A stretch of DNA of 64,000 bases from Raillietiella orientalis (taxonomy: Eukaryota): NCBI GenBank assembly GCA_036172245.1, contig JAYWIR010000088.1:1-64000 (forward strand). Reading direction: 5' to 3'. Of the stretch, positions 1 to 64,000 are shown one piece after another; positions within the stretch are counted from its first letter, which is position 1; the number at the start of each line of letters is the position of its first letter. The position numbers and the translations under genes were made by a program. Below the pieces are notes generated by a model, which was given only the letters and a program-made list of their open reading frames with translations, did not search any database and was not told where the DNA came from.

Positions 1-3000
1 GCGCGGGAGATCGAATGCATCTCCGGAGGGCGGCTGTGGTATCGGTGTGGAACATCGAGAAGTTGTGGTGTCGCTTACCTTCTTCGGCCCGTCATCGAGG
101 CCGCCGTCCTGGAGTTCGGTTCGACGATCACGGTCGTGTCGGCCAGCTGACTCTTAGCTGGTCCGACTCTATCGACCTGATCCTGACGAACGTTGACGCC
201 TCGAGCGGAGCGGACCTGACAAACAGGAGGTTCAGGTAAGAATTTTTCCTTCTTCTCCATCGCGACTGGTTGACCGAGGCAGGCGTGCGGAATGCCCATC
301 TGGTTGCAGGCGATTTTAAAGTTCCTCTGAAACCGGATGGGCCGAATCACGAGCGGGACCTGGTCAACGAGGTGTGCGCGGCGGTGCACACTTGTAATTT
401 GTTGGCCAGTGTACCAGGGATGGAGGACAACATCGATCACGTGTTCCTTGACGAGCACCTGTGCACTCGTGTGGTCAGGCGCTGCAAGTTACCGTGCAAG
501 TTGTCCGACCATCGACCAATCGTGATTGAAATCATTCCGCGCGACAAGGGCCCCCCCTTGTCAGCGTGGCGTTTTCCAGGGGAATGGCTGAAGCTCCCGG
601 ACGCGACGGAACATCTCCGCACGTTTTTACGGAGCTTCAGGATGCAGACACTCCAGGATTGGGACCACTTCAAACGGTCGGTCCAGGAGTTCTGTGAGCA
701 GTTCCCTCTGCACCGCCTACCTGCGGGATTTGGGGACGGGGTACGTAACGAACGAACCTATCTGCAGGCTCGCCGTTACGCCAGGACCCCTGACATCCGC
801 AGGATGGCGGAATACAAAGGGGGAGCCGAGAGGCAAGCCTGGCAGTCAGGATCGGCCAGCTTGCTGGACGATCAGGGCCAGGAGCATTCGGCACCCGCTC
901 AGATCCGCGGTCTGCTGCTGCGTTTTTATTCCTCCCTGTACGCAAGAACGCCTCCCGTGCGGGATTTCTCACAACTCCTGCTTTCAAAAGGCGCTCCTGG
1001 GATCGGGAAGGAGCAGAGAAAGACCCTCGACGAGCCTTTCACGATGGACGAGATCCTCTCGGCCATCAAAAAGCTCAAATGGCGAAAAGCTCCAAAGGAG
1101 GACGGCCTGCCCGCGGAGTTTTATCAAACTTTCGCGGCTGAGCTTACTCCCCTGGTACAGCAACTCACCTTGCTGATACGCGAAACAGGTGACGTTCATG
1201 CCTCGTTTCGTTAGGCAAAGGTGCGGCTCCTCCCTAAGGGAGGAGATCTGAGGAGCATGAACAACTGGCGTCCCATCACAATAGTGAATGCGGACGCCAT
1301 GTTGGTGGCTAAGGTTTGGGCAGAGCGTCTGGGACGGGTCGCCAACATCTTCATCAGCTCGGAACAGACATATGCTGTTCCCGGACGAAGTATGGAGGCG
1401 AACCTGTTCCACGCTTCCACCTGGCTAGAGCTCCAACACGAAAGGGGCTTGATGCGCACCGGGAATTCCGTTGAGTCCGTTAGTCATGCGACGGATGGTC
1501 GGATGTGGGAGGGAGCACTTGCTGTCGTTGTCGACTTGCGTAAAGCATTCGACAGCGTCGACGACAACCTCTTGTTAGAGCTTTTGGAACGCATGGGCTT
1601 CCCGACCTCATTATTGGCCTATCTGCGCTCTTGCTGGCGCGATTCGCAAGTCAATGTTACCTTCAGCGGGCATACTGTTCATGGCGTGGTTGTGCGACGT
1701 TGGATCCGGGAAGGAGACAGCCTGAGCCCCTTGCTCTTCAGTACCCACTTTGAGTTGGTACTGAGAGTGTACAGGGAAACACTGGCGCACCTGCCGCATG
1801 AATGCGCCGGAGCGCCTGCGGTTTCAGCATATGCGGACGACCTCCTGCTAGTGCTCCCTATGTCCACCCCGGCTTCGGCGTTCGACTAGTTCTTCGACCT
1901 GCTGAATCGAGGAACCAGGCTTACGGTGAACAGGGCGAAGTCGTCCGTGATGCCAGTTGGTGCGGCGTGGTCAGGGCAGCAGGACTGGGTCCGTTTGGGG
2001 ATCCCCATGGTGAGGTACTAGAAGAAACTTGGTGTGCCTTTGGGGGACTACTCCCCTGCGTAAGCGTGATCCGGCTGCCTTCAAAAAGTAGAGACGGCTA
2101 TCGGCCCGTTCCGAGGCGGCAGGTTTTTTTTGCCTGAGCGGGCCGCGGTTGAGAAAATGTTCGCAACTCCTCTCCTCCGTTCCCTGCTTTTTGTTTGGCC
2201 CCCCCACAGAGAGGATCAAAAAGCGGACGAAGGACCTCCTCCGTATCGCCCTTTGTGGCAACGGGAGGGCACGAGTCCGCTTTAAGGACTTGTGCGCTCC
2301 GCTTCGGGACGGTGGTTTAGGCCTCCTGACATTGGAGCGGCTGGAGCTGCAGCTCCAGTTCCGGATTTTTGCACTTGTGCCGGAGTTGTGGTGCACCGGT
2401 TGGTGCGTCCCTGCACGTCTCCTTTTCAGCAAGCCACCGGCAAGACGGGACTTACGTCGTTTCTTGCACTCCATCGAAGCCGCATCAACCGATGTGGTCT
2501 TCAGCTACGGAGGGTGGCTACGCTGGCAAGGAAACATCAAGGATGGATCACCTGTCTCCCCGCGAACGGTAGTTTCTGGTTGCAGGAAACCGTTCGCACG
2601 TGGGGACAGTTCGGCATGCAACCCTCCCATGAGGAACGAAGGTTCCTGTTTGGGTGTTACAGAAGTTGCACGCTCCGTGAGATCCTGGAGGATCCTAAGA
2701 ATCGAGCGTGGTCAGGAAGAACCCCCCTCTCTGCTGCGCTGGACTCCCTAGTGGAACATCAGGACAGCGATGTTGCGGCGAAATGGGAGGTTACAATAAA
2801 AATCTCCGGGAAGGAGAAGAAGCAGATAGAGTGAAAGACAGGCCCGCTAACTGATGCTGCGACCCCGAGTACGCCTCCTAATGGACTTCTGCGCTGGGGA
2901 GCGCTGCTGGATGTTCCGATTGAACAACTGAAGTGGCCCCCAAGTCTTATGAACACTTCCATCCTCCCCCTAAAATGGCAAGAGTCGGCATTCCTGTTGC

Positions 3001-3430
3001 AGCACTGGGGACTCTTCTGCAACGCCCGCCGACACCACTGGACCTGGAGAGCGGTGGACCCCAATTGTGTAAGGTGCGGGGAACGGGATTCCCTCCCCCA
3101 CCTCCTTGTGGATTGTGTTGCCCTTCCGCCCTATTGGTTTTGCTTTCCGCGGCCATCGGTATCCCTTGCGGCAACCCCAGGGACGCACTAAAAGCCTTCT
3201 TCGTTGCCGACGCCCTTCGGCCAGCGTCCTCGATAGCAGCCCTGTGCTGCCTCCGTGGGATCGTCGCCGCCTGGAGCAGGACGACGGGAGGACCTGGCGA
3301 TATGGACGCCATCCAGTGCGCCTCCCAATTACTGAGGAGAGCGTCGCGATGGCCTTACCTGGATGTTCATAACAAACAAGAGCTTGTCAGCATCCTGAGA
3401 GGGATGATGCGGCCCCAGCAGCATCAGTGA
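1..3430 (+). pseudogene. ORF2 (APE-RT-zinc finger), multiple stops and frameshifts
   Basis: ORFs 270-1214, 1221-1889, 2149-2751, 2949-3191 and 2933-3430 are collinear pieces of one L1-type ORF2. Confidence 0.9.
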
Positions 3431-3647
3431 TCCCTTCCAGTTCCCTCCCACCCTTTGTTTCTTTTTGTTTAGTGTTTTTGTTTTTCCCCTTTCCCCTGCT
3501 GCCTTGGTGGATCGAACCGGTCTAGAAACCGGTGAATTGGCAGGTTCCGTGGTTCTTAGCTTCTGGCTGGAGCATTGCCACAGCCATTAATAATTACTTT
3601 ATAAAGTTTATTTTTTAATAAACGACCCGGAGAAATCCGGGTGAAAA
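1..3647 (+). mobile_element. Tx1/L1-clade LINE, family C-like; ORF2 plus 3' UTR, 5' part outside the window
   Basis: Broken frames give APE (HLVAGDFK, IDHVF, LSDH), RT (WRPIT, DLRKAFD, REGDSLSP, AYADDLL), GGLG and NCVRCGERDSLPHLLVDC. Stop at 3430. Ends AATAAACG-ACCCGGA-GAAA-TCCGGGT-GAAAA. Confidence 0.93.
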
Positions 3648-4023
3648 TCGAATGCTTTGTGCAAATCGACCGCGACGGCAAAGGCTCCCGCCGAGTCCGT
3701 CCTATCCTCTGCATGATCTTCTTGGTCAGAGGGGCGCGCGAGGCTCCCTTGACCATCCTGAGCAACGCGTTGTCGCAACTGCCACCATGAGCTGACGAGG
3801 AGCAGTTTCGCCTCCCTGGCAGCAAAACTTCTCGCTGGAGGCGAGGGACGATCGGTGCAGGCTTTCACTCCTCCCGAAGAAGGTCCTGCGACGCAAGGGG
3901 ATTCCTCCACCTCTATTTCTGCGTGCCCTGGCTTCATTTTCCTCGGAAAAGAAACACCACACCCAAAAGGAACAGCCGCAAAGAAGCACCAAAGGCGAAG
4001 CGCAAGAATGCACGTCCGAACAA
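3648..4023 (-). mobile_element. Internally deleted LINE: 5' UTR and ORF1 start fused to an RT fragment, interrupted at the KAFD motif
   Basis: Starts TTGTTCGGACGTG (5'-end motif). ORF1-type 'RSFAA' runs into RT 'EAKLLLVSSWWQL...AVAVDLHKAFD'. Confidence 0.7.
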
Positions 4024-4040
4024 TGGACATGGTCGGCTCT

Positions 4041-4200
4041 TTGTCACTCGGGTGCGCCAAGTCGTTTATTACAAACTATCCGGGAACAGAGTTCAAGGAC
4101 AAAAAGAAAAACAAGATACGAAGGGGGTGGGATCCCCGACACGCAGGTTGGTATGCTGAAAGTCCGGAACGGGTAGGAGGGGAACACAAATACACTACTA
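4041..4200 (-). mobile_element. Isolated LINE 3' UTR fragment with terminal hairpin
   Basis: Minus strand ends AATAAACGACTTGG-CGCAC-CCGAGTGACAA after a T-rich tract. Confidence 0.65.
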
Positions 4201-4652
4201 GAGGGAACTGCGGAATGTCAACTGTTGGAATGTCAAAGGCTTGCGCGACGACGGTGACAGGCGAGATACATCCGACACCTTGCGGGAGTTCGACCTGTCC
4301 CTGTTGCAGGAGATCCACGTGATCACCTCGGCAGACGTCCAGGAGATCGAAACGATCGAGCGGTGTCTGCTGTACTGGCAATGCGGCATCCGCAACACCT
4401 GCGGGGTCGAGTTCTTCGTGAAGCAGGCTATCGACGCTGCCGTGAACGGCGTCCGCTTCGATTACGACGGTCGGGTGAGTCAACTGCTTCTCGGCTGGTC
4501 CGACTCGAACGATCTGATCGTCACGAATGTGTACGCCCCAACCGGTCAAAAGGGATACAGCAACAGTACCAGGTTGCTTGAATCCCTCAAGCGCGACTGG
4601 CTGGCCAACACGAACGTGCGGAAGCCTCACCTGATAGCGGGAGATTTCAATC
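4200..4652 (+). pseudogene. Family D APE, N-terminal half (host of the family A insertion)
   Basis: CWNVKGL...DLSLLQEIHV...NVYAP...HLIAGDFN; homology stops exactly at GDFN. Confidence 0.88.
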
Positions 4653-4730
4653 GAGTGCGGACGTGTTTTTCTTCGCTCTCGTCTCCGTGCTTTCATCCGC
4701 TTCATCTTGGCGTCGTACATTTTGACGACG

Positions 4731-6650
4731 ATGTCGACCCAACCCGAAGCTACTGAAGTTGGAGGAACAGCATCCGGATCTGCAATCGCGGAACCGAAGG
4801 CCGCCTCCACTTCGTCTTTCTCGCCAATGGAGAGGAGTTTTGCTGACGTTGCTGCCACAGCAGCCGTCAAAGGGAGACCACTCGACGAGTCGGAGTTGCG
4901 GGCATACGTAGCCCAAGGCTATCGACCTGCTCTCCGATATAAGGTGAGTGGTTTTCTTTCTGCGCGCGAAAGGAATCAGTTCAACGATGAACTGAACCGT
5001 GTTGGCGTGCGGGAGGAGGACCTCCTCGCCATTATGCCTGTAAAGGATATGGGCTATTTCAAGGTGCGTTGCAAAGACGCTGCACTTGTGCAACGCTTGC
5101 TGCGCACCCCGTTGTCGATCCGTGGCCAGAAGGTCTTCCCGGCCGCCATGGACGACTCATTTGTGGCGGAGATTTTCGACATCGAGTCCGAAATCTCCGA
5201 TATTGATATTCGGAACGCTTTGGCGAAATTCGCCACGGTCCATGCGCGGTAAAGGGTGCGTAGCAACCTCAAGGACCTCCCGTCCATACACAGCAGAGTC
5301 GCTGGAGTCCGGCTTACAATGCCGGACCGCCGTCTGCTGCCCACCAAACTACAGGTGAAAGACACGGTCGTTCACCTGTAGTTCGTGGGCAAAGTAAGAA
5401 CGTGCGAGCAATGCGGAAAGGAGGGGCATTGTTTGGATAAATGCCCCTCTGGAAAATGCCGTTATTGCAAACTATCAGGGCACCAATTGGAAAATTGCCC
5501 GGATCTTTTGCGAAAAAGGCAGCCGCGGAGCTCCATCTTAAAAAACAAAGCGCGGATACAAAGAAAAAATCAGCGAAAAACCTGGAGACCCCACGGCACA
5601 AATTCGGTAAAAACGGGAGGCGGAATGTCGCCCCAAAGCAGCAGGAAATTTCGCACGCGAAGCCCTGCGCGCCCCCTCTAGCGGCAGGGAGCCGCAAAAG
5701 AAAGGGTGCGGGGAATCCGGGGCAATGGTAAGTCCCCCTAGGCGCAATAGCAGTCCTTCCCAAGCACGCCCGGCTCTCTCGGAGTTCGAGCAACCGGCGG
5801 GGACACCAATGGACAACGGCGGTAAGGACATTTCCAGTAACGTCAGTTCCATTCCTTCATCCCCTGCAGTGGCTGAGAAGCCCAAATCGGGTAAGAAGGG
5901 TTGTGCCGTGTCGACTTCGAAAGTCGGCAAAATAAATCCGCGTCGCGATCCAACACCGCGAAAGCGGAGAAACATCTCACGGCGTCGCAGTCGGAGAGCA
6001 AGCTCTCGACTGGCGCGGATGCCATGACAACGCAGGGATTAAAAGCCCTTCCGAAGGTAGGGTGCATGACGAGCGTGTCGGAGCCATCGAAAGTGCTCCC
6101 GTCCAAAGACGCGGATGGCCTCAAAGATGGCAATGGAGCACAATCTCCATTTACGGCGCCACGCAAAGTGAGGAACCGTAATGAAGTAAAGAAGACTTCA
6201 GCAAGGGTCCCTCGTGGAACTGCGCGTGAGCACGCTGAAAACGCGCGCGCCGGGAAAGCAGCCGTCACAAAAAGCGATGCTCTGGTAACGGAAAACGACA
6301 ACACGACAGCTGTCAATCCAGCAGAACCTGTCACTACTTCGCGGAAGGCCGAAACCCGATCGAACATGCGCCGGTCGGACTCCGAAATGGATGCCGTACC
6401 GATCACCGAGACGAGGACAACTCGTTCGAAAGCGTGTGCGCGCCGATCAAAAGTAGGCAGCCAGGCAACGCTCGCCGCGAAGCAACGCGAAGTCTCCACG
6501 AAACCCGACGGGGTTAAGCCTGGCGTGGAGGCATTACATGCATGCAGCACCACAGAGGACGGTGGCGACCGTCCCCTCCAGCCAGTCGTGCTGCTCGCCG
6601 TCTGATCGCCGGAAGAAGGGAGCACAAAGCCGCCACCTTCCCAGCAGTAA
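4731..6650 (+). pseudogene. ORF1 (gag-like nucleic-acid-binding protein, two CCHC knuckles), disrupted
   Basis: RSFADVAA and LVQRLLRTPL N-terminal domain; CEQCGKEGHCLDKC and CRYCKLSGHQLENC; K/S/A-rich tail ending SQQ-TAA at 6648-6650. Confidence 0.88.
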
Positions 6651-9600
6651 TGCATGGAATCGCGTCTTCTCGTCGTCTGTCCGTAACGTGTTGAAACGTG
6701 AACGGACTACAGAACGACGAGAAGAGGCGATTAGTAGCCAACGCCCTGCGCCCCTTCGACCTGGCACTCCTGCAGGGGATTCACGTAATCTCGGACGTGC
6801 AGGCAGCCGAAATCGAGGAGCGCGCAGGCGGAACGCTACATTGGCGGTGCGGCGGCGCACGCACGTGCGGCGACGCGCTCCTCGTAAGAGGAAAGATGGC
6901 GGAAGCGGTGCGTAGTGTTCGTATTGATGACGACGCACGGATAGGCCAGCTTGTCATCAAGTGGTCCGAGTCCATCGATCTCGTCGTTAGGAACGTCTAC
7001 GTGCCGAATGGCATTCGCTACCTCGAAGAAAGAGTACCTTTCTTTGGTGAGGTGCAGAGCCACTGGCTCAACAACATTGGCTTCCAATTGGGGCACCTTG
7101 TTGCTGGGGACTTCAACGTCCGCCTGCTCTCCGACGATTGGAGCCGCCCGAGGGACCGCGCGCTGTCCATCGTGATGTGCGCGTCCGTGCATGCCGCCAA
7201 CTTGATGGTCAGCGAACCTGGAATGGAAAGATCGCTCGATTACGTTTTGCTCAATGAAAACCTGCATTCGCGCGTGGGAAGGACAGGAAGATTGCTGACT
7301 AGGCTTTCTGACCACCACAGGTGTGAGTTTGAGATTCTTCCGCCAGGCAGGGGGCCTCCGTTGCAAAACTGGAGGATGCAGGCACATTGGCTTAGCCAAC
7401 CAAAGGCTGCGGAGCATCTACGTGGACACCTCCGAGGATTTGCCATTCAAGAACTTGCGGACTGAGACGATCTCAAAAGATCTGTCCGCGAGATTTGCTG
7501 CCAATTCCCCTTGTACCAGCTTCCATGCGGTTTCGGAGAGGGCGTGGCCAACAGTAGAGACTTTCTGCAGGCCCGCACGTTTTCGAGACGCGCGGATGTC
7601 GGGCGTCTCGCAGAGTACAAGGCGAGGGCCGAGCGCCAGGTCTGGCAGTCCGGAGCAGCATGCCTGTTGGACGACAAGGGCTAGGAATGTTCGGCCCCAG
7701 CCGAAGTACGCCGCATTGTGAGACGCTACTACTCCTCGCTGTACGCGGAATCCCCGACGGAGGATATTCTTTCTGAGATACTCCTGTCTCAGGATGCTCG
7801 TGTTGTCGGCGAGGAGGAACGCGAACGTCTCAACGAGCCCTTCACGCCGGATGAAATTTCGTCCGCCATCGCTGGGCTGAAGAGACGAAAGGTGCCAGGC
7901 GCTGATGGGCTCCCTGCAGAGTTTTATCAGTGCTTTGCAGTGGAGCTCATTCCCTTGATGCTGAGACTCGCAACGCTGATGAGTGAATCCGGGAATGTCC
8001 CGGATTCCTTATGCTCAGCGAAGGTGCGTCTCCTGCCGAAAGGCGGAGACTTGCGTCAACTTAACATCTGGCGCCCGATCACCTTAGTAAACTCGTACGT
8101 CAAGTTGTTTTCCAAGGTGTGGGTCGCGCGGTTAGGAAGTATCGCGGAATCTGTGGAGAGCCCGTAACAAACCTACGCGGTTCCGGGACGATCCATGGAG
8201 GCGAACGTCCTTTTCGCGCGTACATGGATGCAGCTGCAGGAAGTTGTGGCGCAGCAAAGCCATGCTGCTGCGAAAGTCACTGCCGCAGGCAAGAAGAACA
8301 GGCGCCGACGGCAGGAGGCAACGCCAAGTGCCTTGGTGGTCGCGGTCGTTCTCCAGAAGGCGTTCGACTGCGTAAACCAGAAGCTGCTTTTGGAGCTTAT
8401 AAAACGCCTTGGGTTCCCGGTGCAACTCCTGCTGTATTTGCGCGCGTGCTGGCGCCACGCGCTTACCTGCACCACTTTCAGCGGCTGCCGCATGTAAGGT
8501 ATTCCCGTGCGTAGGGGCATCCGACAGTGCGACAGCTTCAGCGCTTTGCTCTTCAGTATCTTCTTTGAGTTGGTGCTTAGAGCATACAGGCTGACGCCGT
8601 CTCACTTGCCTAGCTCCTGCCCGGGAACGCCTGCCGTGGCCGCCTACGCTGATGACCTGCTTCTTCAGCTCCCCATGTTCACCCCGGCGTCCAGTGTCGA
8701 GGATTTCTTCGACCTGATTCGTCATGGAACGGGCGTGAGCGTGAACAGAGAGAAAAGCGTGGTCGTTCCTGTGGGTACGTCGTGGGAGGAACAGTCCGAC
8801 TGGATCCGCCTGGGGATCCCCACGAGCGGGTACCTTAAGTACCTTGGCGTTCTGTTGGGCGCTTACGGCGCAGCCGATGCGTGGGCGGACTATCTTCAGA
8901 AAGCAGAGTTGGCCATCAGCCCGTTCCTTAACGGCAAGTTTACCTTGCAGGAACGGGCGTCTATTTGGAACACCTTTGTGGCCCCCCTCCTCCGTCCCCT
9001 GTTTTTTGTTTTGGCCCCCTCTATGCGGCGAAACAGCGGGCTGAACACCTGCTCTGGAACGCTTTCTGGGGTCCGGCTAGTTCCAGGTTCTGCCTTAAAG
9101 CTTTGTTAGCTCCGCGTCGAGATGCTGGTTTGGGTATCCTGACAATGGAGCGAATCGGACTGCAGGTGCAGTTACGTCTGCTGGCACTGTGTGCCCAGCT
9201 ACGGACATCTTCCCTGTGTGTGCCAGCCCGCGTTCTCCTGCGGAGATGCGCCGACAGCATAGGATTTCTCTCGCTTTTGCCGGGCACTCAATACAGGAAG
9301 CGGGGTTTCGGGTTTCCATTGCGGCAGTTGACCGCACTTCTGGAAGCTCACTTGTGGATCTCCTGCCGCCCAATGAACTTTGAAGCTTGGCGGCAGGAGT
9401 CTGTTGAATCCTGGGCGGCGTTCCAAGGAATACGCTTTGAAGATCTTCGCCCCCTGCGTCAATTTTATCCACGATCCTTGGAAGAATTACTGCAGGACGA
9501 GGTGAAGTTTTCTACCCTGGATGCCACGCGTCTTGCCGCAGCGCTGTTTGCCCTCAGGGCAAGAAACGACAGTTACCAATAGGCGAGGTTGGAGATTTCC

Positions 9601-10243
9601 TGCACGATAGCGGGAAAAACCAAAATTCCTTGGTGCCTGGAAGACGAGTGAGTTGGCGGACGCCGCCACCTCTTGTGCTGCTGCAAAGGGTCTCCTCTGG
9701 TGGGCAGAAGAACTTGCTGTCACCCCCAAAGAAGTTGTAGTCCCTTCACAGTGTATTAGCAGTTCGCTGCTCTCCCTTGCTTGGAAACAAGACGCGTTGG
9801 TTTTTGTTCACTGGAGTTTTCAGTGCAACGAGCGTTGGCATCGTGACTCCGGGGGGCTTGCGTCTGCGAACTGCGTTCGGTGCGGATCCACGTAGTCGAT
9901 TCCGCACCTACTTCTGGACTGCGGTGTCCTACAAGGACTGTGGCGTAGGCTGACAACAGCACTAATGCATCCCGTGGACATCGCAAGAGACTTGCTGCGG
10001 CGATTCTTCACGCCGAGCGGGCTGTCCCTAAGCGCAAAAATTGCAACCATCGGTTGCATACGCGCGATAGTTTCCGTCCGCCAGGCGTTGGTAATCAACG
10101 GACAGCACCAAGAGGTAATCAGCAAAGCATCCTTCCACATGGAAGCATCCGGTAGATGGCCTCATTTGACAGAGGAGACAAAAAGGAATCTCGCCGCAAT
10201 GCACCGCCGGTTTACACACGCTCAGCAGCGGCTAACCCGGTGA
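6650..10243 (+). pseudogene. ORF2 (APE-RT-zinc finger), disrupted
   Basis: NVNGLQ, LQGIH, AGDFN, LSDHH; PGADGLPAEFY, WRPIT, KAFD, GIRQCD, AYADDLL, KYLG; NCVRCGST..PHLLLDC. Confidence 0.92.
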
Positions 10244-10556
10244 TCATTGCCCTACCCTCCATAAACTAATTTTGTATTTTCTTTTCACACCCGCGTCCCC
10301 ATAGGCTCCGGAGCATTCCAGGTGGTCATCGTTTAAATCTTTGTGAGTTCGAAGCCTAACCAAAAACCCGTTACCCTTCCCTCCAGTTTTTGATTTTTGT
10401 TTGTTTTTCCTCATTCCTCATACGCTGCAAACGGTTTGTCTACCAGGCCTGCGTGCCGGTAATTTTTCTATGTTCCCTGTCGTTCTGTTGGTTGGAGACA
10501 TTGTCCCTGTCCAGTTTATCATTATTAATAAACGCTCCGGAGTGACCGGGTGATAA

Positions 10557-10899
10557 ATTTTAATCTCCGTCTGCTATCAGTTGATCCTAAAACACAAGTA
10601 AACCCTATGAACGAGATCTACGCCGCCATGCGTGCGCGCAACTTGTTCGAGGGTGAGAGGGAAATTAAGCGCAGCATCGACCACGTCTTCTTCTACGCTG
10701 ACCTGTCTTCACGGGTCGGCAAACGGGGGAAGCTTGCGTCGACGCTGTCGGACCATTCGCGGCTAATTTTCGAGATGCGGCCTCGCGACAAGGGACCGCC
10801 ATTCAGGGATTGGCGTCTACCGGGGGACTCGACGCGACTGACAAGTGCGAAGAAACACCTTTGCGAATTCCTGAGAGGCGTCACGCTCCAGAGTCTCTC
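10557..10899 (+). pseudogene. Family D APE, C-terminal half (continuation of 4200-4652)
   Basis: FNLRLL...SIDHVF...LSDH...LRGVTLQSLS, then interrupted by a minus-strand 3' end. Confidence 0.88.
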
Positions 10900-13707
10900 T
10901 TGAAACCTGGTACGCCGGGACGTTTATGTGTTCAAATAAACTTATATAAACTGTGACTGGACCAGTAGTGCAGCCACGCCCTGGAAACATTCAGCCTGCC
11001 GGGCTACCGGTGCACAGACCGACGCGATCGACCTCGGCAGCAGAGAAGAAAGGGAATCAAAGAGAAAGAACAAAAAGAAATAAACAAAACCGGGATAGGA
11101 GCGGGAAGGGACCACTGTCTGTTGAGAGGGTCCGTCAACTTCTGGAGGATGCACGCAAGCTTTCGCTGAATGGTGGATTCCAGATGGGGCCATCGCGTCG
11201 ACTTCCTCAGGAAACGGGCGGCGTACACGGTGGTGTCCCTGTCGCTGGACACTCCCGTCGCTTTGCTCCAGGCCACGACGATCCCGCGTAGGCAGCACAG
11301 GGTTGCAAGCAAGGCCGCCGCAGGCAGGGCGTCACGGACGAAGAGGGGGCGCAAAGAGTCTCTGGAATTGTCTCCGCAATTCCCCAGGGCCGCGGAAAAG
11401 CGTTACTACAAGGGACGGAGGGCAACACATTCCAGTAACAGGTGATGGAGGTGTTCCCTCTCCCCGCAGCTGACACAATTGGGGTTCACACCCCACCGCG
11501 TCCAGTGGTGTCGGCGGGCGTTGCAGGGGAGGCCTCAATGCGACACCAGTAGTGCCGACTGTTGCCACTTCATGGGGAGGGTGCGCGAGTCCATGGGCAA
11601 CGGGGGCTTCTCCAGATATTCCTCTGGAACACCCAGTAGCTCGTCCCAGCGCAAGAGACCATTTGCGGTGGTCCTCGGGGTCGCAGCGCTGGTGAGCTGA
11701 CCGGTTCTCCAATCCCCGATCTTCTTTGCCCTACTGGTGATCTTGACAGTGAAATTTCATTGTGCCGCGACGTCGCTGCCCAGATGTTCCCGTATTGTAG
11801 GCAGTACCGCAGCAAGTGAGGGACTTTGAGCCCACGCTCTTTTTCGGGGTTCCTCGAAGATTTCTCGGAACGTGCGGTGGGCGTGCGGACCAAACAGAGC
11901 TATTCGCTGTTGTTGCAGGCTCTGCTCCTGAGTCATCGCCCACGTGCGGACGGTTTCCTGCAGCCAGGCAGGACCGTTCGCGGAACGTACGAGGATCCAC
12001 TCCGAGTTGGTCTTCACGAGCTTCGCCGCCCTTCGAAGCTCAAGTCCGCCGTAGCAGATATGGCTTCCGAGTGCAAAGTAGGACGAGAGTCCCGCATTGA
12101 TGGTGGCCCGCTCGACGAGGAGACGTGCAGGGAGGTACCAGGCGGTGCACCAATTTTTTGCCATAAAGGCAACACTCCGGAACAGGAGCTGAAGCTCAAT
12201 CCGCTCCAGCGTCAGGAGGCCAAGACCGCCGTCCCGACGCGGAGCGCACAAGTCCGCGAGACGGACTCGGGGCCTCTTTCTACCCCAAAGGGCTATCCTC
12301 AGGAGGTCCTTCGTCCTTTTCCTAGACTCCGCTGTGTGGGGGCAAACAAAAAGCAAGGGGCGAAGGAGGGGTGCCGCAAACGCGTTCCACGCCGCGGCCC
12401 GTTCCTGCAGGTAGAACCTGCCATCCTGGAACAGGCAGATCGCCGTTTGAGCCTTCTGAAGGCAGCCGGATTACGCTTCCGCAGGGGAGTAGTCCCCCAA
12501 CGGCACACAAAGGTACTTGAAGTACCTCACCGTGGGGATCCCCAAACAGACCCAGTCCTGCTGCTTTGCCGACGCCGCTCCGACTGGCATTACAAATGAC
12601 TGCGCTATGTTCACCATAAGTCCGGTTCCATGATGATGCAGGTCGAAGAACTCCTCGAGCACCGAAGCCGGTGTGGACATAGGGAGCAGCAGCAGAAGGT
12701 CGTCCGCGTATGACGAAACCGCAGGCGCACTGGGACAATCTCGCGGCAGGTGCGCCAGAGTCTCCCTGTACGCTCTCAGAACCAATTCAAAAAAGGCGCT
12801 AAAGAGCAAGGGGCTCAGGCTCTCTCCCTGCCGGATCCAACGTCGCACCGTTACGTTGTGCACGGTTTGCCCGCTGGAAAAAACATTAATGATCGCGTCG
12901 CGCCAGCTGGAGCGCAGGTAGGCCAACTAAGAGGCCGAGAAGCCCAAGCGTTCTAGAAGCCCCAGCAAGAGATTCTGGTCGACGCTGTCGAAAGCTTTAC
13001 GCAAGTCGACAGCGACCGCAAGGGCTCCCTAAAACACCCAACCGTCCCGTCTTTCGCCATCGGACGCACCGGAATTCCGGCTGCTCACTAAGACTGTTTG
13101 CTTGTTGGAGCTCTAATCATGTGGAAGCGTGGAACAGGTTTGCCTCTATGCTTCGCCCGGGAACAGCATAAGTCTGTTCCGGGCTGATGAAGATGTTGGA
13201 AACAGGTCCCAGACTCTCTGCTTACATCTTAGTTATCAACTTGGCGTCCTCATTCACTATTGTGATTGGACGTCAGTTGTTCATGTCCGTATCTCCTGCC
13301 AGCAAGTTTTGCGTGTGCATTTGTGCGCACAACTCGTTGACGTGGTCGTTCAGTGTAACCGGCGCACTTCAAAGCAGGCGCAGGTTGAAGTCACCTGCGA
13401 TCATGTGCGCTTTGTCAACACCTGCTTCGATTAGCCAATCGCCTTCAAGGGCGAGGTAGAATTCTCTTCTTGCATTCGTTCTTAACGCGTATCAACTGCT
13501 AGGAGCGTACAGCTTGGTGACGATCAGGTCGATTGAGTCGGACCAGCTGAGAGTCAGCTGACCGACGCGACCGGAGTCATCAAACCGTACGTGCTTGATT
13601 ACGGCCTCGATGGCTGGCCGAAGCAGGAAGGCGATACCGCTAGATTTCGCGGTGAGGCAGCGCCACAGCAGCTGTGAACCCGAGATCCCTTCGATCTCCT
13701 GCGCTCG
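10900..13707 (-). mobile_element. Family C-like LINE: 3' UTR, RT, internally deleted APE
   Basis: 3' end ATAAACGTCCCGGCGTACCAGGTTTCAA; SYADDLL, RQGESLSP, GGLG. APE is fused to RT at ~13285. Truncated at AQEIEG by the next element. Confidence 0.9.
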
Positions 13708-16533
13708 TACAGTGCCGACGTGTTTCCGCGTCTATCCGTGCCAACGATCGGGCAACTTTGTTCCTTCGTTTTCACTCGCACTTGTGTGTTCCTGGGCAAT
13801 CTGCAGAGCGGCATAGTGCAACATGGCCAGTACACAGGATAGTGTGGAGGAGCAAGCCACTGGATGCACTTCAGCTGCACTTGAAGTGACTGCATCCTCC
13901 GTAATGGTTTCCTCGCCCCCAATGAGGAGTTACGCCGCCGTTACCTCCCAAAGACCAGGACCCTGCGATGCGGAGTTCCAGGCATATGTGTCATCAGCAT
14001 ACATGCCTGCACTCCGTTATAAGGTCAGTGGGCCCCTTAACGGGAGAATCGGTCGTGAGCTCAATGATGAGCTCGTCCGGATCGGCGTTCGCGAGGAGGA
14101 ACTCCTTGCCATAATGCCTGCTGGCAGGATGGAATATACGAAGATTCGGTGCTAGAACGCAGCACTTGTGCAGCGCCTCCTCCGTACGCCGTTGACCATC
14201 AATGACAAGGAATTCCTACCTACCGCGATGGACGACTCTTTTGTCGTTCAATTGTGCGACATCGAACCGGAAATCTCCGACCGCAATGTTGTGAGCGTGC
14301 TGGCGCAGCTCGCCAACGTGCACACCCTGTGGAGGAGGCCGAACTGTTTGAAGGATTTCTCCTCTGTCCACATCGGACAATCCTCGGCGCAAATCACCGT
14401 CGCGAACAGGCGTGTTATGCCTGAGTAGCTGCAGGTGAACGGCACGGTCGTACACCTGTGGTTCATAGGCCAGACTCGCGCGTGCGAGCAGTGCGGCAAG
14501 GATGGGCACCGAATTAAAGAGTGCCCCTCTCCAAGATGCCGCTATTGCAAAGATTCCGGGCACGAAATCAAAAAGTGCCCGGTACTTGCAAGAAAAAGAG
14601 CCGCAGCGGAAATTCGTCGGGTTCAAGAGACCACTGCACGAAAAGCCGCAGCGGCAAATAGAAAACGTCGTTCGCAAAAACTCGCAAAAAACCACGAGCT
14701 ATCCGCGCATGAAAAGAAAGCATCCCCGCCCGCAACGCCCCGAAAGGGGAAAGCCACGGCGGGGAAGCCAATTAAAAAGGGGCGCGAGGGTTTGACGCGT
14801 GCCTTGCCTGTGCTCTCTGCCGAACTCGCAGGCACCTCTCCGAGCCAGGAACCAGGAAATCTCCGTAACACCCTGGAAGGAAGGGTAGGAAAACAGGAAC
14901 ATCGCAACAGTGCGAAGAATTCTTGCCCCGTTCCGTTGTCCCTTCCGAGTTCCGGACAGCCCACTGCAGCGCAGGCCCCTCTGCAAAAGCTACGAAAGCC
15001 GTAAAAAGCAGCGTCGCGACGAGCAAAAGCACGCTGCATACAGTAGCCCTATCGCCCACTTGGCAGGAGAGGAGCAATCTCCCTACTGTCAAGAAGGTGA
15101 CTCCGTTGCCGCCTTTTAAAATCGTAGCAAAAGCAACGCCCCCAGAGAACGCAGCGAAAATCCCGGAGGTTTCCGCAACTACTATCGCTGAAGCCACAGA
15201 AATCGCGAAGGCGAATGAAAGGTTGTAGAGAGGAGGAAAGAAAAATCTCCAAGAAACGCTTAGCAACATACATCCTTGAGCTCTTCCAAAGGAAAAAGCA
15301 GTCGCGCAAATACGAAAACACGCGCGGCTTGTGCCTCTTCCCAGGAAAAAGTCAGCGCCTTCAACGCGTGCAAGTCCGCTTCTGTGACCGCCGAGAAGAC
15401 CATTGCGGTGCAATCGGACGGATGCAAACGCACGTCGATCGTGCGAGCATCAGATTCCTCAAAGGATTCCGATAGCGCAACTAAACGACGCGTCACTCGC
15501 GCGGGAGCGAGCGCTTGCAGGGCTAAAGCCCTGAGGCGTGGCACACTCGCCGCGGAACGGCAAGTGCTCACCCCGAAACACACAGGTTCTGCACCCGGGG
15601 AGGAGCACCCGATTACGTGCAGCACAGTAGAGGCCTTTGGCAAACGCGCCCTCCAGCCCGTTGTGCTGCTTTCTGCCCGCTCGCCGGGTGAGGCGGGCAC
15701 CAAGCCCTCGCTTTCCCAGCCGTGATAAGGGCAATCGCGTCTTCTCGTCGTGTTGCCGTGACGTCTTGGAACGTCAATGGGCTCCAACACGAGGAGAAGA
15801 GGGGACTTGTTGCTCACGCTCTGCGCGCCTTTGACTTGACGCTCCTGCAGGAGATTCACAGCATCTCCGAAGAGCAGGCTTCCGTAATCGAACAACGCGG
15901 GGGCGGAACGCTACTTTATAGGTGCGGCGCTGCACGTACGTGCGGCGTCCCTTTCCTTATGCGAGGAACTTTGACAGGAGCGCTGCGCAGCGTTCGTTTC
16001 GACACGGGAGCCTGAGTGGATCAGCTTCTACTGAAGTGCTCCGACTCCCTCGACCTTGTCGTAACCAACGTGTACGCGCCGAGCGGTGCTTGAGGATGGG
16101 CCGAAAGAATTGAGTTCTTCGGTACCGTTTAAAGCCAGTGGCTCACTCGATCTCACTCTACTGTCTCCCAACTCATTGCGGGGGACTTCGACGTCCACCT
16201 GCTTTCCGATAATAGCTTCCACAAAAGGGAAAAGTTGCTAGCGGAAGAGATGTCCGCATCCGTGCATGCGTGCAACTTGTTCGCTAGCGACTCTGTGATA
16301 ACAGCCACGCCGGATCAAATATATCTTGATGAACACTTGCTCTCTCGAGTGAGACGGAAAGGTCCTGTGCCGTCCCTGCTTTCAGACCACAACAGGCTCA
16401 AATTCGAGTTGCTCCTGCCAGGCAAGGGACCTACAAACAGTTTTTGTAGGATGCCGGCAGAGTGGCTAAGCCACTCGGAGGCGTCTGTGCATCTTCGCCA
16501 GTACCTCCTCGGGTTTGCCATGAGTAAGCTCGA
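13708..16533 (+). mobile_element. Family B LINE, 5' half (5' UTR, ORF1 13823-15725, APE 15725-16533)
   Basis: Starts ACAGTGCCGACGTG; RSYAAV, CEQCGKDGHRIKEC, CRYCKDSGHEIKKC; WNVNG, LQEIH, GDFD, LSDH. Ends LLGFAMSKLD. Confidence 0.92.
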
Positions 16534-16758
16534 TTTTCAACCGGTTGCGCTGGGGTGTTTGTTCTTTGGAATAAAACAAACGTTGGTCACTGACCAGGTA
16601 GTCCGACCACACACTGGTATACAAAATTAAGCCTACCGTTCCACTGGCTCGTATTCTGGCGCGGTCCACCACGAAAGCAGAGGGGCCAAAGACAAGACAA
16701 AAAATAAAACAAATAAAATAAATATATAAAATTAAGATCTGGGGGGCACCAGAAGGGA

Positions 16759-19700
16759 TCACAGTCTGCTGTGGGGCCGTTAAATCCTTTGCAGGATACC
16801 GGCAAGCTGTTTTTGGATGTTTGAATCCAGATGATTCCATCCTGTCGCCGTCCGCAGAAATTCGGCTGCGCACTGGACAGCACCCTTATCGCGAGGTCCT
16901 CCCGTTGCTTTGCTCCATGCAGCGACGATCCCGCGAAAGCAGCACAAAGCTGCTAACGAGGCCGAGGGCCGAAGGGCGTCGCAAACGAAGAGGGATCTGA
17001 TTGCGTCTCTGGGGTTGCCACAGAGGTTAACGATTGCCGCGGTAAAACGCTTCAAAAGGGGCCGAAGAGCCACACAATCCAAAAGGAGGTGAGCGAGGGA
17101 CTTCCGTTCTCAACACCTCGCACAATTAGGGCTCACCGCTTTTCAGGTCCAATGCTGTCGGCGGGCGTTGCAGGGGAGTCCCCAATGCAGCAACAATAGC
17201 GCCGACTCCTGCCATTTCAAAAAGACGGTAGAGGTGTTCATCAGCACCGGGGGCCACTTTAATTGTTGCCGCGGAACATTTAGCAGCTCGCCCTAGTGCA
17301 ATAGACAAATAGGGGTGGTAGTCCCGGCCCCGGTATCGCAGAGAATTCCCGTTTTCCATTCCCCTATCTTTTTCTCCGTACCGGAGATTTTCATGTAAAA
17401 ATCCCATTTCGCAGCAGTGTTGCTGTTAAAATGTTTGCGAGCGGAAACAGCATTGCAGCGAGGGGAGTTTTTCTTGCCCACGCTCGTTTTTAAGGGTTCT
17501 CCAGGAAGTCCCGGAGCGTACGGCGGTCATTACGGGCGGAGTATTGTTTCTGCCTTTCTTATATGCGTTGCTGGTTGCTCTTCGCCCACGTCTCAAGCGT
17601 TTCCTGCAGCCATGGAGATCCGTTAACAAGGCGACAGCAGAGCCATCCTGCGTTCTTCCTCATCAAGTCAGCCACTCTCCATAGCTGCAACCCGCAGTGA
17701 CCGACTTGGCGGCGAAGACGGAGCGCCAGGAAGGATGACACTTTCACCTCGCCTGTACCCTTTTCGACGAGGAGACGTGCGCGCTCGCAGCAGCTGCTAT
17801 TCCAATATTTCGCCACTTGGGCGAGTAAGGGAAACTGGAGCTGGAGCTCCAGCTGCTCTAGCGTCATGAGGCCGATACCGCCGTCCCGTCGCGGAGTGCT
17901 CAAGTCCTAAAGCCGGACTAGGGCCCTCCCATTACTCAACACAGAAATCCTTAGGAGGTCCTTCGTCCGCTTTTTAGTCTCTGTGGTAGGGGGACAAACA
18001 AAAAGCCGGGTAACGAGGAGGTGCGCCGCGAATGCGTTCCACACCGCGGCCCGTTCCGGCAGAAAAAACCTGCAACCTTGGAACGGGCAGATCGCCGTCT
18101 CTACCTTTTCAAGGCTGCTGAACCACGCATCCGAAAGAAGATAATCAACCATCATTATACCGAGGAAATTGAAATACCGTACAGTGGGGATCCCCAAACG
18201 GAACCAGTCAGGCTGCCCTGCCCGCGACACACCGATTGGCATGACGGACGACTTCGCCCTGTTCACCACAAGCCCGGTTTCCCGACTTAGCAGCTCGAAG
18301 AACTCCTCGACCGCCGATGCCGAGGTGGTCATAGGGAGCAGCAGCAGTAGGTCGTCCGCATATGCTGACACCGCGGGCGTACCGAAATAGTCGCGCGGCA
18401 AGTGCGCTAGAGTTTCCCTGTAAGCTCTCACTACCAACTCGAAGTAGGTACTCAAGAGCAAGGGACTCAGGCTCTCTCCCTACCGTATGCCGCGTCCCAT
18501 CGGTACTCCGTGCACGGTGTGTCCACTGAAAAGGATCTAGATGAGCGCGTCGCGCCAGCAGTATCGCAGGTAGGTCAGCAAAGAGACCGGGAAGCTCAAG
18601 CGTTCCAGAAGCTTCAGGAGGACCCCCTGGACGACACAGTCGGATGCTTTATGCAAATGGACTGGGACTTCGAGAGCTCCCTCCCCCCCCAACTACCCCG
18701 TTTCCTAGCGGCGGATATTTTGGAAGTCCGGTTGCCCATCCTGACTTTTTCCTGTTAAATCGCGAAAAAGGAGCAGGCGAGGAACAGGTTTTCATCCATG
18801 CTCCACCCGGGAACAGCATATGTCTCCTCCGGGCTAATGAAGCTTCATGCTAACCGCCCCAGACGTTCAGCATACAATTTCGCCAGCAACTTGGGGTCCG
18901 CGTTTATCACGGTAATCGGCCGCTAGTTGCTGATTCTCCGAAGGTCTCCTCCCTTAGGGAGGAGACGCACCATTGCCGAACGAAACGAGGCGGGGACGTC
19001 GCCCGTTTCTCGGATCAGCAAGGTGAGTTGCTTCACCAGAGGAGTGAGCTCCGCCGCAAAACATTGAAAAAGTTCCGATGGCAGCCATCCTCTCATGGAG
19101 CCTTCCGCCTCTTGAGCTTTTGGATGGCCGAGATGATCTCGCCCATCGTGAAAGGCTCGTCGAGGTTCTTCCTATCTTTCTCTTCGATCGCGGCAGCGCC
19201 CTCGGGAAGAAGAAGTCGCGAGACATCCCGTTCCGGTGGAGCGGCGCGTACTGGGAGGAGTAGAATTTTTTTGATAGTCCATTTACCTGGGCGGGGGCCG
19301 AGTGCTCCGTACCCTGGTCGTCCAGTAAGCTGGCAGACCCGGATTGCCACGCCTGCCTCTCGGCTCCCTCACAGTATTCGGCTAGCCTGCGTACGTCTGG
19401 TGTTCGTGCGTAACATCGAGATTGTAAATACCATATCTCGTTACGCACGCTTTCACCAAACCTGGCAGGCAGGAGGTTCATAGGGAACTCGTCGCAGAAA
19501 TTCAGGACCGAGCTCTTGAAACGGTCCCAGTCCTGAAACGTCTGCAAGCTGTAACCTCGTATGAATCCGCGGAGATGCTCCGAGTCTTCCGAAAGTTTCA
19601 GCCAGTCCCCCAGTAAGCGCCACGCAGATGACGGCGGACTCCTATCGCGTGGGCGCACCTCGAGTACGATCCGGTCATTGTCCGACAGTTCCGACGATAA

Positions 19701-20342
19701 CTTGCCGCGCCTGCCCACGCGTGAGCATAGGTGTTGGTCAAGAAACACGTGATCTATGCTGTGGTCGATTTTTGGTTCTCACGCGAACAAGTTGCGCGTG
19801 TGCATCTCTGCGCACAGCTCGTTTACGCGGTTCCGAAGTGTGTCGGACGCACCTGACAGCTGGCGCAGGTTAAAGTCACCTGCCTTTAGGTGCGCCTTGC
19901 GCACTCCCGCTTCGTCCAGATATTCGCGCCTGAGGGTAAGAAAGAAATCTCTCCTTGCCGTTGCCCTTATCGCGTCGCTGCTGCTTGGGGCGTAGACGTT
20001 GGTAATGACCAGATCGATGGAGTCAGACCACCTGATGGTCAACTGCCCGAAGCGACCGGCACTATCGAACCGTACGCCCTTTGCCGTTGCCTCGACAGCT
20101 GGACGAAGCAGGAACGCGACACCGCAAGATTTAACGGTGCCGCAACGCCTCAGCAGCCGTCCAACCAAGATACCCTCGATCTCCGTTGCCTGATCTGTGG
20201 GGATCACGCGGATCTCTTACAGCAGCACCAGGTCTAACGACGTCAGGGTGGAGGCCACGTCTCGTTTCGTGCTGTCGTCGCTTACCCCGTTGACGTTATT
20301 ACAGGCAATTCACACACCGAGGCCAGAGGCGATTCCCGGCCT
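16759..20342 (-). pseudogene. ORF2 of the family C copy, disrupted
   Basis: NVNG, HLKAGDFN, LSDN; AYADDLL; DGGIGL; C-terminal DALRPSASLAALCCFRGIV. Confidence 0.9.
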
Positions 20343-21954
20343 TAAGGCTGGGAACGTGGTGTTGCAGCACCTGTCAACGGACAGGTGGGAGGGACGAGTA
20401 AGGGGACCGCGGCCGTCTCAGGCACTTGAAGCACCTGGGGCACAGACTCTACCCTTTCCCTCCCTCCGAAGTCGCAGGGTGAGGTTACCTCTCGAGGATA
20501 GTCCCCGGAGTTCCCCACTTTATTGGCACGCTCGCTTTCCTCAATTATCTCTTCCTTTTCCACGGAGTGGAGAATTTTGCGGGTAGCCTCTTTCGTGCAA
20601 TTGGCCTTTGGTCGGGAGACCGCGATGCCGCAGGCTGTGTTTTCCGCCTCTGCGTCAGAGTTCGGAATCTCCGACTTCTTGATCGAGGTCGGACGCCATA
20701 AGGCCTTTTCCGCGGATTTAAGGGGACGCTGCAAGGATGCAGCGAGCTTCTCCGCCGCCCGCTCAAAGGCGACATCGTCGAGCATGCGTTCGACGACGGA
20801 CGCCACCGCCAAGTCGATAGCCTCCGGCATGAATTTGCCGGAGGGCTGAATGTCGGCAGCGACGTGTGCTATTTAGCCGCTCTGTTCGACCGCAAGAATG
20901 CGCTTGATGACGACAGAGCAGCGTTTGATATTTTCGCGACGCGGCAAATTCTCGCTACGTTTCGCGACATTTTTTCTTACCTCCTTGAGGCTTTTCTGCC
21001 TCTTGGATTTTACTACCTGCCATCCAGGATCCTGGCTGTTCTTCTCGATCTTGTCCGAGTTTTCCGAGATCTCGAAGCTGACCTTCAACTGGGACACGAT
21101 AGTTGCTTTTCGAGCGGCTTCTCTCTCTTGGGCTGCCTGAACTCGTGTTTTTCTCGCCGCGCGCTTCTTGTCATTCCGTGCGGACGCGACGCGGACTTCA
21201 TCTTGCAGGCACACTGGAAGAGTGTGCTCGGGTTGCTTGCTTTGCTTGCACTGCAATTGGGGGCACCTTTTTTCAGGTTCCCTGAAGTGCTGCAATGCCC
21301 TCAGAATTGCGGCTTACCAACATACCAGATGTCAACCTCCACCTTTTTTCGTAGGGTACAACACTAGCGGACAGTGATGCGCGCGGAAGCAATAACGCAA
21401 TTGAGGAGATCGTACTCCCAAAACGGATTCGGCCTTTTCCACAACGCGTCGACAGTTCCAAATTTAACTAGTTACTTTCGGACAGCCTTTTCGGCCATCC
21501 GGAAGGCGATTTCGAGGAAATGGATTACGATAAATCTATCTTCCGTGATGGTGAGGAGCCGGCGATTCCCTAAAGGAACAGGTGTACGCAGCAGACGCTG
21601 AGCAAGACTTGCTTCTTTGCAAATGACATCAACGTACTGTCCACCACTCATGATGGTCATCGCCATGAGCTCCTCCTGTGGTACTTTGAGGGAGTGCATC
21701 GCTTTTGAGAAAGCGCCTGCACTCTCAAAGGAGTAAAGGTTGCCTACCTTGTAGAGTAGAGTAGGATTGTACCGGTCCTCCAGGTAGGCTTTTACCTTAG
21801 CCGCAGCCGCTTGCGTTGGAGCCGCAGCTACGGAACACCAGCTTCTCCCTAGCGAGGGAGTCGCTACTGTGGGGGCGGTTGCCCCCACATCCATTGATTC
21901 AGGAGGCGACATAGACGTCACCTCCTCCCTAACATTGGTGGTTGTCCCAGGCAT
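20342..21954 (-). pseudogene. ORF1 of the family C copy, disrupted
   Basis: MPGTTT..RSWCSVAA..LAQRLLRTP; degenerate knuckles (KRCPQLQCKQSKQPEH); ends RSQP*. Confidence 0.8.
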
Positions 21955-22061
21955 TAATGCCTAGCCACCACCGAATTCACTGGCACACCAAGAAAAAAAA
22001 GAAAAAAAATAAAACCATAAACGGTCAAGAGCGAAACAAAAACCCGTGCTCTCTCACTAGA

Positions 22062-25000
22062 TTTGCACCCGATTGCTCCTGGGCGTTTATTCTTTGGAAT
22101 CAAACAAACGTTGGTGGCTGACCAGTTGGTCCGTCCACGCACTGGTATACAAAATTAAGCCTGCCGAGTCACCGGTTAGTATTCGGGCACGGTCCATCAC
22201 GACAGCAGAGGAACCAAGGACAAATAAAAAAATAAAACAAAAAAAAGAAATATATAAAATCAAGATCTCGGGGGCACGGGAAGGGCTCACAGTCTGCTGT
22301 GGGGCCGTTGCATCCTCTGCAGGATGCCGGTAAGCTGTTATTGGATGTTTGAATACAGATGGGTCCAATCTGTCGCCGTCCGCATAAATTCGGCTGTGCA
22401 CTGGACGGCACCCTTATCGCGAGCTTCTCCCGTTGCTTTGCTCCATGCCGCGACGATCCCGCGAAAGCAGCACAGAGCTGCTAACGAGGACGAGGGCCGA
22501 AGGGCGTCGCAAACGAAAAGGGATCTCATTGCGTCTCTAGGGTTGCAACAGGGATTACCGACTGCCGCTGCAAAACGCTTCCAAAGGGGCGAAAGAGCCA
22601 CACAATCCAAAAGGAGCTAAGTAAGGGAATCCCGTTCTTCACATCTCGCACAATTAGGGATCACCGCTTTTCAGGTCCAATGGTGTCGGCGGGCGTTGCA
22701 GGGCAGTCTTCAATGCAGCAACAATAGCGCCGACTCGTGCCATTTTAAAGGGAGGGTGGAGATGTTCATCAGCACCGGGGACCACTTTAATTGTTCCCGC
22801 GGAACATTAAGCAGCTCGCCCCAGCGCAAAAGTCCAATAGGCGTGGCAGTCCGGGCCGCGGAATCGCAGAGAATTTTCCGTTTTCTATTCCCCGATCTTT
22901 TTCTCCGTACCGAAGATTTTGATGTAAAAATCCCATTTTGCAGCAGTGTATCTGTTCAAATGTTCCGCAAGAGGAAACTGCATTGCAGCGAGGAGAGTTA
23001 ATCTTGCCCACGTTCGTTTTTGGGGGTTCTTCAAAACCTCCCGGAGCGTCAGGCGGTCATTACGGGCGAAGAATCTTTTCTGCCCTACTTGGGTGTGTTG
23101 CTGGTTGCTCTTTGCCCACGTCTGAACAGTTTCCTGCAGCCATGCAGATCTGTTAACGGGGCGACAGCAGTGCCATCCTCCGTTCTTGCTCATCAGGTCA
23201 GCCACTCTTCGTAGCTGCAATCCGCAGTGACCGATTAGGCGGCGCCGACGGAGCGCAAGGAAGGATGACGGTCCCACCTTGCCTGTAGCCTGCTCGACGA
23301 AGAGACGTAAGGGTTCGCACCAACTTCTATTCAATATTTCGCAACTAGGGCGAGTAAGCGAAACTGGAGCTGGAGTTCCAGCCGCTCTAGCGTCGTGAAG
23401 CCGATACCGCCGTCCCGTCGAGGATCGCTCAATTCCTAAAGCCGGACTCGGGCACTCCCATTACCCCACAGGGCAATCCTTATTAGATCCATCGTCCGCT
23501 TTTTAGTCTCTGTGGTGGGGGGACAAACTAAAAGCGCAGAACGAAGAAAGGGCTCCGCAAATGCGTGTCACACCGCGGCCCGTTCCGCAAGGAAGAACCT
23601 GCGGCCTTCGAAGGGGCCGATCGCCGTCTCTACCTTTTGAAGGCAGCTGGAACACGCATCCGAAGTGAGATAATCACCCATCAATACACCAAGGTACTTG
23701 AAGTACCGTACCGTGGGGATCCCCAAACGGACCCAGTTTGGCTGCCCTGCCCGCGACACACCGATTGGCATGACGGACGACTTCGCCCTGTACACCTCAA
23801 GCCCGGTTTCCCGACTTAGTAGCTCGAAGAACTCCTCGACCGCCGATGCCGAGGTGGACACAGGGAGAAGCACCAGTAGGTCGTCCGCATATGCTGATAC
23901 TGCGGACGTACCGGGATAGTCGCGCGGCAGGTTCGCTAGAGTTTGCCTGTACGGTCTCAGTACCCACTCGAAGTAGGTACTGAAGAGCAAGGGACTCAGA
24001 CTGTCTCCCTGGCGTTCGACGCGTCGCGTCGGTACGCCGTGCACCATGTGTCGACTGAAAAAGATCTGGATGTGCGCGTCGTGCCAGCAAGTTCGCAGGT
24101 AGGTCACCAAAGAGCCCGGGAAGCACAAGGGTTCCAGGAGCTCCAGGAGGAGCCTCTGGTCGACACAGTGGAATGCTTGATCCAAATCGATTGCGACTGC
24201 GAGGGCTTCCTTCCCCCCTTACCATGCCGTTTTCTAGAGGCGGACATTCCGGAAGTCCGGTTGCCCATCCTGCCTTTTTTCTGTTAAATCGCGAAAAAGG
24301 AGCAGGCGAGGAACAGGTTTTCATCCATGCTCCACCCGGGAACAGCATATGTCTCCTCCGGGCTCATTAAGCTTTATGCTAACCGCCCCAGACGTTCAGC
24401 ATGCAATTTCGCCAGCAACTTGGGGTCCGCGTTTATCACGGTAATTGGCCGCTAGTTGCTTATTCTCCGAAGGTGTCCTCCCTTAGGGAGGAGACGCACC
24501 TTTGCCGAACGAAACGAGGCGGGGACGTCGCCCGTTTCTCGGATCAGCAAGGTGAGTTGCTTCACCAGAGAAGTGAGCTCCGCCGCAAAACATTGAAAAA
24601 GTTTCGATGGCAGCCATCCTCTCATAAAGCCTTCCGCCTCTTGAGCTTTTGGATGGCCGAGATGATCTCGCCCATCGTGAATGGCTCGTCGAGGTTCTTC
24701 CTATCTTTCTCTTCGATCGCCGCAGCGCCCTCGGGAAGAAGAAGTCGCGAGACATCCCGTTCCGCTGGAGCGGCGCGTACTGGGAGGAGTAGAATTTTTT
24801 TAATAGTCCATTTACCTGGGCGGGGGCCGAGTGCTCCGAACCCTGGTCGTCCAGTAAGCTAACAGACCTGGATTGCCAGGCCTGCCTCTCGGCTCGCTCA
24901 CAGTATTTGGCTAGCCTGCGTACGTCTGGTGTTCGCGCGTAACATCGAGATTGTAAATACAATATCTCGTTACGCAGGTTTTCACCAAACCTGGCAGGCA

Positions 25001-25689
25001 GGAGGTTCATAGGTAACTCGTCGCAAGAATTCCGGACCGAGCGCTTCAAGCGGTACCAGTGCTGAAGCGTCTGCAAGCTGAAACCTCGGATGAATTCACG
25101 GAGATGCTATGCGGCTTCCGGAAGTTTCAGTTAGTCCCCAGGTAAGCGCTACGCAGATGGCGGCGTACTCCTATCGCGTGGGCGCACCTCCAGTACGATC
25201 CGTTCATGATCCGACAGTTCCGACGGTAACTTGCCGCGCCTGCCCACGCGTGAGCATAGGTGCCGGTTAAAAAACACGTGATCTATGCTGTCGGCCATTT
25301 CCGGATCTCGCGCGAACAATTTGCGCGTGTGCTTCTTTGCGCACAGCTCGTTCACGCGGTCCCGAAGTTTGTCGGACGCACCTGACAGCAGCCGCAGGTT
25401 AAAGTCACCTGCGATTAGGTGCGCTTTGCGCACTCCCTCTTCGTCCAGATATTCGCGCCTTAGGGCAAGGAAGAAATCTCTTCTAGCTTTTGCCCTCAGC
25501 GCGTCGCTGCGACTTGGGGGGTACACGTTGGTAATGACCAGTTCGATGGAGTCGGACCTCCTGATGGTCAACTGTCCGACGCGACAGTCACTATCGAGGC
25601 GTACGCTTTTTCCCGCAGCCTCGACAGCTAGACGAAGCAGGAACGCGACACCGCAAGATTTTACGGTACCGCAACGCCACAGCAGCCGT
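22062..25689 (-). mobile_element. Family C LINE (most of ORF2 plus 3' UTR), head-to-tail with the previous copy
   Basis: 3' end AATAAACGCCCAGGA-GCAA-TCGGGTGCAAA abuts the 5' end of 16534-22056; HLIAGDFN, LSDH, RQGDSLSP, AYADD. Confidence 0.92.
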
Positions 25690-26889
25690 GCACTCGAGAT
25701 ACTGATGCTCGAAAGCGAAACCATCGACCTCTGGTATCTGGGGAAGCCGACATACTGTGGCTTCTGCAATACGTCGGGCTACCTGAAAAAGAGGTGTCCC
25801 AACGTGCAGTGCCAAGTTTGCGGCACGATGGGTCACACAAGGGAGGTGCTTTTAAAAGCAGAAGTGCGGGTGGTTTCCAAGAGAAACCTTAAAAAACGTG
25901 TCCGGCTTCTACTGAAAAGGCTGGCGGCAAAAGCTGCCGAGAAGGCTGTGCCACCCGCTCCCAAGACCAAGGCCGCACCCGAGAACCCGGCGAGCAACGC
26001 CGAAAAAGTTGAGGGAGCCGGCTAGGAGACCGGGTGGCAAGTGGCAACAGCCAAAATATCAAAGAAGGAGAGGAGGATGGAAAAGAAAATCGCCTACCAA
26101 CAGAAGAAGAAAGAGCAGGATAGTGCGATAATTAAAGAGTGCAGCGTCGTCGTCGAACGCGTCCTCGATTGCCGTCGTTGCCCAACGCTGCCAGAAAGAA
26201 CTCCCGCTACCGACACCCTTTCGTCTGTTGACTCTGTCAACAGCGAGGGGAGCGAGCCGGCGGCGGTGTCCGTCATCGACTAACCATCGATGACAAAGCC
26301 TTTGCGCGAGCAGCGGAGAAACTGGCTGTTTCGTTGCAGCCAGAACCCTGCAAGGCTGGCAAGAATGCCTTAAGGCGTCCGTCCTCCCCTCAGGAGTCCC
26401 TCACTTCTGACCTTGAGGTGGAGGCCGGAAGCGCAGCCTCCGTTTCCACGGCACCGCGCAAGGATGGACGTAAGTTTACAAAGCCGAGGAGGCTCGTCTC
26501 CCCCGTCGAAGGGGAAGAGATGGCTTCCGCAAGCAAGCGTGCCATCAGCGTGGTGAACTCGCGGGAGCCGTCGCTCGAGAGACTCCCACGCGCGGACACG
26601 GAGGGGATGGAGAGGCTGGAGGCCGAAAACGTGCTTCAGGTGCCTGAGAAAGCCGAAACTCACATAGACATCTTGCCCGCCATGCAAGAGGTGGGCTTCC
26701 CCACACCTTAATGTTTCCAGCAGTAATGCCTGGAATGTCCTCCCGCCGTGGTCTGTGCATCGCCGTTTGGAACGTGGACGGCATGACAGACGCCGGCAGG
26801 AGACCAGACATCTTCGCCCTTCTGGGAACCTACGACCTTGCGCTGCTGCAGGAGATCCACGTGATCTCTGCAGAACAAGCGCAAGAGAT
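25690..26889 (+). mobile_element. LINE fragment (family E, C-related): ORF1 C-terminal half plus APE start
   Basis: CGFCNTSGYLKKRC, CQVCGTMGH; TAATG at 26724-26728; WNVDG..LQEIHVISAEQAQEI, then interrupted. Confidence 0.88.
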
Positions 26890-28466
26890 TTCTCACCCGG
26901 TCACGCCAAGGCGTTTGTTCCATATAATATAACCAAAAAACCAATTGTACAAAATAAATTAGTTAAAAACCAAACTCTTATTCGACGAATGAACAAGAAT
27001 GACGAGAATATTGCTAACACGCAGGCCAGAGTAACAGTTTTGCGAACGGTGTGGGAGGGCGGGGAACACATACAAACCAAAGTAAAATAAAAACAATGAA
27101 TTAGGAGGACGGGATAGGGGTCTTTGGGATCGCTCTGGAAGACACGGGGATAAAAGCATGGGCACCGGAAATTTTACCGAACGAACGGGGACGGGGTATG
27201 GGTAGGCGAGAGGTAACAGGGCTAACCGGATTACGCCGTTCTCAAAGGTGTGTAAACCGGCGATGTATGCCGGTGATGTCCTGATTCACCTTGTCACGAA
27301 GATGAGACCACCTTGAAGCCTTCTCCATGAATTGAGTAGCAAGCAGGTGAGTCTCCGTTCGCTGCGCTCACAACTCCAGGGCGTAGCGGGCCTTCACGAT
27401 GGCGCGAACGCAACACATGGTTGCGACAATCGCGCCAACCGAAAGTCCATTTCTGCTGAAGAAGCGCCGCAGCACATCAATGGCAGTGCCTCATTGTGGC
27501 ATGATGGCCGAAGTGAGCCTTCGCCACAGTTCCCGGAGGTCACCGCAGTCCAGCAAAAGGTGCGGAAAAGACTCGATCTCTCCGCACCTTAAACAGTTTG
27601 GCAAAGCAGCTCCCCCGGAAACGATGCTTCGCTGCCTATTACAGTGTAATGCACAATGTAAAAAGAGCAGCACATCTTGTTTCCACTCTAGGAAGAACAC
27701 GGAGCTGTCCAAACAAACGGGGAAAACCACTATCTCTTCGGAGGGCACACTTAAATGTTCGCTCCACCGAAGCAGGCCCTTCGCCCGATTCCGAGGAGTG
27801 GCGGCTTGCTGCAGCTACTTTGTCGTCCAGCTGCCGAGGAGCTTACTGACTCCCGCTATTTTGCAGGAGAACTCCCATTCCGCTGGTAGGTAACCCTCGT
27901 TGCTTGACCTTAAAGCAGACAGCGCTGCAGCGAGTGGTGTGGCGACCAGACGATCCGACATCTTGTTGTCCTGCATTACTTTCTCCATTGGTTGACTGAG
28001 GAGAAGTCGCAGGCGTCGAAGATCTTCCGGGCGCGTTCCTTCGGAAGCTGCCCACGATGAAAAAGATTCCTGCCGCCATGCATAAATGTTCATAGGGTGG
28101 CAGCAGATCCAGCTTTGGGCTTCCAGGAGTGAGGACAGCTGCCTCAGCGGGAAGGCAAACCCTATTCTGGTGTGCCGAAAGTGAGGTAGCAACGGAAGCA
28201 GTCCCTCGCTTCCCGTGCAGTGCCTCGGTATGAGGCGTGCGGGTAAGCACTACGGCGTACACCACAGCTTGGCACAGAGCCGCAGCATGCGAAACTGCAC
28301 CTGCAGTTCGATACTGTTTAAGTGGAGGATGCCCAAGCCTGCATCCTGAAGCGGCGCCACAAAGTCTTTAAGTCTAACACGATATCTTGCAGCGCCCCAC
28401 AACGCTTTGCGTAGAAGGCGCTGCGCCCAGACCTTGACTTCCTGGGTGGGTTACAAAGAAAAAACA
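26890..28466 (-). mobile_element. LINE 3' portion (probably family B): ORF2 C-terminus plus 3' UTR
   Basis: NCLRCGEIESFPHLLLDC; FPLRQL..WRQES resembles family A but the 3' UTR differs. 3' end AAACGCCTTGG-CGTGA-CCGGGTGAGAA. The family assignment is an inference. Confidence 0.85.
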
Positions 28467-31400
28467 GGATTCATGCGAGGTTTCAGCTTGCAGACGCTTC
28501 AGGACAGGGACCGCTTCAAGCGCTCGGTCCGGAGTTTTTGCGACGAGTTCCCTATGAACCTCCTGACTGCCGTGTTTGGTGAAAGCATGCGTAACGGGAG
28601 ATGGTATTTACAATCTCGATGTTACGCGCGAACACCAGACGTACGTAGGCTAACCGAATACCGTGCGGGAGCCGAGAGGCAGGCGTGGCAATCCGGGTCG
28701 GGCAGCTAACTGGACGACCAGGGTTCGGAGCACTCAACCCTGCCCAGGAAAAAACGCATATTAAAAAAATTCTACTACTCCCTGTGCGCGCGCGCTCCAA
28801 GGGAACGGGATGTCTCGCGACTTCTTCTTCCTGAGGGTGCTCCGGTGATCGTGGAGGAAGATCGAAAGACTTTCGACGAGCCTTTCACGATGGGCGACAT
28901 CATCTCGGAAATCGGAAGACTTAAGAAGCGGAAGGCTCTAGGAGAAGACAGCCTGTCAGCTGAATTTTTTCAATGTTTCTCGGCAGAGCTCACTCCTCTG
29001 CCTAAGAAACTCACCTTGCTGATCCGGGAAATGGGCGACGTCCCCGCTTCGTTTCGTTCGGCAAAGGTGCGTCTCCTCCCTAAGGAAGGAGACCTTCGGA
29101 GCATGAGCAACTGACAACCGATTACCGTGATGAACGCAGACGCCAAGTTGCTGGCGAAATTGTAGGCTCAACGCCTGAGGCGGTTAGCGGAAAGCTTCAT
29201 TAGCCCGGAGCAGACATATGCTGTTCCCGGGAGGAGCATGGATGCCAACCTGTTACTCGCAAGCACCTTTCTCGCGTTCCAACAGGAAAGGGTAAGGATG
29301 GGCAACCGGACTTCCGTAATGTCCGCAGCTAGGAAACGGGATGGTTGGAAAGGGGAGGGAGCCCTCGCAGTCGCAATCGATTTGCATAAAGCATTCGACT
29401 GTGTCGACCAGAGACTCCTCCTGGAGCTCCTAGAACCCTTGGGCTTCCCGGTCTCTTTGGTGACCTACCTGCAAACTTACTGGCGCGACGCGCTTATCCA
29501 GATCTTTTTCAGTTGACAAACCGTGCACGGCGTACCGACGCGACGCGGCATACGCCAGGGAGACAGTCTGAGTCCCTTCCTATTCAGTACCTACTTCGAG
29601 TTGGTACTGAGAGCGTATAGAGAAACTCTAGCGCACCTGCCGCGCGACTATCCCGATACGCCCGCAGTGTCAGCATATGCGGACGACCTACTGGTGCTAC
29701 TCCCTATGTCCACCCCGACATCGGCGGTCGAGGAGTTCTTTGTCCTGCTAAGTCGGGGAACCGAGCGTGAGGTGAACAGGGCGAAGTCGTCCGTCATGCC
29801 AATCGGTGTGGCGCGTGCAGGGCAGCCGGAATGGGTCCGTTTGGGGATCCCCACAATACGCTACTTCAGGTACCTCGGTGTTTCGATGTGTGATTATCTC
29901 CCTTCGGATGCGTGGTCCAGCTGCCTTGAAAAGGTAGAGACGGCGATCTGCCCGTTCCAAGGTTGCAGGTTTTTCCTGCCCGAACGGGCCGCGGTGTGGA
30001 ACGCATTCGCCGCGCACCTCCTCGTTTCCCGGCTTTTTGTTTGTCCTCCTACCACAGAGACTAAAAAGCGGACGAAGGACCTCCTAAGGATTTCCGTGTT
30101 GAGTAATGGGAGGACCCGAGTCCGGCTTGAGGACTTGAGCGCTCCGCGTTGGGACGTCGGTCTCGGCCTCCTGACGCTAGAGCGGCTAGAACTCCAGCTC
30201 TAGTTTCTATTACTCGCCCTTGTGGCGAAATATTGGAATAGCGGTTTGTGCGAGCCCGCACGTCTCCTCGTCGAGCAGGCTACAGGCAAGGTGGGACTGT
30301 CATCCTTCCTCGCGCTAAGTCGGCGCCGCCAAGTCGGTCACTGCGGGTTGCAGCTACGCAGAGTGGCTCATCTGAAGAGGACGAACGCAGGATGGTTCTG
30401 CTGTCGCCCCGTTCACGTACCTGCATGGCTGCATGAAACGGTTCAGGCGTGGGCAGAGAGCAACCAGCAACGCACCCAAGTAGGGCAGAAACAATTCTTT
30501 GCCCGTAATGAACGCCTGACGCTCCGGGAGGTCCTGGAGAACCCACAAAAACGAGCGTGGGCAAGAAAAACTCTCCTCGCTGCAATGCTGTTTCCGCTCG
30601 CAAAACATTTGAACAGCAACACTGCTGCGAAATGGGATTTTTACATCAAAATCTCCGGTACGGAGAAAGAGATCGGGGAATGGAAAACGGGAATTCTGTG
30701 CGATACTGCGGCTTGGATTACCACCCCTAATGGACTTGTGCGCTGGGGTGAGCTTATTAATGTTCCGCGTGGATAATTGAATCGGCCCCCGGTGCTGATG
30801 AACACCTCCACCCTCCCCTTAAAATGGCAGGAGTCGGCGCTGTTGTTGCTGCATTGGGGACTTCCCTGTTCCTCCCGTCGACACCATTAAACCTGGGGAG
30901 CGGTGAGCCCTAATTGTGGGAGGTGTGGAGAACGGAAGTTCCATACTCAACTCCTTTTGGATTGTGTGGCACTTCGGAACCTTTGGAACCGTTTTGCCGC
31001 CGATATCGGTAATCCCTGTGGCAACCCTAGAGACGCAATTAGATCCCTCTTCGTTTGCGACGCCCTTCGGCCCTCGTCCTCGTTAGCAGCTCTGTGCTGC
31101 TTTCGCGGGATCGTCGCGGCATGGAGCAAAGCAACGGGAGAACTTCGCGAGAAGGGTGCCGTCCAGTGCGCAGCCGAATTTATGCGGACGGCGACAGAAT
31201 GGACCCATCTGGATTCAAACATCCAATAACAGCCTGCCGGCATGCTGAAAAGGATGTAACGGCCCCACAGCAGACTGTGATCCTTTCTTATGCAACTTAG
31301 ATCTTGATTTTGGATATTTTTTTTTTTGGTTTTATTTTTTGTTTTGTCCTTTTCCCCTCTGTTGTCGTGGTGGTCTGTACCGGAATACGAACCGGTAATC

Positions 31401-31506
31401 CGGCAGGCTTAATTCTGTATACCAGTGCGTGGCCGGGCCACCTGGGCAGCCACCAACGTTTGTTTTATTCGAAAGAATAAACGCCCCGGCGCAACCGGGT
31501 GGAAAA
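28467..31506 (+). mobile_element. Family C LINE: APE-RT linker through the 3' end
   Basis: DLHKAFD, RGIRQGDSLSP, AYADDLL, NCGRCGE..LLLDC; ends AATAAACGCCCCGG-CGCAA-CCGGGTGGAAAA. Confidence 0.93.
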
Positions 31507-31996
31507 CGAGCGAGAACGGACTGGTTTTTGTTTCGCTCTTGAGCGTTTGTGGTTTTATTCTTTTTTTTTTTTTTTTCTTGGTGTGCCAGTGGATTTGGTG
31601 GTGGCCAGGCAGCAATGCCTGGGTCCACCACTAGTGATAAGGTTGGGGCGACGTCTATTTGGCCCCTTGTATCAATGCATGTGGTAGCAACTGCCTTCAC
31701 AGAAGCGTCTCCCTCGTTAAGGAGAAGATGGAGTGCCGTGGCTGCGGCGCCAACGCAAGCGGCTGCGGCTGAGTTCAAAGCCTACCTGGAGGAGGTGTAC
31801 ATTCCTAATCTACTCCGCAAGGTAGGCAACCTTTACTCCTTTGAGAGTTCGCGCGCTTTTGTGAAAGCGATGCACTCCCTCAAAGTACCCCAGGAGGAGC
31901 TCTTAGCGATGACCATGAGGAGTGGTGCACAGTACGTTGAGGTGATTTGCAAAGTAGCAAGTCTTGCCCAGCGTCTGCTCCGTACACCTGTTCCTG
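31507..31996 (+). mobile_element. Family C 5' UTR and ORF1 start, head-to-tail with the previous copy
   Basis: Homologous to the reverse complement of ~21580-22056 (MPGSTT..RRWSAVAAAPTQAAAA..LAQRLLRTPVP). Confidence 0.88.
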
Positions 31997-32368
31997 TTGC
32001 GGGAGTTCGACCTGGCCCTGTTGTAGGAGATCCACGTGATCACCGCGGCAGACGTTAGGAGATCAAGACGATCGCGGGGGGTCGGCTGTACTGGCAATGC
32101 GGAGGCCGCAACACCTGCGGGGTCGTGTTGTATGTCAAGCCAACCATCGACGCTGCCGCGAAGTGCGTAACGTTTGATGACGACAGTCTGATCGTCCAGC
32201 TGATGTTCAGGTGGTCCGACTCGATAGGTTTGAGAGTGACATAAGTGTATGCCCCCAGCAACAGACAGGGCTACAGCGACCGTAACAGGTTGCTGGAAAC
32301 CCTGAAGCGCGACTCGATGGCAGACACGAATGTGCGAAAAGCTTAACTGCTAAGGGAAGATTTCAATC
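31997..32368 (+). pseudogene. Family D APE fragment ending at the (G)DFN codons
   Basis: Collinear with 4280-4652; ends GAAGATTTCAATC. Confidence 0.85.
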
Positions 32369-34835
32369 GAGTGTGGACGCGCTTTTTCGTCGTTTTTCTC
32401 TCTAGGCTGTCTTATTCCTAATGCTGATGTCGTGAACTTCGACGACGATGTCGTGCCAAAAGAAAGCCGCTGAAGTCGGAGGACCAGCACCAGGATCTGC
32501 AATGGCGGGAGCGACGGCCGTCTCCACTTCGCCTTGCTCGACAATGGCGAGAAGTTTTGCTGACGTTGCTGCCGCAGCAGTCGTCAAAGAGGGACCCACC
32601 GAGGAGGCAGAGATGCAGGCTTACGTAGCCCATAGCTATATCTACGCTCTTTGCTACCAGGTCAGTGGATTTCTTTCTGTTCGCGACGGTAATCAGTTCA
32701 ACGACGAATTGACCCCCATAAGCGTGCGGGAGGGAGACGTTCTCGCCATCATACCCATTAAGGGCCTTGAATATTACAATGTGCAATGCAAGGACGCGGC
32801 ACTTGTGCAACGCTTGCTGCGCACTCCTTTGTCCATCTCTGGTAAGAAGGTCTTCCCGTCTACCATGGATCAGTCGTTCGTGGCGGAGCTTTACGGCATC
32901 GAACCGGAAACTTCCGACCGCGAATTGCGTACTGTGTTAGCGAAATTCGCCACGGTCCATGCTATGTAGAAGGCTGGAAGCACCCTTAAGGACTTTTCAT
33001 CCATCGTCAGCAGTAGTGCCGCGGTTCGAATAACCATGCCGGACCGCTGGCTTCTACCCTCTAAGCTACAGGTGAACGACACGGTCGTTCACCTGTGGCA
33101 TGCAGGCAAGCCTCAAGTATGAGAGGGATGCGGCGAAGAGGGGCATTATCCACAAAAGTGCCCTTCTGGTACATGATGCTATTGCAAGCAATCCGGGCAC
33201 AACTTAAAGAATTGCCGGGACCTTGCTAGAAACAAAGGCAGCCGCAAAGCATCAGCGCGCTCAATACGTCGCGAAAAAGAGAAACATGGCAGAGGAAAAA
33301 CAGTGCGCACGGGCTAAGTCTCGTACCGATGCGAAGCGAAATGCCGGACAACAGCAGGGGTCCTCAACGTTGAAGCTCCTCGCGTCCCACTTAGCGGCAG
33401 GGAAGATGCAAAAGAAATGGCACGGGAGCTCAAAGAACGACTCCAGAGCTCGTGTCAGCGATCGCGGAACCTCGGTTTTTACCCAGGGGCCAACGAAGGC
33501 CAAGGGAAAAGAACCGCTAAACGGCGATCGCGGTCAAGTGCAAAATAAACATTCCACGACCTTGCCCCCTTCAAAACAAAAGAATCCAAATGGCCAAAAA
33601 AGGAAGGAGGCCTTCGTTTAGGAATTTGAAACCGGAAAAAATAATCGCTAGCCTCTTGGCAGCGCCCCTTCAGCGGAGAACCGCTCTCCGTGCGCGATCG
33701 GAGAGCAAGCTTCCGACTGACAGGGATGCGATCCCGTCGGAGAAGTCAACACCGGTCTCACAAGCAGCGCCGCTGACAGCCGAGGAGTTAACCTCATGGG
33801 TTTTCGCGGCGCAACAGGAAATCGCCTCCGAATACGGCGAGAGCGAGTGGACGGTGGTGGAGAGGAGCGGTAAGAAAAAAGCTCCAAAAAACACTCCACA
33901 GCATTCGTCGAAAGCGCTCCTGAAGGCGAGAAACTCTCGAGTGATGAAAAAGAGTCGCGCGAAAGTTCCTCGTGCAATATCGGGATCTGATGCTGACATC
34001 GAGCCAGCTGTAAAAACAGCCTCCGAAAAAAGCAATACCACATTACCAAAGAGCGCAAAAACGATCGCTGTCTAAAGAAAAGACAGCCGCTGCTCTTCGC
34101 GTGTCGCGAAGAGCGAGTCACGCGAACACCATACAGACTCCGCATCGGAGAAGGACCCGATTTCCGAACGTCGACTAACTCGTTCGGAAACGAAGGCGCG
34201 TCGCGTAAAAGCCGGCAGGCGGGAGATTCCCGCCGCGTAGCAGTTTGAATTCTTCCCAAAATCCGAGAAGGAGACACATAAGGTGGGCACCTCAACTGCA
34301 TGCAGCACGACGGAGGATGGTGGCGACCGTCTTCTCCCGCCGGTCGTGCTGCTCGCCATCCGCTCGCCGGATAAAGCGAGCAAAAAGCTACCGCCTTCCC
34401 AGCAGTAATGCGGGGAATCGCGTCTTCTCGTCGTCTGTCCGTCGCGTGTTGGAACATGAATGGACTGCAGAACGACGAGAAGAGAAGATTAGTAACCAAT
34501 GCCCTGCGCCCCTTCGACCTCGCGCTCCTGCAGGAGATTCACGTAATCTCCGACGAGCAGGCAGCCGAAATCGAGGAGCGCGCAGGCGGAACGCTACATT
34601 ACCGGTGCAGCGACGCCCACACATGCGGCGTAAAGTTCCTTGCAAAAGGAAAAATGGCGACAGCGGTGCGTGGTGTTCGTTTGGACGACGAATGACAGGT
34701 TGGCCAACTTGTCATCAAGTGGTCCGAATCCAACGATCTCGTCGTTACCAACATCTACGCGCCGAGTGGCTCTCGGTACCTCGAAAAAAGAGTTGCTTCC
34801 TTTAGTTAGGTGCATAGCCACTGGCTCAACAACTC
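32369..34835 (+). mobile_element. Family A LINE, 5' part (ORF1 32448-34408, APE start at 34408)
   Basis: Starts GAGTGTGGACG; RSFADVAA; decayed knuckles; TAATG; MRGIASSRRLSVACWNMNGLQ..LQEIH. Confidence 0.92.
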
Positions 34836-36256
34836 GGTTAACTCCTCGGCCGTCAGCGCCGCTGCGTGCGCCACCGGCGTGGACGTCTCCGTCGGGGTCG
34901 CATCCTTGTAAGTCGGGAGCTTGCTCTCCGATCGTGCGCACAAAGAACGGTTCTCCGCTGACGGAGCGCTGCTGCGGGGCGCGCGATTATTTTCTCCGGT
35001 TTTCGAATCCGGAAAGAAGGCCTCCTTCCTTTTTCGCCATTGGGCTTCTTCGTCTTTGAAGGGCGCAATGTCGTGAAATGATTATTTCTCACTTGACTGC
35101 GATCGCCGTTCAGCAGTTCTTTTCCCTTGGCCTTCTTTAAGCCCTGGTCTGAAACCGCGGTTCCGCGATCGTTGACACGAGCTGTGGAGTCGTCCTTTGA
35201 GCTCCCGCGCAATTTCTTCAGCTTGCCTGCCGCTAAGTGGGACGCGAGGGGCTTCAACGTTGAGGACCCCTTTTGTTATCCGGCATTTCGATTCGCATCG
35301 GAACGAGACTTAGCCCGTGCGCACTGTTTTTCCTCTGCCGCGTTTCTCGTTTTCGCGACGTATTTCGCGCGTTTATGCTTTGCGGCTGCCTTTTTTCTAG
35401 CAAGGTCCGGGCAATTCTTAAAGTTGTGCTTGGATTGCTTGCAACAGCGGCATTTACCAGAAGGGCACTTTTGTGAATAATGCCCTTCTTCGCCGCAACT
35501 CTCGCATACTCGAGGCTTTCCTGAATGCCACAGGTGAACGAGCGTGCCGTTCACTTGCAGCTTAAAGGGTAGAAGCCGGCGGTCCGCCATGGTTAGTCGA
35601 ACCGCTGCACTACCGCTTACGATGGATGAAAAATCCTTAAGGGTGCTTCCAACCTTCTACATAGCATGGACCGTGGCGGATTTCGCTAACACAGTACGCA
35701 ATTCGCGGTCGGAACTTTCCGGTTCGATGCCGTAAATCTCCGCCACGAATGACTCATCCATGGTTGACGGGAAGACCTTCTTACCACGGATGGACAAAGG
35801 AGTGCGTAGCAATCGTTGCACAACAGCCGCGTCTTTGCAGCGCACTTTGAAATATCTCATGCTTTTGATGGGCATAATGGCTAGAAGGTCTTCCTTTCTC
35901 ACGCCAATACGGGTCAGTTCATCGTTGAACTGATTACCGTCGCGTACAGAAAGAAATCCACTGAACTGGCAGCGGAGTGCAAGATTGTAGCCCTGGACTA
36001 CGTAGGCCTGCACCTCCTTCTCGTTGGGTTGTACCCCTTTGACGGCTGCCGCGGCAGCAACGTCAGCGAAACATCTCGCCATTGGCGAGGCAGAAGGAGA
36101 GGAGGCGGCCGTTGGTTCCGCGATTGCAGATCCTGATGCTATTACTCCCTCTTCAGTATCTTCGGGTTGGGTCGCCATCGTCGTCGGAATGCACGACACC
36201 AGGATAGAGGAAATGAAATCCAGGAGACGAATGCGAAGAAAAATACGTCCGCACTA
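34836..36256 (-). mobile_element. Family A LINE, 5' part, inverted relative to 32369-33793
   Basis: Starts TAGTGCGGACG directly after GACTTCAATC; CESCGEEGHYSQKC, CRCCKQSKHNFKNC. Confidence 0.92.
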
Positions 36257-36381
36257 GATTGAAGTCGCCCGCAATGAGGTGCGACCTTCGCACGCCCCCT
36301 TCCACCAACCACTATCGCCGCAGGGATTGAAATAACGCAGTGCGTTCATTGGCCCTGTGGCTGCCCACTGAAGCGTACAGG
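36257..36381 (-). pseudogene. Short APE fragment ending at GDFN (host of 34836-36256)
   Basis: Minus-strand translation LYAS..LFQSLRR*WLVEGGVRRSHLIAGDFN. Confidence 0.8.
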
Positions 36382-39241
36382 TTCAGCCGAAGTACGCCGC
36401 ATTGTGAGACGCTACTACTCCTGGCTGATAGCGGAATCTCCGACGGAGGATATTCTCTCTGAAATACTCCTGTCGCAGGATGCTCCTGTCGTCGGCGAGC
36501 AGGAACGCGAATGTCTAAACGAGCCCTTCACGGCGGATGAATTTTCGTCCGCCATCGCTGGGCTGAAGAGACGAAAGGCGCCAGGCGAGGATGGGCTCCC
36601 AGCAGAGTTTTATCAGTGCTTTGCAGTGGAGCTCATTTCCTTGTTGCTCAGACTCGCGTCGTTAATGAGGGAATTCGGGAACGTCCCTGATTCCTTCCGC
36701 TCAGCGAAGGTGCGTCTCCTGCCGAAAGGCGGAGACTCGCGCGAACTTAACAACTGACGTCCTATCACGTTGGTGAACTCGGACGTCAAGTTGTTTTCTA
36801 AGATGTGGGTCGCGCGATAGGGAAGTATCGCTGAAGCTGTGGTGAGCCCGAAAAAAAACCTACGCGGTTTCCGGACGATCCATGGAGGCGAACGTCCTTT
36901 TTGCGCGTACCTGGATGCAGCTGCACCAAGTCGTGGCGCATCAAAGCCTGGCTGAGGCGAAAGACGCAGCCGCAGGTAAGAAGAAAAGGCGCCGAAGGCA
37001 GGAGGGTACGACAGGTGCCTTACCGGTCGCAGTCGACCTCCACAAGGCGTTCGACTGCTTAAACCAGGGGCTCCTCTTGGAGCTTCTGGAACGCCTTGGA
37101 TTTCCGGCGCATCTCCTGCTTTACTTGCGCTCTTGCTGGCGCCACGCGCTATTCTTTATTACTTTCAGCGTCTGCCGCGTGTACGGTATTCCCTTGCGCA
37201 GGGGCATTCGACAAGGTGATAGCTTAAGACCGTTACTCTTTAGCATATTCTTTCAGTTGGTGCTTAGAGCTTACGGGTTGAAGCTGTCTCATTTTCCAAG
37301 CTCCTGCCCGGGAACGCCTGCCGTGGCCGCCTACGCTGATGACCTTCTTCTCTTGCTCCCCATGTCCACCCCGGCGTCCAGTGTCGAATATTTCTTCGAC
37401 CTGGTCCGTCGGGAGCGAACGAGTGCGTGAACAGCGAGAAGAGCGTGGTCGTTCCGGTGGGTGCGTGGTGGGAGGGGCAGTCAGACTGGATCCGCCTGGG
37501 GATTCTCACGGGCGGGTACTTTAAGTACATTGACGTTTTGCTGGTCGCTCTCGACGCAGCCGAAGCGTGATCGGACTGCCTTCAGAAAGCAGAGCTGGCC
37601 GTCAGCCAGTTCATCAACAGCAACTTTACCTTGCAGGAACGGGCGACTATTTGGGACAACTTTGTTGCCCCCCTCCTCCGTCCCCTCTTTCTTGTTCTGG
37701 ACCCCTCCTATGCGGCAAAAAAGCGGACTCAACGCTTGCTTAGGAACGCTATCAGGGGTCCAGCGAGATTTAGGATCCGCCTTAAAAACTTGGCTACACC
37801 ACGTCGGGATGTTGGTTTGGGTATCCTGACAATGGAGCGAATCGGACTGCAGGTGCAGTTCCGACTATTGGCACTGTGTGCACAGCTGTGGACATCCCCC
37901 CTGTGTGTGCGTGCACGCCCTCATGCGAAGATGCGCCGACAGCAGAGGACTGCTCTCGCTTTTGCCGGGCACCCAATACAGGAAGCGAGGTTTTGGGCTT
38001 CCATCGCGGCAGTTGACCGCACTTCTGGAAGCCCATTCGTGGATCTCCTGCCGCCCAATGAACTACGAAGCTTGGCAGCAGGAGTCTGTTGAATTCTGGG
38101 CAGCGTTCCAATTAATGCGCCCTAAAGATCTCCGCCCACTGCATTATCTTCTTTCGCGATCTTTGAAAGAAGAATTGCAGGTCGAGTTAAAGTTTTCTTT
38201 CCTGGCTGCCACGCCTCTTGCCGGAGCGCTGTCTGCCTTCAAGGCAAGAAGCGACAGTTGCCAACAGGCGAGGTGGAAGGTTTCCTGCACGATAGCAGGG
38301 AAAACAAAACTCCTTGCCGCCTGAAAGACGAATGATTTGGCGGACGCCGCCACTCCTCGTTGTACTTCAAAGGGACTTCTTCGGTGGGCAGAAGAACTTG
38401 CTGTCACCCCCGAAAAACTTGTAGTCCCTTCACAGTGTGTTGACAGTTTGCTGCTCCCCCTTGCTTGGAAACAAGCCGTGCTGCTTTTCTTGCACTGGGG
38501 TTTTCAATGCAACGAGCGTTGGCATCGTGACTCCAGGGGGCTTGCATCTGCGAACTGTGTTCGGTGCGGTTCGACGGAGTCCAACCCGCACCTACTTCTG
38601 GACTGCGGTGTCCTACAAGGACCGTGGCGTAGGCTGGCAACAGCCCTAATGCATCCCTTGGACACCGCAAAAGACTTGCTGCGATGATTCTTCACGCCGA
38701 GCGGGCTATCCCTAAGCGCAAGGATTGCAACCATCAATTGCATACGCGCGATAGTTTCAGTCCGCCAGGCGTTGGTAATCAACGAGCAGCACCAAGAGGT
38801 AATCAGCAAAGCATCCTTATACATAAAAGCAGCCGCTAGATCGCCTAATTTGACAGAGGATTCAAAAAGGAATCTCGCCGAAACACACCGCCGGTTCACA
38901 CAAGCTCAGCAGTTTCCAACCCAGTTATCATTGCCCTACCCTCCATGAACTAATCTTGTATTTTCTCTTCACATCTACCTCCCAATAGGCTCCGGAACAT
39001 TTCAGGTGCTCCCCGTTTGAATCCCCGTGAGTACAGAGCGTAACCAAATACCCGTTACCCTTCCCCCTAGTTTTTGATTTTTGTTTGTTATTCCCTTATT
39101 CCTCCTACGTTGCGAGCGGTTTGTTTACCAGGCGTGCGGGCCGGGAATTTCTCTCTGTTCTCTGTCGTGCTGTTGGTTGGGGACATTGTCTCTGACCAGT
39201 TTATTATTATTGAGAAACGCTCCGGCGTGACCGAGTGTCAA
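36382..39241 (+). mobile_element. Family A LINE, 3' part (RT to 3' end)
   Basis: Collinear with ~7690-10556; DLHKAFD, GIRQGD, AYADD; ends AAACGCTCCGG-CGTGA-CCGAGTGTCAA. Confidence 0.93.
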
Positions 39242-39590
39242 ACTTCAACGTCCGCCTCCTGTCCGGCGTTTGGAGCTGCCCCAGGGAGAGCGCGCTGCTT
39301 ATCGCCATGTGCGCGCCGGTGCAAGCCGCCAAATTTATGGTCAGCGAACCTGAAACTGAAGGATCGCTCGATTACGTTTTCCTCGATGGAAATCTGCATT
39401 CGCGTGTGGTTAGGAGTGCAAGATTGTTGACTAGGCTTTCTGACCACCACAGGTTGGAGTTTTAGCTCCTTCCGATAGGCAAGTGGCCTCCCTTGCGAAA
39501 GTGGAGGATGTAGGCGGATGGGCTTAGATATCCGGAAGCTGCGGAACATCTTCGTGAACACTTATGAGGCTTTAGCATTCAAAGATTCGC
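39242..39590 (+). pseudogene. Family A APE, C-terminal half starting at DFN
   Basis: FNVRLL..SLDYVF..LSDHH..GFSIQRF, homologous to ~7110-7460. Confidence 0.88.
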
Positions 39591-42500
39591 TCCTGACTCA
39601 GTTCCGCCGGAGCGTTTATTTTTGCGAATAACACAAGATTCTGTGGCTCAACTGGTGCTTCAGCCACACACAAATAAACAACAATAAGCCTGCCGGGTCA
39701 CTAAAACCGAGTCCGATACAGTCTTGCTCGACAGCAGAGGAAGCATGGACAAAACAAAAAGATATAAATAAAAAATAAAAGAATATATTAAAATCAGATC
39801 TGGTGGGCACAGAAAGGAATCACAGTCTGCTGCGGTACCGTTCTATCCTTTCTAGAATGACGGAAAGCTGTTCTTTAATTAATGAATCCAGATGCGTGCA
39901 TCCAGTCGCTGTCCTCATAAATTCGCGTGCGCATTGGTCGGCATCCTTATTGCGTGGTCCTCCCGTTGCCTTGCTTCAAGCAGCGACGATCCCGCGAAAG
40001 CAGCACATGGCTGCTAACGATGCTGCTGGCCGGAGAGCGTCGCAAACGAAGAGGGATCTGATTGCTTCTCTGGGGTTGCCACAGGGGTTACCGATTGCCG
40101 CGGCAAAACAGTTCCAAAGGGGCCGAAGAGCCACACAATTCAAAAGGAGCTGAGTGAGGGAATCCCGTTCTCCACACCTCGCACAATTAGGGCTCACCGC
40201 TAACCAGGTCCAATGGTGTCGGCGGGCGTTGCAGGGGAGTCCCCAATGCAGCAACAGTAACGCGGACTCCTGCCACTTTAGGGGGAGGGTAGAGGAGTTC
40301 ATCAGCACCAGGGGCTACTTAAGCTGTTCCGTACTAACTTTCAGCAGCTCGCCCCAGCGGTAAAGTGAAATTGGGGTGGTAATCCGATCCGCAGTATCGC
40401 AGAGAATTTCTGTTTTCCATCCCTAAATCTTTTTCTCCGTTATGAAGATTTTAACAAACACTTCCCGTTTCGCAGCAGTGTTGCTGTCCAAATGCTTTGC
40501 GAGGGAAGACAGCGTTGCAGAAAGTAAATTTTTCTTCGCTCAGGCTCGTTTTTGCAGATTCTCCAGAATCTCACGAAGCGTGAGGCGGTCGTTGCGAGCA
40601 AACAGTTACCATTTGGGCTCGTTGCTTGTCGCCCACATGTAAACGGTTTCCTAGACCCAGGTGGTTCCGTTAACAAGGAGACGGTAGAGCAATTTCGCGC
40701 TCAGCCCCATCAAATCAGCCACTCTCCGCAGCTGCAACCCGGAATGACGGACTTCGCGGTGACGACGGAGCGCAAGGAAGAATGACAGTCCCACCTTGCC
40801 TGTAGCCTATTCGGCGAGGAGACTTGCATGCGCGCACCAACTGCTACTCCAATACTTCGCTACTAGGGCGAGTAACCAAAACTGGAGCTGGAGCTCCATC
40901 CGCTCCAGCGTCAGGAGGTCGAGACTGCCGTCCCAACTCGGAGCACTCAAGTCCAAAAGCCGGACTAGGGCCCTCCCATTACTCAACACAGAAATCCTTA
41001 GGAGGTCCTTCGTCCGCTTTTTAGTCTCTGTGGTAGGGGGACAAACAAAAAGCCGGGTAACGAGGAGGTGCGCCGCGAATGCGTTCCACACCGCGGCCCG
41101 TTCCGGCAGGAAAAACCTGCAACCTTGGAACGGGCTGATCGCCGTCTCTACCTTTTCAAGGCAGCTGGACCACGCATCCGAAAGGAGATAATCAACCATC
41201 ATTATACCGAGGAAATTGAAGTACCGTACCGTGGGGATCCCCAAACAGAACCAGTCAGGCTGCCCTGCCCGCGACACACCGATTGGCATGACGGACGACT
41301 TCGCCCTGTTCACCACAAGCCCGGTTTCCCGACTTAGCAGCTCGAAGAACTCCTCGACCGCCGATGCCGAGGTGGTCATAGGGAGCAGCAGCAGTAGGTC
41401 GTCCGCATATGCTGACACCGCGGGCGTACCGAAATAGTCGCGCGGCAAGTGCGCTAGAGTTTCCCTGTAAGCTCTAAGTACCAGCTCGAAGTAGGTACTC
41501 AAGAGCAAGGGACTCAGGCTGTTTCCCTGCCGTATGCCGCGTCCCATCGGTACTCCGTGCACGGTGTGTCCACTGAAAAAGATCTAGATAAGCGCGTCGC
41601 GCCAGCACTATCGCAGGTAGGTCAGCAAAGAGACCGGGAAGCCCAAGCCTTCCAGAAGCTTCAGGAGGACCCCCTGGACGACACAGTCGAATGCTTTATG
41701 CAAATGGAATAAGACTTCGAGAGCTCCCTCTCCCCCCAACTATCCCGTTTCCTGGCGGCGGACATTTCGGAAGTCCGGTTGCCCATCCTGACTTTTTCCT
41801 GTTAAATCGCGAAAAAGGAGCAGGCGAGGAACAGGTTTTCATCCATGCTCCACCCGGGAACAGCATATGTCTGCTCCGGGCTAATGAAGCTTTATGCTAA
41901 CCGCCCCAGGCGTTCAGCCCACAATTTCGCCAGCAACTTGGCGTCCGCGTTTATCACGGTAATCAGCCGCCAGTTGCTCATGCTCCGAAGGTCTCCTCGC
42001 TTAGGGAGGAGACGCAACTTTGCCGAACAAAACGAGGCGGGGACGTCTCCAATTTCGCAGATCAGCAAGGTGATTTTTTTACCAGGGGGGTTAGCTCTGC
42101 AGCGAAACACTGAGAGAATTCCGCTAACAGGCCGTCCTACTTTGAAGCCGTGCGCCTTTTGAGCTTTCCGATGGAGGAGATGATCTCGCCCAACGTGAAG
42201 GGCTCGTCGAGGGTCCTTCTATCTTCCTCCCCGATCGGCGGAGCGCCTTCCGGAAGAAGAATACGCGAGACATCCCGTTCTGGTGTAGCGCTCATGTACA
42301 GGGAGGAGTAGAATTTTCTTAATACGCCTTTTACCAGTTCAAGGGCCGAGTGCTCCGTGCCCTGATCTTCCAATTAGCTAGCTGACTTGGATTGCCACGC
42401 CTGCCTCTTGGCTCCCGCGCGGTATTCAGCTAGTTTGCTTACGTCTGGAGTTCGCGCGTAACATTGAGCTTGTAAATATGATCTGTCTTTACGGACGCGT

Positions 42501-42926
42501 TCTCCAAACCCTGCAGGCAGGTGTTACACATGGATGCCATCGCAAAACTCTCGGACCAAGCGTTTGAAACGGTCCCAGTCCTAAAGCGTCTGCAAGCGGA
42601 AAGCTCGTATGAATCCTCGGAGATGTTCCGTGGCCTCCGGAAGTTTAAGCCACTTCCAAGGAAAACGCCACGCAGTAGACGGGGGAACTCTGTCGCGCGG
42701 ATGGATCTCGAGAACTATCGGGCGATGGTTCGAGACAATCGACATGGTCTATGGTGTCAAACCACCTGATGGCCAGCTGCCCGATGCGACCGGCACTATC
42801 AAACCGCACGCCCTTTGCCGCGGCCTCCACAGCTGGCCGAATCAGGAACGCAACACCGCGACTCTTGGGTTTCCCACACCTATACCATAGCCGCCCTCCG
42901 GAGATTCGTTCGATCTCTTGTGCTCG
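39591..42926 (-). mobile_element. Family C-like LINE (mosaic): 3' UTR, RT, partly deleted APE
   Basis: 3' end AATAAACGCTCCGG-CGGAA-CTGAGTCAGGA; NCARCGE; GIRQGNSLSP, AYADD. APE deletion at ~42745; truncated at AQEIER. Confidence 0.9.
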
Positions 42927-44270
42927 CACAGTGCAGACGGGATTTCGCGTCTCTACGCGTCCGCGATCGAGCATCTTCGTGAGTGCGTTTTGGCTCGCAC
43001 TTGTGTGTTTCTTCGAAGTCGACCAAGCAGCGTTGTGCAGCATGGCCACTTCTAAGAATGGTGTGGAGGAGACGGCCGTTGAATCCGATTCAATTGAAAT
43101 GGAAGCGGCCGCATCCTCCATGACGGTTTCCACGCCTTCGGTGAGAAGCTACGCCGCCGCCACCTTCCAGGGAGCAGGTACCTGCGATGCGGAGTTGCAG
43201 GTTTCTGTGGCATCCGGATACATGCCCGCACTCCGTTATAAGGTCAGTGGGCCCCTTAACGGGAGGACCGGGCGTGAGCTCAACGATGAGCTCCTCCGGA
43301 ACGGCGTTCGGGAATAGGAGGTCCTTGCCATCACGCCTGCGGGCAGGAAGGAATACACCAAGATACGGTGTAAAAACGCGGCACTGGTGCAGCGCTTTCT
43401 CCGTACTCCGTTGTCCATCGTTGGCAAGAATGTCGTGCCATCCGTGATGGACGACTCGTTTGTCGTCCAAATGTGCGACATCGAGCCGGAAATCTCCGAC
43501 CGCGATGTCGTAAGTGTGCTGGCGGAGTTCGCCACCGTGCACGCTCTGTGGAGGAGGTGAAATCCTCTAAAGGATTTCCCCTCTGTCCACAATGGACAAA
43601 CCCCCGCGCGGATCACCGTCGCGAACAGGCGTGTTGTGCGTGAGCAGCTGCAGGTGAACGGCACGGTCGTTCACCTGTGGTTTCTAGGACAGAGTCGCGC
43701 GTGCGAGCAATGCGGCAAGGAAGGAAACCAAATGAAGAAATGTCCCACCCCGAAATGCCGCTACTGCAAAGAAACCGAGCACGAAATAAAGTACCCGGTC
43801 CTCGCAAAGAAAAGGGCAGCAGGGGAAGTTCGTCGCGTTCAAGATACCAACGCACGAAAGGCCGCTGCCCCAAAGAAAAAACAGTGTCCGCGGAGTCTTC
43901 GCAAAAGAGACAAGCAATACGCGGCTATACAAAAGGCGTCCCCGCATGCAACGCCCTTAAAGGGAGGAATCACGGCAAGGAAGCGAATTAAAAAAAGGAG
44001 CGAGGGCTCGACGCGTGCCGTGCTCGCTCTCGCTGCCGTACTCGGAAGCATTTCTCCAAGCTAGGAACCGGGAAATTTCCGAAGACCCTCGGTAGGAAAG
44101 GTAGGAGAGCCTGAAGATCGCCACAGGGCGAATACTTCCTGCTCGAACTTGCTGTCCCTTTCGAAATCGGCAAAGTCCCAATCATACGCAGGGGCCTCTG
44201 CTGCGGCTACGAAACCCGTAGCAAGCAGCGGCGCGCCGCGCAAAAACGCTTCCATTCGGTTGCTCGGCCT
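42927..44270 (+). mobile_element. Family B LINE, 5' UTR plus partial ORF1
   Basis: Starts ACAGTGCAGACG; collinear with ~13708-15050; CEQCGKEGNQMKKC, CRYCKETEH. Confidence 0.9.
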
Positions 44271-45690
44271 AGCAGCGCAGTCATCAGGCCTTTCGAGTTG
44301 TTCAACAACAACGCGGAGGCCCTGTGCGCCGCATACGGCCAGTCATCCCAGTGTGTGGCTATGTCCAGGATGTGTCGCGTATCCATGATTTTCAAGGAAT
44401 GTGCAGGCGACTTCATCCCGGAACCGCCTTTTTCCCTGCGACGACACAGGGGTTTCAGACGAACTCTTGGGCGACAGTGGCCCCACAGTGTTTTCCGTTG
44501 CAGCTTCTCTACTTCCCTCGTGGTTTCTTTGTTCATTCTAGCGAAGGCCGCCCCAAAGAGTACCTTTGGAAGGAGTACTCCGTTCGACAGGTTGGCCCTT
44601 TGCTTCATATCAAAGTCCAGTCGAGTGTATTTTGCTTCCTCCTTGGCCGTTTTCCCCAGGATTTCCGTCCACAGTAGCTTCGACGTGGAGTCGTCGCCTA
44701 TGTAGACTCCCAGGTACTTGCCCGTGTCTACCGTACGAAATTTATTTCTTGTGGGTGCGGAGAGATCCAGAATTCCGACGGGCAAAAGCTGGCTCTTTTG
44801 GGCATGGATCTTCAAGCCCAGTCCATCTTTCATAAGGCTCACCACATCCAGGAACGTTTGTTGATCCCTCTCTCTTCTTGTGGAGAAGAGGAGATCGTCC
44901 GCGTAGGCTAAATGGGTGAGCTTCTGGTCGTCTACGTTCACTTTGTTCAAACTTCGTTTCTTCTCGCCGGAAGAAGAGAGCGCCTCTATATAGATAACGA
45001 ACAGCATCGGACTTAGCGATTCGCTTTGCCGAACTCCTCGTTCCATCCGAATGACTGCCGTTTCTATTCCATTGATTTTAATCCGGAAGCGTTGATTGCG
45101 GAGGATCATTTGCACGAAGATGCTGAAGTATTCTGGAAGTCCGAGCTTTTCCAAAGTCTTCGGCAGCATTTCCTGGTCGACGGTGTCGAAGGCTTTTTCC
45201 ATGTCTGTGAACGCAAGCAGAAGGTTCGCATCGACGTATCAGCTAAGTCCCACGATAGCCTGCGCGCACTTGACATTGTCCAGCATGTGGAGTCCGGGTA
45301 CCGCACACGTCATAACGGGAGATATCAGGCTCGACATAACCTTGCCTAAACGGTTGGACCAGATCTTTGCCAACCACTTGGCATCCGAGATAAGGATCGA
45401 GATTGGCCTTCATTGGGCTATCCTGGATAGGTCGCCTCCTTTCGGCAACAATCTCGTCCTGTTCTCGTAGAAGGACTCCGGCAGTCGTCCTTCTTGTCGG
45501 ATGCAGAGGGTCAACTGGTAAGATAAACGCAGGTAGGAGTGCAGGTTCCTCTGATAATGAGAGATGAGGACATCGTCAGGGCCAGCTGCCACGTCCTTGC
45601 GTAATTGACCGAACGCAGTCTTCACCTCTTCTACGGTAAAATCCTCCTCCAGTCTCTTCCGCTGGAGGTCGTCAAGCTTCTTTTCGAGAT
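44271..45690 (-). pseudogene. Reverse transcriptase domain of family F
   Basis: ORFs 45410-45625 and 44207-45202 contain LLPKGGD, KAFD, YADD and YLG. Confidence 0.9.
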
Positions 45691-47313
45691 AGCTCAGGAA
45701 GGTGTTTTGTGTATTTGGACCACCACACCTTGCGTGTTACGTTCTGCCTCGCTGAAGAGCATCTGCCCATTGAAACGTCGTTCCATTTGCTGGAAGATCT
45801 GGAGACCCAACGTGTGGGTCTCCTGCAGGCACACGATGTCTTGTTGTGCGATGATCCGCACAATCCTCTTTCTCTTTTTCTGGTCGACTAACCCGTTTAC
45901 TTTCCAGGAGGCGATGTTCATCCTCCTGGCGGTCGACAGGTATGAGGCCATAAAGGGGAAGACCTACTTTTTGGCCTTCCTGAGCTTCTTCTGTCTGGGA
46001 GAGCGTACTCTTACAGACGATGAGGAAGGAGCAGGTTTTTCGCTAGCAGCCTCACTCTCCGTCCCGGTGAGGTCGGCGAATTCGGCCTCCTCCGTAGAGT
46101 GTTCTGCTCTCGCGATAAGTTTCCTGGGTAGCGCCTCTATCGTCACCTCCGCGCAGAAGTTCGCCTTTACGTCGAGAAGCTCTTCCTCCAGTTACTCGCA
46201 CTCGGTAACTTCCACCAATTGGTTCACCGTCTCCTGTGCGTCGCCGATCTTCTGCAGGATTTGCTCCTGCTGAAGCCCGCTTTGCACATCCATCACTTCT
46301 TCCGCCAGTTTTGCCAGCTCCTCGGTGGAATGCAGGGCCTCCTGAGACACCGGAGAGGCTTCTTTTTCCACCTTTGCTTCTTCCTGTGCTGTCTTTATTT
46401 TCTCGCCTTCCGCTGCTGTTTCTGGGGTAAGAGAAGCTTCCTGCTCCTTGATGAGCATCTTCCTCTTTCCCTTTTTACCGACTTTGATAAAGCCGTCCGT
46501 CGATACCGGCAGGCCTTCTTAGTCTTCTTCAGCCTTCCTACCAAATTTTGAGGCTGTTTCGCCTCTTCTTCATTCCTCTCTTTCACGAAAGAGAGTCCTC
46601 TGATCCTTCTGCAATTGGCAAATTCAGGTCAGCTCCATTTAGCGTGCCCATGCGTCTTGCAGAAGGAACAATCCTCCGAATGCGGGCAGTTTCGGACTTG
46701 GTGTCCTATCTTGCCGCAGCGGTAGCATCGAGATGTTGGGCAAGCGACGGCCCTGTGGCCAAACTGCTTGCATCTAATGCAAAATATCGGGTGTTGCCGG
46801 TAACGCACATTCACACAATGGGATGGGTTGTCAATAACTGCTATTCCAGGGATCACCGCACCTTCCTTTAACTTTATTTTGGCGATCATGTCGCCAGAAA
46901 ACATTTTTCATAACAAGTTCTCGAAATCGAGGTCGAGAACTTCCCCAAACTGCTCCAAGTATTTCCACACCGTTAGTTGTGGTGTGTAGATGGATATGCC
47001 ATTTAAAAAGACGGTCGTGTATGGCATCTCGCCAACACCACAAGCCATACTTCCTTGAATATTGATCCCCTTCTGGATCAATCTTTCCCTAATTTATTCA
47101 TAGTCCGTGAAGATGGTCAAACCCGTTGTTGCTGGGAATGATCGCCTGAATACGATCAAAATCTATGTATGTCTTGTATAGAGACAGATATACCTCTTGG
47201 ATATTGTTGAACTTCATCAATCCAGTCTCGAAAATAATGGGCTTCACCTCTAGCCCTAACTGGACGATAGCCCGATCTAACTTTTGGACTATCCCCCTTA
47301 CGGGTTTGCCGAA

Positions 47314-47720
47314 TGGACGGACGGACGGATGGATGGATGGACACTGATCTTCCCCGCGGCCACCGACGCGTACGAAAACGGCTGCACCACCACAGCCAAG
47401 CAAGATGGCGTCGCATCTTGCGCTTCCTGCACCACGTGGACGCCCGCAAGTCCCGCCTGGGAAGCCGCCGCGGGCGCAACCCTCGACGTTGCCTCCGCCG
47501 CCGCCGCGAGCGCGACCCCAGGCATCGCCGCCGAAGGCACGACCGCTGCGGCCGCGGTCGCGATCCTCGGCGTCAACGCCGCAGGCACGACCTCTACCGT
47601 CGCCGCCGCGGACGCGACCCTTGGCATCGCCGCCGCCAACTCGCCGTTACCATACATTACCTCCATCGCCAGAACCCTCCACGGCCAGTCCTCCTCGCCG
47701 TTGCCATACGTTACCTCCAT
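47314..47720 (-). repeat. (GGAY)n microsatellite plus short coding tandem repeats in the family F ORF1 N-terminus
   Basis: GGACGGACGGACGGATGGATGGATGGAC at 47314-47341; MEV(T/M)YGNGE twice; PRVASAAA/PRIATAAA/PGVALAAA units. Confidence 0.75.
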
Positions 47721-48059
47721 GGTTTCCATGGGGGTCGACGGCCTCTCCACTCTCGGTGCCTGCATCCTGGCAGCTGGTCTTGCTGCTCGGGACGACTGCA
47801 GGTCTTCCACCGCGGACTCCTCGGTGCTCCTGGTGCTGAAGATGGTCCCCGGTTGCACTATGTCCACACTTGTTTTTCTTCACACACTTGCCCTCTTGGG
47901 GCACTCAAAAATTGCCGCGGCAGTGAGGTTAGTCACTGCCTTGGCGGGGTATTGGGTATAGTTTTCAACTAGCAATAATCGCGCCTCCCTAAAGATCAGC
48001 GGCGGCGATACTGCCCGTGAGCAAGGTTGGATTTGAAAGTGTTTATGATGCCCCGATTC

Positions 48060-48660
48060 AAATGCTTTTGCTTTGGCGTAGTTGATTGGGTGTTTGTTCT
48101 GTATCGTGGAATTATTTTTTGATTCTTGGAATCATGTGTGTTACTTTTTGTCGGTGGTTTTTCTGATTTTGTTAAATATGGTGAGTCGTTTTCTGTGTGT
48201 TTTGGTATATTTTTTGGAAAATGTTTTTTTAATCGATAATTTTTAGATTTTTAATTGCTTCCCCTCTATTGGCATTTTTTTGAACTTTTTTCCTGTTGTT
48301 CCAAGGATGGGCTTGTGTTGAGGTTGTTTGTTTTTTTTCTAGTTATTTGTTAATTCTTAATTCTTAGTTTTTAGTTTTTGATTTTTATTTTGTTGTGGTT
48401 TTTATTTTGCCGTTTAATTGTTATTCCTTTTTTTGCTTTCTATTTCGTTTACTAGATGGCGTTGCCTTCGCTTTGCTCGTTCTGTGGTTTCCTATTTCTT
48501 GATTTCTATTCCGATAGCTGTTGATGGCTATTTTAATTTTTTTCGTTTTATTTCTTTTGTGTTTGTTTTTGTGTTTATGTTTCATGCTTGGGAAATTTCG
48601 GAATTGTCGTTCGTGTTTTTTTTTTTTTTCGCCGAGTGTTTTTCTCATTTTTTTCTGGAT
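48060..48660. other. T-rich low-complexity tract
   Basis: Strong plus-strand T excess and an abrupt change from the GC-rich retroelement nest. Confidence 0.75.
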
Positions 48661-51600
48661 TGGTCGTTTAGGCACCCTTTATTGCGTGGGTTGCGTGAGT
48701 TGTCGCTTTGAGGTCGTTGGTGATTTCCCTCCGAGGGAGGTTCAGTGGTTTTTCCTCGCCTGGGATTTCGTGGAATTACTTTTTGTATTAAGTGATCTGC
48801 GCGTTTTTGGAACGTGAGTTTGGTGGTTATCCGTTTTGAGTGTGACAAAAGCCGAATTTCTTAGGTTGAGGATGTTTCCAGGTGTATTCCAAGAACGGAA
48901 ATCAAGTGCTTGCCGTTTATCAAAACACTTTTGGGGTGATGCCAACCAAACAAAAAATCCTAAACAAATTGATGAAATTGATAATTGATGAAAATGATAA
49001 TCTTCCTCAATTGGAGCTTCAGTTCTCCTTCCTCAACTGGGGCTTCGAGTGATTACTTTTGGCAGGAAGTGATCTGTGCGAGATGCGAACGTGATTTTGG
49101 GGGTTTTCCATTTTGAGGGTGACTGCCAGAAGCAGAATTACCAAGGGTGAAGCTGCCTGCACGAATACCCCGACAACGAAAAGCAACTCCTTGTGCGTTC
49201 CAGATCAAGGCATTTGCGTTGATGGGTCCTTGCCGTTCCGGAAAGGTCGGCTGTCTTGGGGACGGTGTACACACCTTCCAGGAGGAGTCATCCCGGAACG
49301 GAACCCTTCGTCTGACGCGACGGTCCATCTGGCTTGGGATTTCTGTGCACACGTTGGCAGGAGCGCGGGACGCGGTCCGAGCGGTGCTCCCCAGCGCGAG
49401 ACTGCGACTCGCATCGTTCTCGAACTTTCTCGCGACCTGTTCGGCGAGGCGTGTACATTCGGTGTGGATCACTCGCACGCACGCGTGGAACTCGCGCGGA
49501 AACCACGCACTTGTGAGGCGGACATCCTATTTGAAATGCGGCGGCGGCAGAGACTTGGCACTCCTGAAGACGTCGACTTCTCTAAAGAGAGGTCAGCACT
49601 TAACCGCGGAGTGATGTTGTTGAAGTGGCCGGACAAAAGGGGTGTACTGTTTCTCAGTACGGTACGTGGCAATCTTACTCTGCTCCCCTATGTGTGTAAC
49701 GGTCTTCTTGATTGGAGGATGGATCGCGTTACTGCGGATCTGGAAAACAGCTGTCGATATCCATTGCTCTTCTTCCAAGGAACGCTCAGTCTTTTCTTGA
49801 ATCCCTCCATTGGCTGTTTGGACACTGTCGACCTTTCCCGGGTTTTCGTGGTCATATCTCTTGTGATGTACCGCTATGCCTTTAAGGGGCGCTCTTCTGC
49901 TTGAGAACGTCATCACGCGTCCTCGCGATGCACTTAAAGTCTTTACAGTTTTGCAGTCTCCGCAGCTGCCTTGGCTCTTTCCTCCCCTTTTCTGGTACAT
50001 CATAGGCCTCTTGCATCTTCGCTCTTCTTCTTCTCCTTGTGGTTTTCTGCATGCTGACTTTGCTATTGGCGTTGTATGCTCGTCTGCCTTTCGCTGGTGC
50101 CAAGTCTTTCTGTCGTTTGCAAAATGTTTTGCGAGGCTCATGTTTTGCCATTTGCTGTCGTCTGTCGCATCCTCCCGCTTATTGGTTTCTTAAGCATGGT
50201 GTCCCTGTGCCACGCAATTTTTTTGCCGTCTGGTTGGTCCATTTGTGGCTCAGGGGTTTGAAGGTGCTCTTTCAAGACGGCCGTGAAAGGGAAACGTGAA
50301 TGCATGCGTCGTAAGATGGTGAACTGTGGGACGAGTCTCTCGGAAGGCAACAGCCACTGAAAGAGGTAACCGACACCTCGAGCGAATGACCACTTGGCTC
50401 CCGGGAGCATTCGGAAAGAAGTCCGGCTGCAAGCGTGCGAGGTGTTCTTTTGGTGCAGTCGCCACTTGGAGGACGCGTGACATCCTGCGAAATGGGAGGA
50501 GCCGAGTCTTGTGATCCGGGAACGCTGGGAATGGGTATGACGAGGAATCCTTCGGGAGTTGGTGTCTCAGATCGTCGTTCCTTGCGCTGCATCCCGTTGG
50601 TCGGGTCGCTCGCGGGCTTCTTGGTGGTTCCGACGGAAAGAAGTGATTCCCCTGTTTGCTCCTTTTTTTTTCGTGGGTGTGTTATTTGTTGTTGTTGTTC
50701 CCCTGTTGGCGATCCACCTACCTCCGTTTCCGAGGTGGCGTTCTGGGATAGCTGCTCGTTCCTGTTCTTATCCCCTCCTGCGTGGGCGTTTCTTCGGGGC
50801 GACGTATTCGCGACGGCGACGGGCGGCAGCGCTCTGCTGCTTCTGGGCAACGGCAAGTTGTTTCCGGTGCTTCCCGGAAAAGGGGAACCGACTTTCGGAT
50901 CACAGTGGAAGGAGTAGGGTCCGGGGGTGGTGCCAGGATCTCAGTCGGGACACCGTCCGCTCGGATTCCTCAAGTCCCTGGGATTCGGCTTCCTTGTTTT
51001 CTCCAAAGTGGAAGCTGTCCCTCCGCGCCGTGCCTCCTCCCTCGAAGAATATCGTCCGAATGTTTGCTATTGCATTGGATTTGATTTTTTGCTTGTTCGC
51101 CTGCTCGCAAGTTGGCTTGTTTGTTTGTTCTCTGTTTCCCTTGGAGACGGGTTACGTCTGTCAAGCGGGAAAGCAGGGTTGCCAATTCTGGCGGTATTCT
51201 CTCTAGATCTTACATTTTGGGAAACCGATTGAACTCCTCCCGCAGAGCGGCATCTCTATCGGTTTTCATATCGCTGGCCGCCAAATTTTGCGGGTTTTCC
51301 GTTCAAGCAGCGAAAATCGCGCAAAATTCTTGAATTGATGTTTTAAATTATCTGAAATGGAATTCCGGGTTTTTTTTATCCTGTCTTGTTTCAATCCGGG
51401 CGGATGTGGAGTCTCATTAAAATAAATTACGGTGCACTGTGGTTGAGCATGACTTTATTTTGGATTTTGAAAATATTGAATTTTGGATATTTAGATTGTG
51501 ATTTTCGTAGCGCTTCGGCAGCTCCTTGGAGTGTTTTGCTACGGTTGACAGACCGCTCTTCCGCAGTCCGACCGGTGGCGTGCTGAATTCATCATGCTGT

Positions 51601-51950
51601 CGTGGCAATGCCACCAAACCTCTTCGCCTTGGCGACCGGCGTGCCGCTTTCCATTCCACTGCGTCCAGGTGATTCGCGCCAGATGTTTGAGGCCTGGGAT
51701 CTTCACGTTGGCGGCGATCAGGTCGGCTCGCATGCCCGCGTGGAGGGCTGGTGCCGAGTTCGATTCCCGTGATCTCGGAGCCTCCGCTTGACCGCACGGA
51801 GCCTTCGGCTGTGCATCGATAGCGGGCTATTGCGTTCCGTGACCAGATGCTTCGCTGACCTGCCCCGACTTGGTAGCGAGCCCTTCGAGGTCCTCCCCAG
51901 GAACCACAGAATGGTCCCGGTTCCCTTCCCGATACCTACGACGCACCGTT

Positions 51951-52017
51951 TCCCGCGTTGGCGGCCGTGAGGCTGCGGTCCCCTCCGAGCGTCGAGGGTT
52001 CGAATCCCGCCCTGGGA
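51951..52017 (+). pseudogene. Degenerate tRNA-like sequence (pseudo-tRNA or SINE head)
   Basis: Box-B GGGTTCGAATCCC, box-A-like TGGCGGCCGTGAGG, ends TCCCG..TGGGA can pair; anticodon arm not canonical. Confidence 0.4.
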
Positions 52018-52106
52018 GGGAGCCGAGAAATCGATGCGTCGTGAGTTTCGAGTTCTTCATGCAGATGACGCTGATTTCTCTGTAACTTCGGGCGCGGCTA
52101 CACTGA

Positions 52107-52740
52107 TTGACACCCGGTCACGCCGGGCCTTTGTTTATAAAAAAATGAACGAACACGTCTGTGGAAGGGTGTTCGATCCTGCCCTGCGTCACCTATAACT
52201 ATGAGGAGGAACCTGCCGGGAACTGGCGCCCAGGTCAGAGCGTTCCCCTCGGCAGCACAGGGGAAGGAGAGACAAAGAAAAAGAAAAAAAAAATCAAACA
52301 AAAAACATGCAGTCAAAAAAAATGTGGAGAGATGGGGTTGAGAAGGGATCACTGTGTGCTGGACGGCGTCCTCTGCATCCTTGTAAGGATGCCTGCAAGT
52401 TTCTGTTTCGACACTCCCAGGTGGGGCCATCTTGACGCTGTCCTCATGAAGAGGACAGCAAAACAGATGGCGTGGCTGTCGTCCTCGCCTCCTCTGGCGT
52501 TGCTGCTCCATGCAGCCACGGTCCTGCCGCGTGGGCAGCAAAGTGCTGCTGGGGATGCGGCCGGCGTGAGGGCGTCCCTCAGGAGGAGGCGCTTTAAAAC
52601 GTTTCTGGGTTGCCGCCGAGGTTTCCAAGGACAGTGGTCAAGCGTCCCCGAAGGGGCCGAGGTAAGGCATAACACCAGTCCAGAGTTCCGGAGCCAAATA
52701 TGCGATCGGGCGCTCCCCGGTGAAGGCGCGAAGCCTCGGG
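52107..52740 (-). mobile_element. 5'-truncated copy of the same LINE group (ORF2 C-terminus plus 3' UTR)
   Basis: DALTPAASPAALCC.RG.VAAWS..RTASRWPHL; ends GGCCCGG-CGTGA-CCGGGTGTCAA. Confidence 0.85.
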
Positions 52741-53769
52741 AAAGTAGCAGCAGCAGCCCCCCCGGTTATGCAGGAGGTGGTTCGCCGCAGCAGCCCCCCG
52801 GAAGGCGTTCGCTCCGCTTCGTCGTGGCCGCCGCCACGCCCATCCGCGCTCGCTCCGCACTCCCTTAAGGCCATCCTATCCGTCCTCAGCAGCAGCAGCA
52901 GCGTGCGACCCCCCGTCCGCACCATCTGGAACCCTTCGCGTAACCACGATGGCGTGCCGCCTGTCTTGCTCGTATACGAACCCCATGCTCATAGCCCTCC
53001 TCCTTGCGGGTGGGGACGCACCCACCCCTGTTCTCATTCACTCCTTTGATGCTGACGTCATCATTCCCTTTCCCGTTTGCTTCGGAGACGTCCTCCACAT
53101 CTCATTTCGTATCTCATTTCTCATTCCTCCCACGTTCAGCCCGAAACTCCCGTTCGTTGCGTTTCCTCTCCCCCAGCCCCTCGCTTATCCTCGCTTCACG
53201 CCCTCCTTTCCCCTGAGCCTCGCCCTCCTTTCCCCTGGTCTTCCACCCACCCTTCTCCTCCAAAATTTGGCTCCTGTGAACCAACATCCCCGTAGACGCC
53301 CTTTCCATCTCTCCAGTCGCCGTCTCCCTCATCGCCCGCCAGTTCGGAGAGTCCTCTCCGTCAGTGGCGAACCTCAGTCAAACACACACACAGACGTGAG
53401 GGATGCGTCATCCGACCGCTTCCCGTTTCCAGGAAACCTCACCATCATCCAATCATGACTTCGACACGGTGCACTGACCACCACCACTGCGGAAGCCACT
53501 ATGTCGTCCAGAGTTCGCGTCTCTGCGGGAAACACTGTGGCTGGCAGATGTCCCGCATCCCGTCCTCCCGCCAGTGGCATTTTTCACGGCCGAGGAAGCG
53601 TCGCATCCTCCACGCTTCCACTCGCAGCCATCTTTGTCTCTCAGCCATTCTCCTCACCTACTCGTCGCCTATTAAAAAAGATGCTCCCATGCTTTTCTTG
53701 CTCGTCCCGCAACAAAGAAAGCGCGTTGTTTCTCCCTTCTGGATGTTATTCTGATGTTTGCCTTTGCGC

Positions 53770-54380
53770 ATAGTGTTCTTTTTCCGTATTTGTTGTTTAT
53801 TTTCTCCAGCAGAATGTTAAAATTGCTCCTTTTTTCAAAGCTAATTTCTCGAGTCTTTTGTTTTACTTGAGAATTTTCATGTGCAATTTTTGGTTTCTTC
53901 TTAATATGTGTGGATTTATTTGTTTTTTGTTTGATTCACATTTGTTTTTCTTTTGCCATCTGGCGTCCTTCCTTGAAATTATCTTTTTTGAGTTGTATGT
54001 GTTTGTTCGTTTGTTTTTTTCCTTGCTTTGTAAAATTTTCTGATCTGCTCTTTGCGTGATGATTTGTCGTGTTTTTCTTGTGTCTTCGCTTTTTGTTGTG
54101 TTTTTCTAGTTTTTCTTCTTGCTGCGTGTTTTTGTTGAAATGTTGACTCTGTTTGTTTCTGCGGCTGCTAGATGGTGCGTGCTGCACTTTATGCGTGTTT
54201 TTTGTGATGGTTTCGTATTGGATTGCGGGTGCCGAATGTTTGCCTTTGCCTTCCTGTTTGCTGCGTTCCTGTCCTGCGTGTGCGTCTGCCATGCATTGGT
54301 CCTTGATGATTGCCCATCTTCGCTTTTTTCCATCTTGTGTTGGAGTGCCTTTTTTTTTTGCTTTCTCTCATAAATTCATT
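53770..54380. other. T-rich low-complexity tract
   Basis: Plus-strand T/G-rich, similar in composition to 48060-48660. Confidence 0.7.
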
Positions 54381-57300
54381 TCGAACGTCATTGAATTGTA
54401 CGTGCAGGTGTTTGCCTTTTGCTGGTCGCGGTGCGGAGCTGCGGCCGGAGGTCGAGATTTTCGGTCCATGGCTGCTCTTTCGAGATGATTCCCCCTTGCT
54501 TGTGCGCATTCCTAAATCGTCGACTGGGTAGCTCGTTCCGTCTTTGCTCCGGGCCTTCCGTGTGCTCTCGGCAAGGTTTCTTCCGCTGGAGTTCGGTCCG
54601 GCTTGAGTTTCGTCCGTGGTCGTGGTGGATGAGTGGTTTCGGACTCTTGTCGTGATAGGTGAGAATGTGGTCCACCTCTGCTGCGGCTCTCACTGCTGGT
54701 TCCCGGATGTCCGAAGCGAATTCGGGGCTCCTCCTCAAAGTTGCCCTCTTGCAGGGCAAGCGGCGATGGCTGCTTCGACCCAGGGGCTTTTTCTTTCCCT
54801 TCCTCGCAGTGCCGTCTGCCTTGCAGCGGCTGTCCGGGTGCACCCTGCAGGTGTTCCTGCAAAGAGCGTGTCGGATGCGGCCGGGCAGCGAGGGAGTTTC
54901 CAGCCCTCCGTCGCCGATGTCGGGCGGACCCCACCCGACTGCTCCCGGATTCGCTGCTCTTATGATGCTCCCGCGCTTTCTGGAGCGCTCGCGCGGTCCT
55001 CCTTGCCGTTGGCGCTGTGATCTGCCGCCTCGTTGGTGCCTCTTCTCCGAAAGCATTCCTCTCTTCGGTTCGAAGGGCGTTTTTTCGCGTGAATGAAATC
55101 TTCGCCGGATGCTTCTCGTCCTCCTCCGGGACTTAACGTTCCGCGGTTCCCGTTTTCCCTGCAGGCGTAGGTCTCTTCCTGTCGGCTTCGTCGGCACCTC
55201 GTCCCGAGTCGTCACGGGCGCCGGATGTCAAGTCAGATGCTTCCGCTGTTGCCCGTGGCTCTTCCCCCCCTTCCCTCCCTCCCTCCCCGCTTGCACGTTC
55301 ACGCATGTGCGAGAATGCTCTTCCGTCCTTTCTTGAACGGTTTCTTTCCGCTGCCGTCCCGAGTCAGCTGGGCTGAGCTCGGCAGGGGATGACCAGAGCT
55401 TTCTGCGACAGCGGTGGCTGCGACGCAGCCATCGCAGCTCGGCCGCCGATAGGAGATGCGCATTCGCTGTGTAACCGCGGAGACCCTCCCACCTTCCTGC
55501 TTCCGATGCTGATACTCGATCCTGCACCTTCGCTTGCGGCCTTCACCGTGTGCCGATGCCGGCATTCCCGGTGGTGATTTTTTTTTTTTTTTCTCCTCCC
55601 CCGCGGTCCGCGGTGCGCTCTCCAGGTGGTCCCCCGGCCCTACCCTCCTCCCCACTGCCCTCTGTCTCCTGCCTTACCATCTCCGGAGATCGGGAAACGC
55701 TCTTCCGCGCAGGGATGCCGCCTCGCAGCCACTAGACCATCTCCCCAGTTGACCCACGGGCGTCGGCTCGCCTCGAACGAAGTTTCGGTTGGTTGCCTGC
55801 TTTTCCCGACCTGGACGGAAGGGCGTGGCACCGCCCTCTACGATGCGGAGGTCCTCAGCAGTCTCTGGACCCTGCGGGGGAGGCAGCACCTCATTTTCGG
55901 ATCCCCCGGCGGTGAGGGGCGTCCGCTCCTCGCGAATCCTCTCGACGAGGAGGGGCACTCCCGAACCCACGAGGGTTCCTCCTCCTGGATGGGCGAGGGC
56001 GCTCCCCGGGATGCAGGAAGGGGTAAGGGCGGCGGAGCGCCCGTCGGCGGTCGCAGGGCTTCCCCCTCAGAGGAGGGCGGAAAGTCCAGGGGGGCGAGAA
56101 GCCGGGCAGGGCCTTAGCAGCGTCCCACGGGCGCAGCCAGGGACGCCCCTGCGGGACGGAGGGGGTCGGACCCCGCAGGTTGGAAGCGCGGAGATGGGGT
56201 AGGATGGGACGAGGGGAGTCCACGAGCTGACCGGCGTGGCTTCGAAAGTCGGGCATCGGGCGCGCGCCCGCGTTGCCGTCGCGGGTTCGAATCCGCCCCG
56301 CCCCAGGCAGGGATCGACGCCAAGGACGGGTGGCACGTCGTGGGCTTCGAGCTTCCTCCTCGCGCCCACGGGGAGCCCCCCGGGGCTTCCAGTGCGGCGC
56401 CAGCGGGATGTCTGCGCGCCCTGGTAGGCCGGCAGGGAAACCGAAAGTGGACCCTCCTGGGTCCACCCAAGGAACCACGGAACCTCGGGACTTTCCCCTG
56501 CAGCCGTGGCTCTCGCTGGAACGAGTGAGACTCCATCCGAGGTGCCAAGATCGCTGCCGGCCGTGACGTCGAGGGCGCCGGACGCGTCGCTCCTCCCACG
56601 ACCTCGCTCTCGCGTCTTCCGACTTCTCGCGCGCATCCTTGAGATCATCTCTGCCTCGTTGCCCGAGAAAACGGAACGAGGCCTGCGGGAACGCCCGTCG
56701 CGCCTGCGGACAGAGGTGTGCGCCTGTCGGAAGTCCCGGCTGCCCTGGAAACCGATCCCTTGCTGCCGGTAGAAATGCGGGAAGCGAGGAAAGCCTCTGC
56801 CCGTGAGACTGACACGCAGTGGGCGCGTCCAAGGGTGTTCTCTTGGCCGTGCTTTCCCGCGACTCGGGCTGGCACGAGTGTGTGCCCACCTCTGGCTGCC
56901 TGCGGAAGAACTCCCACCCACGTGATGTTCTCCGGTAGGTCCACGGAAGCCGTTCGGCTTCTTCCCCTCTCCTTTCATAGATGTCGCAGGCGCCCGGGTG
57001 AGCTCCCTGCCGTTCGGACAGTCCCGTCACGCGTGTCCAGGTGGAAACGGAAACCCACTCTAATGCCAGGAGCCTATTCTGTTTTCGCGGTTCCTCTTGG
57101 ACTGGGATGGTGCAGCTCGCAGCTTCCTTTCGCCCGAAGGGCATGGCCGGTGCGGAGTGCTGGGCATCCGCCGATGGTTGCGGACGCTGGCGCGGAAGGC
57201 TGGCAAAGAAGCGGGGCAGCGAGAGAGTGGAACGTGAGGAAAGGAGGGGAGCGGATTACCACCCGTGCTTGGTGCGACTAACGCGTGTGGAAAAGGTGGT

Positions 57301-60300
57301 TGCGCGATCCGTTGCCGGGATCGTCGTAACGCAAGCTGCGCGCCTCGGCCGCGTTTCCCGCGCATTCCCAGTCCCGACTCGACTGCTTGCGGTTCAGAGG
57401 GCAGGCGGGCGGCAGGAATGCGGGTCGCCCTGACACGCAAACGAAGTTTCCGCCCAGAGATGGCGGCGAGGGCAACAGGAGGAAGGAAAATACTTGAGAC
57501 CAGGCGGCGCCACGCCCGCGGGTGTCGGGGAGGCGCTTCTCAAACACGGAGGTCCCGCAGGAGCAGAGCGAGATCAGGAAGAAGGGTTGCGGGAACGGGG
57601 TAGCCACCGGCGGACCGCCCTGCCCACAACCCGATAAGCGTCCCGAGAGCGAGCGATGGGGAGCTCCGTCGGAGCGCCTGCCTCCCCTGCTTTCCGCCCT
57701 GCCGGCACGCAGCTCGTTGGCACAGCCTTCCCTCCCCTAGGGACCCTCTTGGATCCGCATGACGTCCGCGTCGCTGCCCTCCATCGGACGCCCTGGCGGT
57801 CCAGGACTCCCCGTACACCGCGCGGCTGTGTAGGCTCTCCTGCAAGATTTCAGGAGAGTCGCGTGGAGTTCGCACCTTGGAGACGGGGCTGACGGTGTGG
57901 GACCTCGCCGCGTGCGGCGGGTTGTCGCGCGAGACTCCATGGTGCGCGCGCAGCCCTGCATGGCGACATTCAGGTTGAGCAGCGAATGACGTCACACGTT
58001 CTGCCTGCGTTCGGCTTCCTTTCTGACCGCTCTCCGATGGCTCCCCAGAGGGTCACTCGGTGCTGCGCAGGTCCCCGTTGGCCCCAGTGGGGCGCGATGA
58101 AACGAAGGAAGGGTCTTTCTTCCCTTCTCTTTCCTCGGGGGGGGCGAAGCGTTGCCGAGACGGACTGCGGTGTCGCCCCGCCCGCGGGCCTCGCGGATCC
58201 ATCCGAGAAGGTGGAGTCCTGTCGAGAATGACTGCCGGACCTGGCCGTGGTGCCACAGCTGCAGGGCGAGCCTCGGCTCGGTGCGGGCGCTTCCATCGGA
58301 TGCCTCGCCTGCCGCCCGGCCCCTGTGCACGCCCCCCGTCCTTTCTCCCGTGGAGGTAGCGCCCAGCACGCGGGCCGACGGCTCCGCCCAACCGCTCCCC
58401 AAGCAGGCCCTCGAGCGCCGGCTTTGGCGGGACGGGCGTGGAGGCGAGTCTGGCGCCCTACTCCCGCGTGGTTCCAGAGGAGGAACGCCTGTGCGCGTGT
58501 GGGGAGGAGTGGCCTTCCGTCTCGCGCGCGGACCACAGGTCCGAGCGTCACCCTGCGGCGAGTACGGGGGGAAGGGTCTCTCTCGTCGGGAGCGGCGGCC
58601 GACCCCCCGGGTGTGCGCGCACCCAGGGATAGCGCCACCCCCGCCTCCCCTCGCGCAACCAAGCAGACGCGCGCGCCGTGCACCACTCTTCGGCCAGCGG
58701 TGTGGGAGTTGGCACGCGGAGCCACCCACCGAGTTCCTCGCGCCAACTCCCTCCTCTCGCAGCCACCGGCCGGCCGGAGAAGGATGCGCGCCCCTCAGTG
58801 ATGACGCAGGCGGCGCGACAGCAACGGCACGGATGGCGGCAGATCAATCTTCGTTCTTCCCCTTTCCTGACACACCAATGCAGGCTCGAGCCGGGACGCC
58901 CGCAGGGCGGGCGCACCTCCGCGAGCGAGCGCGTGGTGCCAGTGCACCTCGCTCCCTATCCACACACGCGCGCGTGTACATACGGATGCAAAAAAAGAAA
59001 AAAAACGATCCCATCTTTCTCCTCGAAAGAAGGTTCCAGCAAGATAAAACCCCGCTCTGGCAGCGGCGGTAGGAATGTCGAAATTCCGCTCCACGGACTC
59101 GCGCGTTCTCCATAGAAATGCTGAGTAGTTCATTGGGAAATACGAAACGCGTATCATGGCAACGGCGGCCATTATCGCGCGCGTTTTCACAATCCGATTT
59201 CGCAAAGCGATAAGGCGCTCCGCAGATGCAGCGGCGAGCGCATTCCCAATGCTGCCGCCGCTTGCCGACAGGCAAGGCGTGGCAGCACTGCAGGCGGTTG
59301 CGACACCGCCGATGACGTCGTGGAGACCGGGGGGGCGCCGCGGTGGCTGCACTTCCGCAGCGCGGACCCTCCCCCCTTTTCCGGGTCGCCGAAGGAGATC
59401 CTGGCGCCGCCGCCGATGGTGCTTCGCGCGCGCGCCACGGAACGGAATGAGGTCTCGCCTGGGGCGCAACGTACACATCCGAAAGGCCATCGGAGACCGC
59501 CCGTCAACCTCTGGGTTGGACGCTTCCGCAAGCGCTAGCCCCGTGCTCCTGGAAGAAGAGGAATCCGCCCCCCCCCCCCCCCCACGTCGTCGTCGTCGTC
59601 GTCGTACGCCCGGACACGCAGTCCCTCCTCCCTCTGCCGTTCGCTCGCGTTTCGGTGCGCGCGCGCGCCGCGATTCTTCCGCTCCCTCTTCCGCTGGCGC
59701 TCGTCCGCCTGTTCGTTTACGTGGCTCGCGCAGGGTTGCCCCCTTCTGTTCTGACGTCACGGCGGCGGGGCGACGCGCGCGCGCACCGATCGTCTGCTGG
59801 TGCGCCCGCACTCCGCCAGGTGCGCCCCCTTCCACCTGTCGTTCTTCGCGTGTCGTCGGGCCGTGATGGCGCTCGCCTCGCCCCAGTGGGTCTCCTTCGG
59901 AGCGGGGAAGATGGGCACCTACCTACTCCCTACTCCCCTGTCCAACTCCCCCGATGGCGTAGCAGTCGCCTGGGGGAAAACGCGGACGGGAAGGCCCTGT
60001 CCGCCCTTCCCCCTACCTAACCTCCTCCCCCTCCCGATTCCGTTTTTTCGGGAAGAATGCGAGGGGGCGGTGCCACCGATGCCGCCGCGGGGCAGGAAGG
60101 ACGAGGAGAAGCGTCGCAACAGGTTCCGGCTGTCTGGAAAAGACCAGGGTCCCGCGCGCCGGAAAAGGGTCGGGGGAGGACACGTGACATCGCTCCGAGC
60201 GTCCCGCCGCCGCATCCCTCTCTCCCGCTCCCTTCCGGAAGCGGAAGTAACGCGCGCGGCGGTGCAGGCATGGCGGCAGCGAGGGGGTCCGACCTCCGGA

Positions 60301-61581
60301 AAAGTCCAGCACGAGCCCCCACGGCCGGGAACGGGGGACTCCTCGCCAGGAGAGGTCGCTTGCCCACGGTGACGTCACGGCTCCGCAACGAATCCCCCCC
60401 CGTGAAGTTCCCAAGGAGGCCGCAGCTGCCGGGAAGGGGGGAGGGAGGGGGGGGGGGAAATGCGGAAGAAATATACCAGCTGGTGGGGAGAGGGAAGCCT
60501 CCCTGCGGCGGGCGGTAAAGGGCGAGGCCGCGCGGAGAGGCGCGCCCCGCTCCCGACGGGAATCCTGGAGGCTTCGCCGGGAGTTCCCGTTGCTCGCCGT
60601 TTCCTTCCCGGATCGGTTCCCGGCGCGCGACAGCTTCCTCCTTTGGAGGAGGAGCACCCCCGCCCGGAGGCCCTCGCCGCCCGTCCGTGGCGGAGGATGG
60701 AACAGCCGTAGGCCGCCGCCGTCACCCCGACGAGCTCTATCCTGCCGGCACCTCCCGCCGCCGCCGCCGCCGCATCCGGGATGGCCCGCATGCCCGTCCC
60801 GAGCGTGCCCGCGAGCGGGAGGCGTCCGCGAGACTGGCGGCTAGCCTCCCTCGCCCGCGCGCGCAGCCTGGGGTAGCCTCCCACGCGGCAGCCTGGCGCG
60901 CGGCGGCGGTAGCCTCCCAGCGCGTTCGAAATTAGCCTCGCTCGTGCGCGCTTCGAATTCGCGCGGGAGGAGCAGCCGCGTGGGAGTCACGTTGCCTGCG
61001 GGTGCTTGCGACGTGCACACGATGACTTCGCGCTCGCGACGTGTGTCGGCAGAAATCCTGGGGATGCCGAGAGAGGGAGAGAGAACGCGACCCGACCCAC
61101 GTGGAAGCAGGCATCGGAAACCGATTAAGCCGTGTCCCTTCCGGCTCACTTCATAATGAAGCGGTCATTACGTACCGCGGAGTTCATTGATCCGATCCGC
61201 TGCGCGGCATTCCTCCTCCTCCTCCCGCAGCCTCTCGCGCTTCCCACTGCTGCTGCAACCGACGGGTTTCCAGCACTGCGGTTCTCTCCCCCCCCCCCCT
61301 TTTCCCACCCTCCCCCCATGCGTTCGCGCCCGCTTTCGCCGCCCGCTCGTTCCCGGCCCCACGAGTCCGTAGGCCGCGGCCGCACTTTCCCTTTCCTCCG
61401 CCACGAAGGTGTCGAAAGAGCGCGTTTGGAAACGCCCGGCGGCGGCCCGGGCCTCGCCCGCGTCCGTCACGAGGCGCCCTCCTTCGAAAGTGGAATTCCC
61501 GAATGGCATTTTGCAAGGAGGGCTCAAAGTCCGACAGCCGTGTCACACGTGCGGCCACGAACCGCCGCCGGGAAGAATCCG

Positions 61582-61632
61582 GGACGGACGGACGGACGGA
61601 CGGACCGCGCGTGCGCGCCGTCCGTCCGTCCG
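61582..61632. repeat. (GGAC)n facing (GTCC)n microsatellite inverted repeat
   Basis: GGACGGACGGACGGACGGACGGAC, then a CGCGCGTGCGCGCC spacer, then GTCCGTCCGTCCG. Confidence 0.7.
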
Positions 61633-64000
61633 TTCGTCCCGGGAAGAGTTCGGGATCAGAGATGGCGGCGGCGGCGGCCGTCTTCGCCCCCCCCCCCCTT
61701 CCTCCTTCTCCTCCTCCCTCTCCCTCTCGCTCTCCTGGGAAAGGGCAAAAGGAGTTTCCTCCGACGGGGGAGGGGGGGGGGGGGCAGATGACGAGCCGAA
61801 TGCCGCTCGCCGCAAGCTTTTTCGTTCGCTTGCGCAAGCGCGAAGCGTCACGCGAGCGGCGGAGTTCCTTCTTTTCCTTTTTCTTCCCCCTTTTTGGTTG
61901 TTCGTATGTGTGTGTGTGAGGGCTTCCCGTGCGCTCGAAAAGCGCATCGAGGAATTTCCTGGCCGCCCTCCCCGCTTTCGAGCGCGGGCGGGCGTCCTGG
62001 AAGGGCCGGGCGGCATCCGCTGCTGGCGCACGCGCGGGCGGGCTCTCGCCCGTTCGTTTCCCTTTCCCGCCGTCGGAGGGAATCGCTGGCGCTCCCGGAG
62101 GGCGCCCGACCGCCACGCGGCTCGGGACCGCGGGCAGGCTGGCGGGAAGCGCGGGCCGGCCACCTCGTGGCAGCCGGCCGGAAGGGGGCCGCGGACCAAA
62201 CAGGCCACGTCCTCGGCGCCATGGACGGCCACGGGAAGGGCGGGGCGTCCTCGTCTCCGTGGAGACGGCGGCGAACCCTCCCCACCCGGAGGGATGAGAG
62301 CCGTCCCACGTCCACTTGCCCTTCCACGGTCTCCCGCCCCGCGGGAAGAGGCCGAGGAAGCGGCGCTTCCGAGACAGGCGAACGGAGGAGGGCCCCATGC
62401 CCACGGGCGACGCCGTTCCTCCGCGTGCCGTCGCCTCCTTCGCAGAAGACGGCTTGACCACGGCGCTGCGGTCCGTGGCCAGGGGGGTCGAACGCCCCCC
62501 TGCCTTCGGCGCTGTCCGAACCTCGCGGCGCCTCCGAGGAACGAGTGACCCGCCCCTCCCGCCTGGGCGGGTCGAGGCAGGAGGTCCGGGGAGACCCCCG
62601 GCAGGACGCAAGCTCCGGGGGGCAGACGCAGCCTGAGCGCTCGTCGCTGCGGGCCCGGGTGGGACAAAGTCGTCCGTCGAGGGAATTGAATCCACGGCTG
62701 CCCCCCTCCTCCCCTTCGCGGGCCAGCCCCCTCGGAACGAGCGCGTGCGCGCCGCCGCCCAAAACCCCCGCAGTTGCTTCTTTTTCTTTTTTGGAATGCA
62801 CAGCGCGTGCGGCCCGGCCCCTCCTTGCGAAACGTCCGGCGCCCGCGCGCTTCCGCCCGGTCGAGCAGACGAGCAGGGCGAACGAGGACGACGCGCTTCC
62901 CCCCCTCCTACCCCCGGAGGCTACGCCAGACGCCGGCCGATCGATCGATCGATCCCGCGGAGGGCCGCCGCGCGACCCTCTGAGGAGCGGCGGGGCCCGC
63001 GAAGGGTGCGCGAAGTTTCCGTCCCCGCGAGGGCACTTTGACGCTTTGCGAATCGCACAGTAGTCCTCGGCGCCATCACATGATCGCCCCCCCCCCTTCT
63101 CTCCCCGCCTCTTTTGGCGCACGCGCACGCTGCGCAGTTTTCCGCGAAAAACGTGCCCGGCGCGCGCGGGCCGGAGACGCTCCCGGGAGAGTGGCGGCGG
63201 CGGCCATCTCTCGGACCACGTGACCGCCTGCGTCATCTCGGAGCCGCGCGCTTGGGGAAATTCAAACCGGCCAATCAGCAGCTCGCGCGGAAGGAACGAA
63301 CGCGATCGGGAAAGATGGAGGAACTGCGCGCGGCCGTCCCCATTCCGCATGGTTGTCTTTCGCCGCTTCGGGGTCTCTCTCTTCTTTTCGGTGGCCGTTC
63401 GTTCCGTCTTCCTGGAATCGCGCTCATCTCCAGCGCCTACAGGCTATCCGCCGGCGCCTCGCCTGCGCACGGCGAGTAACGGAGCGCGGGGGGGGGCGAG
63501 GACAAGGCGCCTCCTTTCCGGGAAGAAGGTTGACCTGCGGAGAAGAATGGGGATTTTCCCAGATGTCCCGGCCTGCTGGATCGGCAGCGACACGGGGTGC
63601 TCACCACCACCCCGTGGGACCCGGAAACCTCCTCGGTCGACGAATGGCGCCGCATTCCCCTCCCCTTTCTCTCCGAGCGGATGTGCAGCTTTTCCGGGAA
63701 CCCTGAGAGCGCCGCGACGCATGCCCGCTGGCGCCGCCATGCAGGCGACCACCAACGGGCCCGGTGACCCTCTTGGCGCGCAACGCCGGCTAATGGAGGT
63801 TTCGGACAGGAAGGAGCCCGCAGTTCCCTGGCGAAGAGGAGCGGCAGCTGCTTGTGATGCCGGCTGCGCCAGGTGCCCCCTCCTCCCTTTCGTCAGGTGT
63901 GGTCCCTGCGCGCCAGGATTCCAAAAGAGCCTTCGACTTCCGCAGAAAAGCGCACGCTCTTTTAAAGGTCCAGCAGCAGCGTGGGGGATTCGCCGAGGGT

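Follow-up and report, generated by a model that had tools for sequence, protein, structure and literature searches.

Why should the ends of retrotransposons from several families, crowded into one stretch of a genome, fall again and again at the same few codons of each other's endonuclease genes? The question is raised by a single 64-kb stretch of Raillietiella orientalis DNA (GCA_036172245.1 JAYWIR010000088.1:1-64000; hereafter, the window), which is the scope of this analysis. Positions 1-44250 hold at least 20 nested pieces of related LINEs that encode APE and RT domains and are devoid of a poly(A) tail. At least five families are interleaved there (A, B, C with its relatives F and D', D, and E), and X, G and H are further fragments. 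The array, at least 44 kb long, is a GC valley (53-58% GC over most of its length, 67-70% in the adjoining DNA). Its repeats are 65-88% alike, the copies diverging by 12-35%, and every copy is decayed, given that the longest open reading frame in 1-46 kb is 343 aa or less.

Build and relatives of the elements

The Pfam domains found in the open reading frames are Exo_endo_phos, RVT_1 and, in ORF1, zf-CCHC. The APE domain (PF03372) was matched at 6695-7465 (E = 1.2e-08) and 25149-25778 (E = 6.8e-08), RVT_1 (PF00078) at 1215-1889 (E = 1.7e-16), and the CCHC zinc knuckle of ORF1 (PF00098) at 14429-15004, with 22.7 bits against a cutoff of 20.8. The RT matched 22,986 database proteins at E <= 0.001, and tblastx mapping placed APE N-terminal to RT in the array elements. 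The match to zf-RVT (PF13966) was weak, 19 bits and thus under the cutoff of 27.5; a CxxC...H...C motif is visible in six copies, and PF13966 is present in distant relatives. With APE before RT, RVT_1, a CCHC-bearing ORF1 and target-site duplication, the array elements are APE-type non-LTR retrotransposons of L1-like architecture. Their common build consists of an ORF1 with the CCHC knuckle and an ORF2 with APE, RT and the Cys/His motif, and is free of a poly(A) tail.

The 3' ends are conserved over about 30 nt that include a small hairpin, and all 11 share the arrangement ATAAACG-stem-loop-stem-GTG; the 5' ends are similar in most families. Across the whole window, (A)n was found on none of the 11 3' ends. 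A shared 3' stem-loop is reminiscent of LINEs whose RT recognizes its own 3' end; covariation in the hairpin is minimal, with a double change in one of five pairs. Besides one 70%-identical singleton, the closest database proteins, from ticks, frogs, fish and plants, show 25-32% identity. In the atlas listing, a "Transposon TX1" cluster appears only at rank 22 (score 0.88), at most a lead for membership in the Tx1 group, and the label "Tx1-like" given in a first-pass annotation is tentative.

Element ends and the three recurrent sites

Ends were counted across the whole window with nhmmer profiles of the conserved 3' and 5' ends, APE fragments and break points were mapped in a tblastn search whose query was the intact A1 APE (6695-7465), and junctions were read straight from the nucleotide sequence. 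The census yielded 11 3' ends and eight 5' ends, 18 of these 19 within 1-44270, and neither profile detected further ends above noise in the window. The first-pass annotation had claimed that nearly every intact end lies at one of three homologous codon positions in the APE region of another element, or directly against another element's 5' end, with orientation fixed per family. This description holds, coordinates included: 11 of the 18 ends occupy three homologous places in another element's APE gene, six lie in end-to-end pairs and one is in an RT gene, and at all ends of the three site classes family A is inserted in the sense and families B and C in the antisense orientation, constant within each family.

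Five ends (4652, 10557, 32368, 36257 and 39242), all of sense inserts, are at GDFN codons. The most complete case is A1 (4652-10556, plus strand), a full-length 5.9-kb element with ORF1, APE, RT, the C-terminal Cys/His motif and the 3' hairpin. Both of its junctions are present, the left part of its host D (4214-4651, plus; APE aa 1-141) stopping at GDFN and the right part (10557-10898, plus; APE aa 139-255) resuming the frame behind A1, and the target is duplicated over 8 bp (ATTTCAAT at 4644-4651, ATTTTAAT at 10557-10564), with 7/8 positions matching. Another family-D APE fragment, D2 (31997-32367, plus; aa 17-141), stops at GDFN against the left part of A5 (32368-34834, plus), which runs from the 5' end of family A to about APE aa 127; the APE of D2 is continuous across 32059, which is no junction. 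Next to it lie A3 (34836-36257, minus), a family-A element represented by its first ~1430 nt in inverted orientation, and X (36258-36383, minus), which covers APE aa 100-141 in yet another family and stops at GDFN against the A3 5' end. Finally, A2 (36384-39241, plus), 5'-truncated and extending from RT to the 3' end, has that end at the GDFN codons of A5, whose right part (39242-39589, plus; APE aa 138-255) stops at the third site class.

The AQEI codons hold three ends (13707, 26889 and 42926), all of antisense inserts. The C-superfamily element F (10899-13706, minus) has its own AQEI codons split by B1 (13707-16532, plus), a family-B element reaching from the 5' end via the CCHC-bearing ORF1 to APE aa 254. 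Element E (25703-26888, plus), 5'-truncated and running from the ORF1 CCHC to APE aa 41, is split at AQEI by B2 (26889-28480, minus), which spans the RT C-terminus to the 3' end, the latter adjoining E. Since B2 does not overlap B1 or B3 in sequence, it is assigned to family B solely by its site, orientation and matching target duplication. B3 (42926-44250, plus), the first ~1.3 kb of family B, abuts a C-superfamily APE fragment (42741-42925, minus; aa 36-97) that starts at AQEI and belongs to C4, which would then have lost ~300 nt, or else is flank brought in with B3. The family-B duplication deduced from two 5' junctions (F and 42925) and from the 3' junction in E, a third host, is one and the same 12-nt string.

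The third class, 22-24 nt past the Gly codon of G(F/V)xxxxL with boundaries ambiguous by ~3 nt, likewise comprises three ends of antisense inserts (10899, 16533 and 39590). Here, the 3' end of F adjoins D, that of the full-length 5.5-kb C1 (16533-22060, minus) adjoins the B1 APE, and that of C4 (39590-42740, minus; to about APE aa 200) adjoins A5. Upstream of the family-C nick, these hosts diverge greatly in nucleotide sequence (CAGAGTCTCT, AGTAAGCTCG and CAAAGATTCG), and the downstream halves of the hosts are missing; neither AQEI nor third-class sites are highly conserved in nucleotides.

In the end-to-end pairs, the 3' end of one element faces the 5' end of another that is oriented alike: C2/C1 (22061/22060), C3/C5 (31506/31507) and G/H (4040/4024, with 15 nt between). 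C2 (22061-25702, minus), of family C, covers everything between APE aa 48 and its 3' end, its junction with E lying ~26 nt from the AQEI site; C3 (28467-31506, plus), of the same family, is 5'-truncated, C5 (31507-31996, plus) is the first ~490 nt of a family-C element, and G (4040-4213, minus) is a 3'-terminal fragment with the conserved 3' end, broken by D. H (3649-4024, minus), whose 5' end is the weakest match of the census (E = 0.0085), continues into an RT fragment that stops at its KAFD codons, where D' (1-3648, plus) is inserted antisense with its end at 3648. D' is a C-superfamily LINE, placed together with F and C1-C4 by the tree, that runs from APE aa 37 at the window start to an intact 3' end. 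The 19th end (52107) belongs to S (52107-52650, minus), a solitary 5'-truncated relative outside the array that carries the same 3' end motif. At the right edge of the array (44250), an internal break of B3 meets an internal break of Z (44250-46800, minus), an unrelated LINE that lacks its 3' part and shows 25-35% aa identity to the array families in most matched segments.

Chance does not explain the clustering. When the 15 insertions into element bodies were placed on a common 5.9-kb coordinate, 12 pairs fell within 12 nt of each other, compared with 0.45 expected, and 12 or more were reached in 0 of 200,000 random placements. Among the seven 3' junctions in the array still against a host body, six (A1, A2, F, C1, C4 and B2) are at the three APE sites, the seventh being that of D'. 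Five insertions lie away from these sites: D' (RT of H), D (3' region of G), D2 (ORF1 of C5), C3/C5 (RT of B2) and S (outside the array). Many APE copies with an intact GDFN, AQEI or third-class site carry no insert. We count these uninterrupted copies, the five insertions elsewhere and the host divergence upstream of the family-C nick against sequence-specific insertion.

Independence of the repeated junctions

Descent of all repeated junctions from one copied event had been named in the first-pass annotation as the outcome that would speak against its proposal. In none of the three site classes does descent from a single copied junction hold up against the tree and the host and insert identities: hosts that share a site come from different families (50-59% identity), while their inserts are 77-85% identical. 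For family A, the hosts (D, X and A5) come from different families, and over the 126 nt before GDFN, D and X are 58.7% and D2 and X 52.8% identical; the inserts are 83.9% (A5 vs A3) and 85.2% (A1 vs A2) identical. For family C, the host flanks in D, B1 and A5 share 50-55% identity over 300 nt, C1 and C4 are 83.9% identical, and F is 68% identical to the C copies. For family B, host flanks are 67.2% identical compared with 77.1% for the inserts; furthermore, the host F falls outside the C1-C4 clade (100/100) and the AQEI region of C1 is unbroken, so that B must have entered F and the C-type fragment in separate events. Within the window, the data support the proposal that several related families each insert at their own fixed place and orientation in a target encoded by the families themselves, with hosts crossing family lines. 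B into C-type, C into B and C into A insertions are present, and A into C was not seen in the window. "Reciprocal parasitism" and a "self-growing array" may be apt terms for this pattern.

Inheritance, in which a few ancestral junctions were multiplied by segmental duplication within the array or by retrotransposed read-through RNAs (5' transduction), is unlikely to account for the recurrence as a whole, even if it has a share in it. Blastn matches cross two junction pairs (4280-5526 vs 31997-33245, 75%; 13527-15035 vs 42746-44250, 76%), D, D2 and X start at APE aa 1, 17 and 100, as expected of 5'-truncated composites, the far half is absent from most hosts, and the X+A3 block is clearly a carried-along junction. 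D/A1 and D2/A5 could be one event, judging from their similar host and insert divergence (75% identity over the shared blastn match; in a separate comparison, 75.2% for the host and 65.3% for the insert). Read-through transcripts, instead of insertion on the spot, could account for the 5' junctions D2/A5 and X/A3 and perhaps for the 185-nt flank of B3. Such copying, however, leaves unexplained the 3' junctions of A2, F, C1, C4 and B2, with hosts from different families, as well as A1 with both flanks and a duplication. Nor does it fit the position of F outside the C1-C4 clade while the AQEI region of C1 is intact, or the low identity of X to D2 although A3 and A5 are alike, and even a carried-along junction records an earlier insertion at the same site.

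Chimeras formed by RT template switching, or by recombination at conserved motifs between co-expressed LINE RNAs or DNAs, would require no direction by an endonuclease. The strong conservation of GDFN could favor microhomology, and 5' and 3' ends are common to the elements; yet the A1 target duplication, the resumption of the host frame past a complete element, the antisense inserts of B and C (not expected of a sense-strand switch), the coincidence of junctions with element ends instead of internal points, and the modest nucleotide conservation of the AQEI and third-class sites make this explanation very improbable. We give hardly any credence to insertion directed to a region, such as centromeric chromatin, and devoid of sequence specificity, with shared positions arising by coincidence or retention bias: the array is a GC valley and resembles in size the LINE-rich centromeres described for green algae, but the clustering was never matched at random, orientation is fixed per family, and independent events have duplications of the same length and sequence. 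Misassembly of repeats at shared motifs, suggested by their similarity and by the two internal break points joined at 44250, is just as implausible given the junctions at exact element ends with duplications, a divergence too high for assembler collapse and, weakly, related-genome contigs that track A1 at ~96% and stop at the element boundaries 13707 and 10897, none of those listed bridging a junction by 31 nt.

A proposed self-encoded insertion target

We consider it likely, from the sequence anatomy, that the array grew by target-primed insertion directed by sequence-specific endonucleases, the families dividing among themselves the sites in a target that they encode. The endonuclease of each family would nick a specific sequence in a resident APE-coding region, followed by target-primed reverse transcription. 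Family A would nick at the GDFN codons and enter in host sense with an 8-bp duplication, A(Y)TTCAAY; family B would enter antisense at (R)AQEI codons with a duplication of ~12 bp, TCTCYTGCGCTY; and family C with its relative F would enter antisense 22-24 nt past the Gly codon of G(F/V)xxxxL, where the APE domain ends. The RT insertion of D' adjoins ...CAAAGCATTCG, which resembles the C4 target ...CAAAGATTCG and points to sequence-driven cutting. A second insertion at the same nick may displace the older copy, yielding the head-to-tail pairs C2/C1, C3/C5 and G/H. Each insertion would add a fresh APE gene and deepen the nest, and the target would therefore renew itself.

Under sequence-specific insertion, 4040-44250 may be parsed as a chain of ~12 levels (G>D>F>B1>C2>E>B2>C5>D2>A5>C4>B3), open on the right through one putative non-retrotransposition break at 44250; the far half of the host is present only for D around A1, and we infer both the deep chain and the single break. 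The inverted block beside A2 (34836-36383) has the topology of twin priming from an RNA that started at least 126 nt upstream in a host APE, which suggests that the sense-inserting family A was co-transcribed with its host.

Nesting of LINEs in their own copies is known, as is the sharing of one transposon target by Tx1 families. Zepp of Coccomyxa subellipsoidea C-169 and ZeppL-1_cRei of Chlamydomonas, both L1 LINEs, are described in the excerpted accounts as inserting into their own copies and so building clusters, nested or in tandem, which are considered to be centromeres or are bound as such. The array shares with them nested insertion in a localized cluster (at least 44 kb here, 1.5-42 kb in Coccomyxa). 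It differs in several respects: Zepp and L1-1_CR end in (A)n, found on none of the 3' ends here; Chlamydomonas has a single ZeppL family compared with at least five interleaved families; Coccomyxa clusters are GC peaks (61% vs 53%) rather than a valley; and for a codon-level target and fixed orientation per family, both seen here, the excerpts give no Zepp counterpart.

Tx1-clade LINEs, described as found in animals, are APE-type elements whose endonuclease selects a specific sequence. Tx1 inserts into Tx1D and Tx1-Mar into Mariner-N4_AMi, LTR retrotransposons are the target of two families, and the crocodilian Tx1-Mar families differ in whether they prefer position ~240 or ~830 of the transposon they share (Kojima 2015, PMC4494074, as excerpted). 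The likeness extends to sequence-selective insertion into transposons by APE-type LINEs and to families at different positions of a shared target, and the recurrent sites with fixed orientation are consistent with the target-sequence preference of Tx1. The Tx1 targets in that account are unrelated DNA transposons, small RNA genes or microsatellites; here, by contrast, the target is the APE-coding region of the LINE families themselves, self-hits included (A2 in A5).

R1 and R2 co-occupy 28S rDNA at fixed sites, with R1 copies in tandem and R2 co-transcribed with its host gene. The HeT-A, TART and TAHRE elements of Drosophila telomeres are described as forming head-to-tail arrays. The array resembles R1/R2 in housing several LINE families in one renewable multicopy niche, and the telomeric elements in its head-to-tail arrangement. 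Their niches, however, are host genes or chromosome ends maintained by the cell, whereas here there are only the elements' own genes, and each insertion destroys one copy of the target and adds another. What sets this locus apart is a target that is the endonuclease-coding region of LINE families themselves, used by several families; if this reading is correct, the endonuclease genes of these LINEs would serve them as a self-made "safe landing site."

Element families and flanking DNA

GC content is 53–58% over most of the first 44 kb and 67–70% from 56 kb onward. Translations of positions 1–46 kb contain numerous LINE gene fragments, with the longest open frame at most 343 aa, and the Pfam domains recovered in the array were Exo_endo_phos (the APE endonuclease), RVT_1 (the reverse transcriptase, RT) and a CCHC knuckle, along with a sub-threshold match to zf-RVT at the C-terminal Cys/His motif. 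In the self-comparison, family A copies A1 and A2 share 85% identity, C1 is 88%, 86% and 84% identical to C2, C3 and C4, respectively, B1 and B3 share 76%, D and D2 share 75%, and the family C relatives F and D' are 68–73% identical to the C copies. The maximum-likelihood tree spanning the RT to the 3' end places (A1,A2) against (D', F, (C1,C2,C3,C4)), with 100/100 support for the C1–C4 clade.

Outside the array, positions 56000–64000 contain long open frames in each of the six frames and are presumably normal host genomic DNA of high GC content, against which the LINE array stands out as a GC valley. Between 48000 and 56000, the + strand shows a strong excess of T (AT skew −0.30 to −0.46), GC falls to 45% at 48–50 kb, and no tandem repeats were found within the stretch. 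None of the 17 flanking ORFs searched against Pfam (8 long ORFs from 48000–56000 and 9 from 56000–64000) produced a match, and no tRNA genes were found in the window. A solitary 5'-truncated relative (52107–52650, − strand) carries the family 3'-end motif next to a 3' flank that is not APE-like; about 70 nt past it lies the string GGGATTCGAACCC, which resembles a tRNA T-arm, where ARAGORN calls no tRNA.

Element ends and their target positions

Junction sequences contain no poly(A) tail. The 3' ends share the string ATAAACG-CCCGG-loop-CCGGG-TGA-NAA, and the 5' ends begin with C(G/T)AGTG in families A and C and with ACAGTG in family B. The 3'-end hairpin is conserved, with a compensatory change in only one of five pairs, so that conservation is claimed here for its sequence and the structure is a candidate. 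An end-profile search of the window identified 11 3' ends and 8 5' ends, 18 of them within 1–44270, and no more above noise.

Every fragment was placed on a common coordinate by two translated searches, tblastn with the intact A1 APE as query and tblastx with the full-length A1 and C1 elements. Five ends, all of family A, lie in sense orientation at the GDFN codons of a host APE (4652, 10557, 32368, 36257 and 39242); three ends, belonging to B1, B2 and B3, lie antisense at the (R)AQEI codons (13707, 26889 and 42926); and three, belonging to F, C1 and C4, lie antisense 22–24 nt after the Gly codon of G(F/V)xxxxL (10899, 16533 and 39590). The head-to-tail pairs G|H, C2|C1 and C3|C5 (G and H being further fragments of the array) comprise six ends, and one antisense end, that of D', falls at the KAFD codons of an RT gene. 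For APE-type nucleases, we take GDFN to contain the catalytic Asp/Asn, LQE the catalytic Glu and SDH the catalytic His. Break mapping and end profiles reproduced exactly the junction coordinates of the first-pass annotation. A candidate junction at 32059 was ruled out, as the APE runs on uninterrupted there. The start of the window (1–12) coincides with the AQEI-class position of D' (GCGCGGGAGATC...).

Telomere-style end addition is ruled out by the presence of both element orientations. The clustering of the ends is genuine and cannot be put down to chance: when the 15 insertions into element bodies are placed on the common 5.9-kb coordinate, 12 pairs lie no more than 12 nt apart, against 0.45 expected, a number never reached in 200,000 random placements. 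The first-pass annotation had raised the possibility that all the repeated junctions were copied from one ancestral event; checked for each class, the hosts proved to differ more than the inserts. At the GDFN site, the host flanks in D, X (a fragment of a foreign APE) and family A are 47–59% identical, and the inserts are 84–85% alike; the 3' end of A2 lies at the same nucleotides as the site of A1, but in A5, a host of another family than D. The third-class hosts D, B1 and A5 share 50–55% identity across 300 nt. In the AQEI class, host flanks share 67% identity and are thus more diverged than the inserts at 77%; F lies outside the C1–C4 clade, and C1 is intact at AQEI. Furthermore, the last 12 nt of the flank 5' of both B1 and B3 recur, in a third host, as the first 12 nt of the flank 3' of B2. 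On this evidence, each site class holds at least two in-place events in different hosts, and copying from one ancestral event is rejected.

A1, a complete 5.9-kb element flanked by ATTTCAAT and ATTTTAAT, beyond which the frame of host D picks up again, is an insertion of the classical type, with a duplication of 8 bp. Inheritance does bear on individual junctions. D|A1 and D2|A5 could be a single event because their divergences are similar, and the X|A3 junction was clearly carried in, not made in place. The 185-nt flank of B3 is 75% identical to C1, compared with 84% for C4 elsewhere; given this poorer fit, the flank may have been carried in as well. At 42711–42763, C4 lacks about 280–330 nt of APE (aa ~100–200, including the GDFN site) between 42741 and the AQEI-junction fragment, which reflects either an internal deletion or a join of C4 to a flank brought in with B3.

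At the family C target, the retained host side differs between hosts, and the other side, conserved as AGGACTGGGACC in intact copies, is missing from all three hosts. D', in the RT gene, adjoins ...CAAAGCATTCG, and C4 adjoins ...CAAAGATTCG, a similarity that points to sequence-driven cutting. The head-to-tail pairs fit repeated use of the same nick, with the younger copy set against the host half-site and the older one displaced; C1, the copy abutting host B1, is complete in length, and its tip branch in the tree is the shortest (0.047), and C2 is truncated and interrupted.

Nest architecture and the inverted block

Fragments from 4040 to 44250 form the chain G>D>F>B1>C2>E>B2>C5>D2>A5>C4>B3, in which both halves are visible for D only and the other hosts are seen on the left side alone. 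Such depth would follow if new insertions favour young copies with intact target strings. The joint at 44250 connects B3 with an unrelated 3'-truncated LINE at points internal to both elements and so is not a retrotransposition junction. A single break or rearrangement in the innermost element would leave every enclosing host open, and the far halves of the hosts may lie beyond the window or have been lost. The unrelated LINE (44250–46800, − strand) encodes RVT_1, shares 25–35% aa identity with the array families in most matched segments and lacks about 1 kb at its 3' end. About 1.1 kb past its 5' side lies a complete U4 snRNA gene (47890–48028, − strand; Rfam RF00015, 100.7 bits). Genes for snRNAs are known targets of Tx1-type LINEs; no element end abuts this one.

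Host A5 halts at 34834 (APE aa ~127) and restarts at 39242 (aa 138). The interruption consists of A positions ~1430 to 1 in reverse complement, then 126 nt of the foreign APE X, ending at GDFN and likewise in reverse complement, and then, in sense, A from position ~3047 to its 3' end. This is the order expected of twin priming on an RNA begun in host X upstream of an A element; if so, to judge from topology alone, family A would be transcribed from host sequence.

Relatives, known systems and implications

Neither the APE of A1, compared with longer database proteins, nor the ORF across the D|A1 junction, compared with protein databases, produced a match, and the RT query retrieved one singleton at 70% identity on a 2.9-kb contig, the remainder being at most 36% identical. 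As judged by these searches, the lineage is isolated in protein databases, which leaves the label “Tx1-like” used in the first-pass annotation unproven. A metagenome scan with the A/B-type 3'-end pattern gave two matches on 64%-GC contigs, dissimilar to the window and attributed to chance. Among the sequencing runs listed, one, apparently of DNA, contains 16% of the sampled words, and none is an RNA run. Contigs from a run of a related genome, compared with 3500–23400, are 90–96% identical to A1, D, F and B1 among the 8 of 146 pieces listed; none of these 8 bridges a junction with at least 31 nt on each side, one starts exactly at 13707 (the 5' end of B1), and one stops at 10897 (the family C site in D). 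These contig edges are suggestive of branching at element ends and were not counted as evidence.

In published accounts, Zepp LINEs nest in their own copies, ZeppL clusters at Chlamydomonas centromeres, Chlorella-type centromeres carry several LINE and LTR families, and Tx1-clade families target transposons, with the Tx1-Mar families differing in their preference for position ~240 or ~830 of one Mariner (PMC4494074). Zepp and L1-1_CR end in (A)n, unlike the elements described here. The array further differs from Zepp/ZeppL and Tx1-Mar in that several families are interleaved and that the families target their own endonuclease gene, in fixed orientation and at three sites defined to the codon. 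A search of full-text papers retrieved no account of one family targeting the APE codons of another.

The best-supported interpretation for this window, which we consider probable from sequence comparison, is that the families insert at their own fixed sites within a self-encoded target. A broader scenario, in which LINE families live only on each other and the array is possibly centromeric, is doubtful when taken whole. Under that scenario, the endonuclease of each family would have become specific for its own conserved segment of the endonuclease gene that they share, one such segment encoding the catalytic GDFN motif that no active LINE could lose by mutation, and such specialisation would amount to mutual parasitism in a self-renewing niche in which no host gene is harmed. 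The sense-inserting family A would borrow the transcription of its host element, and the antisense families would use promoters of their own; the GC-poor array would be one of few such clusters in the genome and may act as a centromere, as is thought for Zepp clusters.

The specificity of site-specific LINEs is usually put down to the search for a safe host target present in many copies, for example rDNA, snRNA genes, telomeres or other transposons. In this array, that role would fall to the sequence coding for the catalytic domain of the elements themselves, split by position among competing families. Selection on the parasites themselves is predicted to keep this target conserved, each insertion would renew it, and new insertions are predicted to favour young, unmutated copies. 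This would provide a concrete sequence-level mechanism for the build-up and turnover of LINE-only arrays, such as those of green-algal centromeres, and a set of three related APE endonucleases, each with its own known target string, would serve as a natural experiment on how this fold reads DNA.

Follow-up and report, generated by a model that had tools for sequence, protein, structure and literature searches.

The window, that is, the whole stretch of 64,000 nucleotides that was analysed, is a nest of decayed non-LTR retrotransposons from base 1 to ~55,000, and ~46 kb of it consists almost purely of nested LINE copies. Its G+C content is 51–58% up to ~46 kb and 45–58% past that point, with an abrupt rise to 67–70% at 56000–64000, where long ORFs occur in every frame. 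Codon-position GC gave no coding signal at 56–64 kb, and the 22 ORFs searched at 45–64 kb yielded zero Pfam families; the stretch 56000–64000 looks like non-coding G+C-rich sequence bordering the LINE nest. The repeat-rich region also contains a complete U4 spliceosomal snRNA gene (47890–48028, minus strand; Rfam RF00015, 100.7 bits), and nothing else in the window reached the Rfam gathering threshold.

Self-comparison assigned the copies that possess a 3' end to family A (two copies), family B (four) and families C, D, F and G (one each), plus a fragment, E'. The coding parts show 64–88% DNA identity between families, and the endonuclease-coding DNA is 49–62% identical across them. The full-length elements and their parts are as follows.

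4656–10556, plus strand: full-length family A element, ~5.9 kb, recognised with Pfam and tblastn; its 5' UTR starts with CGAGTG
4722–5246, plus strand: ORF1-like region of this A element
6695–7465, plus strand: its APE region
~8340–9020, plus strand: its RT region
9641–10228, plus strand: its Cys-motif/C-terminal domain, followed by the 3' UTR and the terminal module
16534–22057, minus strand: full-length family B element, ~5.5 kb, with an ORF1-like region at ~21445–21921 and a T-rich 5' UTR

The start of the 5' UTR of the full-length A element, CGAG(Y)G...TTTTT.TT.CGCTCT, is common to family B. The segment 21574–22057 was considered as a plus-strand element with an A-rich tail and rejected, since it is the T-rich 5' UTR and ORF1 of the minus-strand element.

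Of the 52 ORFs scanned, 10 contain RVT_1 (best E = 1e-17) and two contain the Pfam family Exo_endo_phos (APE), at 6695–7465 (plus strand) and 25149–25778 (minus strand); APE is followed by RT in ORF2, as in L1-clade LINEs. Matches to zf-RVT (PF13966) were weak at 18.9–20.6 bits, below the cut-off of 27.5 bits, and the pattern C..CG...HLLL.C is visible in nine copies. A CCHC zinc knuckle follows the ORF1-like region 14429–15004 (plus strand). For a 343-aa RT ORF, the best PDB match was human L1 ORF2p (E = 1e-18 over 270 aa), compared with 1e-12 for R2. In a quick maximum-likelihood tree of 72 RT segments, three RTs from the window form a deep sister branch on the side that carries 21 of 21 zf-RVT-bearing proteins, which are plant-type L1; this split has an SH-aLRT value of 92, below 95, in a tree with no labelled RTE, CR1, I, Jockey or Tad references. 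Placement of these LINEs in the L1 clade is only moderately supported by such comparisons. Protein searches with the 343-aa ORF returned no close relative among 34 matches at near lengths and 70 at longer lengths; the matches are mostly 21–35% identical to the query, and the higher values (to 43%) cover at most one third of it. The ESM Atlas returned generic RT clusters only.

The module at the 3' ends

An earlier note on this DNA had described a common motif at eleven 3' ends, and the motif is indeed present at 11 of 11, with the end coordinates accurate to within 1–2 nt. Written as RNA, the module consists of (A)AUAAAC-G, a G+C stem of 5–7 bp, an M-GNRA loop and a terminal U-G-N(1-2)-A(2-4). 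Four sites lie on the plus strand (ends 3647, 10556, 31506 and 39241), and seven lie on the minus strand, where the element extends rightwards from 4041, 10900, 16534, 22062, 26890, 39591 and 52107. The instances, with examples of other features shared by the UTRs, are listed below.

3617–3647, plus strand: family D module of the copy 63–3647; AATAAACG, 7-bp stem ACCCGGA/TCCGGGT, GAAA loop, tail GAAAA
4040–4070, minus strand: module of E', a 5'-truncated copy of ~240 bp; stem ACUUGG/CCGAGU, loop CGCAC
10527–10556, plus strand: module of the full-length family A element; loop AGUGA, tail UGAUAA, then the target-site duplicate ATTTTAAT
10900–10933, minus strand: family C module of the copy 10900–~13700, the most decayed; loop CGUAC, 3' arm CAGGU; abuts host fragment H1 at site 2
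16534–16563, minus strand: module of the full-length family B element; hexamer AACAAA, loop CGCAA, tail UGAAAA; abuts host fragment H3 at site 2
22062–22091, minus strand: family B module of the copy 22062–25702; loop GCAA closed by A-U, tail UGCAAA
26889–26919, minus strand: family F module; hexamer AACAAA, stem with two G.U pairs, loop CGUGA, tail UGAGAAA
31476–31506, plus strand: family B module of the copy 28466–31506; loop CGCAA, tail UGGAAAA
39212–39241, plus strand: family A module of the copy 36384–39241; loop CGUGA, one broken stem pair (C.A), hexamer decayed to GAGAAA
39591–39620, minus strand: family B module of the copy 39591–42733; decayed 3' arm CUGAGUC, loop CGGAA; abuts host fragment H2 at site 2
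52107–52139, minus strand: family G module; AAAGG in place of AAACG, stem GCCCGG/CCGGGU, loop CGUGA, tail GUCAA
3470–3600, 31330–31470 and 52140–52300 (minus strand): examples of shared UTR features

A covariance model, R1, was built from the eleven sites and searched against the 64 kb with filters off, along the lines of the Infernal search that the earlier note had suggested. R1 recovers precisely these eleven sites, which are its own training set, with E-values of 3e-9 to 5e-5; the best score belongs to the end at 31506 (50.7 bits), and the end at 10900 scores 32.5 bits. As the next match has an E-value of only 4.4, there is no twelfth site in the window. A strict pattern gave three matches in the window against none in 100 shuffles, and a 23-base pattern allowing up to three mismatches gave nine against a shuffle mean of 0.07 (maximum 2, 100 shuffles). 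Rfam has no family for the module: in E-value mode, the region 31250–31520 gave a single match, a chance CRISPR-repeat hit at E = 2.7. A metagenome scan with the strict pattern found no match, and a looser pattern found 75 loci, of which none had LINE protein homology (tblastn with seven queries from the window), none had AATAAA in front and none had an A-rich tail. These 75 loci are taken as chance matches on contigs without LINE signal.

The module lies downstream on the same strand in all ten copies that retain the ORF2 C-terminus, at a distance of ~190–300 nt from the ORF2 C-terminal region in the five copies measured. The family F copy has a zf-RVT-like region at 27467–27823 (minus strand), and the family G copy has the ORF2 C-terminal domain at 52370–52612 (minus strand). 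The eleventh site, at 4041, belongs to the copy truncated to ~240 bp, which is only a short fragment because the sequence right of ~4225 is the APE region of a plus-strand element. The ORF at 4076–4918 (minus strand) was rejected as the body of the element ending at 4041, being the antisense of that APE region. Short, 5'-truncated copies of this kind are what target-primed reverse transcription from the 3' end predicts. Collectively, these observations support the motif as a conserved terminal module of LINE copies from at least 6–7 diverged subfamilies.

The claim that the 3' UTRs do not otherwise align between families did not hold, as they align in part, through a T-rich tract and one or more additional inverted repeats. 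One of these repeats, ACCGG-N6-8-CCGGU, lies ~110 nt upstream of the module in several families; a CUGCUGCC...GGCAGG helix encloses it in families B, C, D and G. Regardless, the module is far better conserved than the rest of the UTR, as is expected of a stringent-type tail. For one representative of each of seven families, mean pairwise identity is 0.59–0.67 over the module, 0.32–0.38 over the ~80 UTR columns that precede it and 0.33 in the flank that follows. This difference bears on the reading that the module has no present function and merely retains a similarity inherited from a common ancestor that has yet to decay. The families are certainly related, with the coding identities given above, and UTR parts further upstream still align. 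However, common descent alone would have to leave the module and the adjoining UTR of the same sequences at such different levels of identity, and would have to leave the module in 10 of 10 copies with an ORF2 C-terminus despite endonuclease DNA that has diverged to 49–62% identity. We regard this reading as very improbable.

Tail, loop and stem

Because the elements are nested in one another, the end of an element can be read exactly. At the nested junctions, host sequence resumes 6–7 nt past the 3' arm, so that the elements always end in U-G-N(1-2)-A(2-4). For example, host sequence at the 3' end of the family D copy resumes exactly at 3648, in the antisense RT region of another LINE; the end at 31506 directly adjoins the 5' UTR and ORF1 of another element, and the end at 22062 runs head-to-tail into the 5' UTR of the B element 16534–22057. 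None of the eleven 3' ends has an A run of eight or more, the A/T runs being located in UTR T-tracts or elsewhere, and no microsatellite follows the module. The poly(A) tail that is typical, though not universal, for L1 is thus represented at 11 of 11 ends by just 2–4 A's. The proposal that the hairpin stands in place of a poly(A) tail has to be qualified: long poly(A) is absent throughout, but the A tail is not replaced altogether, as a fixed tail of 2–4 A's persists.

Upstream of the stem, AAACG is present in 9 of 11 copies and an exact AATAAA in only six. At three of these six exact hexamers, all on the plus strand (D, A at 10556 and B at 31506), AAUAAA lies 24–25 nt before the element end. 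This is the usual distance from the hexamer to a poly(A) site, and the spacing also fits ordinary cleavage and polyadenylation. The module could then be mainly a signal for 3'-end formation. AAUAAA would direct cleavage at a point ~25 nt further on, which the hairpin would set or present, and the terminal A's would be where an ordinary poly(A) tail starts, with reverse transcription beginning at the junction to that tail. The CA followed by A's in five tails (C, E', G, A at 39241 and B at 22062) points in the same direction as the spacing at the three plus-strand copies. However, the exact hexamer survives in just 6 of 11 copies while AAAC(G) is kept in 9 to 10. Further, families A, B, C and D have an AU hairpin (GUUUAU-loop-AUAAAC) in which a GUUUAU upstream of the hexamer pairs with it and would sequester it; seven of the 11 copies show this hairpin at p <= 0.04 when compared with shuffles, although members of one family do not count as independent. 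Priming from poly(A) would also normally give longer A tails of variable length, which are seen at none of the 11 ends. As the main role of the module, 3'-end formation appears unlikely, although it can coexist with recognition by the RT.

The loop was correctly described in the earlier note. Across the eleven copies its bases are G (11/11), then any of A, U, C and G, a purine (11/11) and A (10/11), so that the variation follows the GNRA rule. Although 10 of the 11 loops have the G-N-R-A pattern, a closing pair (A-U) is found in only two (ends 3647 and 22062); the remaining loops are pentaloops of 5 nt with an extra 5' C or A.

For the stem, RNAalifold, which had been named as a suitable check, does predict 5 bp. 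However, the statement that the stems covary is not upheld by the alignment: the 5-bp stem pairs in 85.5% of cells against 85.0% in shuffles, the observed values of five measures were reached by 128 to 303 of 500 shuffles, and only one pair in 55 cells has changed on both sides, namely in E', whose stem ACUUGG/CCGAGU is the sole two-sided change among the eleven. One-sided changes that keep a pair number nine and pair-breaking cells number eight, a balance expected from neutral C-to-T and G-to-A decay of dead copies. This test has low power, as it draws on ~7 lineages and five pairs, and every copy is dead and decayed. Local folding gives the expected hairpin as the minimum-energy structure for seven of the 11 copies, and z is <= −2 for five of the 11; in the family D module at 3617–3647, the local fold reaches −13.2 kcal/mol with z = −7.2. 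When the last 200 nt are folded instead, only two of the 11 minimum-energy structures retain the terminal hairpin. Since stem covariation is not significant and the stem changes are balanced, what is demonstrated is a conserved inverted repeat and not a selected RNA helix.

The same result leaves some room for a palindrome (CCCGG-N5-CCGGG) that acts at the level of sequence or DNA and not as an RNA helix; it could be a protein site on DNA or on single-stranded RNA, or a signal for integration or second-strand synthesis. Both arms are indeed conserved in sequence rather than covarying, and the ACCGG-N6-8-CCGGU repeat ~110 nt upstream in several families is likewise built on CCGG. However, an RNA hairpin predicts both the GNRA-like loop variation and a constant location at the very 3' end of an element that is templated by RNA, and no insertion in the window targets the palindrome, bar one head-to-tail junction in two probably duplicated loci. 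A palindrome of this kind, in place of an RNA helix, is, on this evidence, improbable.

The reading that we favour, at slightly better than an even chance, is that the module is a stringent-type signal recognised by the ORF2 protein to start reverse transcription. The earlier note had proposed an RNA element for RT recognition or 3'-end formation in an L1-clade group; the conserved terminal module at a fixed distance of 6–7 nt from the end agrees with this, while the stem covariation that would have strengthened it is not significant. In the recognition model, the ORF2 protein would bind the hairpin, and above all its loop, as in 'stringent' LINEs, and the bound protein would hold the RNA end, which lies 6–7 nt downstream, in its RT active site, so that target-primed reverse transcription would start at a fixed position and copy only a few A's, whether or not the transcript had a longer poly(A). 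With the same module kept by all families, the ORF2 protein of one could plausibly act on the RNA of another. Across the 64-kb window, R1 found no module outside LINE 3' ends and no SINE-like or non-autonomous carrier. With no such carrier in the window, cross-mobilisation between families, raised in the earlier note, is at most plausible here. If the hairpin is the recognition site of the RT, a module common to co-resident families would be a natural system for testing it.

Insertions at recurrent positions in related LINEs

Two exact insertion positions were found in the APE-coding region, corresponding to window positions 7110 and 7450 in an uninterrupted A copy. Site 1, at the GDFN codons, has received sense insertions in two events, and site 2, ~340 bp downstream of site 1, antisense insertions in three. 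The host fragments and junctions are the following.

10557–10899, plus strand: host APE fragment H1, flanked by the 3' ends of a sense A element at site 1 and an antisense C element at site 2
39242–39590, plus strand: host APE fragment H2, part of an A-like element (A'), flanked by the 3' ends of a sense A element at site 1 and an antisense B element at site 2
15618–16533, plus strand: host APE fragment H3, element K, cut at site 2 by an antisense B element; site 1 unoccupied
4655/4656, 10556/10557, 10899/10900, 16533/16534, 39241/39242 and 39590/39591: insertion junctions

The occupants of site 1 are the full-length A element, flanked by an 8-bp target-site duplication (ATTTCAAT at 4648–4655 and ATTTTAAT at 10557–10564), and a separate A copy with an inverted 5' segment. 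Site 2 is cut at the same alignment column in three hosts, by C at 10900, B at 39591 and B at 16534. These insertions are independent, as the hosts are 49–54% identical to each other and the inserted B copies 84–88%. Fragment H2 is 81% identical to 7110–7450. The tail-to-tail pairs 10556/10900 and 39241/39591 are explained by the two fixed sites lying ~340 bp apart in the host LINEs.

A few structures accompany these insertions. The second A insertion at site 1 comprises 34836–36294 in inverted and 36384–39241 in direct orientation, with host parts at 34157–34833 and 39242–39582 and a host deletion of ~35 bp; the inverted 5' segment of this insertion (34836–39241) looks like the pattern expected from twin priming. 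The locus 31997–34833 repeats the first site 1 junction and is probably a segmental duplicate. At 22057–22066 and 31502–31515, a B 3' end is joined head-to-tail onto the 5' UTR of another element without host sequence in between. The two loci are 86% identical and probably represent one event that was then duplicated; the join itself may have arisen by template jumping or by re-insertion at the same site.

A third tail-to-tail pair, 3647 (plus strand) and 4041 (minus strand), is spaced 394 bp apart compared with 344–350 bp in the other two, and of its spacer (3648–4040) only 3650–3838 is recognisable, as the antisense of an RT region. Junctions near the start of the APE domain occur at 25702/25726, 26889/26890 and 13699–13705. 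As they differ by ~10–45 nt, a third insertion hot spot near the APE start is not claimed. At 59.5% identity, the segment 25726–26889 is homologous, in inverted orientation, to the stretch immediately upstream of the point where the neighbouring B copy is truncated.

The recurrent sites suggest, on the basis of one window, target-specific homing into related LINEs. The fuller proposal, namely a LINE lineage that combines a precise 3' end defined by a hairpin with homing at two exact endonuclease-coding positions of related LINEs, is tentative, and we would sooner doubt it than assert it. If homing is real, repeated insertion would build LINE-only islands, possibly centromere-like as with Zepp, and the shared module would let several diverged families use one integration machinery. 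If confirmed genome-wide, the recurrent endonuclease-gene sites would give a mechanism by which LINE-only islands build up.

Comparison with known systems

Close parallels for a terminal hairpin come from the L2 clade. Zebrafish L2 ORF2 proteins bind their cognate 3' stem-loop, with the loop deciding specificity, and the stem-loop is required for retrotransposition in eel UnaL2 and in zebrafish ZfL2-1 and ZfL2-2 (PMC4176376). Like the LINEs in the window, these three have a short conserved stem-loop a few nt from the 3' end. However, L2 elements end in short tandem repeats such as TGTAA (PMC3747384), whereas the window LINEs end in a single fixed U-G-N-A(2-4) tail, have an M-GNRA type loop and appear to group with L1-type proteins by their RT.

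A further parallel is R2, which has precise 3' ends, as the window LINEs do, and a structured 3' UTR RNA that is positioned by the protein for target-primed reverse transcription (PMC10499050). R2 and the Tx1 group of the L1 clade insert at defined targets, as the window LINEs may do, the Tx group being described as target-specific (PMC3747384). In contrast, R2 uses a restriction-like endonuclease and an rDNA target, while the window LINEs have an APE-type endonuclease and recurrent targets inside related LINEs.

For the nested arrangement, the closest descriptions are those of Zepp in Coccomyxa and ZeppL in Chlamydomonas, which form centromeric nested clusters of L1 LINEs (PMC3446292, PMC8226300; see also PMC9940879 and bioRxiv 10.1101/2025.03.28.645958). 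Insertion into existing copies, a gag-like ORF1 and an ORF2 RT are common to these elements and the window (PMC3446292, PMC8226300). Compared by description, the ZeppL-1_cRei insertion measures 8.3 kb against ~5.5–5.9 kb in the window, which holds several diverged families. L1-1_CR is given as a synonym of ZeppL-1_cRei (PMC8226300). The possibility that the window is a Chlamydomonas ZeppL cluster was set aside, as L1-1_CR is reported to end in poly(A), the described ZeppL-1_cRei insertion measures 8.3 kb and no other ZeppL family occurs in that species. The available passages of the Zepp and ZeppL literature mention no terminal hairpin and no fixed insertion sites.

The contrast drawn in the earlier note between L1 elements with poly(A) and L2 elements with a stem-loop is too simple, as L1-clade 3' hairpins are already published (PMC3747384). 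In that review (Ohshima), a conserved stringent-type 3' hairpin is described for the monocot L1 lineage 'monocot 1a', together with maize and sorghum SINEs, and Chlamydomonas L1-1_CR is reported to share its tail with SINEX-3_CR (PMC3747384). As in the window, the last ~45–80 nt of monocot 1a and L1-1_CR are much better conserved and contain a hairpin, which is read there as stringent (PMC3747384). However, the monocot 1a hairpin has compensatory changes, a UCU loop and a poly(A) end, and L1-1_CR also ends in poly(A) (PMC3747384), whereas the window LINEs have no poly(A), no significant covariation, a GNRA-like loop and no SINE partner in the window. Conserved stringent-type 3' hairpins in the L1 clade are thus already known, and the finding in the window is less new than first supposed. 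Among the matches listed in a literature search for LINEs with a GNRA hairpin, no such element is described in titles or abstracts.

If the hairpin is the recognition site of the RT, the window would provide a clear case of stringent recognition in an L1-like group without poly(A), and would bear on a question raised in the literature, namely whether stringent or relaxed recognition is ancestral in L1 (PMC3747384). Set against these known systems, the window LINEs differ in that they lack poly(A) and terminal repeats, end in a short tail of fixed form, have a GNRA-like loop and keep one module across several co-resident families.

Follow-up and report, generated by a model that had tools for sequence, protein, structure and literature searches.

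A probable site-specific LINE family at the GDFN codons of LINE endonuclease genes, its own included

Site-specific and nested LINEs

The known targets of site-specific LINEs are rDNA, telomeres, small RNA genes, microsatellites, and one DNA transposon. In inteins and group I introns, homing endonuclease genes occupy conserved active-site codons, and such a target cannot drift away. The accessible text of one paper (PMC4640811) discusses the same idea for target-specific LINEs. Tx1L of Xenopus is described, in the accessible parts of two papers, as a sequence-specific APE-type LINE whose target is another transposon (PMC6719617, PMC4640811). Similarly, R1 of arthropod 28S rDNA has an APE-type endonuclease with sequence specificity, according to the part of the source available (PMC1919474). 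Zepp of Coccomyxa/'Chlorella' C-169 and the Zepp-like elements of Chlamydomonas are L1-type elements that form nested clusters, one per chromosome, at putative centromeres (accessible text of PMC3446292, PMC8226300, and PMC9940879). The open-access papers, as far as their text is available, describe such islands merely as "targeting existing copies", and no fixed nucleotide target for Zepp is given there.

In the 64-kb stretch of DNA analyzed here (the window), the pieces of a LINE family, designated family A, end in the codons for Gly-Asp-Phe-Asn (GDFN) of LINE endonucleases, those of family A included. Tx1L and other Tx1-clade elements (Keno, Mutsu, Kibi, and others) resemble family A as APE-type LINEs whose target is sequence-specific. 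The clade has an RNA-recognition motif and CCHC knuckles in ORF1 and a C-terminal CCHC motif in ORF2; in family A, putative CCHC knuckles of ORF1 and a putative C-terminal Cys/His motif of ORF2 are visible in the translations. Tx1L, however, targets an unrelated DNA transposon, whereas family A targets the catalytic-motif codons of related LINEs, including its own. R1 and R2 are likewise site-specific LINEs in a highly conserved, multicopy, and essential sequence, and they also inactivate the unit that they enter. Their target is a host gene family under host selection, whereas that of family A would be kept by selection on the parasites. Zepp clusters by insertion into existing copies, and the nest that occupies 44 kb of the window is of the same kind. 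As far as the available Zepp texts go, those clusters consist mostly of 5′-truncated 3′ ends of one family, whereas this nest contains at least three lineages with sites of their own, full-length copies being present. The ORF1 of Zepp is reported to be HTH_1-like in the accessible part of PMC5203782, in contrast to the putative CCHC knuckles in the ORF1 of family A. No report of a LINE targeting a LINE coding sequence was found in open-access text.

Anatomy of family A and its junctions

Family A pieces were collected by blastn of the full-length copy A1 against the window, which gave a sample of three to four events (Table 1). Two putative C-x2-C-x4-H-x4-C knuckles follow ORF1 of A1 at about 5400-5480 (5382-5681 in the translations), and a C-x2-C...H-x4-C motif at about 9880-9920 is interrupted by a stop. 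Pfam searches with the short ORF pieces of A1 gave no match for the RT, the knuckles, or the C-terminal Cys/His motif. The segment 8498-9109 of A1 shares 53% identity with the RT ORF of family B (40807-41583), which matches Pfam RVT_1 (E 1.2e-8, 35.4 bits, cut-off 29.6). The GDFN of family A aligns with that of the human L1 endonuclease (2v0s) in a weak sequence match (E 0.035), and we take these residues to be catalytic. Stops and frameshifts break the reading frames of A1, and all family A copies in the window are degenerate.

Table 1. Features of the family A insertions, their hosts, and the surrounding nest
Feature	Position	Strand	Remarks
H1	4229..4652	+	Family H host LINE, APE N-part ending ...HLIAGDFN; from tblastn with A APE, sequence, identity matrix
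A1	4653..10556	+	Full-length family A, 5904 bp; 5′ end GAGTGCGGACG, 3′ terminus GGGTGATAA
A1 ORF1	4743-5252	+	Followed by two CCHC knuckles
A1 APE	6695-7465	+	Pfam PF03372 Exo_endo_phos, E 1.2e-8, 35.4 bits, cut-off 24.5
A1 RT	7685-9580	+	
A1 C-terminal Cys/His region	9611-10243	+	
H1 continued	10557..10899	+	Right duplication copy 10557-10565 ATTTTAATC; APE C-part up to E3
E3	10900..13709	-	B-like LINE, 3′ end antisense at H1 APE end; own APE cut at AQEIE by E4
E4	13710..16533	+	C-type sister lineage of A, 5′ end CAGTGCCGACG, antisense in E3; APE end cut by E5
E5	16534..22059	-	Full-length family B, about 5.5 kb, antisense at E4 APE end
E6	22062-25707	-	Tail-to-head upstream of E5
E11	about 25708-26890	+	B-like fragment
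E7	26891..28471	-	3′ part of C-type element, 3′ end antisense at AQEIE site of E11
H2	31997..32368	+	Second family H APE fragment, ends GAAGATTTCAATC; 75-77% to H1
A2	32369..34833	+	Family A copy, 5′ end to ~2423 (A1 numbering); 74-81% to A1
A3	34836..36256	-	Family A positions 1-1425, inverted; 84% to A2
H3 stub	36257..36383	-	127 bp APE of third host family, ends HLIAGDFN (GGCGACTTCAATC)
A4	36384..39241	+	Family A positions 3046-5904, terminus GAGTGTCAA; 85% to A1
A2 continued	39242..39589	+	Starts at own GDFN codons (ACTTCAACGTCCGCC...); stops at the APE end with the E9 insertion
E9	39590..42928	-	Family B copy, antisense at A2 APE end; APE cut at AQEIE by E10
E10	42929 to about 44250	+	Inserted at AQEIE site of E9

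The characters of a LINE are seen in the APE domain, the RT downstream of it, the 9-bp duplication around A1, and the 5′ truncation of A4 at position 3046; a self-comparison of the window detected no long terminal repeats. A1 ends without poly(A), and AATAAA lies in its 3′ UTR some 25 nt from the end. The 3′ ends of family A read ...CCGGGTGWYAA and are clean, with tails of 2-4 A. Tails of this length in the nest elements differ from those of Zepp, which are poly(A). A 3′ hairpin, CCCGG...CCGGG, is conserved with compensatory changes in none of its five pairs (0/5), and we claim no structure for it.

The positions of the termini should be noted. At the left junction of A1, read directly from the sequence, the last 9 bp of the H1 N-part (4644-4652, ATTTCAATC) are followed by GAGTGCGG, and at the right junction GGGTGATAA is followed by ATTTTAATC at 10557-10565. 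ATTTCAATC and ATTTTAATC thus flank A1 as a 9-bp target duplication with one C>T difference. Translation of the host gives HLIAGDFN to the left of A1 and (D)FNLRLLS... to the right, the frame resuming exactly after the duplication. At the 5′ end of A2, ATTTCAATC at 32360-32368 is followed by GAGTGTGG; on the minus strand, ACTTCAATC at 36257-36265 is followed by TAGTGCGG at the 5′ end of A3; and GAGTGTCAA at the 3′ end of A4 is followed by ACTTCAACG at 39242-39250. In the window, all five termini of family A (three 5′ and two 3′) therefore fall on one nucleotide position in the GDFN codons of a LINE APE, with family A in sense relative to the host gene at every junction. The chance that two further events repeat the same position and strand of a 5.9-kb element is 7e-9 (6e-13 for three). 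Random insertion followed by survival in dead LINEs alone, so that the apparent targeting is a bias of retention, draws on the first 44 kb being almost wholly LINE-derived, where insertions are harmless. It covers a preference for the nest but not the same nucleotide and orientation in five of five termini, and we regard it as next to impossible.

It is highly probable that family A is an APE-type non-LTR retrotransposon with a sequence-specific target, the DNA encoding Gly-Asp-Phe-Asn of LINE endonucleases. The preliminary description had placed the family at these codons, in sense and with a 9-bp duplication, and had reported one complete event with both flanks. The five termini agree with the former claim, and A1, with the host APE frame intact on either side, is the latter event. 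It had also asked whether most family A flanks lack GAYTTYAAY; when the flanks in the window are tabulated, this is not the case, since five of five lie at GDFN codons. In addition, weak support comes from one contig of a related public sequencing run (X1) that joins 4648 to 10562, which is the predicted empty site, ATTTC/AATCTCCG, with 23 letters on the shorter side. X1 matches the stretch at about 96% identity and is alone in this among three runs, X2 and X3 giving next to nothing.

Hosts, independence of the events, and recognition of the target

The interrupted copy A2 contains a composite of A3, the H3 stub, and A4, in which the stub directly precedes the 5′ end of A3. Left of this insertion, 33 bp of A2 (2424-2456 in A1 numbering) are absent. 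The twin-priming model explains 5′ inversions of human L1. As in that model, the composite joins an inverted 5′ segment (1425 to 1 plus upstream flank) to a direct 3′ segment that begins at 3046 and runs to the end, and it lacks the interior; unlike in human L1, the inverted segment includes 127 bp of an upstream host LINE, and a loss of 33 bp from the target takes the place of a duplication. From this arrangement, we read A3 (minus), the H3 stub, and A4 (plus) as a single inverted, twin-primed insertion into A2, and the H3/A3 junction with its 127 bp of H3 as probably brought from the source locus by 5′ transduction. The carried-over stub suggests that family A may ride on the transcription of host LINEs. 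For the three junctions beyond A1 (32360-32368, 36257, and 39242), the coordinates and letters given in the preliminary description are correct. The latter two are better read as belonging to this one inverted insertion than as two separate insertions.

Three host families are represented, namely H (twice), H3, and A itself. The nucleotide identities of the APE N-parts (75% for H1-H2, 56 and 49% for H3 against H1 and H2, and 52-55% for A against H) agree with the earlier count of at least three families, A among them. Fused to H2 on its upstream side (31508-31995) is the beginning of a family B element (~485 bp). The "hosts" of family A are themselves parasites, family A being one of them.

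The junctions might instead descend from one ancestral insertion copied by segmental duplication or composite re-mobilization, so that the site was copied, not chosen. The flanks in H1 and H2 are 75-77% identical, the blastn alignment crosses the junction into A1 and A2 with similar divergence, and the overall divergence of the host pair (77% identity) resembles that of the insert pair (about 71-81%). Nests of this kind also duplicate readily, and E6/E5 and E8/B-5′ have an 86% identical composite in common. However, H3 belongs to a different family (49-56% to H1 and H2), family A, the fourth host, shows a separate 3′ junction, and A2 shares 84% identity with A3 against 74-76% with A1. Furthermore, the dN/dS of H1-H2 is 0.53 (Fisher p=0.017), and the identity between A1 and A2 is uneven along the element (74/61/81%; range 61-81%, chi-square p=6e-18). 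Neither is expected for dead copies drifting after a duplication; both suggest that hosts and inserts partly diverged as living elements before insertion. Copying of one insertion, which at most would cut the number of events from four to three, is thus very improbable, and these comparisons argue for three to four independent family A events in the window.

The DNA itself shows where the site lies, how the copies are oriented, that the target is duplicated, and how diverse the hosts are; from this we infer that the site is read by the endonuclease and not by some other component of the particle, in what order the nicks are made, and what the tail does. The family A endonuclease would nick the bottom strand opposite G/AYTTYAAY, between G and A of the GAY codon, in a predicted substrate, GGNGAYTTYAAY. 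The freed 3′ end would prime reverse transcription exactly where the A-rich RNA tail begins (...GGGTG-WYAA), and the top strand would be cut 9 bp downstream (AAYS/TCCG) to give the 9-bp duplication. Since such a target is asymmetric, all copies would lie in sense in the host gene and split its catalytic motif. All functional relatives, copies of family A included, would carry the target, so that each new LINE insertion brings a new landing site and the elements accumulate as a nest.

Alternatively, the site may be real but found by other means, either base pairing between RNA and target or a tether to a protein bound to LINE DNA combined with a loose local nick preference. Base-pairing guidance by co-transcribed flanks is reported for some rDNA elements. 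Here the flanking host APE sequence on read-through transcripts is a candidate guide: sense placement in the host gene permits co-transcription, and one family A RNA, that of A3/A4 with its 127 bp of H3, evidently started upstream in a host LINE. The poor conservation of the site of B-like elements among three hosts (see below) also fits guidance other than by sequence. On the other hand, the AATAAA signal, some 25 nt from the terminus, and the clean ends with 2-4 A suggest RNAs without downstream host sequence, the junctions fall on the exact nucleotide in hosts with many differences in their flanks, and a scan of the 5′ end of family A against Rfam families found no ribozyme for processing of a co-transcript, nor any other family. 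We therefore consider such guidance unlikely and prefer recognition by the endonuclease.

Of the ten APE GDF(N/K/D) sites in the window, four are occupied and six empty. The GDFN site of A1 itself, ACTTCAACG, is empty though its nine letters are those of the occupied site in A2. Either nine letters are insufficient or the sites are simply unsaturated; the empty sites with the same nine letters suggest that more than nine letters probably matters. A possible further part of the recognition sequence, hinted at by these data, is TCCG immediately downstream.

The likeness to inteins and homing genes is one of analogy only. In contrast to these, family A is not spliced and destroys the host gene, and it would move by copy-and-paste via RNA, not by break repair. 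A1 does not have the self-splicing character of the intein or homing type: family A is out of frame with the host, whose frame meets a stop at 4756, and no ribozyme family was matched in Rfam. As an evolutionary logic, a target that the hosts cannot mutate away is plausible, but an unmutable catalytic codon is not the sole driver, given that two other lineages in the nest have fixed sites outside the catalytic codons.

Other lineages in the nest and their relatives

The first 44 kb of the window is built of insertion chains. E3 lies in H1, E4 in E3, and E5 in E4; likewise A2 lies in H2, E9 in A2, and E10 in E9, with A3/A4 also in A2. B-like elements occupy the APE end in antisense orientation (three junctions), with near-blunt insertion and tandem re-use, and the sequence of their site is poorly conserved among three hosts. 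The C-type elements, a sister lineage of A, also lie in antisense; their AQEIE site is some 100 codons upstream of GDFN (three junctions), with a duplication of about 17 bp. Neither fixed site corresponds to the catalytic codons. Two more lineages with fixed sites suggest that site-specific integration is a property of this LINE group.

Several other assignments were discarded. The C-type site is not the catalytic QE motif, since translation puts it at the second QEI, about 12 codons downstream. E11 is B-like, not C-type, and does not form a twin-primed pair with E6, the identity to E5 being 67-73% for E11 vs 84-88% for E6. The neighboring U4 snRNA gene is not a LINE target either, as the nearest LINE end is about 800 bp away.

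A protein homologue search with the APE ORF of family A gave no match among proteins of near length. With the RT ORF of family B, phmmer found one close relative, P0001 (65% identity), among 1.84 billion representative proteins. A search with P0001 gave 119 matches to distant RTs, at 30% identity or less to any named protein and with no green-algal protein among the 119. The best named matches are from tick, frog, fish, and plant (25-30% identity), and several carry PF13966 (zf-RVT), as L1/Tx1-type elements do. At this level of identity the RT appears to have an L1/Tx1-like affinity, nothing more precise. A metagenome scan with the RT alignment gave one weak locus, L001 (31% identity), which was left out of the analysis, and the ESM Atlas gave generic LINE-like clusters. 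Judging from these searches, the RT family is very isolated and its lineage poorly known.

If the assignment of family A is correct, its fixed target is the catalytic codons of LINE endonucleases, its own included, which would make family A a clear example of a parasite living on parasites, in a niche upheld by selection acting on the parasites themselves. It would draw attention to APE endonucleases whose recognition sites are new and long (at least 9 bp) and give a nucleotide-level mechanism for the origin of self-nesting LINE islands of the Zepp type. We also tentatively suggest, at slightly less than even confidence, that at least three related LINE lineages form a guild in which each other's endonuclease-coding region is shared out as landing sites. 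In such a guild, each insertion would kill a competitor while supplying new targets to the other lineages, and the self-feeding cluster, away from host genes, would lead to Zepp-like, possibly centromeric, LINE islands.

Family A at the GDFN codons of LINE endonuclease domains

Up to ~44 kb, the window consists of a nest in which degenerate non-LTR retrotransposons (LINEs) lie one inside another; GC content there is ~55%, with no CpG depletion. Within this nest, the full copy A1 of family A (5904 bp) lies inside the endonuclease (APE) domain of the host LINE H1. The H1 frame upstream reads ...HLIAGDFN and its last letters are GGAGATTTCAATC. A1 begins with GAGTGCGGACG and ends with ...CCGGGTGATAA, and H1 picks up afterward with ATTTTAATCTCCGTCTGC, encoding (D)FNLRLLS. 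The flanks of A1, ATTTCAATC and ATTTTAATC, thus represent a target duplication of 9 bp, the two copies differing at a single position (C>T), and the complete event with both flanks and a resumed host frame, claimed in the preliminary description, was found here. In a related public run (~96% identical), one contig spans the H1-A1 junction and a second links 4648 to 10562, as predicted for the empty site; this joint, with 23 letters on its shorter side, lends the empty site weak support.

A blastn search of the window with A1 gives four more family A pieces, the ends of which share one place. All the family A termini in the window (5/5) are at one nucleotide position and in sense orientation, in agreement with the proposed targeting of the GDFN codons. 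The direct piece A4 has its 3′ end at the GDFN codons of family A itself (A1 counterpart: GGGGACTTCAACGTCCGCC). The sample is one 64-kb window with three to four events and degenerate copies.

Positions of elements and junctions in the window
Feature	Position	Strand	Host or neighbor	Junction or remark
A1	4653-10556		APE domain of H1	
A2 5′ end	32368/32369		H2	GAAGATTTCAATC / GAGTGTGG
A3 5′ end	36257/36256	minus	H3	GGCGACTTCAATC / TAGTGCGG
A4 3′ end	39241/39242		A2	GAGTGTCAA / ACTTCAACGTCCGCC
Inverted-plus-direct family A insertion	34834-39241		A2	33 bp of target deleted
E3 3′ end (B-like)	10900	minus	H1	
E5 3′ end (family B)	16534	minus	E4	
E9 3′ end (B-like)	39590	minus	A2	
E4 5′ junction (C-type)	13709/13710		E3	position identical to E10's
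E10 5′ junction (C-type)	42928/42929		E9	position identical to E4's
E7 3′ junction (C-type)	26890/26891		E11	
E6-E5 tandem	22057-22064			…GGGTGCAAA + TC + TAGTGAGAG
E8-family B tandem	31503-31512			…GGGTGGAAAA + C + GAGCGAGAA
Family B 5′ part joined to family H	31508-32368			joined in sense at 31996
E1 3′ end	3647		RT-coding fragment of another copy, antisense (3648-3741)	tblastx E 3e-5
E6 (minus) to E11 (plus, B-like, 5′-truncated)	25707/25708			E6 cut within a few nt of the AQEIE site
E7 (minus) to E8 (plus)	28467-28471			E7 cut at ~position 4343; E8 from ~position 3057
Family B RT ORF	40807-41583	minus		
Unrelated LINE	~44200-47000	minus		bounds nest on right, truncating E10
U4 snRNA gene	47890-48028	minus		Rfam RF00015, 100.7 bits
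GC-rich segment	56000-64000			GC climbs to 67-70%

Independence of the events

In the N-terminal part of the APE region, the two family H fragments H1 and H2 share 75% nucleotide identity, and the 127-bp stub H3 is 56% and 49% identical to H1 and H2, respectively. Family A is 52-55% identical to family H there, and family B (E5) ~60%. These identities define three host families, H (twice), H3, and A itself, consistent with the earlier count of at least three including A.

The H1-H2 alignment continues through the junction into A1 and A2 at similar identity, as expected if H1/A1 and H2/A2 were a single duplicated event. However, three results argue against this. The Nei-Gojobori dN/dS between H1 and H2 is 0.53, with 28/86 synonymous versus 53/274 non-synonymous sites changed (Fisher p=0.017). 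The A1-A2 identity varies strongly, from 74% in the 5′ part with ORF1 and 61% in the linker to 81% in the APE region (chi-square p=6e-18). Moreover, A2 is nearer to the inverted piece A3 (84%) than to A1 (74-76%). None of these is expected of dead copies after a duplication, so we count four independent events, or three most cautiously. Given an element of 5.9 kb, two or three further events would fall on the identical nucleotide and strand by chance with a probability of 7e-9 or 6e-13, respectively.

The layout at 34.8-39.2 kb should be noted. In A1 numbering, A2 runs to 2423 and is followed by A3, inverted, from 1425 down to 1, by the H3 stub, inverted and ending in its GDFN codons, by A4, direct, from 3046 to 5904, and by A2 again from 2457. 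Twin priming, a model from human L1, predicts such an order. By this route A4 would have been copied from the RNA 3′ end, and A3 with H3 from an internal priming site toward the 5′ end, with the interior lost. The alternative is several separate insertions with rearrangements; a single twin-primed insertion, with the H3-A3 junction brought from elsewhere, is the rather more probable reading. The H3 stub in the insertion means that the source RNA must have started upstream of family A, inside H3 (5′ transduction), and the H3-A3 junction is then the source copy's own. Three further junctions at GDFN had been proposed; their positions stand, while the H3-A3 junction is now read from the twin-priming layout as carried in rather than made in the window. 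Though carried in, this junction still attests independently to an insertion at GDFN.

Target recognition and lineage of family A

Of ten APE GDF(N/K/D) sites in the window, four contain family A (H1, H2, H3, and A2) and six are empty (E1 with GDFK, E4 with GDFD, A1, E3, E5, and E6). The nine letters are identical at the empty site of A1 and the occupied site of A2, suggesting either low saturation or that more than nine letters matter. TCCG follows the duplication in each host whose downstream flank is known (2/2), and at the empty family B sites the letters are TGCG. The family A endonuclease would nick the bottom strand opposite G/AYTTYAAY, reverse transcription would be primed at the first A residues past ...GGGTGWY, and the top strand would be nicked 9 bp downstream. 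The asymmetry of the site would explain why family A is always in sense. Location of the site by RNA pairing or tethering, not by the endonuclease, would fit the H3 carry-over, which is evidence of transcripts initiated upstream, and the poor conservation of the B-like site. We consider it improbable; a search of Rfam families for a ribozyme able to process such a co-transcript found none.

A1 encodes ORF1 (ATG at 4743, then two CCHC knuckles) and an APE domain (Pfam PF03372, 35.4 bits; cut-off 24.5). The family A RT is 53% identical to the family B RT ORF, itself an RVT_1 match; the C terminus carries a Cys/His motif, and AATAAA lies ~25 nt upstream of the terminus, with a tail of just 2-4 A. 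The family A GDFN aligns weakly (E 0.035) to that of the solved L1 endonuclease 2v0s; its Asp and Asn we take, from the L1 literature, to be catalytic. The sole close relative of the family B RT among 1.84 billion representative proteins is P0001 (65%), from a 2.9-kb metagenome contig, and relatives beyond it match at ≤39% over short stretches only. By these comparisons, the RT lineage is very isolated. Named distant matches are L1/Tx1-like RTs, several with zf-RVT.

Fixed sites of the other lineages and known systems

All nest lineages share the 3′ end AATAAACGCyCCGGnGnnACCGGGTG plus 2-4 A (e.g. 10527-10556, 39212-39241, and 3618-3647), likewise placing AATAAA ~25 nt from the terminus; its CCCGG/CCGGG hairpin is conserved, yet compensatory changes are absent. 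Three B-like 3′ ends, in three host families, lie antisense where the APE region ends and coincide to within 1 nt; the host sequence there is poorly conserved. C-type elements, a sister lineage of A (5′ end CAGTGCNGACG), lie antisense in B-like hosts at an AQEIE-encoding site near the APE start, and their 5′ and 3′ junctions combined indicate a duplication of ~17 bp. The E3 and E9 host flanks are 65-67% identical versus 79% for the E4 and E10 inserts, which makes these separate events. The E1 junction, a single case, would add a fourth site type.

Full-length E5 is preceded tail-to-head by E6, and the family B 5′ fragment likewise by E8; these composites (86% identical) may reflect either one site re-used or a duplicated pair. 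The first ~485 bp of family B (5′ UTR and part of ORF1) is fused to a family H APE fragment beginning 8 codons ahead of LLQEI, which could result from deletion, recombination, or template switch.

Beyond ~44 kb are an unrelated LINE (RVT_1, 64.8 bits; ORF1 with a zf-CCHC match; APE start NIASWKVNGL...CLQETH), a U4 spliceosomal snRNA gene, the sole Rfam family match in the window, and very GC-rich sequence. The nearest LINE end is ~800 bp from the U4 gene, giving no sign of snRNA targeting. In the terminal segment, each of the six phases has long open frames with low-complexity, Pro/Arg/Gly-rich translations, and no gene was identified.

The Tx1 and R1 clades include target-specific APE LINEs with transposons among their targets, and Tx1L inserts into Tx1D (PMC4640811, PMC6719617). 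The open-access texts examined on Zepp-type nesting specify no target within LINE coding sequence that is fixed to the nucleotide, and searches of open-access papers yielded no report of a LINE that inserts at the catalytic endonuclease codons of LINEs. The suggested analogy to inteins and homing elements extends to the insertion point, a conserved site, but breaks down at splicing. As the fixed B-like and C-type sites show, inserting site-specifically into the endonuclease-coding DNA of LINEs is a group-wide trait, with the site differing by lineage, and we rate family A as a site-specific LINE with a new, conceptually neat target class.

Follow-up and report, generated by a model that had tools for sequence, protein, structure and literature searches.

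Recurrent insertion of an L1-like LINE family at one ORF2 codon of related LINEs in a nested cluster of Raillietiella orientalis

How LINEs of the APE type, whose endonuclease reads ~5 bp, come to target a single site is an open question even for R1. The stretch of 64,000 nucleotides analyzed here (the window) raises it again, since one LINE family in it, family C, lies at the same nucleotide position in three hosts whose target DNA a first-pass annotation had described as poorly conserved. One element, three strongly diverged versions of its target, and look-alike sequences that were left unstruck together form a ready-made mutational series for nicking assays.

A nested cluster of decayed LINEs

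From 1 to 47 kb, the window is a graveyard of L1-like LINEs, decayed and nested, in which more than 20 LINE pieces are nested in or abut one another within ~47 kb and all ORFs are broken. The elements are 5.5 to 5.9 kb long and are laid out as ORF1 with a CCHC knuckle, followed by APE and then by reverse transcriptase (RT). Pfam matches to Exo_endo_phos and RVT_1 share a strand and follow the expected order in copies of families C, A, and B, placing an AP-endonuclease-like domain N-terminal to the RT in ORF2, the arrangement of APE-type LINEs, and the ORF of C1 matches residues 392-507 of human L1 ORF2p (E 3e-10). The marks of target-primed reverse transcription (TPRT) are all found in the cluster: target-site duplication, 5' truncation (several copies, A2, C4, and G), and intact 3' ends. 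Nine 3' ends can be aligned down to their final base and share one architecture, AATAAACG, a 5-bp hairpin, and then TGAAAA. A poly(A) or simple-repeat tail is present at none of these nine ends, which finish with 2 to 4 A after the hairpin, ~20-25 nt past AATAAA. Many LINEs lack poly(A), so the missing tail does not exclude the L1 superfamily. Compensatory changes were found in none of the five pairs of the hairpin, and the hairpin is therefore described here rather than proven.

Family C junctions and the sites of the sister families

All three junctions claimed for family C are present in the sequence (a slash marks the junction). The right piece of host D (10557..10899, plus strand), which covers the APE C terminus and the linker to the RT, ends ...CAG AGT CTC TC/ and meets C6 (10900..13705, minus strand), an older-subfamily copy whose 3' end (..CCAGGTTTCAA) lies at 10900. 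Host B (13706..16533, plus) runs from its 5' end (CGTACAGTGCC..) through ORF1 with the CCHC knuckle and APE into the linker, ends ...AGT AAG CTC GA/, and is followed at 16533/16534 by C2 (16534..22061, minus; 3' end ..CCGGTTGAAAA at 16534), which at ~5.5 kb is the only apparently full-length C copy in the window. The A-like host A3 (39242..39590, plus), again APE C terminus plus linker, ends ...CAA AGA TTC GC/ and is joined at 39590/39591 to C5 (39591..42924, minus; 3' end at 39591). Both C6 and C5 have internal deletions (A1 coordinates about 7129-8060 and about 6985-7277, respectively).

The identical codon offset also held up: when the hosts were compared by ungapped tblastn with the uninterrupted copy A1, D, B, and A3 all stopped at query residue 84/85. 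From a common anchor codon to the junction there are 24 codons plus 2 nt in each host, equal to position 7458/7459 of A1, where the C site is empty (GAA CTT GC/G GAC). The junctions thus fall after the second nucleotide of one codon in a conserved linker peptide, LRGFxxQxL/xDWDxFK, and C6, C2, and C5 are each antisense to the host ORF, as had been stated. The linker position is retained by nine copies; three are interrupted, all at that nucleotide and all in antisense, and the six intact ones are A1 and five family C copies. Scattered junctions in the linker, which the annotation had named as evidence against a shared site, were not found within the window. The last 4 nt before the nick (TCGA, TCGC, or TCTC) might belong to either the host or the 3' end of C, as the terminal 13 nt of the six C copies, aligned ungapped, end in NCGA-like letters. 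The nick is accordingly located to within ~4 nt, and it coincides among the three hosts whichever way these letters are assigned. For none of the three events does the window contain a host right half beginning at the C site, so that the target duplication and the 5' junction of the linker insertions are not visible; a single deletion per nest could account for the missing halves.

The first-pass list of junctions was correct for the linker and incomplete for the family, because the window has six C 3' ends, three of them outside the linker: in RT motif A and at the 5' termini of C-like elements. C1 (1..3647, plus), an older-subfamily copy that runs off the start of the window, has its 3' end (..CCGGGTGAAAA) at 3647 and joins host H (3648..4012, minus) antisense in RT motif A (..VDLHKAFD; AAA GCA TTC GA/); H is internally deleted, with its ORF1 N terminus fused to an RT fragment, and the linker site of C1 itself (655/656) is uninterrupted. 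The other two ends lie in tandem. The 3' end of C3 (22062..25702, minus; ..GGGTGCAAA) stands directly against the 5' end of C2 (CTAGTGAGAG.., at 22061), head to tail, and that of C4 (28467..31506, plus; ..GGGTGGAAAA) adjoins the 5' end of E' (31507..31995, plus), a C-like 5' UTR plus ORF1 start that is ~86% identical to the 5' part of C2. C4 is 5' truncated and begins 34 nt before the equivalent of the linker site. The C 3' ends at element 5' termini adjoin ..CTCG and ..CTAGA, and these head-to-tail junctions are most simply explained by repeated use of one site or by RT template jumping between C RNAs.

Two other families have sites of their own. Family A is inserted in sense, in four events, behind GDFN of the APE domain, and its target duplication is 8 bp long. 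One of these events is A1 (4652..10556, plus), a full-length copy lying between the left piece of host D (4214..4651, plus; APE start to GDFN, ..GGA GAT TTC AAT/) and the right piece described above; both junctions are present, and the duplication, ATTTCAAT (4644-4651) and ATTTTAAT (10557-10564), matches at seven of eight positions. Two further APE pieces are cut after GDFN, D2-left (31997..32367, plus), followed by the 5' end of A4 (32368-34833, plus) at 32368, and D3-left (36258..36383, minus), followed by the 5' end of A5 (34836-36257, minus) at 36257. At the fourth, the 3' end (..GAGTGTCAA) of the 5'-truncated copy A2 (36384..39241, plus) meets host A3 at the GDFN site, where A3 begins ACTTCAACGTCC. 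Family B/G is found in antisense after ..QAQEI in the APE N terminus, in three events. Element J (25702..26889, plus; ORF1 knuckle to APE N terminus) ends at this site with ..GCG CAA GAG AT/ and is joined in antisense by the 3' end (..CCGGGTGAGAA) of G (26890..28480, minus), the 3' part of this third family. The 5' side of C6 is cut at QAQEI by the 5' end of B, and this is mirrored at C5, whose 5' side is cut there by the 5' end of the B-like element B' (42925..44250, plus; 5' part), head to head. The left end of the G event (AGCGCAAGAGAT) and the right ends of the B and B' events (AGCGCAGGAGAT.. and AGCACAAGAGAT..) overlap by ~12 nt, implying a target duplication of ~11-12 bp.

At least three sister families, C among them, each have a fixed site in the ORF2 of the others, and the cluster therefore grows by LINEs homing into LINEs. 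Recurrent insertion at a single site with a precise 3' junction, a feature of target-specific APE LINEs, was found for C, A, and B/G alike.

What could fix the position

The target DNA is as poorly conserved as had been claimed, with 60.3% identity between hosts D and B, 52.8% between D and A3, and 57.3% between B and A3 over the 320 nt that precede the junction. The inserts, in contrast, have RT cores that are 96.7% identical between C2 and C5 and ~75% identical between C6 and either of them. This disparity shows the insertions to be independent, and the use of one site by copies as distant as C6 and C2/C5 means that specificity was kept across C subfamilies. The three junctions might still go back to one event if an ancestral composite of host and C had been copied by segmental duplication or gene conversion. 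Two loci, at 10.5-16.5 kb and 39.2-44.2 kb, do repeat one order of parts (A 3' end, host piece, C in minus orientation, B-type 5' end), and exchange between copies does occur, as the identity of C2 and C5 is a mosaic that drops to 70.4% over the final 350 nt. Divergence between the two loci is uneven from part to part, however (A1-A2 85%, B-B' 76%, C6-C5 65-75%, D-A3 53%), and segmental duplication of one composite was rejected for this reason. Host identities of 53-60% are also probably too low for homologous exchange, and three site-specific families would yield the recurring order anyway, so that we consider a common origin of the three junctions highly improbable.

A different objection is that independent insertions need not imply true site specificity: a short nick motif, combined with some local property of the host (DNA structure, openness in transcription) or with biased survival, might have produced the pattern in a small sample. 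The sample is one window with six decayed C copies, and the last 5 nt before the nick have only Y-T-C-[G/T]-[A/C] (YTCKM) in common among the three hosts. Family C is found, moreover, at TTCGA in RT motif A and beside ..CTCG and ..CTAGA at element 5' ends. The motif, though, occurs 48 + 44 = 92 times in A1, a 5.9-kb host (YTCGA, 13 + 12 times), which bears out the earlier view that a 4-5 bp motif is insufficient. At least three of the four non-tandem C junctions would share a site with a probability of 4.7e-4 if they were drawn from the 92 YTCKM sites of the host, and of 2.9e-8 if any position were allowed; chance coincidence of the linker junctions is excluded. The 11-mer of the RT site, AAAGCATTCGA, was struck once, by C1, and stands intact in both C1 and C4; all five other copies that keep the motif have its last 5 nt, TTCGA, without interruption, whereas three of the four non-C linker sites are interrupted. 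That families A and B/G have fixed sites too suggests that the cause lies in the elements and not in a single fragile spot; selection on insert position would not be obvious in a dead nested cluster. We therefore regard a lack of true site specificity as unlikely.

The reading that we think probable is that family C is a target-specific, APE-type L1-like LINE, inserted by TPRT at a fixed linker position that is set by the nick motif together with a second determinant. The C ORF2 protein would nick the sense strand of related LINEs at one position of the APE-RT linker, after the local Y-T-C-[G/T]-[A/C] in the sequence encoding ..LRGFxxQxL/xDWD.., and the freed 3'-OH would prime reverse transcription of the C RNA. 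A sense-strand nick with priming of this kind would leave C always antisense, with a precise 3' junction and a 5' side that is variable or lost. The motif appears to be necessary, as YTCKM precedes the nick at all three interrupted linker sites and at the site in H and at none of the six intact linker sites; it is not sufficient, and the position would be fixed by the second determinant. This is most likely a protein reading neighboring conserved DNA, and the best candidate for that DNA is GGACTGGGAC, the best-conserved DNA nearby, which in the six intact copies directly follows the nick on its 3' side. The block fits the earlier proposal of a more distant conserved element; against this, five of the six copies showing it belong to family C, and the struck hosts have lost that side. 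The copies that carry the block are not interrupted at the linker. At positions -2/-1 the C copies read CA (once TA) rather than [G/T][A/C], and none is interrupted there, suggesting that family C spares itself; the difference between non-C copies (three of four interrupted) and C copies (none of five) is marginal (Fisher p = 0.048).

Base pairing between the ends of the C RNA and its target, also proposed in the first-pass annotation, found no support, since duplex energies were no better than those of shuffles (z -0.57 to +1.30) and the longest Watson-Crick runs were 6-8 nt, as in shuffles. Another form of RNA-assisted homing would add to the nick motif an internal segment of the C RNA, the last ~17 codons of ORF2 at ~245-270 nt from the 3' end (sense ..AGCTTGCCGGCATCCTGCAGAGG..), which would set the position by pairing with the sense strand of the host at 75-115 nt upstream of the nick. 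Host B (-91) and antisense C2 (+255) match at 15 of 17 nt ungapped, which none of 1000 dinucleotide shuffles reached; the non-homologous host H matches the same segment of its insert C1 at nine of nine nt at -115 (p = 0.011); and in A1, which is uninterrupted, 15 of 16 nt at -90 agree with the C6 segment. The idea arose post hoc, however, and the true pairs C6-D and C5-A3 show nothing (p = 0.95 each); the three replicates combined give p ~0.16 by hand calculation. Host D reads TGG CGT CTA at this place, like the C copies, yet is interrupted, and A1 is a good match yet is not. Families A and G gave nothing above shuffles (the A1 and A2 boundaries used were ~22 nt off), and the C RNA ends lack pairing beyond at most 4 nt. 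We hold RNA-assisted homing to be rather a long shot; if true, C would be an APE LINE that is retargetable and naturally RNA-assisted. An equally speculative extension, to which we give little credence, is a reciprocal homing network in which three families would each cut one ORF2 codon position of the others, with C using a sequence-tolerant determinant and, in the boldest version, this upstream RNA pairing.

Comparison with known elements and relatives

Tx1L sits in the Tx1D transposon. Target-specific LINEs of the R1 and Tx1 clades (R1Bm, Tx1L, Keno) resemble family C in being APE-type and in using one site in a multicopy target. Target-specific APE LINEs belong to these two clades (PMC4640811). 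Their targets are rDNA, snRNA genes, microsatellites, and a DNA transposon, whereas here the target is the coding sequence of sister LINEs; unlike them, family C uses one position in targets that are only 53-60% identical, and several sister families use different sites in one another. The isolated R1Bm endonuclease yields a consensus of only 5 bp (PMC1919474), though R1Bm uses one 28S rDNA site, so that the R1 site, on this account, needs more than its nick motif.

Utopia (PMC4640811) is like family C in its boundaries, precise at the 3' side and variable at the 5' side, and in the tandem copies occasionally present at its target, but its endonuclease is restriction-like rather than APE and its target is the highly conserved U2 snRNA gene. 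The L1-type Zepp and ZeppL LINEs of green algae accumulate as nested clusters, either one on each chromosome or at putative centromeres, and so resemble the present cluster by description; the accessible text of PMC3446292 and PMC8226300 describes no fixed insertion position within the elements. ZeppL of Chlamydomonas is also longer (>8 kb; 10.1101/2025.03.28.645958), and the elements here, unlike Zepp and ZeppL, lack poly(A). Cnl1 of Cryptococcus, like other telomere- or array-forming non-LTR elements, builds long arrays of its own copies (10.1101/2021.08.11.455996), a further resemblance to the cluster; these arrays are subtelomeric, and the sections of that source available describe no fixed codon-level site in other families, whereas the families here interrupt each other's ORF2.

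Our literature search found no LINE for which a fixed site at the codon level in the ORF2 of other LINEs had been described. If true, the insertion of LINE families into the coding regions of one another would offer a clear example of transposon-against-transposon targeting or of a "safe haven" strategy, and a simple way in which nested LINE clusters, such as those found at algal centromeres, could be built. Tools for targeted DNA insertion are one more reason for interest in site-specific LINEs, which could serve as their templates.

Among named relatives, the best are L1-like proteins of plants, fungi, and vertebrates, with ~30% identity. A single close relative was found, JGI protein P0001 (67% identity), which is the only one of 262 protein matches above ~35% identity with an RT piece as the query and the only match with the APE-linker ORF. 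Genome contigs searched with P0001 yielded one distant RT (26% identity), viral contigs yielded no loci, and the ESM Atlas yielded only generic RT clusters. A metagenome scan with a degenerate 3'-end pattern, which was too unspecific, returned at least 120 loci, and none of the 120 matches listed was LINE-like (tblastn, blastn). The ORFs in the 68-70% GC flank have neither a codon-position GC pattern nor a Pfam match, and a tRNA scan of the window gave no genes. The sole Rfam match in the window is a U4 snRNA gene at 47.9 kb.

A nested cluster of LINE copies

From position 1 to ~47,000 (GC ~55%) the window is densely packed with decayed non-LTR retrotransposons whose six-frame ORFs are short and broken and in which Pfam matches to an AP-endonuclease family (Exo_endo_phos), RVT_1, and the CCHC zinc knuckle recur. 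A complete U4 spliceosomal snRNA gene lies just outside the cluster edge (47890-48028, −, 100.7 bits), which indicates that the DNA is eukaryotic and nuclear. ORF and Pfam searches found no recognizable genes in the right flank (56-64 kb). In sharp contrast to the cluster, the region 56000-64000 has a GC content of 68-70% and many long ORFs in all frames, and shows neither a GC pattern by codon position nor any Pfam match.

Pieces were placed on A1, the only uninterrupted full-length copy (4652-10556, +), by self-blastn, tblastn (P0001 and window ORFs), and tblastx; labels A-D come from the first-pass annotation, and the others are ours. The sample is one window of decayed copies. In protein searches the closest outside relative of the RT of C1, a family C copy (1-3647, +), is the JGI protein P0001 (67% identity), the sole close one; named relatives are L1-like proteins from plants, fungi, and vertebrates (~30% identity), and one C ORF aligns with human L1 ORF2p residues 392-507. 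All families share a 5' end resembling CGAGTGCGGACGTGTTTTT and a 3' end that runs from AATAAACG through a 5-bp GC hairpin to TGAAAA, without poly(A); compensatory changes were seen in none of the five hairpin pairs. AATAAA is found ~20-25 nt ahead of each element 3' end (e.g., 3621-3647 and 10531-10556), with only 2-4 terminal A residues, and this polyadenylation signal may set the RNA 3' end, the tail itself being left uncopied.

Family C at a fixed position in the APE-RT linker

Three family C copies, all on the minus strand, end at the same point of plus-strand hosts: C6 (10900-13705) in D, whose right piece is 10557-10899; C2 (16534-22061) in B (13706-16533); and C5 (39591-42924) in A3 (39242-39590). 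The junctions (host/C) are 10899/10900, 16533/16534, and 39590/39591. When their proteins are aligned without gaps to A1, all three hosts stop at one residue of ..EHLRGxLRGFxxQxL/xDWDxFK.. in the linker between the APE and RT of ORF2, each junction lying 24 codons plus 2 nt past a common codon. The equivalent in A1 is 7458/7459, where the site is empty (GAA CTT GC/G GAC). The claim of a single nucleotide position, codon offset, and antisense orientation (three of three) is thereby confirmed. The terminal TCGA, TCGC, and TCTC can be assigned to host or to C, and the six C copies end NCGA-like in ungapped alignment; the resulting uncertainty in the nick is no more than 4 nt and is the same at each junction. 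Junctions scattered across the linker, named in the first-pass annotation as contrary evidence, were not found: none lies elsewhere in the linker within the window. The downstream host half is missing from the window for all three events. In each nest, a single deletion with its left edge inside the innermost element could have taken all right-hand halves together; two such breaks, one at ~25702 and the other at ~44250, would suffice.

The target DNA is indeed poorly conserved: pairwise identity of the hosts in the 320 nt before the junction is 60.3%, 52.8%, and 57.3%, and the only letters shared before the nick are Y-T-C-[G/T]-[A/C]. A single duplicated composite would predict equal divergence of hosts and inserts, and the divergences are unequal, since identity in the RT core is 96.7% between C2 and C5 and ~75% between C6 and either of them. 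On these comparisons the three insertions are independent events, and the linker preference is common to C subfamilies ~25-30% apart. C2 and C5 are also mosaic with respect to each other, with 96.7% identity in the RT core (17985-18677 versus 41032-41724) and 70.4% in the last 350 nt (16534-16883 versus 39591-39940), which would stem either from exchange between copies, by recombination or gene conversion, or from source elements that were themselves recombinant.

The short motif is, as had been argued, insufficient for the recurrence. A1 contains 48+44 instances of it, counting both strands (13+12 of YTCGA), and if these 92 sites were equally likely, the probability that at least three of four junctions share one site is 4.7e-4. 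Of the six C 3' ends, three are at the linker, one is at a secondary site, and two are in tandem, the last three being absent from the first-pass annotation. The secondary site is that of C1, antisense in H (3648-4012, −), an internally deleted element with its ORF1 N-terminus fused to an RT fragment. This junction falls within RT motif A (..VDLHKAFD, AAA GCA TTC GA/), with the local motif of the linker at a nonhomologous position. The RT motif A 11-mer is uninterrupted in C1 and C4; C6, A2, and F (44250 to ~46800, −) each differ from it by one or two changes, and TTCGA is retained in all five. The 3' ends of C3 (22062-25702, −) and C4 (28467-31506, +) adjoin the 5' termini of C2 and E' (31507-31995, +), both C-like, head to tail and without spacer. 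Such junctions might reflect re-use of a site whose recognized part outlasts insertion or, alternatively, template jumping of the RT between RNAs, a behavior known from R2.

The linker position is kept in nine copies, of which three are interrupted, all non-C, and six are intact (A1 and five C copies). Interruption thus affects three of four non-C versus none of five C copies (Fisher p = 0.048, a small sample), and family C may spare its own copies. Positions −4 to −2 read TC[G/T] at every interrupted site, and TTG (A1) or TCC, TTC, or TTT (C copies) at the intact ones, so that in this small sample the nick motif looks necessary for insertion.

Fixed sites of families A and B/G

Family A is inserted in sense directly after the APE motif GDFN, in four events; GDFN is intact in five other copies. 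A1 separates D-left (4214-4651, +) from the right piece of D, with junctions ..GGAGATTTCAAT/CGAGTGCGG.. and ..GGGTGATAA/ATTTTAATCTCC.. and an 8-bp target duplication matching at seven of eight positions (4644-4651, ATTTCAAT; 10557-10564, ATTTTAAT). A2 (36384-39241, +) joins A3 by its 3' end at the GDFN site (39241/39242). The 5' ends of A4 (32368-34833, +) and A5 (34836-36257, −) lie behind APE pieces cut at GDFN, D2-left (31997-32367, +; junction 32367/32368) and D3-left (36258-36383, −; 36258/36257). The 5' parts of A4 and A5, each behind its cut APE piece, form an inverted duplication of ~1.4 kb with 84% identity (32359-33793 versus 36266-34836).

Family B/G is inserted antisense in the APE N-terminus, behind ..QAQEI, at 26889/26890, 13705/13706, and 42924/42925. 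The 3' end of G (26890-28480, −) joins J (25702-26889, +) at ..AGCGCAAGAGAT/, and B and B' (42925-44250, +) adjoin, by their 5' ends, C6 and C5, whose sequences continue from AGCGCAGGAGAT.. and AGCACAAGAGAT.., respectively; the ~12-nt overlap of left and right ends implies a target duplication of ~12 bp. These two C copies, both entered by B-type elements, have internal deletions that extend across or up to the GDFN site (C6, 13284-13372, ~7129-8060 in A1 coordinates; C5, ~42741-42763, ~6985-7277).

Family C thus enters A-like, B, and D hosts, B-type elements enter C, and A enters D-type and A-like hosts. Exceptions are two A-like 3' ends at other places. K (~4041-4134, −) ends ..GAGTGACAA at ~4041, just upstream of H, and is followed by ~19 nt and then sequence resembling an element 5' end. 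N (~52107-52350, −), a short 5'-truncated LINE 3' end (..CCGGGTGTCAA/TCAGTG, at ~52107), lies outside the cluster in a non-LINE host, so A-like elements insert elsewhere too.

Site recognition and relation to known elements

The 3' junctions of family C are precise and recurrent, with fixed orientation, in independent events that a short motif is insufficient to explain, and the sister families carry TPRT-type duplications. The C ORF2 protein would nick the sense strand of its host after YTC[G/T][A/C], at a position set by a second determinant, and prime cDNA synthesis there. The best-conserved nearby DNA in the six intact copies is GGACTGGGAC, directly 3' of the nick; TTCAA and TCGGTCC lie beyond it. 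A1 and the C copies agree at nine of ten positions in this block, versus ~6 of 11 on the immediate 5' side. We infer that the block is a candidate second determinant, in a comparison that draws five of its six copies from family C and in which the interrupted hosts lack that side.

RNA-DNA pairing, which had been suggested as a means of recognition, found no support at the C RNA ends. When the final 150 nt of C RNA were paired with 60 nt of the primer strand, duplex energies were no better than those of shuffles (z, −0.57 to +1.30), and the longest Watson-Crick runs, 6-8 nt, equaled the shuffles. A host sense strand resembling the antisense of the last ~17 C ORF2 codons was seen for B and C2 (15 of 17 nt at −91, reached by 0 of 1000 shuffles) and for H and C1 (9 of 9 nt at −115, p = 0.011). 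No such similarity was found for D and C6 or A3 and C5 (p = 0.95 each), and no counterpart was found in families A and G. Guidance by this ORF2-end segment is an improbable lead.

Our literature search returned no description of LINE families that home to set codon positions in one another's ORF2. Nested clusters of Zepp and ZeppL are known (PMC3446292, PMC8226300, 10.1101/2025.03.28.645958) and are alike in nesting; in the descriptions compared here, a fixed intra-element site is not mentioned. Target-specific APE LINEs are already known, in the Tx1 and R1 clades (PMC4640811). The R1Bm endonuclease, taken in isolation, recognizes only A(G/C)(A/T)!(A/G)T, although R1Bm uses one rDNA site (PMC1919474). 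In Utopia, a restriction-like-endonuclease family, the 3' boundaries are precise, the 5' boundaries vary, and copies occasionally stand in tandem (PMC4640811). Family C behaves as a target-specific APE LINE, a likeness in insertion mode.

Follow-up and report, generated by a model that had tools for sequence, protein, structure and literature searches.

Junctions in a nested LINE cluster point to a family that probably targets the Ala-Gln-Glu-Ile codons of related LINEs' endonuclease genes

What fixes the place at which one LINE enters another? The window, by which we mean the whole 64,000-nucleotide stretch of DNA analysed here, poses this question over most of its length: positions 1 to ~46,000 consist almost wholly of LINE pieces nested in one another, and the lineages that we label A, B, G, H0, X, H1-4 and C coexist in it. 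H copies also stand head to tail, and the LINE-only nest adjoins GC-rich sequence. Our answer concerns one of these lineages. Family B is probably a sequence-specific LINE of the APE endonuclease type, a sister of family A, that inserts antisense into the Ala-Gln-Glu-Ile (AQEI) codons of H-type LINEs with a target-site duplication (TSD) of ~12-14 bp. The position, the orientation and the independence of two 5' junctions, together with one 3' junction at the same site, are observed.

The 5' junctions belong to two copies, B1 and B2, both on the plus strand and both with full-length 5' ends, which adjoin minus-strand LINEs at the identical base of the APE gene. Host X, an H-type LINE with an internal deletion, present between its AQEI codons and its 3' end at ~10899 (10899..13707, minus strand), ends at 13707 in CGAGCGCAGGAGATC, and B1 opens at 13708 with TACAGTGCCGACG; the first host sequence beyond the 5' end of B1 is a target remnant at 13690..13707 (minus strand, CGAGCGCAGGAGATCGAA) that reads R-A-Q-E-I-E. 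Host H4, an H-type mosaic that begins at its AQEI codons and runs to the 3' end at ~39591 (39591..42926, minus strand), ends at 42926 in CGAGCACAAGAGATC, its target remnant lying at 42909..42926 (minus strand, CGAGCACAAGAGATCGAA), and B2 opens at 42927 with CACAGTGCAGACG. The G at 13707 can be assigned to the host or to B1, and boundaries at the B junctions are uncertain by 1-2 nt per side. The first-pass annotation had reported these host sequences at 13707 and 42926 and had placed family B antisense at AQEI codons, with a duplication inferred just downstream of an LQEIH motif. We read the same sequences at the same places, two independent 5' junctions share the identical base, and the host frame R-A-Q-E-I-E lies ~8-13 residues past LLQEIH. 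A 24-nt pattern of the B 5' end occurs twice in the window against 0 expected from 100 shuffles. Both times the element meets a host of ~5.5 kb at one and the same base and in one orientation, which makes chance an implausible explanation.

In the parts preserved, the elements have the layout of APE-type LINEs. B1 (13708..16533, plus strand), a family B LINE represented by its 5' part, has a 5' UTR at 13708-13822, an ORF1 that starts at the ATG at 13823 and carries two CCHC knuckles, and an APE domain at 15770-16533 with three in-frame stops, at the end of which it is cut by H1. The two CCHC motifs are visible in translation, a zf-CCHC match (Pfam PF00098) lies inside 14429-15001, and the family has no LTRs. 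The APE-like domain at the N-terminus is identified by comparison of 15770-16531 with the APE domain of family A copy A1 (254 residues, 52% identity, E 1e-77); the B1 pieces alone, broken by the stops, gave no Pfam match to APE. The A1 domain itself matches PF03372 and aligns weakly with the human L1 endonuclease chimera 2v0s (E 0.035). B2 (42927..44250, plus strand) comprises the 5' UTR and ORF1 of a second copy, 69-85% identical to B1 depending on the region, and is cut at ~44250, where an unrelated minus-strand LINE starts (RT ORF at 44210-45238). With B1 cut at 16533 and B2 at ~44250, the 64-kb window holds no full-length B copy; the remainder of B1 was not found again in it, and the only A/B-like RT found on the plus strand there is that of A2. 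The RT domain (PF00078) was found by Pfam in families A and H, and both B copies are cut before the RT.

The downstream part of the element would be supplied by a fragment at a third host. Host C, a 5'-truncated H-group LINE (25703..26889, plus strand) that retains the CCHC region of ORF1 and APE residues 1-41, stops at 26876-26889 in CAAGCGCAAGAGAT, that is, CAAGCGCAAGAGA(T), and is followed by TTCTCACCCGG. Reverse-complemented, this reads as the motif ...CCGGGTGAGAA(A) with which LINE 3' ends close, nearly the same in all LINE families of the window. The adjoining fragment, B3 (26890..28466, minus strand), consists of a C-terminal part of ORF2, homologous to the C-terminus of A1 ORF2 and covering only what follows the RT core, and a 3' UTR whose end ...AAACGCCTTGGCGTGACCGGGTGAGAA(A) abuts host C. 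The first-pass annotation had read the plus-strand host sequence at this 3' junction as we do, and had linked the fragment to family B. The link fits: in two maximum-likelihood trees the B1 APE domain and B3 are each sister to family A with 100/100 support, and B3 shares 49-51% amino-acid identity with A1 against 25-37% with the H copies. The 3' fragment at 26890-28466 is, on its tree position, very probably family B. We also considered C and H3 (from 28467) as one host from which B3 had deleted ~590 bp, and rejected this, the APE start of C being only 65% identical to H1, and H3 87%.

Tree position is nevertheless all that links B3 to B1 and B2; their sequences do not overlap, B1 and B2 ending short of the RT and B3 beginning beyond it. 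One could accordingly suppose that B does target the AQEI codons, and that the fragment at 26890 comes from another A-like lineage using the same site, in which case the TSD, or a target deletion, would differ from ~14 bp. Several lineages do coexist here and nearly the same 3' end motif occurs in all of them, but B3 and B1 occupy the same sister-of-A position on branches of similar length, 0.32 and 0.36, and no further A-sister lineage besides B was seen in the window. We consider this unlikely, and retain the assignment of all three copies to family B. On that assignment the TSD would amount to ~12-14 bp, pieced together from three copies in three hosts. The ~14 bp proposed in the first pass is not firm: the junctions overlap by 12-14 bp, because the T at 26889 fits either the host (GAGAT) or the element (GAGAAA), and at 13707 the G is just as ambiguous. 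No B copy with both flanks turned up in the window, in a genome scan, in a pair of metagenome scans or in a sequencing run.

The B site looks like a long motif, C[GA]AGC[GA]CA[GA]GAGAT, in LINE APE genes also written AGCRCARGAGATCGAA, and it is confined to certain host subfamilies. We took a census of nine APE copies covering the site, counting every assessable motif carrier. All three motif-bearing copies (X, H4 and C) are occupied, and none of the six motif-less ones (H1, G, G3, A1, A3b and the B1 APE domain) is occupied at the B site (Fisher exact p ~0.012, calculated by hand from these counts). In H1 the corresponding region (DQATEIE) is uninterrupted. Independent copies share the target base and orientation: the two 5' junctions coincide to the base, the 3' junction lies at that site too, and the three hosts are of different subfamilies. 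A look-alike of the motif at 3998-4012, in non-APE sequence 25-30 nt from the 3' end of M, was judged to be a chance match. Separately, host C joins H2 antisense 9-10 bp from the B site; the neighbourhood is therefore not family B's alone, or there have been rearrangements there.

The census bears on a second alternative, in which B and the H-type elements share a short CARGA-like preference in Gln-Glu codons and AQEI is one of several look-alike spots. The H-type 3' ends, which stand antisense at ...CAAGAACTTGC^, ...CAAAGATTCGC^ and ...CAGAGTCTC^, do loosely resemble the ...CAAGAGAT^ of the B site. Such a preference, however, would leave it unexplained that G and G3, with CAGGAGATCGAA but another upstream half, and H1, with GGAGATCGAG, are unoccupied, that in none of the 10 APE copies examined does a junction fall at LLQEIH (CTGCAGGAGATC), and that B-lineage ends and H-type ends are each found only at their own site. 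We regard it as quite improbable, and prefer a longer target in the AQEI codons.

Whether the junctions count separately depends on the history of the nest. The layer order (3' end of A, host APE piece, minus-strand H-type element, plus-strand B) is found twice, and its layers differ to unequal degrees: the host APE pieces are 50% identical in nucleotides, X and H4 56-76%, B1 and B2 69-85%, and A1 and A2 85%. In trees, one host APE piece (hA2) groups with A and the other (hA1) with the H/G group. H4 is 70-99% identical to H1 along its length and 56-76% to X; in the RT-C/3' region it is 78-81% identical to H1-H3 and 63% to X. The hosts of B1 and B2 belong to different subfamilies and the host pieces one layer out share just 50% identity; by these divergences the 5' junctions are two independent events. 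The H copies are mosaics, however, pointing to recombination or gene conversion in the nest, which weakens arguments from divergence. Inverted duplicated blocks are also present in the window, for example 21574-25095 against 31995-28469. Descent of the junctions from one ancestral event through segmental duplication, inversion or gene conversion might draw on the repeated layer order, the mosaics and the inverted blocks, but a single duplication would have left all layers equally diverged, whereas they differ by 15% to 50%, the innermost host pieces come from different families, and what meets the other host at the third junction is a 3' end, so we hold this descent to be very improbable.

Sequence searches were also made outside the window. 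In one sequencing run (X1) 10% of the sampled words were present, and at 80% likeness it gave 76 contigs. One of them, 864 nt long and differing from B1 at 49 positions, has its end precisely at 13707, as expected if a repeat boundary lies there, which would give such an end in a de Bruijn graph, and another contig reads through 16533; no bridge across 13707|13708 was found among the eight contigs listed of 76, and what the run supplied was evidence on the boundary, with no second flank. Exact scans of metagenome contigs with the 5' and 3' junction patterns gave 0 and 0 matches, and prokaryote genome contigs scanned for a protein pattern matched it 98 times, without a confirmed case. A phmmer search of 1.84 billion representatives returned 27 matches with E up to 0.001, one of them below 1e-10 and none named, a word-index search of longer proteins with the A1 APE or A1 RT piece as query returned no match, and a protein language-model atlas returned generic RT clusters only.

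Besides family B, at least two related families have fixed sites of their own in the APE gene. A1, a near full-length family A LINE (4652..10557, plus strand), interrupts in sense the GDFN codons of an APE gene whose two parts stand at 4229-4651 and 10558-10898, with flanks ...ATTTCAAT| and |(A)TTTTAAT. Its TSD of 7-8 bp is read from both flanks of this one copy, and the family A 5' junction at the GDFN codons is seen three times, a precise style of insertion like that of family B. A and B had been described in the first pass as close relatives that differ in site, orientation and TSD, and as sister families they agree with that description; their APE domains, 52% identical, are collinear, without loop-sized indels. 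Three H-type insertions lie antisense where the APE domain ends, among them that of the full-length H1 (16534..22059, minus strand, ~5.5 kb) in B1 and that of host X, whose 3' end stands antisense at the end of the APE piece at 10558-10898. The flank past the 3' end of H0 (3648-4040), tried as an antisense APE piece, gave no significant match. The 5' end of H1 directly adjoins the 3' end of H2. All 3' ends read ...CCGGGTGAnAA(A) with target sequence directly after, and no poly(A) tail was found at them.

We suggest the following sequence of events. Family B would encode an ORF1 with two CCHC knuckles and an ORF2 with APE and RT, and would end without poly(A) behind the conserved 3' stem-loop. 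Its endonuclease would nick the coding strand of certain H-type copies in the Ala-Gln-Glu-Ile codons, at ...GCGCARGAGA(T)^, nick positions that we infer from the junctions. The freed 3'-OH would prime reverse transcription of B RNA, and because it is that of the coding strand, B would come to lie antisense to its host. The other strand would be cut ~12-14 bp away, and this stagger would duplicate the block C[GA]AGC[GA]CA[GA]GAGA(T) on both sides.

Fixed-site antisense insertion of B into the APE gene of related LINEs helps explain how the ~45-kb nest was built, and offers a concrete mechanism by which LINE-only nests, for example at green algal centromeres, could build themselves. More tentatively, and in our estimate with slightly less than an even chance of being right, at least three LINE lineages may form a guild, A inserting in sense at the catalytic GDFN, B antisense at AQEI after the catalytic LLQE, and H antisense at the last APE codons. 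If so, the LINEs here would be mainly parasites of one another, a LINE-only and possibly centromere-like nest would grow by itself, and hosts would escape by changing the motif, as the APE genes of B, A and H1 without the B motif may have done, an arms race within one coding motif. Site-specific LINEs are natural models for programmable, RNA-templated gene insertion, and close families with different targets are material for learning what sets endonuclease specificity: the sisters A and B differ in site, strand and stagger, and a third group uses another site in the same 770-bp gene. For annotation, fixed junction motifs let nests be dissected layer by layer.

A literature search, covering sources other than subscription journals, found no description of a LINE whose target is the endonuclease-coding sequence of another LINE. 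Among known systems, the endonuclease of R1 (R1Bm) makes its cuts in the two strands at fixed positions, and the 14 bp of 28S rDNA into which R1 inserts become the TSD (PMC1919474). As far as that account goes, family B resembles the R1 clade in being of the APE type with a fixed target, a precise 5' junction and a putative stagger of 12-14 bp; unlike R1, which targets rDNA, it would target the coding sequence of other LINEs, a specificity deduced from the junctions only. Tx1L of Xenopus, a sequence-specific APE-type LINE, targets the transposon Tx1D (PMC1919474), and thus another mobile element, as family B would; on the same account its target is a DNA transposon, whereas in the window sister LINEs are entered in their endonuclease gene, by several families at different sites of that gene. 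Zepp and ZeppL of green algae, compared by the architecture of their nests, form nested LINE-in-LINE clusters like that in the window, but the descriptions consulted mention no codon-level target, orientation rule or TSD, and here several families have their own sites. Zepp has a poly(A) tail at its 3' end; the LINE 3' ends in the window do not. Cnl1 of Cryptococcus, a non-LTR element, piles up in subtelomeric arrays of its own copies (bioRxiv 10.1101/2021.08.11.455996), much as LINEs pile up in the window, but it is a single, subtelomeric family for which that source, in the part consulted, describes no defined site inside a coding motif. Site-specific and nest-forming LINEs are already known; family B would be a variant of them with its target in the endonuclease gene of sister LINEs.

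Within a stack of degraded non-LTR retrotransposons (LINEs), inserted one inside another (positions 1 to ~46,000), family B lies antisense at the codons A-Q-E-I of the APE (endonuclease) genes of other LINEs. The first-pass annotation had proposed this placement, and the sequences that it quoted are present exactly where it put them. Two 5' junctions are found in H-group copies, X (~10899-13707, minus strand) and H4 (~39591-42926, minus strand), which start on the host coding strand with CGAGCGCAGGAGATCGAA (13707 down to 13690) and CGAGCACAAGAGATCGAA (42926 down to 42909). Each is immediately preceded, on the opposite strand, by a B 5' end, TACAGTGCCGACG from 13708 (B1, 13708-16533) and CACAGTGCAGACG from 42927 (B2, 42927-44250); a 24-nucleotide pattern of this end occurs in the window at these two places only, where none is expected by chance. 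A third host, the H-group copy C (25703-26889, plus strand), reads across LLQEIHVISAEQAQEI and breaks off at CAAGCGCAAGAGAT (26876-26889), after which its strand continues with the reverse complement of a LINE 3' end, ...GACCGGGTGAGAA(A). Aligned with the uninterrupted APE copies H1, G, G3, A1, A3b and the APE of B1 itself, all three breaks fall within A-Q-E-I, 8-13 residues past LLQEIH. With two independent 5' junctions at one base, the antisense placement is well supported. In a weak alignment to a human L1 endonuclease chimera, LLQE falls opposite the 'IQETH' block of L1 and GDFN opposite its 'GDFN' block, both of which we take to hold catalytic residues. The A1 APE frame, open for 256 codons, has LLQGIH (6770-6790) where other copies have LLQEIH, the replaced residue being the glutamate aligned with 'IQETH'.

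The nest has a GC content of ~55%, versus 67-70% across the final 8 kb of the window, and gives Pfam matches to reverse transcriptase (RT), APE-type endonuclease, CCHC knuckles and, weakly, zf-RVT, in numerous disrupted reading frames on either strand. Self-comparison of the window at the DNA and protein levels distinguished groups that we named ourselves: family A (A1, 4652-10557; A2, 36384-39242; A3 and A4, both 5' parts), family B, the H group (including H0, 1-3647) and the host APE pieces G, G3, hA1 and hA2. All groups share the 3' motif AATAAACGCyCCGG-n5-CCGGGTGAnAA(A), and poly(A) is absent. Two short 3' end fragments on the minus strand also carry this motif, one (4041-4228) ending at ~4041, shortly before a host APE begins, and the other (52107-52700) ending at ~52107, beyond the nest; the sequence flanking them does not correspond to any of the three target blocks. 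B2 is interrupted at ~44250 by a more distant LINE, D (44210-45918, minus strand), whose RT frame stays open for 343 codons (PF00078, E 1e-17) and which also has a weak APE match and 26-33% protein identity to A1. Two family A 5' parts form an inverted pair (32362-33793 versus 36263-34836, 84% identical). They join at 34833/34836, and a host APE piece lies beside the pair (36255-36383, minus strand); this looks like an inversion or palindromic rearrangement, not an insertion. A complete U4 spliceosomal snRNA gene (47890-48028, minus strand; Rfam RF00015, 100.7 bits) lies ~2 kb past the nest edge.

The same layered order, an A 3' end, host APE residues ~139-255, an H-type copy (minus strand) and B (plus strand), is seen at 4652-15035 and again at 36384-44250, giving the first impression of one duplicated block, against which the very unequal divergence of the layers speaks. 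Nucleotide identity is 85% between A1 and A2, 69-85% between B1 and B2 depending on region, 56-76% between X and H4, and 50% between the innermost host pieces hA1 and hA2, which belong to separate family groups in the tree; in the RT-C/3' region H4 is 78-81% identical to H1-H3 and 63% to X. Since a single duplication would give equal divergence in all layers, the recurrent order is attributed to fixed insertion sites, and by these identities we regard the B1 and B2 5' junctions as independent events. Some caution on this argument is due because recombination among copies does occur: H1 and H4, whose identity to each other ranges over 70-99% from one end to the other, are mosaics. The match of H4 to H1 (16534-20200) is 94-99% over the RT core and 70-76% in parts of the flanking regions, a pattern suggesting that H copies have exchanged sequence, by recombination, gene conversion or RNA-level template switching.

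A comparison of the B site region covered ten APE copies. The motif C[GA]AGC[GA]CA[GA]GAGAT is present in X, H4 and C, and occupied in all three; it is missing from H1 (CAGGCAACGGAGATC), G, G3, A1, A3b and the B1 APE (GCTTCCGTAATC), none of which is broken there. No unoccupied AGCRCARGAGATCGAA with up to two mismatches was found within the window, and from this census the B site looks like a long motif. H2 (~22061-25702, minus strand) is not assessable, because the truncated 5' end of C interrupts it 9-10 bp past the site. At that joint (25690-25720), only this short distance downstream of the B site, C starts inside its ORF1 CCHC region, antisense to H2; this joint may reflect either a rearrangement or the insertion of a truncated copy accompanied by a small deletion of the target. 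H0 also has the motif, with unreadable occupancy as the window starts 3 nucleotides inside it (GCGCGGGAGATCGAATGC at 1-20); this start may be another B junction, or an assembly break at such a junction.

Whether the 3' fragment beside C (B3, 26890-28466, minus strand) belongs to family B bears on the target-site duplication. B1 and B2 stop before the RT and B3 starts past it, leaving zero overlap. Identity to A1 is 46-61% for the ORF1 of B1 and 52% for its APE domain; over the ORF2 C-terminus B3 matches A1 at 49-51%, compared with just 25-37% for the H copies. Two maximum-likelihood trees, one of 13 rows for the APE region and one of 9 rows for the RT-C/3' region, place B1 and B3, respectively, as sister of the A clade (support 100/100 in each; branch lengths 0.36 and 0.32), and no further A-sister lineage was seen within the window. 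The proposed assignment of B3 to family B is thus probable, the tree positions and A1 identities being consistent with it and the link indirect.

In B orientation, the upstream flanks end in ...ATCTCCTGCGCTCG (B1) and ...ATCTCTTGTGCTCG (B2), and the downstream flank of B3 starts (A)TCTCTTGCGCTTG. Provided that B3 is family B, the duplication would span at most 14 bp; it would be 13 bp if the element terminates in GAGAAA, as A1 and A2 finish in AAA, and 12-13 bp if the G at 13707 is B sequence. An 864-nucleotide contig from an outside sequencing run, with 49 differences from B1, terminates exactly at 13707. As a de Bruijn contig ends where copies cease to share sequence, the C at 13706 is unshared and the B 5' end lies at 13707 or 13708; none of the outside-run contigs listed bridges the 13707/13708 junction. 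No B copy with both flanks was found in the window, metagenome contigs, prokaryote genome contigs or the one sequencing run, so we still infer the duplication from separate copies. The earlier estimate of ~14 bp is plausible, as 12-14 bp, and unproven.

The neighbours of family B act in a similar manner. Family A is inserted in the sense orientation at the GDFN codons, its three 5' junctions reading host ...GA(T/C)TTCAAT then CGAGTGCGGACG (4652; 32368; 36257 on the minus strand), with two 3' junctions at 10557 and 39242. Both flanks of A1 are legible, ATTTCAAT and ATTTTAAT, a 7-8 bp duplication; the annotated contrast between A and B in site and orientation is borne out. The final APE-domain codons (...IQEL/DWD) receive H-type 3' ends, in antisense orientation, in hosts of three lineages, H1 in B1 (16520-16545), H4 in hA2 (39580-39601) and X in hA1 (10890-10910), and on these junctions the end of the APE domain is a third fixed LINE-in-LINE site. 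H1 (16534 to ~22059, minus strand) is a full-length copy, its boundary set by an outside-run contig crossing 16533 into GGACTGGGACGATCTGAAAAGATCGGTCCG, which continues the sequence without interruption; 21445-22057 (613 bp) was considered as a separate element and rejected, being the H1 5' UTR and ORF1 start. Each of the two full-length H 5' ends found in the window adjoins, head to tail, the 3' end of another H copy, with at most 2 nucleotides between (22059/22060 and 31506/31507). At 22040-22075 the H2 3' end ...GGGTGCAAATC meets the H1 5' end TAGTGAGAGAGCACGG, and at 31495-31520 the 3' end of H3 (28467-31506, plus strand), ...GGGTGGAAAA, meets another H 5' end, CGAGCGAGAACGG; neither has target sequence between. 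Template jumping in reverse transcription, or tandem insertion, could produce such copies.

These arrangements suggest target-primed reverse transcription, to which the like behaviour of A and H lends support. The B endonuclease would nick the host coding strand after ...GCGCARGAGA(T), nick positions and endonuclease role both being deduced from the junctions alone, and the exposed 3'-OH would prime cDNA synthesis on the 3' end of the B RNA. Priming from the host coding strand would leave B antisense to its host; a second-strand cut 12-14 nucleotides away, followed by repair, would duplicate the intervening block. The APE domains of A, B and H are collinear, with loop-sized indels absent, so differences in specificity would reside in substitutions.

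Relatives in the protein library are scarce, with 27 matches at E <=0.001 among 1.84 billion representatives, of which one, a 106-residue unnamed metagenome fragment, falls below 1e-10. In the literature searched, we found no description of LINEs that target a block of codons within the endonuclease gene of other LINEs, or of sister LINE families partitioning that gene. Family B is best regarded as belonging to a system of three LINE families that land in each other's endonuclease gene. Fixed-site APE LINEs are a well known class: R1Bm has a 14-bp target in 28S rDNA, where it cuts each strand at a defined position, and the target of Tx1L is the transposon Tx1D (PMC1919474). LINE-in-LINE nests are described for Zepp/ZeppL at green algal centromeres (PMC8226300, PMC3446292, PMC9940879, PMC11005252) and for Cnl1 arrays (bioRxiv 10.1101/2021.08.11.455996). 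Fixed-site LINEs and LINE nests were known already; what looks new here is the target, a codon block in the endonuclease gene of other LINEs.
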